The translations under genes and the position numbers were made by a program. A stretch of 63,306 nt of DNA, the filler included, from Octopus bimaculoides (Eukaryota), in assembly GCF_001194135.2 (NCBI RefSeq). It is 4 parts of 4 records of this genome, joined end to end, with 100 filler letters (N's around TTAATTAATTAA, not from the genome) between each part and the next. Parts side by side here need not be neighbours in the genome. Positions count along the whole stretch, not along the records: positions 1 to 17,653 come from NC_068998.1; positions 17,754 to 44,891 come from NC_068982.1; positions 44,992 to 61,177 come from NC_068983.1; 1 more part is not named here. One strand, given 5' to 3'. The notes beneath the pieces are model-generated. The model searched no databases, was not told where the DNA came from, and saw nothing but the letters and a program-made list of their open reading frames with translations. Below, piece after piece: positions 1 to 63,306 of the stretch (the stretch's first letter is position 1; every line of letters starts with the position of its first letter).

Positions 1-55
1 CAAACAGACACACAAACATATACACACACATACATATATATATATACATATATAC

Positions 56-218
56 GACGGGCTTCTTTCAGTTTCCGTCTACCAAATCCACTCACAAGGC
101 TTTGGTCGTCCCGAGGCTATAGTAGAAGACACTTGCCCAAGGTGCCACGCAGTGGTACTGAACCCGGAACCATGTGGTTTCTAAGCAAGCTACTTACCAC
201 ACAGCCACTCCTACGCCT
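56..218 (-). mobile_element. tRNA-derived SINE (family A)
   Basis: Reverse strand reads AGGCGTAGGAGTGGCTGTGTGGTAAG (A-box-like), GGTTCCGGGTTCAGTACC (B-box-like), then GGCACCTTGGGCAAGTGTCTTC; ends in a TA/CA microsatellite. A diverged copy lies at about 13872-14038. Confidence 0.8.
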
Positions 219-850
219 ATCTAGAAGAAAAAGAATATTTAAATATTCTAAATGACTTGAGATACTTTGAGATGCCTTGGAATTTGCCGTCCTTTTCCCT
301 CTAATATATACCTGGTAACTCGGAAGTGTACTACAGATTCCTAGCTCCAGACCCAGTAGTGAACTTGGAACCTAACGGATGATTAATAGCACTTACACAG
401 CGTATCTGTTCGTTTAGATCATCAGTGAACTAAATCCCTACTATCTAGAATACTCAAACTCACCTCGCTCGAATAGTGTGTATCAGTATCCTTGTACGAT
501 CAACCGCATGAGAATTTATATAGCCTTGTATATTAAATACTTATCCTATCAATGGTAATGAGTTTGCTTCTACTTGGTTCATAGCACTATTGTGTATATA
601 ATACCTCTTACAAACATATCGCAACTACAGCAAACACGCACGCTAGCGCCCACATACACCCACGTGCGCGCCCACTCACACACGTAATGTATTCTTCACA
701 AAAACATATTTATGTCATAAAACGTCAGATCTCTGTACAGCAAGATAGTGAATGCTTTACTTATAACAAACTGTTCAAACATTTTCGACCAAAAGGCGTC
801 GGTTTCGTTTCATCTGCAGCAGTTTCTTAAACGAGAACTAAATGTTAATA

Positions 851-964
851 ATTTCCATCCAAAATTTGTTAGAGACTCCATCAAGATGGCTGAATAATTC
901 AAGTAATTCGTTCGCCTTTCCTATCAATCCGTCGAAGTCGTCAGCAAATTTGACATTTGCGATG
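851..964 (-). mobile_element. RTE-type LINE RT core fragment, inverted
   Basis: Minus strand translates IANVKFADDFDGLIGKANELLELFSHLDGVSNKFWMEI, containing the RT FADD motif in RTE context. Confidence 0.7.
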
Positions 965-984
965 TGCTCAGCTGGTCTTCAAAA

Positions 985-1435
985 GCATCGTTCAAATACC
1001 TGAAGGCAATTATTAATGACAAAGGATCAAGATCAGAAATTCTTGCAAGAACCACATAAACAATGAATAATTGCGGTAGTCAAACTCGAGTTAATATAAA
1101 GAGATAGAACCATCAGCACGAAGAGTAAAATCAGACTCCTACGTGCTTTAGTAACGACATTCATCTTTATGTACGCGAGACATGGAATCTCATAATCTCA
1201 TTGCGGAAATATAGGAAAAGATACGGTCATTGAAAATGAGATGTCATCACATCTTAGGCAGGTCCACGTGGCCATCCAGCGACACATCGCTCTAACTCCC
1301 GTGAACAAATTTGATATAAAAGTATGGCTAAGAAAACCCTGTGGCCTAACAAAGATTTTTCTTCAAGTAAGCGTGGAGGAGCAAAAGAGATGACAGCTAT
1401 CGGAAAAGATGGACGTGCAATGTCAAGGAATAGAA
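985..1435 (+). mobile_element. RTE-type LINE RT C-terminal fragment, degenerate
   Basis: Translates FKYLKAIINDKGSRSEILART...ISTKSKIRLLRALVTTFIFMYA(C)ETW...GLTKIFLQVSV, matching RTE post-RT motifs, with stops and frameshifts. Confidence 0.75.
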
Positions 1436-3083
1436 AGGCGAATCATTTGCGGAGGCTAGTATTCTTTTGTGAAAGATGAAGAAACTAGGAAACAGTATGT
1501 TTCAGCGGCAGCTCGACGATTTCATGGAAGTTCAGAGAAAAGTCAAATAGAACCATACCAAGCTAAATGGTAATGAGATTGAGACGACAAAATTATCAGA
1601 AATACAAAGTTTTACAGATGCGTGGGAGATTCTAAATTACAAAGGAAGAGGGTAAAAGATCGTTGGGTGTTGAAACGTTTTTATATACCACTCTTTTGGT
1701 GCGGAAAAAATAAAATAAAAAGTAAAACAAAAACAAAATAAAAAACTGATTATAAGAGACACAATTTCATTGAATCTTCAATAGGCTGTGTAAAAAAAAA
1801 TAAAATAAAGATACGCATGCACAGACACACACACACATTTACAAACTACATACACGCTGGAGGGGGATTGAAGGGAAGATGTTGCTATGGTGATTGTAAT
1901 ACATGCTGCCATCGCTATTTGGACAAAGATTGATAACGACAAGAATAACTGCAACAGTATAATCTTCAACGCCATCGTGAACGTCATCAATAACAATAAT
2001 AACAGTGGTAATATTGTTCTGTTCTCTAGTTTGGTTGTGATTTTTGTTGGAGTTTCGTTTCGGTTTTTAGTGTCGGTCTATTAAGATTGGGTGTCTTTTT
2101 AAAATTCACACACACACACAAAGGTTGAGAGTAACAGACGGCAATTTTTCACCTGGATATAAAAACCATCGTTTGTAATCTATTCTGGCATGTAGAATGT
2201 GTCTCTCGAGTCATTCTGCTTCTTTCTACACACGCACACGTAGTCCTCCCCCCACCACACACACGTATATACACATACGCGTACAGGCGCTTAAAAATTT
2301 TTTTTAAACATCCATGCGTTTATTCATCCATTTTCACACACGCATCACGTCACACATACGTACATTCAGATACATATAGATACACTTTGTTTTCCTTGAA
2401 ACATGCATCGTTACACACACACATACAGAAACCTTTAATCTATTAAGTACTCCCCATCACATACACATTTACTAGTTTTCATACAGACATCATGTCACAC
2501 ACACACACACACAAATACATTCACGTCCCACATATTCTTTTAGATTCATATTACTCTTCAGGAGTTAGCCACTATATGGAGTTTGCTCTAGCTGCCAAGA
2601 ACAGCAGCCAGGTCCCCACTCAAACCACACTCTATTATCCTAAACAGAAGGACACATTTGAAAATATCAATCATGCGTACGTCTAATAAGCTGGATGGAC
2701 ACAGTTGGAATGACCTTCTTTGATCTTAGGTCTGATCGATCAGAATTGACTTGCAGTTGGTTCAACGGCTTACATTTCGTACCATGCACGCATCATCTGT
2801 CTCACAAATAACTTCTTACTTACCCTGATTGTGCCCATCTTGTCACATTTATATATGTATGTGACATAACCATCTTATACATACACGTTCTCTCATACAC
2901 ACTTATTCGTTCTTCTTCATATACACATCGTGTCATTCATGCATTGTCATATATATGTGACACAATATAGTCTAACGACGGAAACGAGTGAAGCATAGTA
3001 CACACACATACATATATGTATATATAATTTAATTAGAGGATATGTTAACCTTGTGAAGGGGTGGTTGCATCCAAAGAAATGCT

Positions 3084-3340
3084 AGTCCATCCATTCATCT
3101 ATCCACCCATCTATCTATCTATTCAACTACCCATCTATTTACCAATCCATCAATTTATCTACCCTCCCAGCTATCCACCCACTCACCTATATCCATCTGT
3201 CAATCCCACTCGTTCCACTTTTGCACCTAACCCATCCTTCCGTCTGCCCCATCCATTCCACAGCTTACCCATCAATCTATCCACCCATCCATCCGACCAT
3301 CTCTTCACCTATCATCCATCCATCCATCCATCCATCCATT
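3084..3340 (+). repeat. Near-identical duplicate of 8572-8824 (CCAT-rich)
   Basis: About 250 bp match with one substitution and one CATC unit difference, ending at an N gap. 3034-3086 is also repeated at 3434-3486 on the other side of the gap. Confidence 0.85.
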
Positions 3341-3631
3341 NNNNNNNNNNNNNNNNNNNNNNNNNNNNNNNNNNNNNNNNNNNNNNNNNNNNNNNNNNNN
3401 NNNNNNNNNNNNNNNNNNNNNNNNNNNNNNNNNAGAGGATATGTTAACCTTGTGAAGGGGTGGTTGCATCCAAAGAAATGCTAGTTCAATGCCTAGTATT
3501 GTTGGGAATGAAATTCCCTTAAAACAATAGGTATATATTAAGCATATAGTTTATATCCAGTTAAAAGAAGAAAAGAAAATGGAGATAAGGAAGTTAACAA
3601 TCATTTATTATTAACAAGTTGGTCATCTTCG

Positions 3632-3730
3632 CTTCTTACAGCCGTTTCAATTAATGCTCAATAATTTAATTACAATTTTGTACATTAAATTTGCATTCAT
3701 GTGACATGAGCATGATTTCATCAGATAAAA
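3632..3730 (-). ncRNA. Type I hammerhead ribozyme motif (weak helix I)
   Basis: Minus strand: TTTTAT CTGATGA AATC-ATGCTCA...TGAGCAT-TAATT GAAA CGGCTG TA AGAAG. Confidence 0.55.
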
Positions 3731-3831
3731 AAGATGTACCTTGAGATGTGGACCTGTCAATTCATTTCAGCAGACTAAATTTAGTCTGATAAAATGGATA
3801 TGTCCACGTATAACATTTCAAGGTACATCTT

Positions 3832-3929
3832 TTTTATCTGATGAAATTATGCTCATGTCCCATGAATGCAAATTTAACGTACAAATTGTAATTAAATTAT
3901 TGAGTATTAATTGAAACGGCTGTAAGAAG
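3832..3929 (+). ncRNA. Type I hammerhead ribozyme motif (weak helix I)
   Basis: CTGATGA 3838-3844; helix II AATTATGCTCA/TGAGTATTAATT; GAAA 3913-3916; helix III ACGGCTGT; predicted site GTA; helix I has one mismatch. Confidence 0.55.
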
Positions 3930-4203
3930 AGTCAACTTATGTATTGAAAATGAAGGACAACACTTTCAATACCTATTATAAAGTTTTTTAAAGTCTTGTA
4001 AAGTCTAATATATTCTTTTGTAGTCTTATACCATCTTATTTATTTTGCAATAAAATAGTTACTGTGGAGAGACTTTCTGAACACCCTGTATATATTATAT
4101 ATATATCATCACCTATATATATATATATATAAGTCAGTAAATAGTGGGGTTGTGTTAACCGCACGTGGAGAAATAATAGGAAAATGAAAAAAAGCCAGAA
4201 TGC

Positions 4204-4319
4204 TGAACTGGAAGCATAATTTAATAAAGATTTTTTCTAACCGGTTTTCATTGCGATGAAGCAAATCATTCTCCTTCTTCGGTTAGAAAAAATCTTTATT
4301 AAATTATGCTTCCAGTTCA
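4204..4319. repeat. Perfect 40-bp inverted repeat enclosing a truncated HHR-like core
   Basis: Arms 4204-4243 and 4280-4319 (right arm cut by a gap). Minus-strand loop reads (C)CGAAGA-AG...GAAAACCGGT-TAG. Confidence 0.8.
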
Positions 4320-4409
4320 NNNNNNNNNNNNNNNNNNNNNNNNNNNNNNNNNNNNNNNNNNNNNNNNNNNNNNNNNNNNNNNNNNNNNNNNNNNNACACA
4401 CACACATGT

Positions 4410-4568
4410 TGATATTAGAAAACGGTTGGCGTTAGGAAGGGCATCCAGCTGTAGAAACTCTGCCAGATCAGATTGGAGCCTGGTGCAGCCTTCTGGCTTG
4501 CCAGTCCTCAGTCAAATCGTCCAACCCATATTAGCATGGAAAGCGGACGTTAAACGATGATGATGATG
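4410..4568 (+). mobile_element. RTE-related LINE/SINE 3' tail
   Basis: GGAAGGGCATCCAGCTGTAGAAAC...CCAACCCAT..AGCATGGAAAGCGGACGTTAAACGATGATGAT. Related copies at about 6500-6636, 8114-8200, 9900-10030, 13145-13300, 13678-13860 (minus) and 15493-15540. Confidence 0.8.
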
Positions 4569-4959
4569 TCATTTACCTGCACAACGTTCCCTCATGATGT
4601 AGAAAAGCTAGGCTGAAAAAGGTCAATGATGTCATCTACTAATATCAAAAGATTGTTGACCGCAGGGTGTTCTGAACGGCACACCTAATGAGAGATTAGT
4701 TTTTTTTTTTTTCTTTAATAATGGTTCTTGAGAAAGGTTACCCATGTCGGTTGTTTTAACGTGTGTCAAATAATTTGTAACAATTGTACCTGTAATCTAA
4801 AGATTACCCCGTGGTCTGGAGTATACCTGTAACTACATTAAAATATATCGTAACTAGTAAATTTCTGTTATTAGGGGAAGAGAAGGTTTGTAAAAGAAAT
4901 GGTGTTATAGCAAATATATTCCTTGCTATCAGAAAGTCTAACTAGTGATCTTTTGCATT

Positions 4960-5300
4960 ATGAACATATAATGGCGGATAATTAAATGAAACAAACCAAA
5001 CGGAAGGGCAACAAGAGAAAGTGGAAGAGAGTCATAACGGTTAATAATCGACCATAAAATGAAACAGGAATGTACTTGATGTAAGAAAATGATAATTGTA
5101 AAATCCAGTGTTGTTTTTTGTTTTGTTTTTGTATAACAATGCTTTGGCAGTGGACACCATTGATTTATGTGCCAACTGGAGGAGTGACAGACGGTCTTAA
5201 TTGGCTGACTCCTCATAACATATAAAAAGCACATTTGAAGCTGAAGTTCGTGACTCAGTTGAAAACTGGCCAGTGAACAAGAAATCGGGCTTCAAATTGG
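4960..5300. promoter_or_regulatory. Possible promoter region upstream of gene 1
   Basis: YY1-like ATGGCGG, ETS-like ACGGAAG and reverse CCAAT (ATTGGC), just before the CpG-poor domain begins. Confidence 0.25.
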
Positions 5301-7014
5301 AGCTGCACTTTGCGTAACATAAATGCAAACTTTGAGTTTTACAGCAGGAAAAGTAAAAACAAAACAAAAATTCATTTCGATCTCTCGTCAATGATGATTG
5401 ATTACAAATGATTACACAACTTTGTTTCACTTTCATTCATTGCACTTCCTTTCCAGTTTATTTCACTTTATTGTCCATCGTTAAACGTTTGTAAATTGAA
5501 AGACTGTCAGCTGATAGATATAACTGTTCTTAAACTGAAAGTGACGTTCACTTAATAGTGTGGTAATGATAATTCCAATCCATTGGGTCCCCAGTTTACA
5601 GATAGAGGAATGACCTGTAGATATACAGGTTGTGAATATTCAATAAGTAATCCTGGACAAAATCACAAGTTGTCCTTTGGCAAGGCATCACACCCTTCAG
5701 CTACCTTGCTACGGTCACTGTGAAATCCCCAAACCCTGAAAAGAGCAGAAATGCCACTATCATTGGGATGCAAGATGGTAATAGAGAATGGAATGCAAGA
5801 CATAAAATACTTTGTCTTTGGATTTCTTCCTACTTTGCTGAAGAAATTACTTTTATGAAGCTTAGTCTGGGAAAGCTGTCAGTTTGACTGACACTGCAAT
5901 CATCTATAGGACTTGTGACCATAGATGGGAAATTAACAAGTGAAAAACATTCCATGACTTGCATTAACTGAAATTCATAAAGAAAAAAATATTTACAAAA
6001 ATGTTTAACCCCAGGTCAGCTCTGATCAAGCAGACCTAGGATTGAAAAACATGCTGCTGTTGACAAGGATTTAGACTTCGTTTGGTTATGTGGTTATGAC
6101 TGACCATATATTTCTGAACCTGAAAAGTTCCTCTTTAAGTCACAAGCTTGGGCAAGTTTTTTTTTTTTTTTTGTATATGGAAACCTTGCAACTATCTATG
6201 CATGCAAGTCTTCCCCCTCTGTGTCACTGATTATGTCAGAATGGAAAGTAAGTTTCATACAGCACAGCCATTGTCAGATGTTATCACCAGAAAGCAAAGA
6301 GCTGGAACAATTACCTCTCTGTCTCTCTGTCACACTCTAACCTTTCATCATCTGATACAAGATCACCTCCTCCAATACTCCCACCCCTCTCAAAATTCCT
6401 TGTCTTGCAAGTTACTTGGTGCCACATAAAAACTATGCCAAAACTGACCTCGCCTGTACTGGTGCCACATAAAAATCACTCAGTCCACTCTACAGGGCAG
6501 TTGATATTAGGAAGGGCATCCTGCTGTAAAAAACATGCCAAACAAAGGGTAGTCTTCTACCTAGCTGGCTCCTGTCAAACCATCCTACCCATGCCAGCAG
6601 GGAAGGTGGATATTAAACAATGATGATGATGATGATAAATTCATCAGATACTCTAACAATTCTGCCAATCCACTGCCTTAGATTGGTAGTTATTTTTATT
6701 GACCTCTGACGCCGAGAAAAGATAACAGGCAAAATTGGCAAATCCACCTTGGTGTGATTTGAACTGAAAATGCAGTGAGTTTCAACAGGTACAGTGGAAC
6801 ATTCTACCTGATGTTCTCATGAATCTATCAATTCACTATCTAAATGATAAGTATCAGTTAATCATTATGTCAATATCAAATAGACATTTCATTTGATCAA
6901 ACAGTAGCTTGACACTTATCAGGCATTCTATGAGTCAACTAAATGTTCATTCAATAGTCAAGCTGTTGTTTCTATTGGAAACTGTCTTTTGCCTAAAGCT
7001 GTATTAGCAAACAT

Positions 7015-7138
7015 TTTTTAGCTCAGTGTGTTGAAATTTTAATTTCTTTAATAAACCTGTTATTTAAGTGTCACAAGTATACTTGTACATGTGACACTTG
7101 AAGGAAGAAATAAAAATTTTGACACACTGAGCTAAAAA
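7015..7138. repeat. Imperfect fold-back element
   Basis: TTTTTAGCTCAGTGTGTTGAAATTTTAATTTCTT pairs with AAGAAATAAAAATTTTGACACACTGAGCTAAAAA; inner stem AAGTGTCACA/TGTGACACTT. Confidence 0.8.
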
Positions 7139-7200
<62 letters not shown>

Positions 7201-8204
7201 NNNNNNNNNNNNNNNNNNNNNNNNNNNNNNNNNNNNNNNNNNNNNNNNNNNNNNNNNNNNNNNNNNNNNNNNNNNNNNNNNNNNNNNNNNNNNNNNNNNN
7301 NNNNNNNNNNNNNNNNNNNNNNNNNNNNNNNNNNNNNNNNNNNNNNNNNNNNNNNNNNNNNNNNNNNNNNNNNNNNNNNNNNNNNNNNNNNNNNNNNNNN
7401 NNNNNNNNNNNNNNNNNNNNNNNNNNNNNNNNNNNNNNNNNNNNNNNNNNNNNNNNNNNNNNNNNNNNNNNNNNNNNNNNNNNNNNNNNNNNNNNNNNNN
7501 NNNNNNNNNNNNNNNNNNNNNNNNNNNNNNNNNNNNNNNNNNNNNNNNNNNNNNNNNNNNNNNNNNNNNNNNNNNNNNNNNNNNNNNNNNNNNNNNNNNN
7601 NNNNNNNNNNNNNNNNNNNNNNNNNNNNNNNNNNNNNNNNNNNNNNNNNNNNNNNNNNNNNNNNNNNNNNNNNNNNNNNNNNNNNNNNNNNNNNNNNNNN
7701 NNNNNNNNNNNNNNNNNNNNNNNNNNNNNNNNNNNNNNNNNNNNNNNNNNNNNNNNNNNNNNNNNNNNNNNNNNNNNNNNNNNNNNNNNNNNNNNNNNNN
7801 NNNNNNNNNNNNNNNNNNNNNNNNNNNNNNNNNNNNNNNNNNNNNNNNNNNNNNNNNNNNNNNNNNNNNNNNNNNNNNNNNNNNNNNNNNNNNNNNNNNN
7901 NNNNNNNNNNNNNNNNNNNNNNNNNNNNNNNNNNNNNNNNNNNNNNNNNNNNNNNNNNNNNNNNNNNNNNNNNNNNNNNNNNNNNNNNNNNNNNNNNNNN
8001 NNNNNNNNNNNNNNNNNNNNNNNNNNNNNNNNNNNNNNNNNNNNNNNNNNNNNNNNNNNNNNNNNNNNNNNNNNNNNNNNNNNNNNNNNNNNNTATATAT
8101 ATATATATATATGAGCCTGGTGCCATCTGGTTTCACCAGTCCTCTGTCAAATCGTCCAACCCATGCTAGCATGGAAAGTGGACGTTAAACGATGATGATG
8201 TATA

Positions 8205-8410
8205 TAAAATTTATTAATAAGGGTAGAAATTGATATTAATCAATTAAAACCAGTGGTCTAGCATATTAAAAAAATCCGAAGATTAAAATTATATTACATA
8301 CAAAAATAAGAGGAATGACCAGCAAAAGTGGACTCCTATATGCTAGAAATAGATGTCGAATCATCTAATCACGAAGAACTTTTGCTGGTCATTCCTCTTA
8401 TTTTTGTATA
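8205..8410. mobile_element. Repeat related to the terminal segment of the 24 kb HHR element, with a ~32-bp inverted repeat
   Basis: AATTAAAACCAGTGGTCTAGCAT...AAAATTATATTACATAC aligns to 24190-24290; arms about 8298-8329 and 8378-8409. Confidence 0.7.
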
Positions 8411-9204
8411 TATATATATATATAAAAGATAAAGAATCTATCCATCTACATAACTGTCCATCCATCCAACTGTTTATTTACCTACCCACCCATTTACTTA
8501 TCTATCAGTTCACTTTCCCTCCCACCAGCCAGCCATCCACCCACCTACGTCTTGTCATCCATTCCTCTACCAGTCCATCCATTCATCTATCCACCCATCT
8601 ATCTATCTATTCAAATACCCATCTATTTACCAATCCATCAATTTATCTACCCTCCCAGCTATCCACCCACTCACCTATATCCATCTGTCAATCCCACTCG
8701 TTCCACTTTTGCACCTAACCCATCCTTCCGTCTGCCCCATCCATTCCACAGCTTACCCATCAATCTATCCACCCATCCATCCGACCATCTCTTCACCTAT
8801 CATCCATCCATCCATCCATCCATTCATCCACCTACATCCATTTGTCCAACTCTCAACTCACCTGTTCATTCATTCACTTTGATCCACCCACATCCATCCA
8901 TCCATNNNNNNNNNNNNNNNNNNNNNNNNNNNNNNNNNNNNNNNNNNNNNNNNNNNNNNNNNNNNNNNNNNNNNNNNNNNNNNNNNNNNNNNNNNNNNNN
9001 NNNNNNNNNNNNNNNNNNNNNNNNNNNNNNNNNNNNNNNNNNNNNNNNNNNNNNNNNNNNNNNNNNNNNNNNNNNNNNNNNNNNNNNNNNNNNNNNNNNN
9101 NNNNNNNNNNNNNNNNNNNNGTAGAAATAAGTTACGTAGCAATCTTCTCTAACCACAGTTATCACATTCGGTTAAAATGTCTCGCGGTTAAGCTGGTTCC
9201 AATG

Positions 9205-9296
9205 TATTTCCCTGAAGAGAAGATTACATCCTTATCAACATCACCTATTCCTTTGGAAGGTACAATTTGTAATCTTTGAAACATATATTGGAAATA
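9205..9296 (+). ncRNA. Type I hammerhead ribozyme motif
   Basis: Helix I TATTTCC/GGAAATA (7 bp); CTGAAGA 9212-9218; helix II GAAGATTACA/TGTAATCTTT (10 bp); GAAA 9278-9281; helix III ACATATAT (one change from palindrome ACATATGT); H17 = T9289. Confidence 0.7.
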
Positions 9297-9681
9297 AAAG
9301 AATTCATTTAACATATGCGTTTTACTCCATTTACTAAATTCATATATATATCTATATATATATATCTACCAGCAGCTAAGCCTGGTTTCACCCGGTTGGT
9401 TTGGATGATGTGGCTGTAAAACCTGACCATGGTTTGTTTATGCCTTTTTAACTACTATGAGACTATTTCTCTATGACAAAATTCAGTGAATGACCTTCTT
9501 ACAGATTCAAATATTTCTCAAACATATTTGAACTGATAACAAGTTTATATGACTACATCAGTACTTATTTGTATTACTATGGTCTATGTCCTGTTCTTTA
9601 CTCATCTTGCAAGTTATTAGGTAACCTCACTAGTGCTCGTAGCATGAAAAAACAAAACACCCTGTACACACTGTAAGATGG

Positions 9682-9865
9682 TGGAGGCACGTGGCTTAGT
9701 GGTTAGGGTGTTGGATTCATGATGGTAAGATTGTGGTTTCGATTCCTGGACTGGATGATGCTTTGTATTCTTGAGCAAAACACTTCATCTCAAATTGCTC
9801 CAGTCCACTCAGATGGCAAAAATGAGTAATCCTGCAATGGACTGGTGTCCCATCCAGGTGGGGAC
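9682..9865 (+). mobile_element. tRNA-derived SINE
   Basis: GGAGGCACGTGGCTTAGTGGTTAGGG...GGTTTCGATTCCTGG head followed by TTCTTGAGCAAAACACTT central domain. Confidence 0.75.
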
Positions 9866-10019
9866 TTGAGAAGGTAACTTTACCTTACTTTTTATTGCAA
9901 GATGGTTGGTGCTAGGAAGAGCATCCAGCCATAGAAACCATCCCAAGTTCACATTGGGGCAGCCCTGGAGCTCATATGATCCTGTCAGACCATCAAACCC
10001 ATGCCAGCATGGAAAATAA

Positions 10020-10423
10020 ATGTTAAATGATGATGATGATGATCATGATTATGATGATGCTGGTTCTGATAATCACAAGGACGCTGGTGGTGATGATGAG
10101 GATTACAAAAAATGATGAGGGCTGTGTGGTGCTAGTGACGTGATGCTGGTGTTGGTGTTGATGTTTTTGTGGTGGCGGTGACGTGATGTGGTGGTTGTTG
10201 TAATGACGGTAGTAATAGCGGTGATGATGAAGAGACAATGACAGTGTTAGTGGATGATGATGATGATGATGATGGTAGATATTGGAGCCAGTGGCAATGA
10301 GCAGTAGTGAAGATGGAAATATTGCTGCTGATGCTGTTGATAACGATGATGATGGTGGTGGTTGTGATGATAATGATGACGATGATGATGATGACAGTGA
10401 CGATGATGATTTTATAATGGTGG

Positions 10424-10455
<32 letters not shown>

Positions 10456-10552
10456 GCGTTGGTGGTAGTAGTGGTGGTGATGACGATGATGATGTCAATG
10501 ATAACGGTGATTGTGATAGTTATGGAAGTAGCAATGTTAATGATAATCACTA

Positions 10553-10585
<33 letters not shown>

Positions 10586-10590
10586 AAATT
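10020..10590. repeat. Compound GAT/GGT trinucleotide low-complexity tract
   Basis: Direct inspection. Similar tracts at about 19555-19790, 31370-31570 and 32370-32670. Confidence 0.9.
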
Positions 10591-11177
10591 GCAATAACAC
10601 TCAGGTTAATGACATTAGATAAGGTGTTTTTTTTTAATATCTTCCATAGTTGTTGTTGTTATGTCGGTCATGTTTTTTTTTTATTTAGTTTATTTTGTCA
10701 TTTATTTATCTTCTATTTGATTTCTTCTTTTTTTTTTTAATTTCTATTTTATTTTATTACTGCTATTATTATTATTATTATTATTATTATTTTTTTTTTT
10801 TGATGAAATGATCCAAGCAGAAAATCAATAACAGATGTGATGATGTCCTGCAATCATTGGGCTGCTGGAGGGGAAGGGGTGGTCAGTGGGGGAGTGGAAG
10901 TAACAGAGAGAGAGAGAGAGAGAGAGAGAAGAAGAAGGGTGGAAGGGAGAACATGAAGAGGAAGGGCGGAAGGGGGTTGTGTTATTGTGGGCATGGGAGG
11001 AGGGAATGTCGGTGGCTGGTCATGTGCATAAGATGGAAACAAATAAACAGTGGAAGAGGAAGGGGACGAGGCAGAGGAGGAGGAGAAGGAAGAGAAAATA
11101 CATTTGAAAGCAAAACAAAAATGCAAAAATAAAAAAAAGTAATAATAACAATAATAATAATAATAATGATGATGATG

Positions 11178-11214
<37 letters not shown>

Positions 11215-11219
11215 TGATG

Positions 11220-11255
<36 letters not shown>

Positions 11256-11589
11256 ATACACCTCCTTTGTCTCGTACCCTCTACTCCCTTCTACACTGAC
11301 ATACAAACATGTTTCCTTACTGTCTACCTCCGCCCCACACAAAAAAATTTAAAAACAAAAAAACAACCACATCAAATTCTTCTCTATGCTCCCATTATCA
11401 GAATAACTTCTGCACAGTAATTGTTAAAATTGATTTAAAAAAAAAAATATATTTGTTTTTCTCTTTTTTTAACTTCTTGTTTTTGCTGTAATGATTTCTT
11501 ATACTGTCTCAAAAATGTTTCATTTATTTGTAAAAAGAGAGGTAACAAAGATTTTAGGCATTTCAATCAATCTTTTACAGTAATACAAC

Positions 11590-11912
11590 TGGTATGGCAC
11601 TTCATCAATTATGATGGTGAGGGTTCCGGTTGATCTGATCAACGGAACAGCCTGCTCATGAAATCAATGTGCAAGTGGTTGAGCACTTCACAGACATGTG
11701 TACCCTTAATGTAGTTCTCAGAGAGATTCAGTGTGAAACAGAGTGTGATTAGGTTGGCCCTTTGAAATACAGGAACTACATGTTTCTGCCAGCTGAGTGA
11801 ACTGGAGTAATATGAAATAAAGTGACTTGCTCAAAGACAATGCACTGACAGGAATTGAACTCACAACCTTATGATCATGAGTCAAATAACCTAACCACTT
11901 AGCCACATGCCT
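11590..11912 (-). mobile_element. tRNA-derived SINE (family B), CpG-decayed
   Basis: Contains GATCAACGGAACAGCCTG..GCAAGTGG.TGAGCAC, shared with 36120-36495, 49695-50025 and 55690-55780. Confidence 0.75.
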
Positions 11913-12351
11913 TGTCTTGCAAATTACATGGTGACTCTGCCAATGCTGGTACCACATAGAAAACATCCAGTCCACACTGTGAAGTGATTGACATTTGGAG
12001 GGGCATCCAGCTGTAAAAATAACCTAACCACTTAGCCACATGGTCTTGGCCATTGGGCTTTTGTTTTGGATAAGCATTGGTACCATAGAGGAGAAGAGAG
12101 ATTTGCATACATGGGCTGGTCTTCTGCAAGATAATCTTGCCAAGGCCTCTGCTTTGTGGAAAAGAACTTTCTATGTGTAGAAACCTGTAGCTGTATTTAT
12201 CAGTGACTCATTCATCACTAATTCAGGATAAAGCACTATGCTCATTTGAGAACCATGTTATGCTTATCACAGATTGATCTGTGATAACATGGGCTGGAAA
12301 TCAATCAGACATAGCTCAGACTACATACCAAAAACTGACCTTTCTTTTCAG

Positions 12352-12401
12352 GGCCAGAAGATACTCCAACCCTCAATGGTTATTGATACCACAAAGCTCA
12401 G
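12352..12401 (+). CDS. Gene 1 internal exon (phase 0 to 2): GQKILQPSMVIDTTKL(S)
   Basis: Branch CTGAC plus TTTCTTTTCAG acceptor and AG|GTGAGA donor; phase-compatible with the exon at 15653. Confidence 0.7.
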
Positions 12402-12893
12402 GTGAGACACATAATGGAGTATTACTCACCTGTTTGAGATGGTGCTGCTGCCAAGGCCAGATTAAAACTTATAGAAGCCCTAAGCACTTGAAAGATTTTG
12501 GTGCCACATATATATGCAGCTCAAAATATGATCAATAATAACCATAAAATAAATTTTAATTTTTTCAAAATATGACATTAACATTAAGAAGGAAAATAAA
12601 CATTCTGTAATTAATATGTAGTACTGTCTGACATATCACAAGATACTCTCTACTGTACACTATCACAACTGTGACAACCCGACATAACAAATAATGTTTC
12701 TTTCTCATGACTGATAGACAGTCCTCTGGTGTGGAATCACAATAATAGTTGAAGAAAAACCACAGCTAACTGTAAACAGACCATCATTAACCCCTTTTCT
12801 CACCCCTGCCTCTACACAGCTCCACTAGCAATACCAGCAGCAGCATCTCATTTCACACCTTACCGTGTCAAGGAAGAATACATTGTTTTGACC

Positions 12894-13010
12894 GAGACTT
12901 TTGGTGGAGTGAAACCTTTGGCAGATTGAGACCATTGGCAGATTGAAACCTTTGGTGGATCGAGACCTTTGATGGATAGAGACCTTTGGAAGATAGCGAC
13001 CTTTGATGAT
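12894..13010 (+). repeat. 17-bp minisatellite, about 7 copies
   Basis: Consensus approximately GAGACCTTTGGYRGATW, head to tail with no spacers. Confidence 0.85.
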
Positions 13011-14615
13011 TTATTATGCTTGAAAAGACACATCAAGCTAAGTGAAGTCGTAGTCATGGAAATGCTGGTGATACATAAAAAGGACCTGTTCTGGTGATAC
13101 ATAAAAGGCATCCATGCCAGGGACATGTAAAAGGCGCTCACTGCACTTTGTGGAGTGGTTGGCATTAGCAAGGGCGCCCAGCCATAGAAACCAAGCCAAA
13201 ACAGACTGGAAGCTGGAGCAGCTCTCCGGCTTACCAGTTCCTGCCAAACTGTCCAACCCATGCCAGCATGGAAAACAGACACTAAATGATGATGATAATG
13301 ATGTTGATGGTGATGATGATGACATTAGACAATGTAATCCTAGATGCAAAAAAGGAGGAGGGTCACAGTTGCTTTGCTTTTACCTTCAACTTAGAAATGG
13401 AGAAAGACATAGTGCTGGGTATAAAGAATAAGCCATTTGGGGCTAGAAATGAAGTGGGAAAAATGTGAAATTCTTTGAGCAGACATGTGTTTTTATCAAA
13501 ATCTGTGATGAGCCCGATTAATGCTGATGACATGGNNNNNNNNNNNNNNNNNNNNNNNNNNNNNNNNNNNNNNNNNNNNNNNNNNNNNNNNNNNNNNNNN
13601 NNNNNNNNNNNNNNNNNNNNNNNNNNNNNNNNNNNNNNNNNNNNNNNNNNTATATATATATATATATATATATATATCATCATCATCATCATCATCATCG
13701 TTTAACGTCCGCTTTCCATGCTAGCATGGGTTGGACGATTTGACTGGGGACTGGTGAGCCAGATGGCTACACCAGACTCTAATCTGATTTGGCAGAGTTT
13801 CTACAGCTGGATGCCCTTCCTAATGCCAACCACTCCAAGAGTGTAGTGGGTGCTTTTTACGTGTCATAAAAGAGGTTTCCATACAGTTTCCGCTTACCAA
13901 TTTCACTCATAGAGTATTGGTCATCCCTTGGAGCTAGAGTAGAAAACACTCGTTCAAGGTGCCATGCAATGGCACTGAACCTGAAACCGCTGTAGTTTGC
14001 AAAGTGAGCTTCTTAACGACATAGACTTGCCTGCACCTAACGAAGTTAGAGGATGGTCATTGGCAGAATGCTTCTGATTGTAAAAGTCTCCTAAATGAGT
14101 ACTTGCCTGGGGCTAAACACCATCAACAAACACCAGCAGTTGTAGCTATGCCTTACAAGTTGTAGGCTACATGTTGTCTTGTAAGCAATTGTTTGTACAT
14201 ATATATATATATTCACATGACACTCTATGTGGAACCAATTGCCTTCACTACATTGATTTCAATTCCACTCAGTGTTTGAAATACTGAAGTATTTTAAACA
14301 CAGTGCTGCCCAAAGATAAGAAGCATTGTTTCGTAGCACTTCAAATGTGCAGCAGCTAGATGCAGTGGCAGTATCAAACTAGTGCAGTTAGTATTTTTTT
14401 GTTGTTGTTTTTTATTTTATTGTTTTGCTTTCACTTTTTATTTGTTATTTCTATTTTTTTTTATATGTTTTTATTTTTTTTTTAAATATCAGCTGCTACC
14501 AGCTGAAGAAGAAATTTGTCTTGCTCTGATAGCAATGCTGTTGGCTATCAATATCCTTCTGTCATCACTCCCTGCTACTTTGGTCTAAGGGGTGATGTGC
14601 TGCTGGTTCTGTTTG

Positions 14616-14652
<37 letters not shown>

Positions 14653-14858
14653 CGTGCGTGCGCACGCATATACACATATGCATTTATATATATATAACGC
14701 ACACATGCACACACGCGCACACACACACACACATGTAATATCAAATGTATATTATTGCAATATATAATATACAATATTATATATATATATATATATATGT
14801 GTGTATGTGTGTATATATATATGTATATATATATATATGTGTGTATATATATATGTAT

Positions 14859-14890
<32 letters not shown>

Positions 14891-15199
14891 GTGTGTATAT
14901 ATATATGTATATACATACATNNNNNNNNNNNNNNNNNNNNNNNNNNNNNNNNNNNNNNNNNNNNNNNNNNNNNNNNNNNNNNNNNNNNNNNNNNNNNNNN
15001 NNNNNNNNNNNNNNNNNNNNNNNNNNNNNNNNNNNNNNNNNNNNNNNNNNNNNNNNNNNNNNNNNNNNNNNNNNNNNNNNNNNNNNNNNNNNNNNNNNNN
15101 NNTATGTATATATGTATATATATGTACATATATATATAAGTAAATATATATATATATATATATATAGATATACATATATGTATATATAAAACACAAACC

Positions 15200-15540
15200 C
15201 CTTCAGATAGATGGCCCTGCTCGATCTGTAGAAAAGGTGTAAGTAGAAACTCTATAAGATGCACCCAGTGCAAGCTATGGACACATAAGAGGTGCAGCAA
15301 TATCAAAGGAAGGTAAACTAGGAAGTTTTTTTCTAACATAGCATAAGACTGTTATTGGGCGGTGGCTGCAGATTCACCATGGTTTCAAGGATTCTTTCCC
15401 ATTCAAGTTGCGAAGAAGCCGGATATTGTCATGTGACGTGGAGGAAAGAAAGCAGTAAATCTAATCAAAATACATAATTTACTAATATTACGTCCAACCC
15501 ATACTAGCATGGAAAGTGGACGTTAAATGATGATGATGAT
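15200..15540 (+). mobile_element. RTE-X-like LINE fragment with Cys/His finger and 3' tail
   Basis: Translates RWPCSICRKGV(S)RNSIRCTQCKLWTHKRCSNIKG, followed later by the GAT-repeat tail. Confidence 0.65.
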
Positions 15541-15652
15541 TTTCATAAATAATACATAATACTTTTTACTAACATGTTTATTAATTAACAAGAAAACTTT
15601 GATTATATTTAATTCAAGCTCCCTCAACATAACTCTCCCATGCTCATTTCAG

Positions 15653-16630
15653 CTTGTCAGCCCTTACAAAGCTTTTAGACATGGGTAAGATACTTCTACG
15701 CCGGCCACGTCTCTCAACTCGGACACCTTTAATAGTTTTTATGAAGAAACAAGCTGTAGAAACCAATGAGAAAGAATTGTCCATCTCTGGTGGGAAAAGC
15801 AGCAAACAGCATAACTTCTACAGTTCTGAAAGTGAAGCCGATGATAAAAAGCAAAGCCAACATTCAACCAAATCTACGTTCCAGTCTTCTGATAGCAGTT
15901 CTGGTGATAAAACGCAAAGCCCACCGTTGAACAAATCTCTTTCCCATCCTTCAGATAGTGATTGGGATGATAAAATACAAAACCATCTAGTACGCAGACT
16001 GCACCCATCACTTGCTTCTGGCAGCGAAACTGGTGATGATGTCCAATACCAACAAGTAGCCATAAAAGAAGCCAAATTAGTGCTAAATGAGTTTGTTGGC
16101 AACAACAAGAAAGAACTGAGAGAATACTCCAGTAGTGAAGCTAGCAATTCTAGACAGCTTCCTACTCCATGTTCTCGTAGATTAACATCAAAGAAATCTA
16201 CACTAGCAAAATTACATGAAGAAGAAAGTGAAATATTTGAAGCTGTTGCTCCTGGTGTGAACGCACTTATTTTACAAACATCAAAAATGTCACATGTACC
16301 AGTTGAAAAAGCGCAGTCTATTGTCTATTCTAGAAAAACTTATACAGAAATTACCCAGCTCCTAGCTGAGAAATTCATGACCAATTCTTTATATCGGGAT
16401 AAACTTAAAACTATTCGAATCCCAACTGAAGATCTTGGTGAATATCGCAGACGTGTACCACAGAGACAGCTGATTATTGAAGTAGCGGCAATTCTTAAAG
16501 AGCACATTAAAGAAACTATGAATATAAATGTTCAGACTGTTATTCAATCGGTGCCTAAATACCAGTTTAGTTCAAAGGGCAAACCATCAACTGAAATTGT
16601 CCTTTATCGTCAGGCTGAAAATGAAGCAAA
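15653..16630 (+). CDS. Gene 1 large internal exon (about 326 codons), unidentified protein with Ser-rich linker and predicted folded C-terminal part
   Basis: Longest non-repetitive ORF in the window; acceptor CTCATTTCAG (15651-52); donor AA|GTATGT at 16631; the ORF then runs into T-rich intronic sequence. Confidence 0.8.
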
Positions 16631-17615
16631 GTATGTAGGTTTATTTATTTTCTTTTCTTTTGTTTTTTTTTCTTTTTTGCACTAGAGAATCCAGAGGTGG
16701 TGTGTTATAACTTCTATGATGCAACTACACAATCTGTTGCCATGATAATTTAGCCGAACGAAGTGCAATCAAAGTCTTTCTGGCCAATGACATTCCATCT
16801 ATTTGTTTAGTTAGGACTACATTGTTTCATGTGTCCTTCTTTTTCTTTTTAAAGATGGTTAAGTGTGGTTTGAGAGTGCTTTGGTTGGTGTTTCTTTGAG
16901 TGGACTATAAAGATTGTATTTGGGAGTCTGTAAGTTCCGCTGTTAAAAGCTTGCTTCCCAGAAATGTGGTTTTGAGTTGGCACTTTGGATAAGTGTTTTC
17001 TATTATAAACCCTGGGCCAACCTATGGCTTATGAGGGGATTTGGTAGATGAAAACTGAAACAAGCCTGTCATATGTATATATATATATATATNNNNNNNN
17101 NNATAATAGTGTTTCTATTTAGTAGATCAGTGATCAGTGACTGTGTGTCACTTTGAAAATTATAAATTTTCAAATGGGAATTCAGCAGCACCATCTGGTC
17201 AAGCAGCTACTCTGTGCTGATAAAGGGCAATAACCCAGTAATCAGTCCACAGATGTTGCTTTGTGCTGGATGGGGGTGCTTAACTCCTCTGTTTGAAAAT
17301 ATAAGGACACAGATAGTATGTTGTATAGCCAGCTGGAAATGATGTTTCCTGGGGCTAAACAACAGTAACATTCATCCCATCCAGGACTGTCAAATTATGT
17401 TGGCAAATAATCTTTACTTTATATATGTATAATATATATATTAGAGGAAAAAGGATATCAAAACCAAGAAAGGACAAGTGCCTCAAGTCATTTAGAATAT
17501 TTAATTAGAGTAAGATGAATTTGAAGCAATTAATTAATTAGTTAATTAATCAATTAATTAATTATTGGATGTCTTACAGCTGTTTCTGGGATATCGCTAG
17601 TGATATGTATGTATA

Positions 17616-17653
<38 letters not shown>

Positions 17654-17753
17654 NNNNNNNNNNNNNNNNNNNNNNNNNNNNNNNNNNNNNNNNNNNNTTA
17701 ATTAATTAANNNNNNNNNNNNNNNNNNNNNNNNNNNNNNNNNNNNNNNNNNNN
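17654..17753. other. Artificial assembly linker N44-TTAATTAATTAA-N44
   Basis: Identical 100-bp construct at 44892-44991 and 61178-61277; the 12-mer has stops in all six frames. Confidence 0.9.
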
Positions 17754-17835
17754 ATGAAGTAAACACTACTGATGAAACAGTAATGACAGATCAAGCTGCT
17801 CAAGTTGCAGCTCAGTCGTTCTGCAGAGATTTAAA
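17754..17835 (+). CDS. Candidate exon, 5' end lost in gap: EVNTTDETVMTDQAAQVAAQSFCRDL(K)
   Basis: Complex, protein-like frame ending at AA|GTATAG donor (phase 2). Confidence 0.4.
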
Positions 17836-17914
17836 GTATAGGTTATATTTGTACAGCAGGACTATGTGTATGTTTTTAATAGATGGTTACATGAAACTTA
17901 CACGCAGAGAAAGT

Positions 17915-17966
<52 letters not shown>

Positions 17967-18050
17967 AACAAACAAACACACACACACACACATATTACAT
18001 ACATACGCAGACACACACAAATAGTTAAATAGATAGATAGACAGACAGAC

Positions 18051-18117
<67 letters not shown>

Positions 18118-18639
18118 GAAAGAGAGAGGAAAAAAAGAGAAAGAAAAAGAGAGATAAAGTGATAAATATTAAGCGAACTAACTGAAAATGCACTTGGAAT
18201 CTCTAAGATATATTTACATTTACTGATGCTTCTTTAAGTAAATGGAAATACAGTTTATTCAACACACAAAGTACGTTTTCAATTTGTTTTGCACATCGTT
18301 CTATACATTATACGTGTCTGTCTATCTATCTATGTCTATTTATCATCTCGCTAACTCACGATATAAGTAAATTCCAACAAATTTGGATTTTATCATCATC
18401 ATCATCATCATTACCTTCATCATCGTCACACTCAACATCATCATCGCCATCATCCTTATCTAATGATACCTCTCAGCTTATTTTGCTGGGTATGATGGAA
18501 AGTGTCAGCTGTCCACAGCCAGCAGACTAAGGTGACGCTTGTTTACTGATAATGCTTCAAGAACCCTGCGAGAAATTCTTGCAGTTCCAAGCAATGCTGA
18601 TTTTTGTAGGTGTTCTATCTTTACATTTGTACCAATCTT

Positions 18640-19100
18640 TTTGAAACATGTTGATGACGAACTCAATGTTAGAATTCCTAAGGCTACAAATACAGTTGGA
18701 AAACTCTTCTATCGTTTCTGGGATGAACACAGTGTCAGTCTGAAAATTAAAACATCTTGTATTTTGAGTACACTTTTGTATGGGGCAGAAGCATAACCTC
18801 CTTATTACAGACATATAAGCTAACTTGAAATCTTTCACATGTGTTGTCAACGCAATATCTGCTACATAAGATGGCATGATAAGATATCAAATATCAAAAT
18901 CGTAGAAAAATGTATGACCAGCAAGTAGAGAGATACCGCGGTAAAGGAAGACACATCCTTAGTCTTAAGGATAAGTTCAAGGAATCACTAAAGTCTCTAC
19001 AACTGAACTTAGCATTTTGGGAAAGTTATTGCCAAACTCGAACTGCATGGCGTTAAATTTGTCATGATGCATCAAAACAATTTAAGTTGAAGAAACAACA
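18640..19100 (+). mobile_element. RTE (BovB-like) LINE RT C-terminal fragment
   Basis: Translates VDDELNVRIPKATNTVGKLFYRFWDEHSVSLKIK..ILSTLLYGAEA*..LEIFHMCCQRNICYIRWHDKISN. Confidence 0.75.
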
Positions 19101-19361
19101 ATAAAAGAATTGTATCCTGCAATCAGCAGACACATATGACTAATCCCAGGCAAAATCAAGATCATCAGTGTCCCCATTGTGACTTCATAGCAAAATTCAT
19201 TCCTGGGCTCAAATTTTATTCACGCATTCATCGCAAATAGATGCAGCTTCTCGTGTTCTTTTTTTTAAAGTTGTTTCATCTTTTTTCTCTCTTTTTGTTT
19301 TTCTTTATATCTTTAAATCCTCTCCATGAAGCACTCATACGTCGAAACCGACGGAAGAGAC

Positions 19362-19393
<32 letters not shown>

Positions 19394-22300
19394 CCAATAT
19401 TACATTCAGAGTTCAAATTCACTGAGACTGCCCTTGCCTTTTAACCTTTCGGGGTCGTTGAAATAAATGACAGTTGATCACTAGAGTTGATGCAACCGAA
19501 TAGCCCCCTATCTCCGAATTCCAGGCCTTGTGCATATAGTAGAAAGTATTATTATTATAATTATTATCATTGTTATTATTATTATCATTATTCCTATCAT
19601 CATTATCATTATCATTAATCTGTTGCTGTTATTGCGATTGATACTGCTACTGTTGTTGTTGTTGCTGTCGTTGCTGTTGTTGGTGGCTGTGGTGCTGCAG
19701 GTGGGGATGATGTTGCTGATGGTGGTACTGAAAGTATTATTATTGTTGTTGTTGCTGTTATTGTATACATTATTGTTTTCACTTCTATAATTATCGGTGT
19801 GCTTTTGATGCTGTTATTCTTCTTGATAATATCAGTGGGACCAGATCAGTAGTGTATTTACCTGTATTTTATTACGTTGAGTAGCATCCATGTCCTGACA
19901 TCAATTAAATTAATTTATCTCATCCATTATCATTAACCTTACATGTGACCTTTTCTCTATGTTAGAAAACTATCATAGTTCATCTTCCGAGTAAATATTA
20001 TGCATATTTAAGAAATCCAGTCCAGTACGTTCAAGGTTAACAAATATGTTGACGGTTATAAATAAAAGTTTTCAAGTTTAATAAGTATGTCTAATATTAC
20101 CGACAACTTTGAAAAATAGACAAAATCTTCGATTATGATTAACAGTTTATTGTTGGAATCGAAAATAATAAATAGAGTAAAAGTTCTGAGATCAGTTCGA
20201 TGCTTTGTAAAATCCTGAGATCGATTGATCGATTCACAAATTATTCATGCACCTCATAAAATGTAAATCAACATGGGAATTACTTGAAACAAATTTCAGT
20301 TAGTTAACAGGTTTTCCAGGGAGTGAATCCCGTTGTGTGGTTGACGTCACTTTACTGATGCTATCAGCATTTACGTTTTCAGAAACGACGGGATTTCATC
20401 TATGTGGCCAATTGACTTAATTGAGTAAGCAGTAAAAATTATTTTCAAATTTCATTCTATCCTCTTTAAAAAGGCATGTGCTAATGTGGACCTGGTAGCA
20501 CTATGACAACTGAAACTGTATAGTCTATGTGAAAAGGCTTTTTATTATATCAGCTCAATCAAAGCTAACCTGAGTCGAAACATCAATGTCAATAGAAATA
20601 TCATGAATGTCAATAACACCCCATTTCGTTCTACTAAAAATATTAAAACTCATACCTAATAAAATGAATCTATTATTTTCTGAGGAAACACCAATTAAAA
20701 TAGTTGCATCAATGAAACACTGATTGAAATGCTTTCTGTGTATAGTAAATGCTCTCAAATTCCAACGGGATTTTTGAAATATCTAAATTGTGTACAAGCG
20801 ACAAGTTAGATTACGCAATTCACGCTGATAAATAACTTGTCAGATGTACTTGTTGCTTACAACATTGATGTACCACATGAAATATCATTCTACAACTATA
20901 GAAGCTTGTCTAAAAAAATTTAAATACGTTTTTCATTCATGGAGTGTAGCATTAATTACATGATATGATATACTGACATTTCAGTTGTTAAGTCACTTTT
21001 AACCCTTCTATGGTAATCAGTCTCGTGCGTAACCATAAGAAATAATAGTAGAATTAATATGAATTTTCATTGAACTGCGGTAATGTAATTGCGGTAGTGA
21101 TTTGAAAGACAGACTAAATATTCTACACTATTTATTGCCACATTTCATTAACTTCACATACCATCGACTTACACATTACGTTTCATCTCAAAGAAATCAA
21201 TAAACTAAGTACTATTAATATGCAGATATCGAGTTAACGATTCTATTCACTTTCTTTAGAAACATATATTTCCATTGTCAAAAGCAAAACAATATTTGGT
21301 GACAGACATTTGGAAATTACAGAAAAGAAAGAGCGAAATATTGCCTTGTCTATTAGTCTATTGCTGTTTACTAGCGCATTATTTAAGTTTGCTTGAAAAG
21401 AATTCTCCTTTTTAAAATATAGTTTATTAAGTTCAAGTTAATCATCCGTTTTATAGTTCGTATAAAAACCGCTAATCGTTTTCTTTAAATTCACGCAAGG
21501 TAATTAGATGCGTACTAGTCACTTTTAATCTAAAGAAAAATTCTAATCAAAACAGAATCAAACAACACAGCTGTTGTATAAATGCTATGATTCATAGACT
21601 CTCAAAACCTCGAACACAAATGTGGATCTGAATTGAGTCCTCCCTATCACATGTAATTTCTCCGAGAAGTGAACAGTAAATTAAGGGTTCAATTTCAATC
21701 AATAACACGTGTCTTGAAATAATTCCAAGTATTGTTTACCTTCAACCCAATTTTGTAATTATAATTTCATAAGAAGATAAATATTAATAAATTATAAACA
21801 TACTCAAGTTAAACTATAAACGTTATACGGAATACAACTATTTCATGAAGTTAGGGGACAAGTGACAGTAGCTTTCCATTAAACATTTACGTATCCTTCT
21901 TATCTTAAAAAGGCCATTTGTTTATTTTTATTATAGCTGTATGATCCTGTATGGGGTCAATTCTTTGATTGTAGTTTCATATCTATGAAGGACTAGATTT
22001 TGGAATCTGTCATGTGAATGAAATATTCGCTGACAATGAAAATTTAGTATTGGCATTTTATACAGACTTATATTCCCCTTTCTCTCTCTCTCCCTCTTCT
22101 TTTCTCCCTTCTCTCTCTCTCTCTCTCTCTCGCTGCATATATATGTATGTCAGTATGTGTATAACAGACACACACACACATATACACAATGGACTCACAC
22201 ATTTATACATATAACATCACTCCCACATACTCCTCATCTGAACATATCGAAGTAACTAATTTATTTATTTATCTATTTATATATCTATTTATTTATTTCC

Positions 22301-22889
22301 GGAAACCAGCCATTACACTTTTTTGATAAATTTGCAAAGCTTACAAGTCAAGGTTAGAATAAGTTGACAATTATGCCAACATCAAACAATACAGAATGAA
22401 GACAAAGACAGGCGGGCGAATGAGAATATCCAGTTTCATATTCTCAGTAGGAATGTCTAATTTTATATGATAAAGAAAGATGAGCCAAGAGGAATAACTC
22501 AGAGTTGCCAGAAGCATATATCAACAATATAGACTAACGCAGGTTATCAAATAACATACAACAGAAATGATTGATTAATTAAAATTACCTCCGCCTCTGA
22601 AGGATGTGTAATAACATCCGAATAACAACTGAGATCAGCTCCATATAGAAGGGGAATAATCTTCAGAACCACCAATTCTCCAAAGTTGATATGTCATTAA
22701 AAAAAGGACAGATTTATTGTCTGGAGATAAAAGGAGAGTCGTGGACACATGTTACTACCTTAATAGGAAATATCAGCCCAACAATTATCCTACCTTATAT
22801 CCAGTAACTAAAGAACTTAGACACGAAAAAAATAAAATACATTTATGGCCCAGGTAATTTGCATAAAGGAAACAAAACAAAATGAGCCA

Positions 22890-22930
22890 CATGCTGATGA
22901 CACCTTTTTGAGGTAGAAACACGTGTATAA
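22890..22930 (+). ncRNA. Degenerate minimal type I hammerhead motif
   Basis: CTGATGA 22894-22900; ACCT/AGGT helix II; GAAA; perfect palindrome ACACGTGT; A17. Helix I weak and 10.1-11.1 is a C-A mismatch. Confidence 0.45.
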
Positions 22931-23753
22931 ACGCCAGACACTCCTTTTTCTTAATGGTACATCAGCTTTGGGGGTAATTCTTTATTCTTGATATTATGTC
23001 TCCTTCTCACATGGACCTGGTTTTAATTGCCATTTGGTAGTTATGACATATTCTCTAGGGCGGAGATAATTTTAACAAATCAAGCTTAATTTTACTTACA
23101 TAGTTAATGTTATTCCGAATTTATGGATGTCACAACATCACAACTTGCTCTTTCTAAAACATATATTACACATCAGGTCGACAAAGATTTATTTCATGAG
23201 CATATGATGTAAGTACTACAGGCCATATAGATATCCCGTTTCATAAATTTTTCCTTTACAACCTTCAAGTTGTTTTTTTAATAGCATTTGAAAATGTTGC
23301 TATAGCTTTCAACGTCTGCATTCATTAAATTCTTTCAAGAAATAAAAAAGATACATTTCTAAGAAAATTTGTTGTTTCTGTGAATTATGCACTTTCGTAT
23401 GTCATAAATTTTGTTGATTTAAGACAGTTTATATTGGTACCTTTGTCTGTTTATATGTTGTTACTTTTAAGCTGAATGTTATTATATATTTTATGTATTG
23501 ATCATGATTAGACGGATTTTTATGATGTAAGCTGTACTCAGCCAAATTATGTCAGTATTGACTTCGAATCATTTTTCTTTACTTACTTACGTTAAGCAAT
23601 ATTGACATCAGCTTCCCATTCTAAACAAATCATCTTTGATGATATTTGTTAAGTCAAAGTAACACTAATCCGTACAATTACAAACATCTTCGTACATACA
23701 TAAACACAAACACACATTCACAAATCACATACGCACGTGTGTGTGCATGTATG

Positions 23754-23796
<43 letters not shown>

Positions 23797-23897
23797 NNNN
23801 NNNNNNNNNNNNNNNNNNNNNNNNNNNNNNNNNNNNNNNNNNNNNNNNNNNNNNNNNNNNNNNNNNNNNNNNNNNNNNNNNNNNNNNNNNNNNNNNN

Positions 23898-23949
<52 letters not shown>

Positions 23950-24442
23950 TTCTTCACAAGACAAAGTTTATCAAAACACGATTTTCAGAAAGTAAATAAA
24001 TATAATGAGCGTTCTGAAAACAATGTGTGTCTGTGTAAAGGATATAGATGTTAAAGGAGGAATCCTGAATATAGCCTACAAGCATGATGCGTGTATTCAT
24101 GAACATGTTCGCATGCCTGTGCCTATACACACACAAACACACACACATACACACACATATATACATATAAATATATTTAGATAATAATAAGGGTGATAAA
24201 TTGGATATTAATGTAATTAACACCAATTTAAAACCAGTGGCCTAGCATAAAGAAAATTCTGAAAATTCTGAAAAATTATATTACATACATGTGAGAAAGG
24301 GTTAAGCACTAAATGGACATCCTTTACGCTAGAAATCGACTATCAACTGTCAAACCACAAAAGAAAAGAATGTTCTTCAGAGAAATTCAACACACACTAG
24401 ATCATGAACAAGACAAATGAAAATATACAAAAATAGGAATTA

Positions 24443-24521
24443 GTCGTAGACCAGGTTTCGCGCATTAATGGATTAATGTAATTGTTACTTACATAACCCA
24501 TCCGATGCTCATCAGTATGAC
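24443..24521 (-). ncRNA. Type I hammerhead ribozyme
   Basis: Minus strand: GTCATA CTGATGA GCAT..ATGG..ATGTAA/TTACAT..CCAT..ATGCGC GAAA CCTGG TC TACGAC; one A-C mismatch in helix I. Confidence 0.75.
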
Positions 24522-25062
24522 CGTTCGGTACAATATAATTTGCAAAACAATACACGGATTGTCCACATAAAATTAGACATGTGTACAGTTCTACCGATTA
24601 CATTGGAGTTATTTTTGTATATTTTCATTTGTCTTGTTCATGCTCTGCTGTGTGCTGAATTTCCCTGGAGAACATTATTTTCTTTTGTGGTTTGACCGTT
24701 GATGGTTGATTTCTAGCGTAAAGGATGTCCACTTAGTGGTCATCCCTTCTCACATGTATGTAATATAATTTTTTCTGAATTTTCAGAAATTTTTTTATGC
24801 TAGGCCACTGGTTTTAAATTGGTGTTAATTAAACTAATATCCAATTTATCACCTTTATTATTATTTAAATTTTAATAATTATGTTCTCTAGCCGGCAACG
24901 GTTACTGCAGTGAATTATCTTCTGCGGAATTGTTTCCGGTATTTAACGCGCCAGCGCTGAGACTTTTGAAAATAACTCCAATGTAATCGGTAGAGCTGTA
25001 CACATGTCTAATTTTATGTGGACAATTCGTGTATTGTTCTGCAAATTATATTGTATCGAACG

Positions 25063-25141
25063 GTCGTACTGATGAACATCGGATGGGTTATGTAAGTAAA
25101 AATTACATTAATCCATTAATGCGCGAAACCTGGTCTACGAC
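25063..25141 (+). ncRNA. Type I hammerhead ribozyme
   Basis: Helix I GTCGTA/TACGAC perfect; CTGATGA 25069-75; GAAA 25125-28; helix III ACCTGGT; GTC site, cleavage predicted after C25135; position 10.1 is A instead of G. Confidence 0.75.
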
Positions 25142-28050
25142 TAATTCTTTCTTTTGTATATTTTCATTTGTCTTGTTCATGTTCTGGCGTGCGCTGAATT
25201 TCTCTGGAGAACATTCTTTTCTTTTGTGGTTTGACAGTTGATGAACGTTTGCATGTCGCGCGCGCGTGAGTGTAAGTGAAAGAGTCTAAATTCTCTCTTA
25301 ATGAGGTGCTTAAAACAATGTTTTATGTGTTCGACTACGTAAAATATGAATTTTAAAACCTCATCTCAAAAGAAAATCTAAAATCATGCTGCACAGCTCA
25401 TATTCTTTGAAGTTATATTCATTATTTCAGGAAACATTGCATTGTTATGAAAAAACTTTCATATGCGTAAACTGAGATTTGATGGCTATCAAAATGATAG
25501 CCGTCAGATCTAAAGAACTTCCCGGAATGTTGGCATTTTGATGACCACTGTTCTTCATTGGGTTGAGTCATACCATCGTTGACCATCTATATATTTGACC
25601 TATCGTGACACAATGAGAATTAGGCTAGCTACAATGTTGGGTGGGAGTCCAATTAACAATGGAGTAAATAGCCAGTTCATTTTCTGTATATATGTGTATG
25701 TGTGTGTAAGCGGGAGTGGATGTGTGCTTGCTGTGCCTGGGCCCATGTCTACGTGTCTCTATACATGTGGCATTTGTTAATATGCAAGTATATGTAAATA
25801 GAAGTTTCGTGCTCACATGCAGCATTATTTCAATGATGAAACCTGTCGATTTCATTGCCACATATATCACTAGAATAAATGAAATAGCTACATGCGTGAA
25901 TCATACCGAAATGTTATATAGAAATATAATCAATATTTAGTCTTAACTTAAAACTCAGCTGTTTTTGTTAGGCCCTGGTCAATTATGATTGATTACTTTT
26001 GTAATGAGAAGTACTTCAGTATTTGTGTGTGTGTTAGTGCTTTAGTAATTTTCTATTAAGACTGTAAGAGGTAATTTGAAGGAGATTTAATAATCATTTC
26101 TAGCAGAACAAGTGAACCAGATAGTCTCTTATAGTAGGAATATTATTCAACCTTTCAAGTATTGATACAAAGGAGTAGAACAAGGAAGTTTAGGAAGATA
26201 TACAGTAGATTAAACTCATAATGTTTCAAGTTCATGAACTCTATATAGAAATATACAAAAAGAAAATGTTTGAATACACATGAAGTCAGTTTAATTACAC
26301 AACTAATGTATTATTTACAAAGCAGAAGTGATTAGATCAATGGAGCAAAAAATAATTTCAGTCCAGCTGATTCTGGTATTTTTTGGCGATAATTGTTATT
26401 CATGAAGGTGCTCCTTCTATGGCTTGTATTTAAAAAAAAATATCATCTCTGATGGCTACTACTATCATCATTGATCACTTTCCTTTTCTTTTTCATCTTT
26501 TAATTTAATATACATGTCCTATTCTTTTATCGTGGGTCATCTATCGGTATTTATATTTGTGTACAATTTACACAGCCGTGAAATTCCTTGCTCTTAACAC
26601 CATATGTCAGTTACAATAGTAAAATTATTCTTTACCACATGAAACTTCATTTACCACAGCAGATGGCCACGGTATTTCTAAATTTTTTTCACAATCAGGC
26701 TCCACAGTCATATTCGCAAAATGAAAAGCTAGCCTTTGACACACCACTGACACTGAATAGTATTGATATATTGGCTTTAATTTCAAAATCTCAATGACTA
26801 TACTAGCAGACAAGAACAACTACTATCATGTTCACTCGTGCAACTTAACTTGTGAGTGATCGTCAAAGCTACATAACACTGATGAAATTTTCTCTGAAGG
26901 ATCAGCAAACATCATTCACCCTTAAATATTTGCTGATTAACGACACCCAAGTTCAACTGACATTGGAGTAATAGTGATATAATTGAGACGTGCGAGTGCC
27001 ATCCTTACAAGAAACCACAATATCTTAATATCACAAACAAAGGGGAGGAAATACGGCTGATTCGCAAACAGTCACTATCACTAAGCGTATGTATTCGTGA
27101 TGACCTTCTTGCTTTCACCTTTCTTTGAATGGACTCTGCTTCTCTGATCGAACATTCTGTAAATTCCCTCCACCCAATCCTATATAATAAACGTCATTTC
27201 TTCTAGTCATCTTTATTGTTAATAACTACTGTTCACCACCTCACAATTTATCCCTCCACCGCTACCATTTCCTATACTAAACATTCCGCAAATTTTTTTT
27301 TCTTGAAACCCTGTACGTCACATGTCAACTGATGGATGTTAAAGCTAAACTTTCGTATTATTTTCATCAACTTTGAAAGGACTACAATGGCCATTAGCAC
27401 CATCTTCACAGAGATTTTTGTATGCTTGAAAATTTAAAATACATATAAAAAAAAAAAAGACTTTACACACTTGAATAAATAAAAATTTGTAATATTGTGT
27501 GATATATATCCTTGATTTTAGTTGGCTTCATCGAGAACATAAAAAAGTATTTCTGTAAACATGAATTTTGAAAAGTCAGGCAGAATATTGAAGAAGAAAT
27601 ATTCTTCGATTTTCTCAAAAACAAATACAATTCAATAATAAATCTTAACAATAAATATATATATATGTAACAGAGATTTAAAACTTCAGAAAGAGAATTG
27701 AGTGGAAACAAGAAACTGAACAACAGAATATGATTATCAAGTAAGCGNNNNNNNNNNNNNNNNNNNNNNNNNNNNNNNNNNNNNNNNNNNNNNNNNNNNN
27801 NNNNNNNNNNNNNNNNNNNNNNNNNNNNNNNNNNNNNNNNNNNNNNNNNNNNNNNNNNNNNNNNNNNNNNNNNNNNNNNNNNNNNNNNNNNNNNNNNNNN
27901 NNNNNNNNNNNNNNNNNNNNNNNNNNNNNNNNNNNNNNNNNNNNNNNNNNNNNNNNNNNNNNNNNNNNNNNNNNNNNNNNNNNNNNNNNNNNNNNNNNNN
28001 NNNNNNNNNNNNNNNNNNNNNNNNNNNNNNNNNNNNNNNNNNNNNNNNNN

Positions 28051-28105
<55 letters not shown>

Positions 28106-28391
28106 CTATATTGTATATATTCATGTAAATTATGAATATACAAATACATACCACCTGTACGTATGTATGTATGTGTGTGCGTATGCGTGTGAGTGAATGT
28201 TTTAGAGTGTTTGCGTGTACGTGTGTATACATTTGTGTCTGTTTGAATTGGCATTTCATTATATTTGGCCATAAACAGGTGTTTGCGTGTGTTCTTGCGT
28301 GTATGTACAAGATATAATCGATAGTGTTTGCTTCATAATTTCTTTGTATGTATATTTATATGAGTGAGATTATTGGTAGGGTTTATTTGAA

Positions 28392-28423
<32 letters not shown>

Positions 28424-30185
28424 ATTTCTGTATATGTGTATATGTGTACTCTTGCAATCTTGCATACATAATCAAATGTAATATATGTATGTATATGTGT
28501 GTGTGTGTATGTGTGTGTGTGTGTGTGCGTGTGTGCGTGTGTGTGTTTGTATTTTTATGAAGAACACAAGACTAGCGTAGTAAGAATATTTAACATGAAG
28601 AGCAGCCACGTAGAAGTTACGAAAAGAAAACACGGATCTACTTGTCATGAATGGCTTTCAGCTGAAGTTCCTTTGTCTGACATGTATCACAAAGATTCTG
28701 ACTGCGCTAGCAAAGAAGGATAGAAAAAGAAAAAGGATACATTATCTATAGAGAATATAACTTCAAATAGATCGATAGATTAGCAGAAATGATAACATTG
28801 TGGCCATGTTGTAAATACCAATATCCCTTGACACCAACAAATATTATCATATTATCTCTTTCAGACACTTACACTTTGATGTGAACTTTTTACTTCCAGC
28901 ACGTTTGGATTATGCAGTGTGTGCATATGTTCGTGTGAATTTGTATATTACGTGTGTGTGTGTATGTGTGTGTGTGTATACATAAATACATATATAGATA
29001 CACACACACAGACATGCGTAATTGCATGTACACACGCACACACGCACACGCACAGGCACACACACACACGCACACACGCACACGCACAGGCACAGGCACA
29101 CACACGTCTACATATATTTATAGGGATATATTAATGCGTACTACGGGTATATGTAAATGTATGTGTATATATATATATATTATGCATATACATTATAATA
29201 TATCATATTATATATTATATATGTGCGTAAGCATTAAAAATCTATGGTATACCTACAAACACATACATTTATTTACATGGTGTGCTCAAATTATTGTTGA
29301 GTATAGTCCGAGGTCACTCCTGTTCTAAGAGATATATAATTATTACTATTCGAATGGTTGATTGTGTTCGATGCTCAGATCTATAGCTAGTGATAGGATA
29401 TTGTATGACACATACTTGAAGAGATAACTGTACTTTCAACAAACGATGATTTTATGCATGTAGTGAAGTATTGCAGCGTCAGCATATTATACAATATCAA
29501 GTACGTTTGTCTATGTTAGCAGATTCTAAACATGGATTCAATGGAGATCGATAAAGTCAGTCTGAAGATGACAGTAGCTGCTCTTTCATGTTTGAGGCAT
29601 CTAAGATTTATACACACAAACACATATATACGGTATAGATTCAAACGCATACACCCACGCACACACACATACATACACACACACAAACACACACATATAT
29701 ATATATATACATAGAAGCACACATCTGCCAGGTCTAAGTAAAACAGACAATAGGATTACGTGGTGAATGGTATAATGATGATCTAGAGTAACGCAGATTT
29801 GTTAGTTTTTTCGAAATAAATTCCTATGAAGTAACAAGGAACTAGCTGACTTTAAAGTTGAAGACTGACACCATAAAATGTTTATTTACCCTTCCAGTTT
29901 TAGTTACGGTGAGTGATTTTTGAAATGGTCTGCATGCAAGAGTATCATTCCGAATAGAAATTATCCATGACGCATCGAATATATTGTTTGTAAACAAGTG
30001 TTGCTGCTTGTTTTTGTTAGCCAGTTATGATTGCAGTGAGTTCTAGTTTCATTTTTCTTTCTTTTGCACCCTGAATATTGTACATAAAATTAGTAATATG
30101 TTGTAATATGATTACGTTGTTGAATTTGATATCTCTGAAAAGAAGGGATGTAATGTATTTGGCGAGTACACTGTTTCTAACGCAG

Positions 30186-30232
30186 GTTTCTGATTGATAA
30201 AGGCATCGCCTATTACATTGCTGTGTATCGGG
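30186..30232 (+). CDS. Candidate exon (phase 2 to 1): FLIDKGIAYYIAVYR
   Basis: CTAAC branch plus GCAG acceptor and GG|GTAAGT donor; one open frame is compatible with neighbouring candidates. Confidence 0.45.
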
Positions 30233-30689
30233 GTAAGTTGTAGGTGTGATGGAATATATAAATACATCAAATTATGGTGTTTCTAGTAAATAATAATTTT
30301 CAATTTTATCAAAATGCATACAAACATTATTTTTTCCTCTGCGTCACTGTGCGCTATCTTTTATTTGTATGGTAAAGTGGTAATTTCCTCGCTATAACGT
30401 TGTAAGTTCGTTCCATTGATTGTATTCACCTAAATGCAAGTGCATTGATTTGCTAATTAGGTCTTTATGAGAGGGATGAGTCGCATGTCATATAGCTTAA
30501 AATGCATAACCATAGTTTATATTCATGGTTATATGCTTTCCACCATGTTAAACGATTTATTTGTTCCCATCTATAGTTGAAACGGTCGTACCCTAAGAAT
30601 GAATGAAATACCATTACTTCTAATGTTTTACTTGTAATACAATGCAGTGTGATTGACGAAAATTTCCTTGGCTCTCAGTTAGTCTGGAA

Positions 30690-31375
30690 CGTTTTCTCTT
30701 ACTGGATCCGTACAATTACACCCGATAAAAACATTCATGACATATGGTTTCAAGAACTAAAGGATACACTCCTGGACAGGAATTATCCACCAACGTTAAT
30801 CAATAATGGAATACAACGGGACACAAAATTCCATTTCCAGGAACTAACACAAACAAAACTAAGAAGTATATTGAAGTCGAAGTTTTGCTATGCATTTCTA
30901 TTTACAACCTTAAAACATAACAACAAAGAAAAAAGAAACTCTGACTGAACCAAATCCTTCAAATACATACCATCATAGAAATAAAAACAAACAGTCCAAA
31001 TGAATGCAAAAAATACTAAGGCCAAAATTTATACATTAACAACAGTACCAACAATAAAAAAGATCACGGTAAAGAAAAAATTCACTTGTGTACCTGAAAT
31101 CCGAATATATGCAATTATATGCTCAGGATTCGGAGAGAACTACGTAGGACAAACAATAATATCCTTAAGACGATGCATTGCTCTATACAGATAACAAAAA
31201 ACGAATACAGACAAATAGGAATTTGTGAACACAGAGATATATGTGTAGGGAAGAAACAACTAAATTTACATTCTTCTCCTAATACTAATTTGAAGATGGC
31301 ATATCACAACAGAAACACATCAACCAAGAAGCATGTATCCTAACCAAATACCAACCACTTCTAAATCACTGAAAC
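30690..31375 (+). mobile_element. Penelope-like element, RT thumb and GIY-YIG endonuclease remnant
   Basis: QELKDTLLDRNYPPTLINNGIQR, then FTC...IYAIICSGFGENYVGQT..SLRR (GIY-YIG pattern), with frameshifts. Confidence 0.75.
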
Positions 31376-31873
31376 TACAAATCTTATTACTGATGCTGTT
31401 GCAACTACCACTGCAGTTTCTTCTAAATTTGCCATTACGATTGCTACAGCTACTACCAGTAATTCTTCTACATCTACTTATCAAATTGTTGCTGTTAATT
31501 CTACTTGTGAGATTCACACAGCCAATACTACCACGGCAACTATCAATGCTGCTGCTACTAGTAATCACCACTCCTTAAAACTAAGATTCCTGGTAAGAAG
31601 CAAAAACAACTGTCAGCGTTAAACCTGTTACTACTATTTGTACGACACAGCGGCTAAAAGAAGGAAACCAACAAATATAACCAAGTGAATTTTGTGGAAT
31701 AAACCGTGATCTACTACGCGTAATTTCATGAAAGATTAATTCAATTCATTTCAATGTATTTCCCTTTCTGTTAGAGCATGACTAAATAATCGTTTTGTAA
31801 CTAAATAATCGTTTGTAACTGGTAGCATATGCTGATCTCAAGATTTTTTCTTGTTATTCAGTATGCATGTGTC

Positions 31874-31932
<59 letters not shown>

Positions 31933-32042
31933 AATACATATATTTATATGTGTGTGTGTGTGGAGGTGAAAGGGCAACGGACTCGCGGTCGTAGGATTGC
32001 GGTTTCGATTCCCAGACCGGGAGTTGTGAGTGTTTATTATAC

Positions 32043-32102
<60 letters not shown>

Positions 32103-33318
32103 CGCACAAAAGTATTCGCGTATACGTATATAAAATTATTTAACTGTTTTTATGTGATTTCGCGTACATATATGTAGGTGCGTATACATGTATGCACACG
32201 AAGACATGTTCGCGCTTTCGAAATTACATGGGTGTACATGCGATGACATATGCCAAGATTATTTTCAGTTGACATTGGTTGTCAGCGAAATATGTCACAC
32301 GTCAAGGAAGCTAGAGATGGGTAGCGGATTAGTGACATGCAAATTTGATCAAGCCAGATTTGAACATTATGATGATGATGATGGTGATGACGATGATGAT
32401 GATGATGATGGTGATGACGATGATGATGATGATGGTGATGATGGTGGTGGTGGTGGTGGTGGTGGTGGTGGTGGTGGATGACGATGACGACACATATGAT
32501 GACGACAAATATGATGACGATGATGATGTCAAAGATGACAACGGGGAGGATAAATATAGGAGGATAACGACATCGACGACAAGGATGACGACGACAACGA
32601 CGACGGTAACGATCACGATGATAATGATGAGGATAAGGATGATGACGACAACGATTGTGATTACTATGACGAAGATACATGCAAACGTACTCACACGCAT
32701 ACACAAGCTAATGCAAATACACAAACTTCCACGTTTACACGTACAAAATAGAAAAGAAATATGCTGTAAAAAAAATGTAACAGTTATGCAGAGAAACAGG
32801 GGAGAAAGAAATAGATTTACAGGAAAATTAGAAAGTCTCTATAACTCCATTAGCAAGTTGGACAGTAATAATATATGGAAGATTAAAATCAATAACGTTA
32901 CGAGTTTCTCATGGCCTTATTTACGTTATGTTCTTTGAAGATGACTTATGATGTAAAACGAGTTTCATTTCAAGAGAATTTAATACCTCAACTGTGACTT
33001 TTACTAAGCTTCTCAACATTGTTTATATCTACGCTGTTTTAGTTCCGTGTTCATAAACAGACTAATATTTATTATATATACAACCATAGCATATTTTAAA
33101 GCAGCAAATATTCACTATGAATACAATACGTGAAAGATTGTGCATATTTACCTGTATGATGAGGCTACAAAATGTGTTTACAGAAATATGTGTGTCTGAA
33201 TACACACACGCGCGCGCCCACGCAATCACACGCACATATTCTTACCATTTGATAATTCTCTGTCTAAAACTGGTCGTAGTTTCGCATCATGTACGCTTGA
33301 TCAAATAACTGATTCGTA

Positions 33319-33351
<33 letters not shown>

Positions 33352-33523
33352 AGAGTAAGCACATAAATGCGAAACAAGGTGAAAAAAATAGTACGCGAAT
33401 ACCAGAGATAGAGTAATATGCTTTATTAAAAAGCAGCAAAAATATAACATATGTGTATATGTGCATATATTNNNNNNNNNNNNNNNNNNNNNNNNNNNNN
33501 NNNNNNNNTGGAAGTGAAAAAGT

Positions 33524-33559
33524 CTTTAACGTTTCGAGCCTACGCTCTTCCCCAGAAAG
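33524..33559 (-). ncRNA. Minimal PLE-type hammerhead motif, core mutated
   Basis: Minus strand: CTTT CTGGGGA A GAGC GTAG GCTC GAAA CGT T AAAG; palindrome ACGT; catalytic A6 changed to G. Confidence 0.5.
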
Positions 33560-34307
33560 GAGCACTGAAAGAAACAAGGAGAGAAAATAAAGAATGTGTA
33601 GCGATCTATCGGGATCGAGGTGTAGGAAGAAAGTTAGCTTCGAACAATCCGTAGTGAATATGAAAAAAACAACTTTCAGGAACATTAACGGTTTATTGAG
33701 ACAGAAGGTTGCAGATTTTTGTTTCCTTTTATCGAAGAACGATGAAATGAAAAATAATTCTTTTTATATTCCTCGTTAGGCAACCAAGGTTGCCGAGTGT
33801 GCGAAAAATTATACAAGAGTTACTGAACGGAGTCCTTAAATGCACCACCCTACCTTGCTTTATTCATACATACTTTCTTTTGTCTCAGACGACCAGTAAT
33901 ATTTCCCCGCCCTCTCCCATCTAATTTCTCTATTCTTCAAATGCCAATTCCACTATTGAATTCTGTGATTAAGCTAAAGCTATTATATTATCTACCAGCG
34001 ACCCGTCGAAATCCTCCTTTCTCTCACTCCTCTATATTTAATTTATTAATTTATTTTTCTTTCTCTTCTTTCTTCCCTTCTATTACTTATTTCTCCCCTC
34101 ATTTATATACCCTTCACATACTGTGCCCTCCACACATTCTGACTGAATCTTTGCGTCAACATATTTCTTAGCGACAATGTAGTCTTTAATCTAATCAAGA
34201 TATCCTTGGACTGAAGGACTCACTTCACTTGGATTTTACCACATCTGAAGTTTCACTTGCTACTTATATAAGCCCCGATTTCCCATACTCCATCCTCTAA
34301 CCCTTGT

Positions 34308-34373
<66 letters not shown>

Positions 34374-34811
34374 NNNNNNNNNNNNNNNNNNNNNNNNNNN
34401 NNNNNNNNNNNNNNNNNNNNNNNNNNNNNNNNNNNNNNNNNNNNNNNNNNNNNNNNNNNNNNNNNNNNNNNNNNNNNNNNNNNNNNNNNNNNNNNNNNNN
34501 NNNNNNNNNNNNNNNNNNNNNNNNNNNNNNNNNNNNNNNNNNNNNNNNNNNNNNNNNNNNNNNNNNNNNNNNNNNNNNNNNNNNNNNNNNNNNNNNNNNN
34601 NNNNNNNNNNNNNNNNNNNNNNNNNNNNNNNNNNNNNNNNNNNNNNNNNNNNNNNNNNNNNNNNNNNNNNNNNNNNNNNNNNNNNNNNNNNNNNNNNNNN
34701 NNNNNNNNNNNNNNNNNNNNNNNNNNNNNNNNNNNNNNNNNNNNNNNNNNNNNNNNNNNNNNNNNNNNNNNNNNNNNNNNNNNNNNNNNNNNNNNNNNNN
34801 NNNNNNNNNNN

Positions 34812-34881
<70 letters not shown>

Positions 34882-34959
34882 CGTCTGTAAACATAAATCC
34901 GAAAAAAGAAGCACACTCTAATTTATAGAGCAGTATATATTAAAGTTAGAGGAGATTGG

Positions 34960-35390
34960 TTTATTGGATAATCCTAGGTTTCACGTCCAAAAAGAGCTTA
35001 GCTTTATGGCGTATCATAAGATTCCAAAACCTGTTGGCTAAAATTCACTAGCTAGAGTGGCCTCTCAAGAGTACGGAGGAGGAAAAGACCCTGTTACTCA
35101 ATGCCAACAAAGGGGATTGTCTCCCCTTGTCTATCGATCGCCATGTCAAAAAAGGCGCTATCGACCGCCTGTTATCCCGAAATGTAATTACAGTCCGAAG
35201 ACCTCCGTTCTGGAGCTCAGGATGTTCCCTGAGTCGAGAGAGTCCTTTAGGATCGTCGCCCCTTCCACTGTACATAATCTACAGCGATTGGTCCCGGTAA
35301 TGTTGGGGCTTGGATTTTCTAGGATTTTTCAACACTATCGCCACCTCCAGCAAGATCACCACATTCAATGACGCTAACAAAGCCAGCTAC
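34960..35390 (-). mobile_element. GC-richer fragment, possibly retroelement ORF1 remnant
   Basis: Composition shift and broken reading frame (..DPKGLSRLREHPELQNGGLRTVITFRD..); family not recognised. Confidence 0.25.
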
Positions 35391-35434
35391 AGCAACATAT
35401 ATATATACACGAAGAGAGAGAGTGAGCGAGAGAA

Positions 35435-35508
<74 letters not shown>

Positions 35509-36119
35509 TGATTGATTAATTGATTGATTGATAGATAAACACACACATCATATTCTTCTTCAAGTGGCGTGACCGAGGTGCGTTGCACAGCACACCACCA
35601 GACACAGGAATCTATGCTTTTCGGCAGAAAATGGATTCACTCACAACACACACACACACACACACACACAAACATACACTCTTAGATATAGTTATATTGA
35701 ATACATTGAATTTATGTGCGTGTAAATGTATGTATGTGTATAGCCGGATATATATCAACGTTCATAGGTATTTATTATATGAATAAATACATTCATATTC
35801 CTAAAACTCTAGATTGTTGATTCGTAATTTTTTAATTTAACATTCGATTACAATGCAATATAAGCTCAACTGTAACATTAAGACATGTCTGCATAATTGT
35901 GGAAAAAAATAATCTTCAGCCATTTGAAGTATTCGTTTATTCTTTTATCTGAAATTATCATGTCAGTTGTCCTTACTTTGCAAAACATAAAGGTGTAATC
36001 TCAAGGAATCTATATACTTGTGGTGGAATTGCTGGGAACTACTACTTAAGGGGAGAGTGTGCTACTATACGTGAGAGAATCGTTTCTAAACTTATTTTTT
36101 TATATATACGTTTTTGTTG

Positions 36120-36495
36120 GCACTCGGTCGCTTACGACGCCGAGGGTTCCAGTTGATCCGATCAACGGAACAGCCTGTTCATGAAATTAACATGCAAGTG
36201 GCTGAGCACTCCACACACAGGTGTACCTTGAACGTAGTTCTCGGGAATATTCAGCGTGACACAGTGTGACAAGGCTGACCCTTTGAAATACAGGTACAAC
36301 AGAAACAGGAAGAAAGAGTGAGAGAAAGTTGTGGTGAAAGAGTACAGCAGGGTTCACCACCATCCCCTGCCGGAGCCTCGTGGAGCTTTAGGTGTTTTCG
36401 CTCAGTAAGTACTCACAACACCCGGTCTGGGAATCGAAACCATGATCTTATGACCGCGAGTCCGCTGCCCTAACCACTGGGCCATTGCGCCTCCA
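36120..36495 (-). mobile_element. tRNA-derived SINE (family B), near full length
   Basis: Head GGAGGCGCAATGGCCCAGTGGTTAGGGCAG...GGTTTCGATTCCCAGACCGGG; shared family B tail. A head-only copy lies at about 31969-32035 (+). Confidence 0.8.
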
Positions 36496-36616
36496 CTTTT
36501 TAGATATATATAGCAGAGAGGAAAGATATAGTTAACAAAGAACACTCGGAACAGGAACTGTATTTTTAATTTGCGTTAAATTTTGGTTTGTATTTGTGTA
36601 TCACTTTTTGTAACAG

Positions 36617-36711
36617 ATCTGTTCAAACAAAATCAAAGAGTAGCTTACATCTTTCATCGCGAGTGCTTAAATTTTGGAGGGACACCTTCTGGAAAAACAC
36701 ATTTTACAGGG
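36617..36711 (+). CDS. Candidate exon (phase 1 to 0): (D)LFKQNQRVAYIFHRECLNFGGTPSGKTHFTG
   Basis: TCACTTTTTGTAACAG acceptor, GG|GTAATG donor; phase-compatible with 30186-30232. Confidence 0.45.
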
Positions 36712-37394
36712 GTAATGTTCAGTTTAATCAGTGTATGGACATATATACAAGTAAGCATATGGCGCGCTCGCACACACACACACACACACATATAAATAGG
36801 CAGAAGCATACACACTTAAACACAGTTACACGTGCAGATGGAGAAAATTACTACTGCTGTGCAGCATTCTGTTCGGCTTTTGGGCGGCAAAATGCACACA
36901 TCCTGCAAATATATGCGTGTGCAGACAGACATGCACAAACTCACACACACACACATGCACACATGCACACGCACACATGCACACACATATATTTATATAT
37001 ATCGTAATATTTGTCTCTGTGAATATACGTGTGTGCTTAAATAATGCAAAGTTTTCTATCTTCATAAAACTATTCCCGATATATCTGGCCAACATCCTTA
37101 AAAGGGACAACATCATTTGAACGTCTTTGATCGTCTCAACAACACGGGAACTAAGCAACAATGAAAATATAGCCTTGTTTCACATATGTTGCATATATGG
37201 GATTATATGCTATAAATGTCAAGAGGCTGCAACAAAACCGCTTACAGCTTAGTCGTCTATGCACTATAATACGTTACATATTCCAGTTTTATTTCAAACG
37301 AATCTATACTGCAATTTCATATATGTATTTGTCAATAACATTAATGAATCTTTTTCTGATGCATGTAATCTCTTTCTCTTTCTCTCACTCTCTT

Positions 37395-37424
<30 letters not shown>

Positions 37425-37425
<1 letters not shown>

Positions 37426-38170
37426 TAGCAGACATGGGGTCTTCCAGCACCCACCCTCTTGACCCAGAGCAATACTACTTCCTCCATGCAATTGATGTAG
37501 AACTCCGTGTTGAGTTTTAGGCCGTGAGAGATGAATGGAGGCATAACATCGCCACCACTAGTGATCACTCCAAATACCATGATATTGACTGGATGTTTTA
37601 CTTTTTATCACTCTCGTTACATGTTTTGGGGAACAAAGCAAGTCAACAGTTGTTCTATACGTTCACTAATGATCCTGCCAGAAAATTTTCTCGTCTGAGA
37701 AATATCAAAGCATGCTCGGTTGGAGGGTCAGCTTGACTTTGTTCAAAAGCTTCGTAGCACGGTCTTTCCTCTTGTCCTTGATAGCTTGAGATAAAAATTG
37801 GCCCTTTCCCATCTTGTATGAGGAATACTGTACGTCTTCATGCACTTCCTGCTTGATAAGAAACTCAGACACTCCCATGTCCCTGGCGATGGACCTGCTA
37901 GACTTAGAAGGATCGTTGTCAATCATGGACTGGATCTCATCAACAAATTCAAGAGTTCTTTTCTTATGAGAACAATCAGAGTGAGTTTCCCGAATTGCCG
38001 TACCTTCGTTATTACCATTAAACTCGTCTAACTTTTTCCGAATCCTCTGCACTGTCCTCAGATTGACACCCAAACATTCTGAAATGTTCGTATTGGAGCT
38101 TCCAGCGCGAATACCGAGCAGTACAGCATGCCGTTTCCAAATTTCTGTGATTCGTTAAAGTACTCATGAC
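37425..38170 (-). mobile_element. Tc1/mariner-superfamily (maT/DD37D-like) transposase fragment
   Basis: LGVNLRTVQRIRKK..RSIARDMGVSEFLI..ML*YFSDEKIF..IMVFGVITSGGDVMPPFI; truncated before the second catalytic Asp. Confidence 0.75.
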
Positions 38171-38199
38171 GTCTTGTTTTCCTGATGGTCAAGTTAATC

Positions 38200-39130
38200 G
38201 TTCTGCCTGGTTGGCTTCCCCGTAGGGAACGGTCATCAGCCGTTCCACTTGGTTTATTTTCTTAAAGAGTCATTCTCCTGTATTTGCTGAAGTTCGGTTT
38301 TGATCGGTGATAAAAGGTCATTGGTCTAGTGTTATGTGACATCAGCAACTGGTGTTTCTATGGTGATATTGTAAATCTATTTGAATTTGGGGTTTTGAAA
38401 CCGACGTGGAAGACTGCTACTAAAGTTTCTTAAATTATGTCTGTTGTATCTGGTAGTTTTTGTGGCGAAATTGGGTCTTTTCCCTTTTTCTCTTTAGTGT
38501 TTTTTCTTCTTTCTAAAGTATATAAGTATATTCAGCTGTGGCTTATATTTTTTAACGAGTATGCTTTCCTTTTTTAAACGGAATTGGGTTGAAGTGTTTC
38601 CGGTGCATTGATAGAGATGGAAGATTTGGTATTTCGGGTTTATGTTTGCAGGGAAGTTTGCTTAGGGGAATTTTCCTAGTTGTGGGGTCCCGGATTTGTT
38701 GCCTGTGTACCGTTAGTCTGTCTCTCAAGGTTAATCTAGTTTGACCTACGTAGTCTCCACATTTGAGAACATAGATTAAGTTCTTCGAAGCAGAGGTGAA
38801 GTGATTTTTTATGGTATCAATGTTTCAGCCATACTGAGTTAAGAGGAAGAAAAACAATGCCATTTGATGCCATTCTTGTTGATATTCAATGGGAAGGAAA
38901 TTGAAAAGGAAAATGAGCGAATTCACACATGTGCCGACACTAGCTTTCGGAATTTTGTTTATATAGAAAGTGTAGTTTAAGCGAAATGGAGTATAAAGGG
39001 ATTTTTGTTTCAGTAAGGTAACAGGGTGGATTTGTTCGGCGTGTTTTAGTTGATGATCGCAATGTGCGCTGACATGTTTGAATTTGAGTCCAGGGATATA
39101 GAAAAATGAAAGATTTATCAAGTGGATTTA
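38200..39130 (-). mobile_element. Penelope-like element 3' part (RT thumb, GIY-YIG, pLTR)
   Basis: Minus strand HFTSASKNLIYVLKCGDYVGQTRLTLRDRLTVHRQ; a CTGATGA-containing degenerate HHR-like end at about 38205-38250. Confidence 0.75.
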
Positions 39131-39991
39131 GTATTTTAATTGATTTATCTATGTTTGAAATTTGAGAAAATGTAGCGGATATCTATGCATGGTGAGATAA
39201 TGATAACATGATACACATACCACATCCATAGATCACCTACACTCCGGAAATAAATATACAAACTCAATGTCCACTTAGACATGCAAAGCACTTAACTTGT
39301 TATCAAACAAACCTGGATCTTCGCATTAAATTCTACATGGGAAATTATCTGTATGCAACATATATACAACACCCCAAATCATTATTCCAAAGGTGTACTA
39401 AAAGCACTGTTTTCACCCTTCAGTTTGAGTAAACATACAATATACATGCACACAGAAATACTTTCACCCCTAAAAGGAAGTGTACTCGGTTGCACACAAC
39501 CAATACGTGCAAAGAAACAACTATTACATTCTGATAAAACCCTCCTTTCACCCTTCTCATAGTGGCCACCAATAAAGAGTGCATTCAAACAAACTGAAAA
39601 GTGGGACATACACATGTTCAGACTATCACACTGGACAGTATTCATTACTGCATGTCAGAATATGCAGTAAGGACCTCATCTAATCGAATGTAAGGTATCA
39701 CTGGAGCAATAGATCTGTGGGCCACGCCTAATCTTTCGGTTCAGTTCTTGCTTGCCATATGGCTGCTAGATCAGAGCTAAACTGGGACTATAACCAACAA
39801 CAAAACAGGTACAACATCGAAAACGACAACAGAAGCAATAACAACGACAGAAAATAACAGCAACAAAGTAACACAAATTTAAATCCCAGAACAAGATCTA
39901 ACATAAAAATGAATAGATTGTGGAAGAGAATGAAAATCTAATGAGAGAAGTGAGAGTATCAAAATGTAGTGGTGATTTGTGGGGGTGGTGC

Positions 39992-40048
<57 letters not shown>

Positions 40049-43000
40049 AGGACACGCAGGAGAACAAAACGAGAAATGTAGAAAAGAATTATCAAAAATA
40101 CGAAGAATTAGCAGCTTCTTGTCAATAAATCTAAAAAACAAAATGTTAGTGATTAACACTGTTCACATGGATTTATTTTTTATCTTCTCACATTCCGATA
40201 ATCTTCCAACCAAACAGCTAATTCTGAAACCTAAGCTAGCCAACTTTCGAATCTAGTCATGCTTTCAGAATGCTATAAGTATTTAATAGCTTGGTATTTA
40301 AAATGAAAAACTGACGAAAATAGCTTTCAATATTTTCCTTTTTAATTAGCATTCCGTGCAACTTAAAATTTCTCTCAATTCCAATGAATTTAAATGAAAA
40401 GGTTTGTTCAATTGCAAATTTGTTCTCCATTTTCACTGGTAATCGTGCCGTTCTGAGTATTATTTTATTGTTGTTTTTCAACGGGAATTTTTTTTTATTT
40501 AGCATTTTTGTCGTTTTCTCTTGAACTTTATGTTACCCACTTTTGCAGTTCTGTAATTTGAATTTTTCACATTGAACAGAAATGTTTTAAGTGGGAAGTA
40601 TATTTTTTTCCGATTTCACAAATAATAAGTGGCAACGCTTTTTTCTGTAAGAGTCCTACTCTATCAGTGGTAGGCTATTATTTTCTATTGCATCCTAACG
40701 GCTTCCAGCGAAACAGATGCTTCATCTTTCAATAATGACACAAAAACTCAAGAAAACATTGTCAGCTTAACAGCAGAAATCTTATAGCTCTAATTTTGGA
40801 TGCAAATGTATGCTTGTGACTGTAAATACGTATTTACATGTGTATGCATATTTCTATAGCCACAGTGGCATAATAACACGAAAGCAGCAAATCTAGCAAA
40901 AGCTAACACATCACTTGAACGTTTGTTGAAGGAAAATGTAAAACAATAGCTATAATAACAATAACAGTCTTAGTAAGAAGAAGAAAGAGAAGTGTATGTG
41001 AAGAATGGTTACATCAGTAGTGAACATATCAAGAAATGAAACAGGAATAAAGGAATATCTTCCTGGACACTCAAACTACAATAGATAATAGGAAAATTTA
41101 ACGCTAAAAAAACAGCCCTCTATTTTAGAAGACGAATGCATGACATTAAATCTTCCGAGATACAAAATGGCTGAAGTTAAGCTGGAATCGGCAATTTTTG
41201 ACTGCCTGTTCGAAGTTCCACTTGTTCATGGCTCACTTATAGGTAAACAAAATAAACAGTAACAACAAGGAGAAGTGTGCACTAGGCATTAGCGCGACTC
41301 TGAAGAAGGACACTATGATGTGCAAGAATACATTATCAACACGACCGACACCTCTGAACTGTGACAGCAAAGGAGCAATAATCAACACTAATCTACATGT
41401 TTCTCCCCAAATGTGAAAGCACTACATTTTTATACTGTGGTGTAATTTTTAGCAAGTTTTTAGCAAGTCTTGCTGGTTATGAAACCACAGCTGATGTATT
41501 TTCAAGAGAGAAGACTGCAAAACAAAAAGGACAAAGGACATTGTTAGGTTCATAATTTTTTGTATTATCAACCATTTTATAGATTTAATTCTTTTACTGT
41601 GTTTACTTTATATACTATTTCAGTATTCAATGTGTTTCAGTTAGTTCTATGTTCATACGTCGTCAGTTTTATTATGCAAATATGTGTGCAGAGGCCCAGA
41701 CAAAATTTTTAATTGAACTTTATTCTAAAAAACATCTTATAACGTTCATATCCATTAGACCACTGATGCATGTATAAATATTTAGACACGTAGTTAAGCA
41801 ATTAATTTACGACATTATAGTTGTAAATATATTTCTTTTACAAAAGATGCGATTCAGGCGTAGAAAATATGTTTCATACTGGTTTCTGTCGAAATATAAC
41901 TTTTTGATAGATGTGTATGTGTGTGTATACGTGTGTGTGTGTATGTGTGTGTATGTGTGTGCATGTGTGTGTGTGTGTGTGTTTGGTTTTCTGTGAAATT
42001 AAATGCAGAATATTTAGCTAATTTTTCAAGAGGAAACTCAACGTCGTGTGAAAATAATCTGCTGATATTTGAATACATTCATAAACGTCCACACATCTAC
42101 ATTGATTCAAAATTATTTTATTATATTAGACCTATTATGAAATTACAGCTCTTTAGTTACTTCAGGAAAGCGAAACTTGAATGCTACATACATATGCATA
42201 CATGCTTATGCATGCGTGCATATGAGCTTCGATAGATAAGTAGACAGACAGACAGACAGACAAGCAGATAGATAGATAAATAGATAGATAGATAGATTGA
42301 TAGATGTAGTTGTTTCCACTTTTCTCTCCACTTAGAATCATTTTGAATATGGGGTTCCTTTGAAATTCGTATGCAGACGTATGTAGTNNNNNNNNNNNNN
42401 NNNNNNNNNNNNNNNNNNNNNNNNNNNNNNNNNNNNNNNNNNNNNNNNNNNNNNNNNNNNNNNNNNNNNNNNNNNNNNNNNNNNNNNNNNNNNNNNNNNN
42501 NNNNNNNNNNNNNNNNNNNNNNNNNNNNNNNNNNNNNNNNNNNNNNNNNNNNNNNNNNNNNNNNNNNNNNNNNNNNNNNNNNNNNNNNNNNNNNNNNNNN
42601 NNNNNNNNNNNNNNNNNNNNNNNNNNNNNNNNNNNNNNNNNNNNNNNNNNNNNNNNNNNNNNNNNNNNNNNNNNNNNNNNNNNNNNNNNNNNNNNNNNNN
42701 NNNNNNNNNNNNNNNNNNNNNNNNNNNNNNNNNNNNNNNNNNNNNNNNNNNNNNNNNNNNNNNNNNNNNNNNNNNNNNNNNNNNNNNNNNNNNNNNNNNN
42801 NNNNNNNNNNNNNNNNNNNNNNNNNNNNNNNNNNNNNNNNNNNNNNNNNNNNNNNNNNNNNNNNNNNNNNNNNNNNNNNNNNNNNNNNNNATCAATTTAA
42901 ATAAGAGCTAAAAGACGATCCATTGTAAAAACTTTATTATGACCTATGATCATTTTGGTATAGATCTATAAATACAAATATATATAAGGAAAAATAAGAA

Positions 43001-43177
43001 AATGGAGAAAAAAAATTATAATTGAAATATAAATAAATTTAGGTTTATTCTCTTCCTTACCTATCATTTATGAGCATTAATACTAATACTCATAATCACA
43101 TATGGGTAATACACCAGTATGTTCGTTGGATATGAATATTCCTTAGATGTTTTTTTTAACCTCTAATTTAACCCACC

Positions 43178-43211
<34 letters not shown>

Positions 43212-43479
43212 AAACACGTTAGCACTTTCAGTTTCGCAGTGTTCGTTTTAATCGATGCCTGAAGGACCGAAGCATTTGTAATGATCAATAAACATTACCG
43301 TATCTTCCAACTTCTGTTTCTATCATTAATCATGTATATATGTATATATATATATAATTTCATAAACAGAATTATATGCATTTACCTTATATTGACTATA
43401 AAAAATAGTCTAATATAAGCCACTCAATCGGAAGAAATGGGCATTATTAGTAAGCGTACTAATATCGTTTTTTTTCTAG

Positions 43480-43531
43480 TTTGGTGGGTTATATACCCTG
43501 GTATCAGACTGTTTTCTATGACCAATATACG
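43480..43531 (+). CDS. Candidate exon, frame uncertain (LVGYIPWYQTVFYDQYT or WWVIYPGIRLFSMTNI)
   Basis: TTTTTTTCTAG acceptor, ACG|GTGAAT donor; two frames open. Confidence 0.3.
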
Positions 43532-43859
43532 GTGAATTCTATTTACAAAGTTTCACTCGTCGCCAAATCCTAGTCCACGCAGAATTCGCGTATGTTTATG
43601 TATTTTTTGTCTCTGAAATCATAGTTCGTAAATTTAAAGGAAAAAGGTTGTTTATATTGGTGTAAGCGATTAGTAAGTAACCAAAATAAGCGATGTAGTT
43701 TCGCTTTCTACACATATTGATGCGCATTTTATTACGTTAATGATTCCTTAACATGAAACCATTTCCTGGAGTCACTAAACGGTGACAGCTTATAATTCTC
43801 TTTCCAAAATTTTATTCACCGCTGTTTTCCTAATTGATGCAATATTCGCAGATGTTCCC

Positions 43860-43903
<44 letters not shown>

Positions 43904-44848
43904 TTTGTGTATATACACAAATTTGCATATGTCGATAGGCTTAATATAATACAAAATATCCACCTTCGAAACAGAATTGAAGAAATATTTATAAGTAAAT
44001 TGCCACAAAATCATGACACCATAAAATACAAAGGATGGAATTTTTAATTATTAATCAATTTTTTACATATTAAAACAACAAACATGTAGAGAGAAATATA
44101 CTGACTAACAAACTACACACATTCTCTTGAGAATGCACACGATAAACGTATTTCTACGCTAACAAGCCATAACGTGCTTGACTAATTTCCTCCACTTTTC
44201 AAATACAAACAGGAGATGCTGTAAATAACATTACCATATAAAGAAATTTACTGACCAGCTAAAACATGCATATATTATTTTGAGAACCCTTAAAATTTCC
44301 TCTATAACAAAGCTGACACACTCAGTTACTAAGTTTTTAAATGCTGGAGTAATCTTTGAACTTCGAACTTTACGTTGCCAAAGCAAAGGATTAAACCCAT
44401 AAATCCAATGAAGTAAAAGGTAGTTAAAACTTATGACACATCCGCTGACAAAATCTATCCTCTATCTTCCTAATTCTTTTTTTTTTCTGAAACATTATAT
44501 ACATCAGACACGCCTGAATAGGCACAGCTGCTCACAAAGTTCTACGCACATGAAAACATTATGAACAATAACGTGGTCTAAATTTTATCAATAAGATTTC
44601 TCCACAAAAGCTGACCCTAAAACCCACCCTACAATCTAATTACCATTCACCTGAACCTAACAAACCCCAGAAGAATCTTAATAGGGATTAACTTAATGCT
44701 TCACACTTCAATGATGGCTTAGCTGGCTGAAACTTCGAAGGCACTGTCAATGCTGTTCATGTTAGAGAACAATAAATTGTTATCTACAAGTGTATACAGT
44801 AACCATTCATATTAGTATATTTTTCATAAATGAGCATAAAAGCAAACA

Positions 44849-44891
<43 letters not shown>

Positions 44892-44991
44892 NNNNNNNNN
44901 NNNNNNNNNNNNNNNNNNNNNNNNNNNNNNNNNNNTTAATTAATTAANNNNNNNNNNNNNNNNNNNNNNNNNNNNNNNNNNNNNNNNNNNN

Positions 44992-45398
44992 GTCGTTATA
45001 TTGACGACTGTATCGGTGCGACCTCACTCTCCCGCGAACAACTTGACTCCTTCCTCTCTTTTGTCAAATCTTTCCATCCTGCCCCCCCCACTTCTCCTGC
45101 ACTATTTCCGACACTTCCGTCGCCTTTCTCGACATTTCAGTCAGCATTAATCACTTCACTCTCACTACCTCCATCTACTACAAACACACAGACTCCCACC
45201 CATACCTCAACTTATCCTCCTCCCACCCTAAACACACCAAGCTCTGCATCCCCTATTCCCAATTCCTCCATCTGCGCAGGCTCTGCAGTGACAACCATGA
45301 CTTTGAGACTCAGTCTCAACTCATGGTTCACCACTTCATCCTACGTAGATATCCTCTCACCACTATCCACACCGCCATTGCCAGAGCACACACAAAAG
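44992..45398 (+). mobile_element. Penelope-like reverse transcriptase fragment
   Basis: RYIDDCIGATSLSREQLDSFLSFVKSFHP..ISDTSVAFLDISV..TSIYYKHTDSH.YL..SSSHPKHTKLCIPYSQFLHLRRLCSD. Confidence 0.85.
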
Positions 45399-45857
45399 TG
45401 TGAAACAATATTATAGTCTTATCACATTAGAATTAAAAGTGAAAGAATGAAAGTGAAATAATATTATATCACAGAAGGAAGTCAATTTTTAGACAGAAAT
45501 TACAAACTCTATTTTAGAGTATAAAGCTGTAGAAGAAAGTAGCTTGAGTGAAAAAACTTGAGCCACTTTAGGATATCTTATTCTAACGCATGAACTCTCA
45601 TGGCGTGCTTGAATTCCCATTGGTTAGTAATGAATGCTTATCGGCTGTATCACAACGGTTTTCGATAGAGGGAGAAATGTAAATAGTGTTCATAAATAGA
45701 CTGAGTGCAAAAAATTAAAAATAAGTAAAGTAATGTTGTAGGGAGAACGTACAAATAGCGTGAAGACAAAGATACTTACGCACGGCAAAACTGAAATGCA
45801 CTGAAGTTAATTTTCAGAGAGACAGGGAGAGAGAAAGAGAAAGAAAGAAAGAAAGAA

Positions 45858-45901
<44 letters not shown>

Positions 45902-46300
45902 AGAGAGAGTGAGCGAAAGAAACAGACATAGACTTAAAGAGAGGAAGTATTGCAGAAGGTGAAAATGAGAAAAAGAAAGAGAGAAAAAGGGAAAAAATCG
46001 CTTGAAAACTGTAGACGTTAAAGGGAGAAAATCGGTTGAAAATGCAGTTTTTAGAGAAAAAGCCATGTGAAACACCTTTTTCCCTAGTCGGTTTCTCGCA
46101 TTACGTGGGAGCTCTGGGCAAAGGTCTTATAGTGCATGATCATCCTTGGCACATAAGTAATGTGTGTCTAAAGTTTGGTAAAAATCGGTTGAAAATTGTA
46201 GAAATGCATACGTACTACACACACAGACACAGTCACACAGAAACATACACGTACACAAACACACACGCACACCCATCCTTTGTTTTATATATATAGATTA

Positions 46301-46690
46301 AGTTCATATTTCTGAGCATAATCTCTTCAGGGGGAAAAATAAACACTTAGATGTTTTGCATGCTTGTTTGTAACAAACATACAAAACATTTAAGGGTATA
46401 TTTTTCCCCTCTGAAGAGATTATGCTCAGAAATATGAACTCAATATTTAATTAATTTCACTGTGTATAATTGAAACAGCTGTAAGGGATAATGATCGATT
46501 TGTTGCTGATAATAAATGTTTATTAACTTGAAAATCACCATTTTCTTCTTCCTTTACATGAATATAAATTACAGCTTATATACACACCTATTATTTTTAG
46601 GATATCAATTCCCCCTAAAATATTAGGTAATTAACCAGTATTTCCTTGGATGACACCATCTCTTCATGAGAGTAACATAACCTCTAACTG
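46301..46690 (+). mobile_element. HHR-bearing fold-back element, same family as 3434-3929 and 17443-17590
   Basis: 140-bp hairpin 46301-46440; tail 46490-46690 is the reverse-complement homologue of 3434-3630. Confidence 0.75.
46407..46487 (+). ncRNA. Type I hammerhead ribozyme, apparently intact
   Basis: Helix I CCCT/AGGG; CTGAAGA 46411-17; helix II GATTATGC/GTATAATT; GAAA 46472-75; perfect palindrome ACAGCTGT; GTA site, cleavage predicted after A46483. Confidence 0.75.
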
Positions 46691-46750
46691 AATTCTCTCT
46701 CTCTCCTTCTCTCTCTTTCTCCTTCTCTCTCTCTCCTTCTCTCTCTCTCT

Positions 46751-46835
<85 letters not shown>

Positions 46836-47022
46836 NNNNNNNNNNNNNNNNNNNNNNNNNNNNNNNNNNNNNNNNNNNNNNNNNNNNNNNNNNNNNNNNN
46901 NNNNNNNNNNNNNNNNNNNNNNNNNNNNNNNNNNNNNNNNNNNNNNNNNNNNNNNNNNNNNNNNNNNNNNNNNNNNNNNNNNNNNNNNNNNNNNNNNNNN
47001 NNNNNNNNNNNNNNNNNNNNNN

Positions 47023-47089
<67 letters not shown>

Positions 47090-47887
47090 CGAAGTGTGTG
47101 TGTATACACAAACGCTCATTTTTATGCATGTATTTCTACTTTTATCTGTCATACATACATACCTACTCATGTAATACGCACATATGTATACATACTAAGT
47201 ATCAGCGATTCTCCTCATTTTATATTGTCAGGTTAAATCAATGTTTTTACTCCCACACAGTACTTATAATTTTACAAATTTTTGTTTCATACTAACGTGT
47301 TTATATTTAAACCTACCTGCAATGATACCGAAAATATTATAATAGCATTTTCTAGCAAATAACATATTAATACCATTTCATGATCATCGGCACATTCAAA
47401 CTATAATAATCATTACATAATACAGGTAAACAATAATACTAACATGTCATTAAAATTAATCACCTTATATTAAGTACAGTTTTGAGTTAATAAATATAGT
47501 AATTTCACTTTGAACATCTTACTGGGCGGACCAAGAGTCACGCACAAAATAAGTTCAATACACACTGGAATTGTCAAAGACATACTTCGATTTTTCTAAA
47601 ATTGAATAAAATAAGATAATGATGAGTACACACGTACCTGTACATGATGAACAAAATGAATAATAATACTAACATAACGAGCAAAATAGCTAGTTCTAAA
47701 ATCTCTAAACGAGATATAAATGGTAACACTACTAGACGGTAACATTTTTTGCCGCTATAACATGACTGTTCTATAAAGAACTATGTTACTACATTTTAAC
47801 TACAAGAAACGTATTTTCCAGCTGGTTAACAATACACAAACTGTGTCCAATATATTGTGAGTAAGGGAGCGAATCACTCCTCTAACA

Positions 47888-48103
47888 TAATCCTTTCTAC
47901 TATAGGCACAAGGCCTGAAATTGTTGGGGAGAGAACTAGTCGATTACATCGACTCTGTGTTTTACTGATACTTAATTTATCGACCTCGAAAGGATGAAAG
48001 GCAAAGTCAACTTCGGTGGAATTTGAACTCAGAACGTAACGGTGGATGAAATACCGCTAAGCATTTCGCCCGGTGTGCTAACGAGTCTGCCAGCTCGTCG
48101 CCT
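47888..48103 (-). mobile_element. tRNA-derived SINE with Meta-like central domain
   Basis: Head AGGCGACGAGCTGGCAGA..GAGTTCAAATTCC; centre GCCTTTCATCCTTTCGAGGTCGATAAATTAAG. A partial copy lies at about 19420-19545. Confidence 0.75.
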
Positions 48104-48204
48104 TTCATCACNNNNNNNNNNNNNNNNNNNNNNNNNNNNNNNNNNNNNNNNNNNNNNNNNNNNNNNNNNNNNNNNNNNCCCCCCCCCCTAACATAACATA
48201 AATA

Positions 48205-49461
48205 TCAAGCTGAGTAAAAAGTAAGCGACGTTTTGAAACATGAAATTCATCACAATATATTTCAACAATGCGGAAATTTTATTCATCAAACTAAGTACCA
48301 TTACAATCAACCCATTTTTGCCAACGAGCTACAAGTTTGTTTATTCCGGTAACCTAAAAATCTGGAGTTCTGGAGCTGATGAACTCTTTGAACGCACTTT
48401 CAGCATCAGTTTGATTTTTGAACTCCTTCTCACGTGGGAAACGACTAAGGTCCTTAAAAAAGTGGTGGACGGTAGGAGAAAGGTCTGGGGAATAAGCTGG
48501 GTGGGGAAGAACTCCGTGGCCAAGTTCCTTCAACTTCTGGAGCGTCATTAGTGAAACGTGTGGTCGAGCATTGTCATGAAGAATGATTGATCCACTTATG
48601 TTGACCAGTCTGGGATGGAGGAGTAGCAGCTTTTCGTTCATTTTGGCAATTTCATGGCAATATGTTTCTGCCGTAATGGTTTTTCCGGGTTTTAAGAGGT
48701 TATAGTGGATGAATCCAGCAGTACACCTCCAAACAGCCACCATAACCTTCTTTTTGAAGAGCTCGGGTTTAGGGAAGGTTTTTGGTGCTTCATTTTGATC
48801 CAACCACTGCGAAAAACGTTTTTTATTATTGTACAGAATCCACTTTTCATCGCAAGTTACAACACGGTCGAGAAATGGATCAGCTTGGTTACAGAGAAGA
48901 AGCGACGAACAACTTTCATATGTGCGCATTTTCTGATTTTCATTCAAATCATGTGGTACCCTTTTGTCGAGCTTTTTTGATTTTCCGCTTGCATGCAAAT
49001 GGTTGCAGGCTGTTTTCTGGCCAACTTAAAGTTCTTTTGCCAGTTCTCGAGTGGTTATCGATGACAGATGGGCGTCCACTACGCTCACGATCTTCAAGGC
49101 TCAGGTCTCCGCTGCAAAATCGTTTAAACTATTTTCGAGCTGACTACTCACTGGTCATTTCCTCACCAAACGTTTCGTTGATATCGCGGGCAGTCTCAGC
49201 TGCTTTACGTCCTTTTCTTAAGTTGAATAGCAAAATTGCTCGAATATCGCGCTTTGACAGTTCCATTTCAGATGATTGTAACAACGGCGAAAAAAATATC
49301 AATATTAATTTATTGATGCATTTGGGTAAGATTATGTCTGTATTATCAGACAATAATAAAAAAAAAGGTTTAAAAAATGCTTAGAAAAAATTAAAACTCT
49401 ACAAAAACCTGGTACCAATTCTTCATGGTTCAAAACGATGCTTACTTTTTACTCAACCTGA
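48205..49461 (-). mobile_element. Full-span mariner (DD34D), inactive transposase
   Basis: About 33-bp TIRs flanked by TA (48203-04, 49462-63). ATG at 49266; motifs KLDKRVPHDL, VTCDEKW, LHDNARPH, YSPDLSPTVHHFF (third Asp changed to Val); stops and an internal deletion. Confidence 0.92.
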
Positions 49462-49694
49462 TAAAATGTCAAATGGTTTGGTGCGTGACTTTCAGCTCAC
49501 CCACTATATTTTTCCTAAATTCCAGTTTATGGTTGCATGTGAGGATTATCTTTGAGTGTTAGTTTATTATTTTCATCCTTACATAATATTATTTCAAGTG
49601 TTTCCTGTAGGTAAATGTTACATACTTTGGAGTCTGTGTTATAAGGTTTTGCATTTCGTAGTACCGACCAAGTGGTGCTGTGATATATGTATGA

Positions 49695-50025
49695 CACTGG
49701 CACCCCGTCGGTTACGATGACAAGATTTCCAGTCGATCATCCGACCAACGGAACAACCTACTCGTGAAATCAGCGTGCAAGTGGCTGAGCACTCCGCAGA
49801 CACTTGTACCCTTAAAGTAGTTCTCAGGGAGATTCAGCATGACACAGAGTGTGACAAGACTGGCCCTTTGAAATACAGGTACTTTTCATTTTTGTCAACT
49901 AAATGAACTGGAGCAACGTGAAATAAAATGTCTTGCTCGAGAACACAACACGTTGCTAGGAATCGAACTCATGACCTTGCGATCGTGAGGCGAATAGCCT
50001 AACCACTAAGGCACATGCCTTCACA
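49695..50025 (-). mobile_element. tRNA-derived SINE (family B variant)
   Basis: Shares the family B tail and a tRNA-like head (GGAATCGAACTC...CTAACCACTAAG). Confidence 0.75.
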
Positions 50026-50294
50026 ATAGTTGGGTCGAGAACAGCATATCCGTGTATCAACAATATATATGGACATTTATTTGCATACCAATGTATATAC
50101 AGACTTGTGCTATCACTTACATATACATACACATAGACAGATCAATATACTCATCGGAATAAGTACACATGTATATGTAAAATCACACACAGGTATACTC
50201 CAGTATGCAGTCCGCGGTCCACTGAAGTTCTCGATCCAATATAGGGAATATTTCGAGTGTAGTGTAGTATAAATAGTAACACGAATCGGCTGAG

Positions 50295-50381
50295 ATTCAC
50301 TACAGCTGTTTCAGACCGCTTTTTATTGGTGAACAAATTAATTACATTAGGAAAAAAATAACCCGTTTTCTTCAGGTGAAT
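50295..50381 (-). ncRNA. Type I hammerhead motif with eroded helix II
   Basis: Minus strand: ATTCAC CTGAAGA ...GGTCT GAAA CAGCTG TA GTGAAT; helix I 6 bp, palindrome ACAGCTGT. Confidence 0.6.
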
Positions 50382-50406
50382 TCAAATTTAAATCTAAAAT
50401 TTAACA

Positions 50407-50544
50407 TTATTTACATTATTTACATTTGATGGATATTTGTCCTCATCTTGTTTGTTGTTAACAACAAACAAGCTGAGGACAAATATCCGTCAAATGTAAA
50501 TAATGTAAATAAGTCCTCATCTTTTAAATATAGAACTGTATGAA
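50407..50544. repeat. 106-bp palindrome (50407-50512) inside an insertion with a 15-bp target-site duplication
   Basis: Centre TT|AA at 50459/50460; CTAAAATTTAACATT at 50394-50408 and 50545-50559. Confidence 0.85.
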
Positions 50545-50563
50545 CTAAAATTTAACATTTCAG

Positions 50564-50667
50564 ATTTTGCATATAGAGAATGTAGAATGTATTTTGACTC
50601 CCTTCATCTCCATGACGACCAAGATCTTGATCGTTACGGAGATAAACCCTCCGACTGGATTCAATAA
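50564..50667 (+). CDS. Candidate terminal exon (D)FAYRECRMYFDSLHLHDDQDLDRYGDKPSDWIQ*
   Basis: TTTCAG acceptor and protein-like frame to TAA; no partner exon identified. Confidence 0.25.
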
Positions 50668-51168
50668 AAAATTAATAACGAAACAATCCCACAAAAACAA
50701 ACAAACCAAAACAAAAACAATAAACAAAATTACGTTTATTATCCTCAGTTTAGAATTAAAGATTCTTAATTTTAATTCTGTCTGGTAGACAGAACGCACA
50801 AGACATTTGATTACTGGAAATCAAACTGATTGAAATTTAGCAATAACATATCAGTCTAATCTCAATTCGAATGTGAATATCTGATCGCTATTGTTTTTCA
50901 CCATCGGAGAACATCTCTTCTCTTTAGACGATGTCTATTCATAACATAAGCGGTTTACCGGTGCAAGAAATGAACAAACAAATTATTTGTTGATGTGTGC
51001 TGATATCTGCCTGCCAAATAGATAATTTATGAGGTCCACACAGAACAGTGAGAATCTAAACAAGATCTGTGATAGTGTTAAATTCATCGGTCCAACGGGG
51101 AACATTTGACTGAGGAGTCACACAATAAGGTCGAAACACTACGGTATCTCAAAGTCCCCTTATACGGT

Positions 51169-52415
51169 TGTAGTGAAACTAACACCTCGATCGCCATTAC
51201 ATACAAAACTACCTATCGCCATTAGATACAAAACTGCTATCGCCATTCTTCTCATTTAAATATAAACAAACGCGGGCGTAGCGGAAAACATCAACCTTGT
51301 CATCACGTGACTGATTATTATTCGAAGCGGCAACTTCTTCGAACCGTTCCCGCCAGAACGCAAACTGACCAATCACAGCCCCTAATAAGGTCACGTGACA
51401 GAGTATTTTTCTGAAGCATTCGGGAGCCGATAATTCTCTATAAATAGATCAACTCATACCCAGCAAATTGGTCTCGGTTCNNNNNNNNNNNNNNNNNNNN
51501 NNNNNNNNNNNNNNNNNNNNNNNNNNNNNNNNNNNNNNNNNNNNNNNNNNNNNNNNNNNNNNNNNNNNNNNNNNNNNNNNNNNNNNNNNNNNNNNNNNNN
51601 NNNNNNNNNNNNNNNNNNNNNNNNNNNNNNNNNNNNNNNNNNNNNNNNNNNNNNNNNNNNNNNNNNNNNNNNNNNNNNNNNNNNNNNNNNNNNNNNNNNN
51701 NNNNNNNNNNNNNNNNNNNNNNNNNNNNNNNNNNNNNNNNNNNNNNNNNNNNNNNNNNNNNNNNNNNNNNNNNNNNNNNNNNNNNNNNNNNNNNNNNNNN
51801 NNNNNNNNNNNNNNNNNNNNNNNNNNNNNNNNNNNNNNNNNNNNNNNNNNNNNNNNNNNNNNNNNNNNNNNNNNNNNNNNNNNNNNNNNNNNNNNNNNNN
51901 NNNNNNNNNNNNNNNNNNNNNNNNNNNNNNNNNNNNNNNNNNNNNNNNNNNNNNNNNNNNNNNNNNNNNNNNNNNNNNNNNNNNNNNNNNNNNNNNNNNN
52001 NNNNNNNNNNNNNNNNNNNNNNNNNNNNNNNNNNNNNNNNNNNNNNNNNNNNNNNNNNNNNNNNNNNNNNNNNNNNNNNNNNNNNNNNNNNNNNNNNNNT
52101 GTATCACTCACATACATACATTTCTTTGTACGACGGCCTGTCTTTGATTATGTTCTTATATGTCGCATTCACACTCACACACAGACATACATCTTTAACG
52201 CCATAATAAATATTTCTGTTATTCATCTCATACGGTTGCCTTCTATCGTCTCTTCATTACTGGTATTTACGAATTCACTAATGTTATCGAAGTATAACAT
52301 TGTTTGTATATCATCATTGATATATTATTTTGTGTTCGACCGTGTGACACGTTTAAATAAAAGGAGTCCTCTGTTTTTTCCATTCGTCACCATTTCTCCT
52401 TTTTGAGTTCGAGCA
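51169..52415 (+). mobile_element. LTR-like element (solo LTR), gapped, 3' end uncertain
   Basis: Starts TGTAGTGAAAC as at 55910; CCAAT, CACGTG and TATA module; 3' segment homologous to 56880-56950. Confidence 0.65.
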
Positions 52416-53587
52416 AATGTAGAAAAGGAGATTAGAAAATAAAGTGAAGAATTCAAGAGAAGATCTGGGTAGAATAGAAACGTGTATGTTATGAACTCAG
52501 ATCGTCTAAAAGGAGGAAATGTTCTCTGATGATGAAAAACAACAGCGATCAGCTATTCACGTTCGAAGCCACTCGAACGTATTGAGAATGAATGCGTTAT
52601 TGTTTGGATTACCGCTCTTCTGCGTACACTTAATGAATGATTGATTGAAACTTATTATAGATATAGATATTAATTTCCAACATTGATGCATTCCCTCAAA
52701 TTTAGGAGCAGGAGAAATGACAATTATATCGACCTCTGTACTTGACAGGTACTTTATTTTATCAACCCTAAAAGAATAAGGTTTATCATTGTGGGATTCA
52801 AATGTCAGAAACGTAAAGAAGTGTAACTAAATGCTGCATGATACTTCAATCAACATTCAACCAGTTCTGCTAATTAATCGTCTTTTTATCTGCTACGCAT
52901 CATATTCTACTAATTCACTTCTAGGTTATCCACCATTCTACCGATCCTACCATTCCACAACCATTATATTAAACACTTTATTGATTCTGTCACTCTGCAG
53001 TGAATATTGTAAATATACACACTTCAGAACAAAGGAATAATTATCGCCATCATAACTGCTTCCATTTCCTTCAGTTATTGGTTTTGTCGGGAGTGTTGCT
53101 GGCATGTTGTGTCATCGGATGTTATAGTGCTTTGTCGATGCTGCTGTGGTTGCTGTTTGAATTATAATGAATGAAAATGTTTCTTGGGCTGCGCGAAGAA
53201 GTAAATGAACGACATTCACGAACATTTAACAAAGAAGACAAACAGCGTTGGCCTTTTACAGTTAACAACAACAATAATTACATACTGGGTAAGAGATACT
53301 GCTCTGAGTTTACAGTAAGCCGTACGGCTTGCTCAACATATCTAAAAACAATTGTGCTAACTTCGTGATGACGGAAGTTTCTGGTTATCTATCTGCGCCT
53401 TCTGTCTTAGCTGCCTTCTTGGTTTGTCTGGCTGGGCCCTCTGTTGGCAAGAATAGAGGCGCATATTGCTCAGCCGCCTTTCAACACTCTGCGATTAATT
53501 AAAAGCGGCCTTTTATGGGGGTACAAAAAGAAAGTTCTAAAGACTGAATAACGCGATGGCTTAATGTTGAGGATTGCTTAATAGACT

Positions 53588-54028
53588 TGTAGCGTAGACA
53601 CGGGTGAAATTCCTCTCTCCCATTTATTATATATACGTGCATTCGAACGTAACAGGGAGCAGCTAACCTTTGGCCGCTATTTGGATCCCGTCGTGTCTAC
53701 TACTCTGATTGGTTGGTATTGGCGCAATTTGTCTCTTACTCGATTGTACCAACTGCCGTGTATAACCAGTTGGAGGTCCTAAATAAATTCACGTGGGACA
53801 ACCTGTTTACAACCCTGCTTTTAGCCTACAGTTCTTTATAAAAACTCAAAACGGTAGAGGAGTAGGGGCCGAAACCGGACGTGGTTCCTCCTGATGATGT
53901 CTTTAGCTAACTGGATCCTATAAAGGAGCTGTTGTGGTAGCAGACCACGAAACATGGTTGAAATTCCATTCCTTCCTTTCCGTCTCAAACGAGCTTGCCA
54001 GCCTTTCTCGACTGCGAGAGAAATTACA
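53588..54028 (+). mobile_element. Short LTR-like element of the 57981 subfamily
   Basis: First about 250 bp align to 57981-58236; TGT start and a TTACA at 54024-28; no TSD found, so the 3' end is tentative. Confidence 0.6.
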
Positions 54029-55909
54029 AGAACATCGTGCGTTCGGAAAATAATATCTTTTATCTGAATTGTGAGCGAGTGATTAAAACCATATCTATAT
54101 CTCTCTTTAGCCCGAGCCTTCCAACCATCAACAGCTATACGTTTTGTAAAAATCTGGCTTTTTAATCTCGTATGCCTTTTAACATATATATATTTTCAAC
54201 TTCCTAAAATTTTTTATCCATTTTTTTATCAATGTATAAGGAGCATAATTCTAAAAATATAGAATTGATTTATTTATGTGTTTATTGATAAGTCTACGTT
54301 TATTTATATGTTGCTTCGTGGATTATGTAAATATTTTTACCGATGATTAAATCTGGATATCCGTAAACATATACGCACGATATCGCACGCGCGCATACAC
54401 ACACACACACACACGCACATACCCATGTACATGTACACACCCACGTACACACATACCAAACACACGTATAGACATACATGCGCACATTCATACGCACTCA
54501 CAAAAACACTTCGTGTATGTATGACGCAGATACACGCATATTTTTACACACACGCACGCACGCGCACACACACATGTGTACACACACACATGTGTACACA
54601 CACACACACACACACACGACAAGGGAACACGTACGGTTTTGATTACACTATAAAGATGACTGAAATTCAACTGGAATACAAATTCAGTCAGCGGGAGATT
54701 AACGCATGAGAAACAAAATTGATGTCTGACCGTATTTCATTAAGATATTTTAAGATATTTTTCACTGTCTCGTACACATTTAAAAGACGGGATCAGTTCT
54801 ATTTACTGGTTGAACCACTTCATCTTGTTTTGCTGAAATATTCTACGAATCAGCGATAACGGGTAGAATAATCAGTGTGTCAGCTATGATCAAGAAAAGA
54901 CTTCGTTACCTCCAACGCAGTCATTTGATAATTTCTTTGAGATTAGTTGCTTTTATTTTTTATATTTAATGTTTTATTATATTATATTCATCTTATTTTT
55001 TGAATAGGAGGAACATACTGACGTCACTGACTCGTTCGTGTTATGTTTTACATCTTGTGGCATCGCTCCAAAACTAGATAACGAGGGTGCTATCAAATCT
55101 GACATCAATGCAATCCTCTCGATATTTGCAAACCTCTCATGCAGAAATTTCATTAAGATTTTATTTTCCTTCCTACGCCCGTCTCACTTTCCACTTTTCA
55201 TTTACCTTATTATTATATTTTTTCTGGTTGTTTTATTGCAACCATTTCCACACCTGTACAGGTACTTATAATATGTAACATTTCGTTCCCTCCTTTATTA
55301 TATATTCTTCAAAAAAGATCTTTCGAGAATAGAAATAAATGGATTAATAAAATGAATTCTTGAGTGGTTTAGTAACATTCTATTAAGCATTTATCAAAAC
55401 CCTCACCGATTATATTGGTATGAAGCGTGAAAATTTTAAGGAACATTAACAGCAGAGACAACTTAATCAGTATTGAAGTGTGGATTTTGGCCAACCTTTC
55501 CTATAAAATTAACACAACTTCGACTACTAGAAACATGCTCTCGTATAAAGGAATCGCCCTGTGCGGTCCGTACACTCCGCACCGCTTATGTCACGCCACT
55601 GGAGTGAAGGTACTGATTACTCGAGCAGTTGCCGGGAGAGTCATCTGCTCGAAGATGCCACATCCTGTGTGTAGCATATTCTAAATATAAAAGGAGGTTA
55701 AGATGAAAATTCCTCCTGTATTCGAGCCTGTGGACTGTTCCGTTGATCGGGTCAACAGGAACCCTCGTCGTCGTAACCAACAGAATAGCAGTATGTATAT
55801 AAATGTGTATGTGTGTGTGTGCGCGCGCGCGTGTGTGTGTGTGTGTGTTTATATATATATATATATATATATATATGCGTGTGTGTGTGTGTGTATGTAT
55901 GTATATATG

Positions 55910-56971
55910 TGTAGTGAAACCTCTCTCTCGGGCATTCAATCATAAATGATAACGAAGCTGCTAACAACTAGCCTTCGGTTGCCTTGGTCCTTTCTGTCCA
56001 TCATCCTGATTGGTTCTTATTTGCGCGGCAATTGTCCCCATGTTCTGCTTGCTAAGGGGGCGTTTACGTCCAATCGTGGCTTCAGCTAAAATCACGTGAG
56101 AAGGAGTTTTACTGGGTTTCCGGTGAGCCCTTTTTCGCCTATAAATAAGCCCGATCCAACGACGGCAATCGTCTTCGATTTCAGATCTCTCACAAGTCTG
56201 GTCGTTGACCACACACATACAGAACACAGCTACAACCAGTTCCAGCGCCGACGTCTTCACCACCAATGTACTGTCTACCGTTGTCGTCGCCAGCAACACC
56301 AACATCAACAAGAGCGGTTTATCTCGATGCTGTTGAGTGGATTGTTTTCACTCACGAATAATAGTCAGAACTATCCAGCTAGAATATACTATACCAGGTC
56401 ACACAGGTCGCAGCATTCGACACTCAACACACATAGTGTGATACTACAGCTCTGCTCCTTGGCCACAACTTCCTGCGTATGAACATTCTATCTCCTTGTG
56501 TAACTCTTGTATGAACTGGTTTTCTCTATTCTCAGTGTTTAAGACTTTTTACAGTCTATGTTACAGACACTCTTTCTATTATTCTGTGTTTCCTCTCATT
56601 CACACGCACACTGGTACTCTCACATATTGTACACACACTATTGTTTATACGACTGTCCGTCACTTCACATTGTTGTATACATTCTCTTGTACACCAAGGC
56701 CTGACTTATCTACTGTGTTAATTTTATATGTCGCATGCACGCGCACACAGACAAACATTTTCACTTTGTTAATAAATTTATTCTCATTATATATCTATCG
56801 GTTAAGTTTGTCCTAAGTTCTTTTACTGGCACAATGGCTCGTATCTCTTACGACGAGCCTTCTATCTTATATATATATCTTTATTTTGTGTTCGACCGTG
56901 CGACGTGATAAAAAGGAGCCTTTACCGTCTACGTCGCCATCTCCTTTGGTTCGCACGGTCGAAGTATTACA
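55910..56971 (+). mobile_element. Solo LTR (1062 bp), probably Gypsy-type
   Basis: TGTAG...TTACA ends; 4-bp TSD TATG (55906-09, 56972-75); CCAAT 56070, CACGTG 56093, TATA 56140, AATAAA about 56771. Confidence 0.85.
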
Positions 56972-56991
56972 TATGTATATATATATATATT

Positions 56992-59271
56992 TTGGGTCAT
57001 CCAATAAATAATGCGGTTTTTTCAATTGCATAAATTAAAAGTTGGAGTGGGATGGGATAAACTACCTGCATCAACTTGCTATAAAAGCAGTCATTAACTT
57101 TATCTTGTCCGTATTCTTAGTTCAAGTTTTGAAGAGTGCAGTTTGATTTTAACAGTTATTTTATCAAAGCTATAATGGAAGTGACAAAGGAGCATATTCA
57201 GCATATTTTGCTTTATGAGTTCAATAAAGGCAACAACGCATCGAAAAGTGCAAGGAATATTAATGCAATACATGGGGATCGGACAATAGGCGTAGGCCAA
57301 TGTCAACAGTGGTTCCAGAAATTCCGAGCCAGAAACTATAGCATTGTAGATAATCCTCGTCCTGGAAGATCTGTAGAGCTCGACAAGGACGTCTTGCAAA
57401 CCCTGGTGGAACAAAATCCCATCGTAACTGTTGAGGAAACAGCAGAGAAGTTTGGATTTGGTCACTCAACCATTCATCAACACTTACGTACCATCGGAAA
57501 GGTCCGCAAATTGCATCAATGGGTTCGTCACAATCTTTCCGAGTCTAATCGCGCGCAAAGAGTGAATGCGAGCTCTTCTTTGCTGCCATGTCTCATGAGT
57601 GAACCTTTTTGAATGGAATAGTGATTGGTGACGAGGAATGGGTTTTCTGTAAAAATATCACGTGCCAAAGTCAGTGGGTAGGGAAAGGAGAACCACCAGT
57701 ACCACTGGCTAAAGAAGGTCTTCACCCATGGAAGGTGTTGTTATCTCTTTGGTGGGATATGAACTTTTAAACCCAAACCAAACGATAGCAAAGATCTACT
57801 ACGAACAGCGCGAGCAGCTTAAGTCAGCGCTAGAAGAAAAACGACCATCTTTGGTTTCAAGACTAAAGGTGTTCTATCAGGATAATGTTCGGCCACATAC
57901 AGCAAGGATGGCATTCCAAAGGCTGGAGCAGTTTGAATGGGAAACGCTGCCCCACTCATCATATTCTCCGGACATAGTCCTGTAGCGTACACTCGAGTAA
58001 AAATCCTCTCTCCTCTTTATTATATATACGTGCATTCAAACGTAGCAAGTAACAGCTAGCATTTGGTTACTATTTGAAACCCCTTTGTGTCCGCTACTCT
58101 GATCGATTGGTATTGGTGCAATTTGTCTCTTACTCTGTCGCGCCAATTTGCCGTGTATAACCAATCAGACCCCCTAAAAATCACGTGAGACAGCTTGTTC
58201 TCAACCAAGTTTTAAGCCTAAAGCTGCTTATATAAACCCAGCTTCTTGTCTCGTGGTCTTTCGGTTCCAGACCTTTTTATGTCTAGCCACTGACCACTGA
58301 ACACAGCCAGTTCCAGCGACGACACCACAGCAGCTACGTTGAGACTAACCAACTTCGTCCAATAGCAATACGGCAATCTCTTACTTCGTCGCCACCATCA
58401 TCTTCTCAACGTCGTCAACATCATCTCTCTATGTACACACCTCAGCAAGCAACAAGCAACTCATCCAGGTTCCAACACTTCTCTCTTCGTGAATTACTTC
58501 ACCATGGATCAACAGTGAATATACAACCTGCAAGAACTTCTGTATCAAGTGACCCAGGCAGCAGCATCACAGCCATGACGTCACGTATGGCATGTACCTG
58601 CAGCCGGCTCAGCATCATGGCCGCAGTTTCTTGATACAGTATTTCAACTATCGTGTACAATTGACTACGAAATGGTATTCTCATTCTTGTGTCTATGAAC
58701 TTCCCACTTCGATGGCTATAGACTCTTTCACTGTCTCATTCATTGCTATTCTTATATGCTCTTAACACACGCATACATACATTCTTTTTCATGACGGTCT
58801 GTCTATTATTCTGTATACATGACGCACAAACAGACATACATGTTATTACATCAATAAATCTTCTCTTAAACATTGTACGCAGTTGTGTCTCCTTTTTCTC
58901 TCTGGCACTTACATGTTCTATTAATTTTATACTTATTGTATCGATCATGTGATGTACTAAAGCGCCATTCTCGTTACCTCGCATCGCACGGCCCTTACAG
59001 CTCCATCTGATTATAATTTATTCCGTAGCTTTCAAAATCCTTTGGACGGAAAAAATATGTATTCTGTAGGCAAGGTCAGAACAGTAATAGAAGAGTATTT
59101 TTTGTCACGGACAAGTGAATTTTGGAAGAGGGGCCTTGCAAGCCTACTAGATAGGAAGAAGAGCATTGTAGAAAATGAAAGAGAGTATATTTTGGATTAA
59201 AAAAGAATTTTATTTATCTTAATTTTGAAAAATAAAAGTATAAAAACCGCATTATTTCTGGGATGACCCAA
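56992..59271 (+). mobile_element. Mariner (DD34D) interrupted by a solo LTR, inactive
   Basis: TIRs TTGGGTCATCC..AATAATGCGGTTTTT at both ends; ATG 57175; motifs IGDEEW, QDNVRPH and YSPDI|APSDYNLF split by the insert; stop about 59200. Confidence 0.92.
57981..58999 (+). mobile_element. Solo LTR (1019 bp) inserted in the mariner YSPDIAPSD motif
   Basis: TGTAG...TTACA ends; flanks GTCC and GCTCC form an imperfect TSD; removing it restores the transposase frame. Confidence 0.85.
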
Positions 59272-59488
59272 TGTNNNNNNNNNNNNNNNNNNNNNNNNNN
59301 NNNNNNNNNNNNNNNNNNNNNNNNNNNNNNNNNNNNNNNNNNNNNNNNNNNNNNNNNNNNNNNNNAAATTAAAATTAAATTGAGCCTTATAGATATTTAC
59401 TTTACTTTATTTTAATTATTAATTTTTCTATATGTGATAGTGGATTTTCATCGATGAGTTCTTGAAAATTGGTTATTTTCCCTAAAAC

Positions 59489-59596
59489 TATATGTGACAA
59501 TTATTCGGTAGCCATGAGTTTCGGATGTCGGGGCGGAAACCCGCGCCGCTATCTCTTCAGTTGTCGGGCATGGCTACCGAATAATTGTCACATATA
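59489..59596. repeat. Perfect 28-bp inverted repeat enclosing a truncated HHR core
   Basis: Arms 59489-59516 and 59569-59596; minus-strand loop CTGAAGA GATAGCGG...ACATCC GAAA CT. Confidence 0.75.
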
Positions 59597-59669
59597 TTTA
59601 CAGATAAATTCCTCTATTTACATAATATCGAGGTCTCTTTCATTCTTTTGTTGTCTTACCATTTCTATC

Positions 59670-59706
<37 letters not shown>

Positions 59707-60569
59707 ATATATATTATCACTTATGTGGGAAATGGGTGTGTGTTTGTTTGTGGCGTTGTTAGCTAACTCCTCCTACATCATTTTATTGATTTTGATGAAA
59801 CTTGATACGTGAGTAGAACTCATGTCTGGAAAACTCGTAATATACTTAGATTGTTGAAAAAAAATCGATATTAGGGCACCTCCAATAGATCCTTCTATCT
59901 ACTACATATTACTAATATTTTATTTAAACCCAAGGCAAACAACCCATACCACCTGCAGTTGTAACAAGTAATAACAAATAGAAGTAATAACTTGTCATAA
60001 TTTTATTAGTTTTAATAAAAGCTAATATTTTCTAAATCTAAATATATTATTTGAAATCTTATCCTTAGCTGCAATATTTTAAGTAAAACATTTGTTGTTC
60101 TGTACTTTACCAGCTGTAATAACTTGTCCTGAACTTTTCCAAGTGTAATAACTTGTCCTGTACTTTTCCAGATTTATAATCTTAAGAATATTAATTCTCT
60201 TGATTGCATTTTTGCATGTAATTTATCTATGTGTGTGTATGATAATATTATACATATCAGAAAAGAAAAAATAACTTTAATTTGTTAAGCTAAGACAATC
60301 ATATCAAAAATTTAAGCCAGTCATTTATTGGCAATACATGACACATACATCTTACATTGTACTAGGGAATTACATGTATATTCAGTATTTTTAATGTTGA
60401 TGACTAAGACAAATATTCCAGCTGACACCTCAAAGAAACTCTTCCACAATTTTGTGGCTCTCCCATCAAGCAACACACAAGTTATGAAGTAGTTTTTGTA
60501 GCTGCACATAGCTTCGATGAACACTTCTTTATGATGTATTACCAACAGTGTCCTGCTGGATAATTGTGC

Positions 60570-60617
60570 TCACTGTTGCTTCTTCACACTGGAACCATTA
60601 CCAGGCAATTGATTATC
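60570..60617 (-). CDS. Candidate exon DNQLPGNGSSVKKQQ* (terminal, or internal via CA|GTGAGC donor)
   Basis: Pyrimidine tract and TGCAG acceptor on the minus strand, in a CpG-poor domain. Confidence 0.25.
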   Translation of the reverse strand, partial: DNQLPGNGSSVKKQQ

Positions 60618-61077
60618 CTGCACTTAATACCCCAAGGGGGAAAAAACCAAATTTTTTTTTCTGCCAGTAGTAAATAAAGAAGAGCCACCAATAGAAGACC
60701 TAGTCTGTTAATTGCTTTAAACAGTTTTGACACTTTTGTTTATTAGAATATCATGTCAGGAAACAAAGCAGATTTAATTCTCTCTTTTAATTCTCTGTAT
60801 ACTGTTTAGTGTATACACAGATTAATCTGTTCTAATCACCTAATTCGTATAATGATCAGGTTTTTCAGGGTATTTTTCTTCCTCTCTTTAATCTGTTGGT
60901 CGATACTCTAGATTTAGTTAAAGACTTCATCAATTCGTTTGACCCCAGGTTTAATCTTACTAATATAAGAGAAGTATTTTAAAAGACTTCTTTTAGGTAC
61001 ATAATTGTTTTGCATACACAAATACACAAACACACTCCCACACCTCCAGCACACATAAACACACACCCACACAAGTC

Positions 61078-61137
<60 letters not shown>

Positions 61138-63068
61138 TCAATCATGCATGCATATATATATATATATATATATATATNNNNNNNNNNNNNNNNNNNNNNN
61201 NNNNNNNNNNNNNNNNNNNNNTTAATTAATTAANNNNNNNNNNNNNNNNNNNNNNNNNNNNNNNNNNNNNNNNNNNNTGTGTGTGTGTGTGTGTGTGTGT
61301 ATTTATACACACATTTACATTATGAGGGTGAAACGAACAAAGAAATGAAGATAAAGCAATAAATAAATAAGGAACAAGTAGTGATAAGAAAAGATATATA
61401 AATCGAAGGCGGTGGGAGTGGGCAAATAAAAATGTGAAAAGTTGAGGAGGCGAAGGAGGAGGAGGGGGAGGAATATCCTTATTTGCTTCCAGTACGTCAA
61501 AATAGGACATAAACAAGATAGAGAAAAGGGGAAGCCTACAGCGATATGTGATGAAATGTAGAAGTGTTTACCATAAAAAAATGCAACGCCTATGTGTGTG
61601 TATGTGCATGTGTGCATATATGTGTATGTGTGAATATGTAATATTGTGTATGAATATATTTACTCTCAAATAAAAGCCTATATACTACAGATGCGCATAT
61701 ATGCATACAAACATACATAAATACACACATGCGTACATATAAACATACATACACATTCAAATATTTAATAAAAAAGATAAAGATAACGCGCATACATAAA
61801 TTACAAACATATTTCTGAGTTTGAGTGCATATATATCAAGAAGAGTAATATTAGTGGAACATTTTCAACAAAACTCCTGCAAAATGCAAAACATAACAGG
61901 CTTGATATAATTGTTTGGAACAGAGAAGAAAAGTTATGTACAGTTATAGAAATCAGTTGCACTATAGATGTGAGAGATTCCCCACCCACCCCCTTAAATC
62001 AGTGAGAAAGATAACATTTAAAGACAACTGCTTTGGAACTTATAGCGTCCCTCCCAGATTATAGGTTCACATTTATATATATATATATATATATNNNNNN
62101 NNNNNNNNNNNNNNNNNNNNNNNNNNNNNNNNNNNNNNNNNNNNNNNNNNNNNNNNNNNNNNNNNNNNNNNNNNNNNNNNNNNNNNNNNNNNNNNNNNNN
62201 NNNNNNNNNNNNNNNNNNNNNNNNNNNNNNNNNNNNNNNNNNNNNNNNNNNNNNNNNNNNNNNNNNNNNNNNNNNNNNNNNNNNNNNNNNNNNNNNNNNN
62301 NNNNNNNNNNNNNNNNNNNNNNNNNNNNNNNNNNNNNNNNNNNNNNNNNNNNNNNNNNNNNNNNNNNNNNNNNNNNNNNNNNNNNNNNNNNNNNNNNNNN
62401 NNNNNNNNNNNNNNNNNNNNNNNNNNNNNNNNNNNNNNNNNNNNNNNNNNNNNNNNNNNNNNNNNNNNNNNNNNNNNNNNNNNNNNNNNNNNNNNNNNNN
62501 NNNNGCTTTTCAGGCAAAGAAAATGACCAACTGGTATTACGTATCATATTTGCGGGCGTATAAGACGCACTTTTTTAATTATTTTAGTTTATCGAAAAAT
62601 TGTTCTGAGTTTAATGCAGCCGTATTGCGAACAGGAGGCCGAGTGTTGCAGGCTAGGGGGCCAGATGAGCCTTACTCCACAAGGTACAAAATGATTGTTA
62701 CTACTAATAATATATTAAAAACAAGTCAAGTATTTGGAGAGGTTAAACCATCTCATTATACCTCTTTCAACAGCATACATAACCCCCATCTTGTGTGTGT
62801 CTTATGTTGTTAAACACTTTTTAATTATCTAAATGAAAATTCTAGAAGGATGAAAGGAATATTAAACTTTCATCTGCCTGTCAACTATTTCTAATGAGTG
62901 AATGACAACAAGACTCTAGAGAGGTGTGTCACTCTGGCAGCTGATCATTGTTACACAAAATATCAGAGCCAGAAAAATGAGTTTAAGACCTTCTTTCAGA
63001 TAGTTTAACAATCTGGCCAATTTGCAGCCTTATACATGACTATATATGTACATATGCATGTATATGTA

Positions 63069-63119
<51 letters not shown>

Positions 63120-63256
63120 ATGTGCGTATGTGCGTATCTGCGTATATGTATATGTGTATATGTGAGTGTGTGCGTATGTGTGTGTATGTATATGTGTATG
63201 TGTATGTATATAAAAAATGAGTCATTACATATATATATATATATATGTATGTACAT

Positions 63257-63306
<50 letters not shown>

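What the first reader, a model, noticed from the sequence alone, without database searches (positions are those of the whole stretch)
3632..59596. About ten hammerhead motifs from several families in 63 kb, nearly all with palindromic helix III
Seen: CTGANGA...GAAA cores at 3632, 3832, 9205, 22890, 24443, 25063, 33524, 46407 and 50295, and truncated ones at 4244 and 59517. Helix III is ACGGCTGT, ACATATAT, ACACGTGT, ACCTGGT, ACGT, ACAGCTGT or ACCGGT: different sequences, same (near-)palindromic design. Known: palindromic helix III marks PLE-type HHRs that are most active as dimers. Inference: a diverse, abundant ribozyme-bearing repeat system unlikely to be captured by standard repeat annotation, many members having long AU-rich helix II.
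Basis: partly seen in the sequence, partly recalled or inferred. Interest (0 to 1): 0.8.

Follow-up and report, generated by a model that had tools for sequence, protein, structure and literature searches.

The report
Octopus long-armed Penelope-type hammerhead ribozymes
This octopus DNA holds real hammerhead-ribozyme motifs in several repeat families, likely the worn tail ends of Penelope-like jumping genes; the design is known, but an unusually long second arm hides them from the standard RNA-family search, and most copies here are predicted to be inactive.

Summary
Largely real, and a variant of a known kind. The window is Octopus bimaculoides. Eight of the nine main sites have an intact CUGANGA/GAAAC core with a self-complementary helix III. 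Seven also have stem I, against 0.04 expected (0 of 1,400 shuffles). 33524 has one core change, 22890 lacks stem I, 59517 is cut, and 4244 is unsupported. Two pairs are inverted duplicates, so the nine sites are seven insertions from six families. Six of nine loci sit in local inverted repeats (7.8% background), the Penelope-like element (PLE) signature. Family A is multi-copy (823 contigs laid), non-tandem and weakly transcribed, with no cleavage pile-up. Palindromic, dimer-type PLE hammerheads are published, including one from this species (Craig 2021, File S2), and this scan found them before in shark-like and rotifer DNA. What differs is a 49-69 nt helix II in four families (26 nt or less in that table's metazoan rows), and Rfam misses every copy. 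No family is tied to an ORF, and cleavage is untested.

The parts
3434..3790 (-). Family A element copy A1; hammerhead 3630-3731 (core 3724-3718, 69-nt helix II, helix III ACGGCTGT, predicted cut after A3637), about 200 nt of 3' tail to an N gap
   Evidence: 73% to A3 over 255 nt
3780..3931 (+). A2, inverted head-to-head duplicate of A1; hammerhead 3831-3931 (core 3838-3844, 68-nt helix II); similarity ends just past stem I
   Evidence: 89% inverted match 3632-3929
9205..9296 (+). Family D hammerhead: 7-bp stem I, 59-nt helix II (10-bp base), helix III ACATATAT with a 15.2/16.2 mismatch; (TA)n about 60 nt downstream
22887..22934 (+). Family E short-helix hammerhead, perfect ACACGTGT, stem I broken (2 of 5); lies between 72% inverted arms 22571-22698 and 22953-23083
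24175..24615 (-). Family B copy B1; hammerhead 24442-24522 (49-nt helix II, fold z -4.8, ACCTGGT, GUC), about 270 nt of 3' tail ending at a TA/CA-rich tract
24610..24870 (+). Family B 3'-tail fragment without the hammerhead, inverted to B1 and in partial tandem with B2
   Evidence: inverted repeats I4, I5; direct match 24613-24704 to 25152-25243
24969..25242 (+). Family B copy B2; hammerhead 25062-25142 (7-bp stem I, helix II z -3.8, A instead of G at 10.1)
   Evidence: 94% inverted to B1
33524..33559 (-). Family F minimal hammerhead (4-bp stem I, unpaired A, 4-bp helix II, ACGT); one core change (CTGGGGA)
46297..46359 (-). A4, partial inverted copy of A3 (stem I 5' strand, core at 46330, start of helix II)
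   Evidence: 89% inverted match 46297-46444
46372..46687 (+). Family A copy A3; hammerhead 46406-46488 (54-nt helix II with 8-bp base, ACAGCTGT, predicted cut after A46483); 3' end at 46687 followed by (TC)n and (TA)n
50295..50381 (-). Family C hammerhead: 6-bp stem I, ACAGCTGT, GUA, 56-nt helix II that no longer folds well (z +0.6); a 96% fold-back lies just upstream at 50407-50512
51098..51159 (+).
   Evidence: sequence read directly
59486..59599 (-). H: core (59560-59554) and GC-rich 31-nt helix II, cut at GAAACT (59517), enclosed by inverted arms
44994..45400 (+). Frameshifted PLE reverse transcriptase remnant (YIDD motif to thumb); not linked to any hammerhead here
   Evidence: tblastn E 2e-43 to P0005; homologues carry RVT_1 and GIY-YIG
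38674..38818 (-). PLE GIY-YIG endonuclease remnant
   Evidence: PLE profile iE 1e-5
31054..31168 (+). Weaker PLE GIY-YIG remnant
   Evidence: PLE profile iE 6e-4; translation

Best explanation
These are type I hammerhead motifs in at least six repeat families, likely the 3' pseudo-LTR ends of Penelope-like retroelements left as short, often inverted insertions, and in the parent element two tandem copies would pair their palindromic helix III and cut the RNA as a dimer.
Shown: the cores, stems and palindromes; the inverted and partial-tandem layout; a motif about 200-270 nt from the 3' end in families A and B; the multi-copy status of family A.
Inferred: PLE origin, with the Hydra clade as best guess from helix III arms and TA-rich ends; dimer cleavage of the tandem precursor; a long helix II that works as a tolerated extension on an 8-10 bp base.
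Predicted: most copies here are dead, through point changes (D, E, F, G, A1/A2), truncation (H) or pairing with their inverted partner (A1/A2, A3, B1/B2).
For: Motif excess over shuffles. Of 71 and 118 core-plus-palindrome matches in viral and metagenome contigs, only 0 and 2 had both stems.
6 of 9 loci lie within 60 nt of a local inverted region, against 7.8% of the unmasked window (binomial P about 2e-5); Craig 2021 describes an inverted 5'-truncated copy and partial tandems as typical of PLE insertions. In DNA run X1, 7 of the 15 joints shown are strand switches (one is this locus's own); depth rises towards the 3' end and loose ends diverge at 46687.
A1 against A3: core and GAAA-helix III about 17 of 19 identical, 3' tail 134 of 194. 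Stem I pairs 3 and 4 change C-G to U-A on both sides, and helix III A to G gives a G.U pair (read by hand). None of 38 shown variable positions lies in the 27 core, helix III or stem I positions (P 0.027). C46406>T, in 60% of X1 depth, adds a fifth stem I pair.
A dimer fold is predicted 13-16 kcal/mol better than two active monomers for A1, A2, A3, B1, B2, C and E.
Helix III arms acag/ctgt occur in 4, and acac/gtgt in 2, of 26 Hydra-clade rows of Craig's File S2 (counted by eye). Three PLE coding remnants lie in the window.
Against: No family is joined to an RT or endonuclease frame; the three PLE remnants are unlinked, so PLE origin rests on architecture.
The G10.1-C11.1 pair that Cervera 2014 calls highly conserved is present in only B1 of the 7 long-helix copies.
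The long helix II folds better than shuffles only in B (z -4.8, -3.8); D and A3 are borderline (z about -1.8), and A1, A2 and C are not.
The active dimer fold is less stable than two lowest-energy monomers in all copies but B2 (the model lacks Mg and tertiary terms).
Covariation rests on two independent family A lineages. The variant test used 40 of 102 rows, under an 80% likeness filter.
Microsatellite adjacency is not above background (37% of random positions within 300 nt). No molecule-end pile-up appears in 2 RNA runs.
Confidence: 0.75

Rival explanations
1. Some families are non-autonomous hammerhead elements (solo non-LTR retrozyme monomers or SINE-like pLTR derivatives) of about 300 nt that borrow PLE enzymes.
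For: Copies are short and non-coding; A and B span 300-450 nt; no linked ORF. A 2026 preprint finds retrozymes derive from PLE pLTRs and often occur as dispersed monomers. G has a canonical-like long stem I and a stable helix III loop.
Against: No head-to-tail array with period above 63 nt anywhere in the window at score 80 or more (41 rows). No 'goes back' joint among 15 of 21 shown. RNA is scarce and on both strands: 119 of 12.9 million and 55 of 12.0 million reads, 92-95% running on into other sequence. Loose ends show the family continues upstream of 46372.
Confidence: 0.17
2. The motifs belong to Naiad elements, explaining the 'HHR_half_core' cases and overturning the claim that Naiads lack hammerheads.
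For: Craig 2021 marks Naiad_Ovul and Naiad_Esco as half-core, with the second half 35-50 nt away, and gives a (TA)n preference.
Against: The 3' ends of Naiad_Obim, Naiad_Ovul and Naiad_Omin show no CUGANGA...GAAAC-palindrome motif and no likeness to families A-D (read by eye). Five 11-nt helix III motifs gave 0 hits in the supplement (line breaks can hide matches).
Confidence: 0.03
3. The copies are host-co-opted, active ribozymes that cut the LRRC63 pre-mRNA or other transcripts.
For: E, B2, A3 and G are on the sense strand downstream of the LRRC63 coding exon (15681-16631); no later exon was found in the window. B2 and C keep a stable stem I when folded alone.
Against: Copies carry scattered disabling changes. 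With the inverted partner, stem I probability falls to 0 for A3 and B2. No end pile-up. No same-strand partner for a dimer.
Confidence: 0.04
4. Chance matches in AT-rich, fold-back-rich DNA.
For: Bare CTGANGA is common (39 against 25.6 expected). The 4244 site is such an artefact. The main descriptor was written after seeing the finding.
Against: 7 against 0.04 with stem I, maximum 1 in 1,400 shuffles. Family A depth peaks on helix III and the cut site.
Confidence: 0.01

Closest known systems
Hydra-clade PLE hammerheads (Craig et al. 2021, PMC8557442, File S2), including Hydra-1_oBim of O. bimaculoides
   Same: Type I, near the 3' end, 4-7 bp stem I, helix III arms such as acag/ctgt or acac/gtgt, GUA/GUU/GUC triplets, often no G-C pair at the helix II base, TA-rich targets
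   Different: Helix II region is 26 nt or less in the 26 Hydra rows, against 49-69 nt here; helix III has a 1-3 nt loop there, mostly none here; the window's families are not Hydra-1_oBim by sequence; no ORF is linked here
Metazoan PLE min-HHRs and small-palindromic-helix-III variants (Cervera and De la Pena 2014, PMC4209133)
   Same: Many divergent families per genome, mostly single motifs, dual motifs 100-700 bp apart on opposite strands, palindromic 15.2-16.2 and loop 3, dimer design. F fits the min-HHR directly.
   Different: Helix II is 7-8 bp there, with G10.1-C11.1 and an unpaired base after A9; families A-D mostly lack both and extend helix II to 49-69 nt
PLE-X1 hammerheads of Selaginella (File S2, flagged as deviating from canonical)
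   Same: Type I PLE hammerheads with a helix II region of about 48-54 nt
   Different: Plant, endonuclease-less, 28S rDNA-targeted; other helix III; a few families rather than dispersed high-copy remnants
Non-LTR retrozymes (Cervera and De la Pena 2020, PMC7229834; Li et al. 2026, 10.64898/2026.07.22.740005)
   Same: Non-coding, type I hammerhead, few hundred bases, AT-rich, tied to PLE pLTRs, present in molluscs
   Different: Those are head-to-tail arrays expressed as abundant circles; here copies are inverted or solitary and family A RNA is scarce

Membership tests
Type I hammerhead ribozyme | CUGANGA and GAAA core in type I order | tested here: met
   8 of 9 main sites; F has one change
Type I hammerhead ribozyme | NUH triplet with 15.1/16.1 and 15.2/16.2 pairs | tested here: met
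   GUA x5, GUC x2, GUU x1; D (AUU) breaks 15.2/16.2
Type I hammerhead ribozyme | Stem I closing across the cut site | tested here: met
   At least 4 of 5 pairs in 7 of the 8 intact-core sites, plus F; E fails; 11% of shuffled candidates pass
Type I hammerhead ribozyme | Helix II closing the core | tested here: inconclusive
   Clear base in A2, A3, D; strong distal hairpin in B; poor in C and G
Type I hammerhead ribozyme | Self-cleavage at the predicted site | not testable with these tools
   No end pile-up in 174 RNA reads laid from 2 runs: too few, and the wrong library type
Metazoan PLE hammerhead (Cervera 2014) | Short palindromic helix III unstable as a monomer | tested here: met
   Fully self-complementary in A1, A2, A3, C, E, F; one central mismatch in B; at most 2 bp as monomer
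Metazoan PLE hammerhead (Cervera 2014) | G10.1-C11.1 pair and unpaired base after A9 (min-HHR consensus) | tested here: not met
   Both only in F; G-C in 1 of 7 long-helix copies. So A-D are not min-HHRs in the strict sense.
Penelope-like element | Inverted 5'-truncated copy or partial tandem | tested here: met
   6 of 9 loci against 7.8% background; family B partial tandem; strand-switch joints in other copies
Penelope-like element | Linked RT plus GIY-YIG ORF upstream of the pLTR | tested here: inconclusive
   Three remnants in the window, none joined to a hammerhead; no genome was available to extend the families
Hydra clade | Clade-specific RT/endonuclease motifs (DKT, CxCX5C, no CCHH) | not testable with these tools
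   No linked protein
Hydra clade | Insertion into (TA)n | tested here: inconclusive
   D, A3 and B1 end at or near TA/TC/CA tracts and A1 at an N gap, but background is high; loose ends at 46687 are AT-rich
Naiad clade | Identity with octopus Naiad 3' ends | tested here: not met
   (three consensus ends read by eye)
Non-LTR retrozyme | Head-to-tail repeats of 150-450 bp, each with a hammerhead | tested here: not met
   (longest period 63); no go-back joint in 15 of 21 shown (family A only)
Non-LTR retrozyme | Abundant monomeric or circular RNA | tested here: inconclusive

The most novel reading that the evidence does not exclude
Octopus PLE lineages carry an undescribed hammerhead variant: a loop-free 7-8 nt palindromic helix III plus a 50-70 nt helix II, found in at least four unrelated families. 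The distal arm swaps sequence but stays paired (one expressed family A copy shows a different 12-bp perfect inverted repeat there). The arm would then be a selected module, for example for RT binding or dimer docking, and cephalopod genomes would hold tens of thousands of ribozyme copies that Rfam and short-spacer descriptors cannot see.
Probability: 0.4. Interest if true: 0.55.

Novelty: new variant of a known kind. Interest (0 to 1): 0.35.

Why it matters
Hammerheads in PLEs are known, so the existence of these motifs is not surprising. The variant matters in three modest ways. First, counts in cephalopods rest on Rfam (235 hammerheads in giant squid) or on short spacers (7-17 nt in Craig's core search), and both would miss the long-armed families. 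Second, the motif gives a handle to classify short octopus repeats as PLE ends. Third, a perfect 8-nt palindrome is a clean natural test of obligate dimer cleavage, an open point for PLE ribozymes, which cut poorly in vitro. The inverted pairs are also predicted long double-stranded RNA in a likely intron.

Tried and rejected
- Rfam: no hammerhead among 82 matches in the window or 25 matches in 50200-51300 at E up to 10; all are hairpin or microsatellite noise below gathering score.
- No whole genome is held for this window, and no orthologous octopus loci were obtained, so genome-wide counts and per-family covariation remain open.
- Collection scans: the family A pattern gave 0 in metagenomes and 0 in viral contigs. 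The PLE protein alignment found no viral locus.
- No RNA holder was listed among indexed runs; this is not evidence either way.
- The Naiad idea was rejected.
- CTGATGA at 38239(-) lies at the edge of a Tc1/mariner copy and its GAAAC is inside the transposase frame: rejected.
- 53891(+): core, 51-nt hairpin and GAAACATGGT, but no stem I; left open. My parse of its helix III was one base short.
- Several cut-site coordinates used for the microsatellite distances were a few bases off; the distances quoted are recomputed geometry. The region columns in that call were off by 1-2, so its identities are approximate.
- Lunse et al. 2016 and Arkhipova et al. 2017 are not held; they are known here only through a review and citations, and may describe long-helix variants.
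- Earlier-findings searches by place and by sequence returned nothing.
Full report
Source. The ORF at 15678-16682 is 100% identical to an Octopus bimaculoides LRRC63 protein. The match covers residues 1-317 at 15681-16631, and no later exon is found in the window, so the DNA downstream is likely intron (inference). The window has 4,604 N and is about 36% GC outside them. No whole genome was held.

Observation. There are 39 CTGANGA words against 25.6 +/- 4.8 in shuffles, so the bare core means little. A descriptor of intact core, 10-80 nt spacer, GAAAC, near-palindromic helix III and NUH finds 9 loci against 0.37. Seven of them have stem I of at least 4 of 5, against 0.04 (maximum 1 in 1,400 shuffles; reversed and complemented window 0). 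That descriptor was written after the fact. A stricter generic one found 3 against 0.096 (0 of 500) and missed B, C and D. As outside controls, core-plus-palindrome matches in viral and metagenome contigs had both stems in 0 of 71 and 2 of 118 cases. 33524 has one core change, 22890 has no stem I, 9205 has a 15.2/16.2 mismatch, 59517 is cut in helix III, and 4244 is the arms of an inverted repeat. A1/A2 and B1/B2 are inverted duplicates (89% and 94%), and A1/A2 and A3 are one family (73% over 255 nt). So the nine sites are seven insertions from six families.

Anatomy. All are type I. Helix III can form at most 2 bp as a monomer but pairs over 6-8 bp between two copies; the dimer fold is predicted 13-16 kcal/mol better than two active monomers for A, B, C and E. 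Against this, the active dimer beats two lowest-energy monomers only for B2. Helix II spans 49-69 nt in A, B, C and D. It is significantly structured only in B, borderline in D and A3, and not in A1, A2 or C. Its AU content (63-78%) is near background.

Context. Six of nine loci lie in or beside local inverted repeats that cover 7.8% of the unmasked window; for A1/A2, A3 and B the repeat includes the motif itself. Family B forms an inverted copy plus a partial tandem. In A and B the cut site lies about 200 and 270 nt from the 3' end. No head-to-tail array holds a motif. PLE coding remnants occur at 44994-45400, 38674-38818 and 31054-31168, none joined to a hammerhead.

Family A in public runs (4 of the 24 listed runs, at least 80% likeness). 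823 contigs of DNA run X1 and 461 of X12 (another organism label) were laid. Summed depth in X1 is about 14,000 at the core, 40,000 at helix III and 66,000 near the 3' end, against about 50 for single contigs. That suggests hundreds to about a thousand copies at this likeness, though the tool warns that depth is no copy number. Of 21 joints, 15 are shown: 7 strand switches (one from this locus), 8 skips, none going back. Loose ends diverge at 46687 and continue upstream of 46372. None of the 38 variable positions shown falls in the 27 core, helix III and stem I positions (P 0.027; 62 rows hidden, so weak). C46406>T adds a stem I pair in 60% of X1 depth. In RNA, 119 of 12.9 million and 55 of 12.0 million reads were laid, on both strands, nearly all from other copies, with no end pile-up. 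Two loose ends in X22, flanking the distal helix II, are reverse complements over 12 nt in a sequence unlike A3. If they come from one copy (not shown), the distal arm changed sequence and stayed paired. Between A1/A2 and A3, two stem I pairs change on both sides and one is broken.

Mechanism. In an intact PLE tandem, the two pLTR hammerheads would pair their palindromes and cut out the element RNA (established model). Reverse transcription from the 3' end, with early truncation and inversion, would leave the short pieces seen here (inference). In place, inverted partners drive predicted stem I pairing to 0 and bury the core in A1, A2, A3, B1 and B2, and the other copies carry disabling changes. 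So most are predicted fossils. B2 and C keep stem I when folded alone.

Comparison. Cervera and De la Pena 2014 (PMC4209133; parts 1-2 of 4 read, supplement not read) report many families per genome, single motifs, opposite-strand pairs 100-700 bp apart and small palindromic helix III. Craig et al. 2021 (PMC8557442; passages, section 11, supplement parts 1, 2, 24 and 52 of 59, plus searches) list Hydra-clade hammerheads, including Hydra-1_oBim, with similar helix III arms but a helix II region of 26 nt or less in 26 rows. Only two Selaginella PLE-X1 rows reach about 50 nt (counted by eye). Octopus Naiad ends do not match. Retrozyme papers: PMC7229834 (passages) and the 2026 preprint (parts 1-3 of 5, supplements not seen; no mention of octopus or molluscs). 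PMC6765202, PMC6962438, PMC13282606 and PMC13725137 were seen as passages only; 'long helix II' in the last means 6 bp. Eight paper searches found no description of long-helix hammerheads in octopus. Lunse 2016 and Arkhipova 2017 could not be read, and most subscription papers are outside the library. Earlier notes of this scan reached the same 'real but known' verdict on shark-like and rotifer DNA; they are unchecked and not counted as support.

Verdict. Observation partly confirmed; interpretation partly supported. The motifs work like PLE dimer-type hammerheads. Families A-D fail the strict min-HHR consensus, and membership in a PLE clade is not shown. New variant of a known kind; interest 0.35.

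Noticed in passing
window 51098-51159 (+): Worn type I hammerhead with a long interrupted stem I and a helix III closed by C-UACG-G: a monomer-type design unlike the other families, possibly a retrozyme remnant
   Followed up: partly
window 53866-53985 (+): GAAACCGGAC followed by CTGATGA, a 51-nt hairpin and GAAACATGGT; a possible old long-helix hammerhead without stem I, just after a repeat shared with 57974-58240 (77%)
   Followed up: partly
window 9195-9295 (+): Sequence just upstream of D's stem I can pair with its GAAAC-helix III segment and wins in folding with longer context: a competing helix, or chance
   Followed up: partly
window 8212-8418: Family B 3'-tail fragment (71-77%) with its own fold-back, no hammerhead
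   Followed up: partly
PMC8557442 File S5, 3' ends of Naiad_Obim and Naiad_Ovul: Both carry a 6-bp stem, then GAAAC, then CTGATGA about 22 nt later, in permuted order; it could be a non-canonical hammerhead-like fold
   Followed up: no
window 37705-38154, 48203-49463, 56992-59271: Tc1/mariner-like transposase remnants (identified from the translations by recall), two with terminal inverted repeats
   Followed up: no
window 3035-3268 and 8572-8756; 3434-3488: Near-identical direct copies (98-99%) next to N gaps, likely assembly duplication
   Followed up: no
window 4424-4568, 8113-8200, 13687-13831, 15491-15540; 11595-11913, 36118-36301, 49698-50021: Two dispersed SINE-like repeat families without hammerheads
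   Followed up: no
window 4204-4319, 7015-7138, 50407-50512: Short near-perfect fold-backs; Rfam miRNA hits there are hairpin noise
   Followed up: partly
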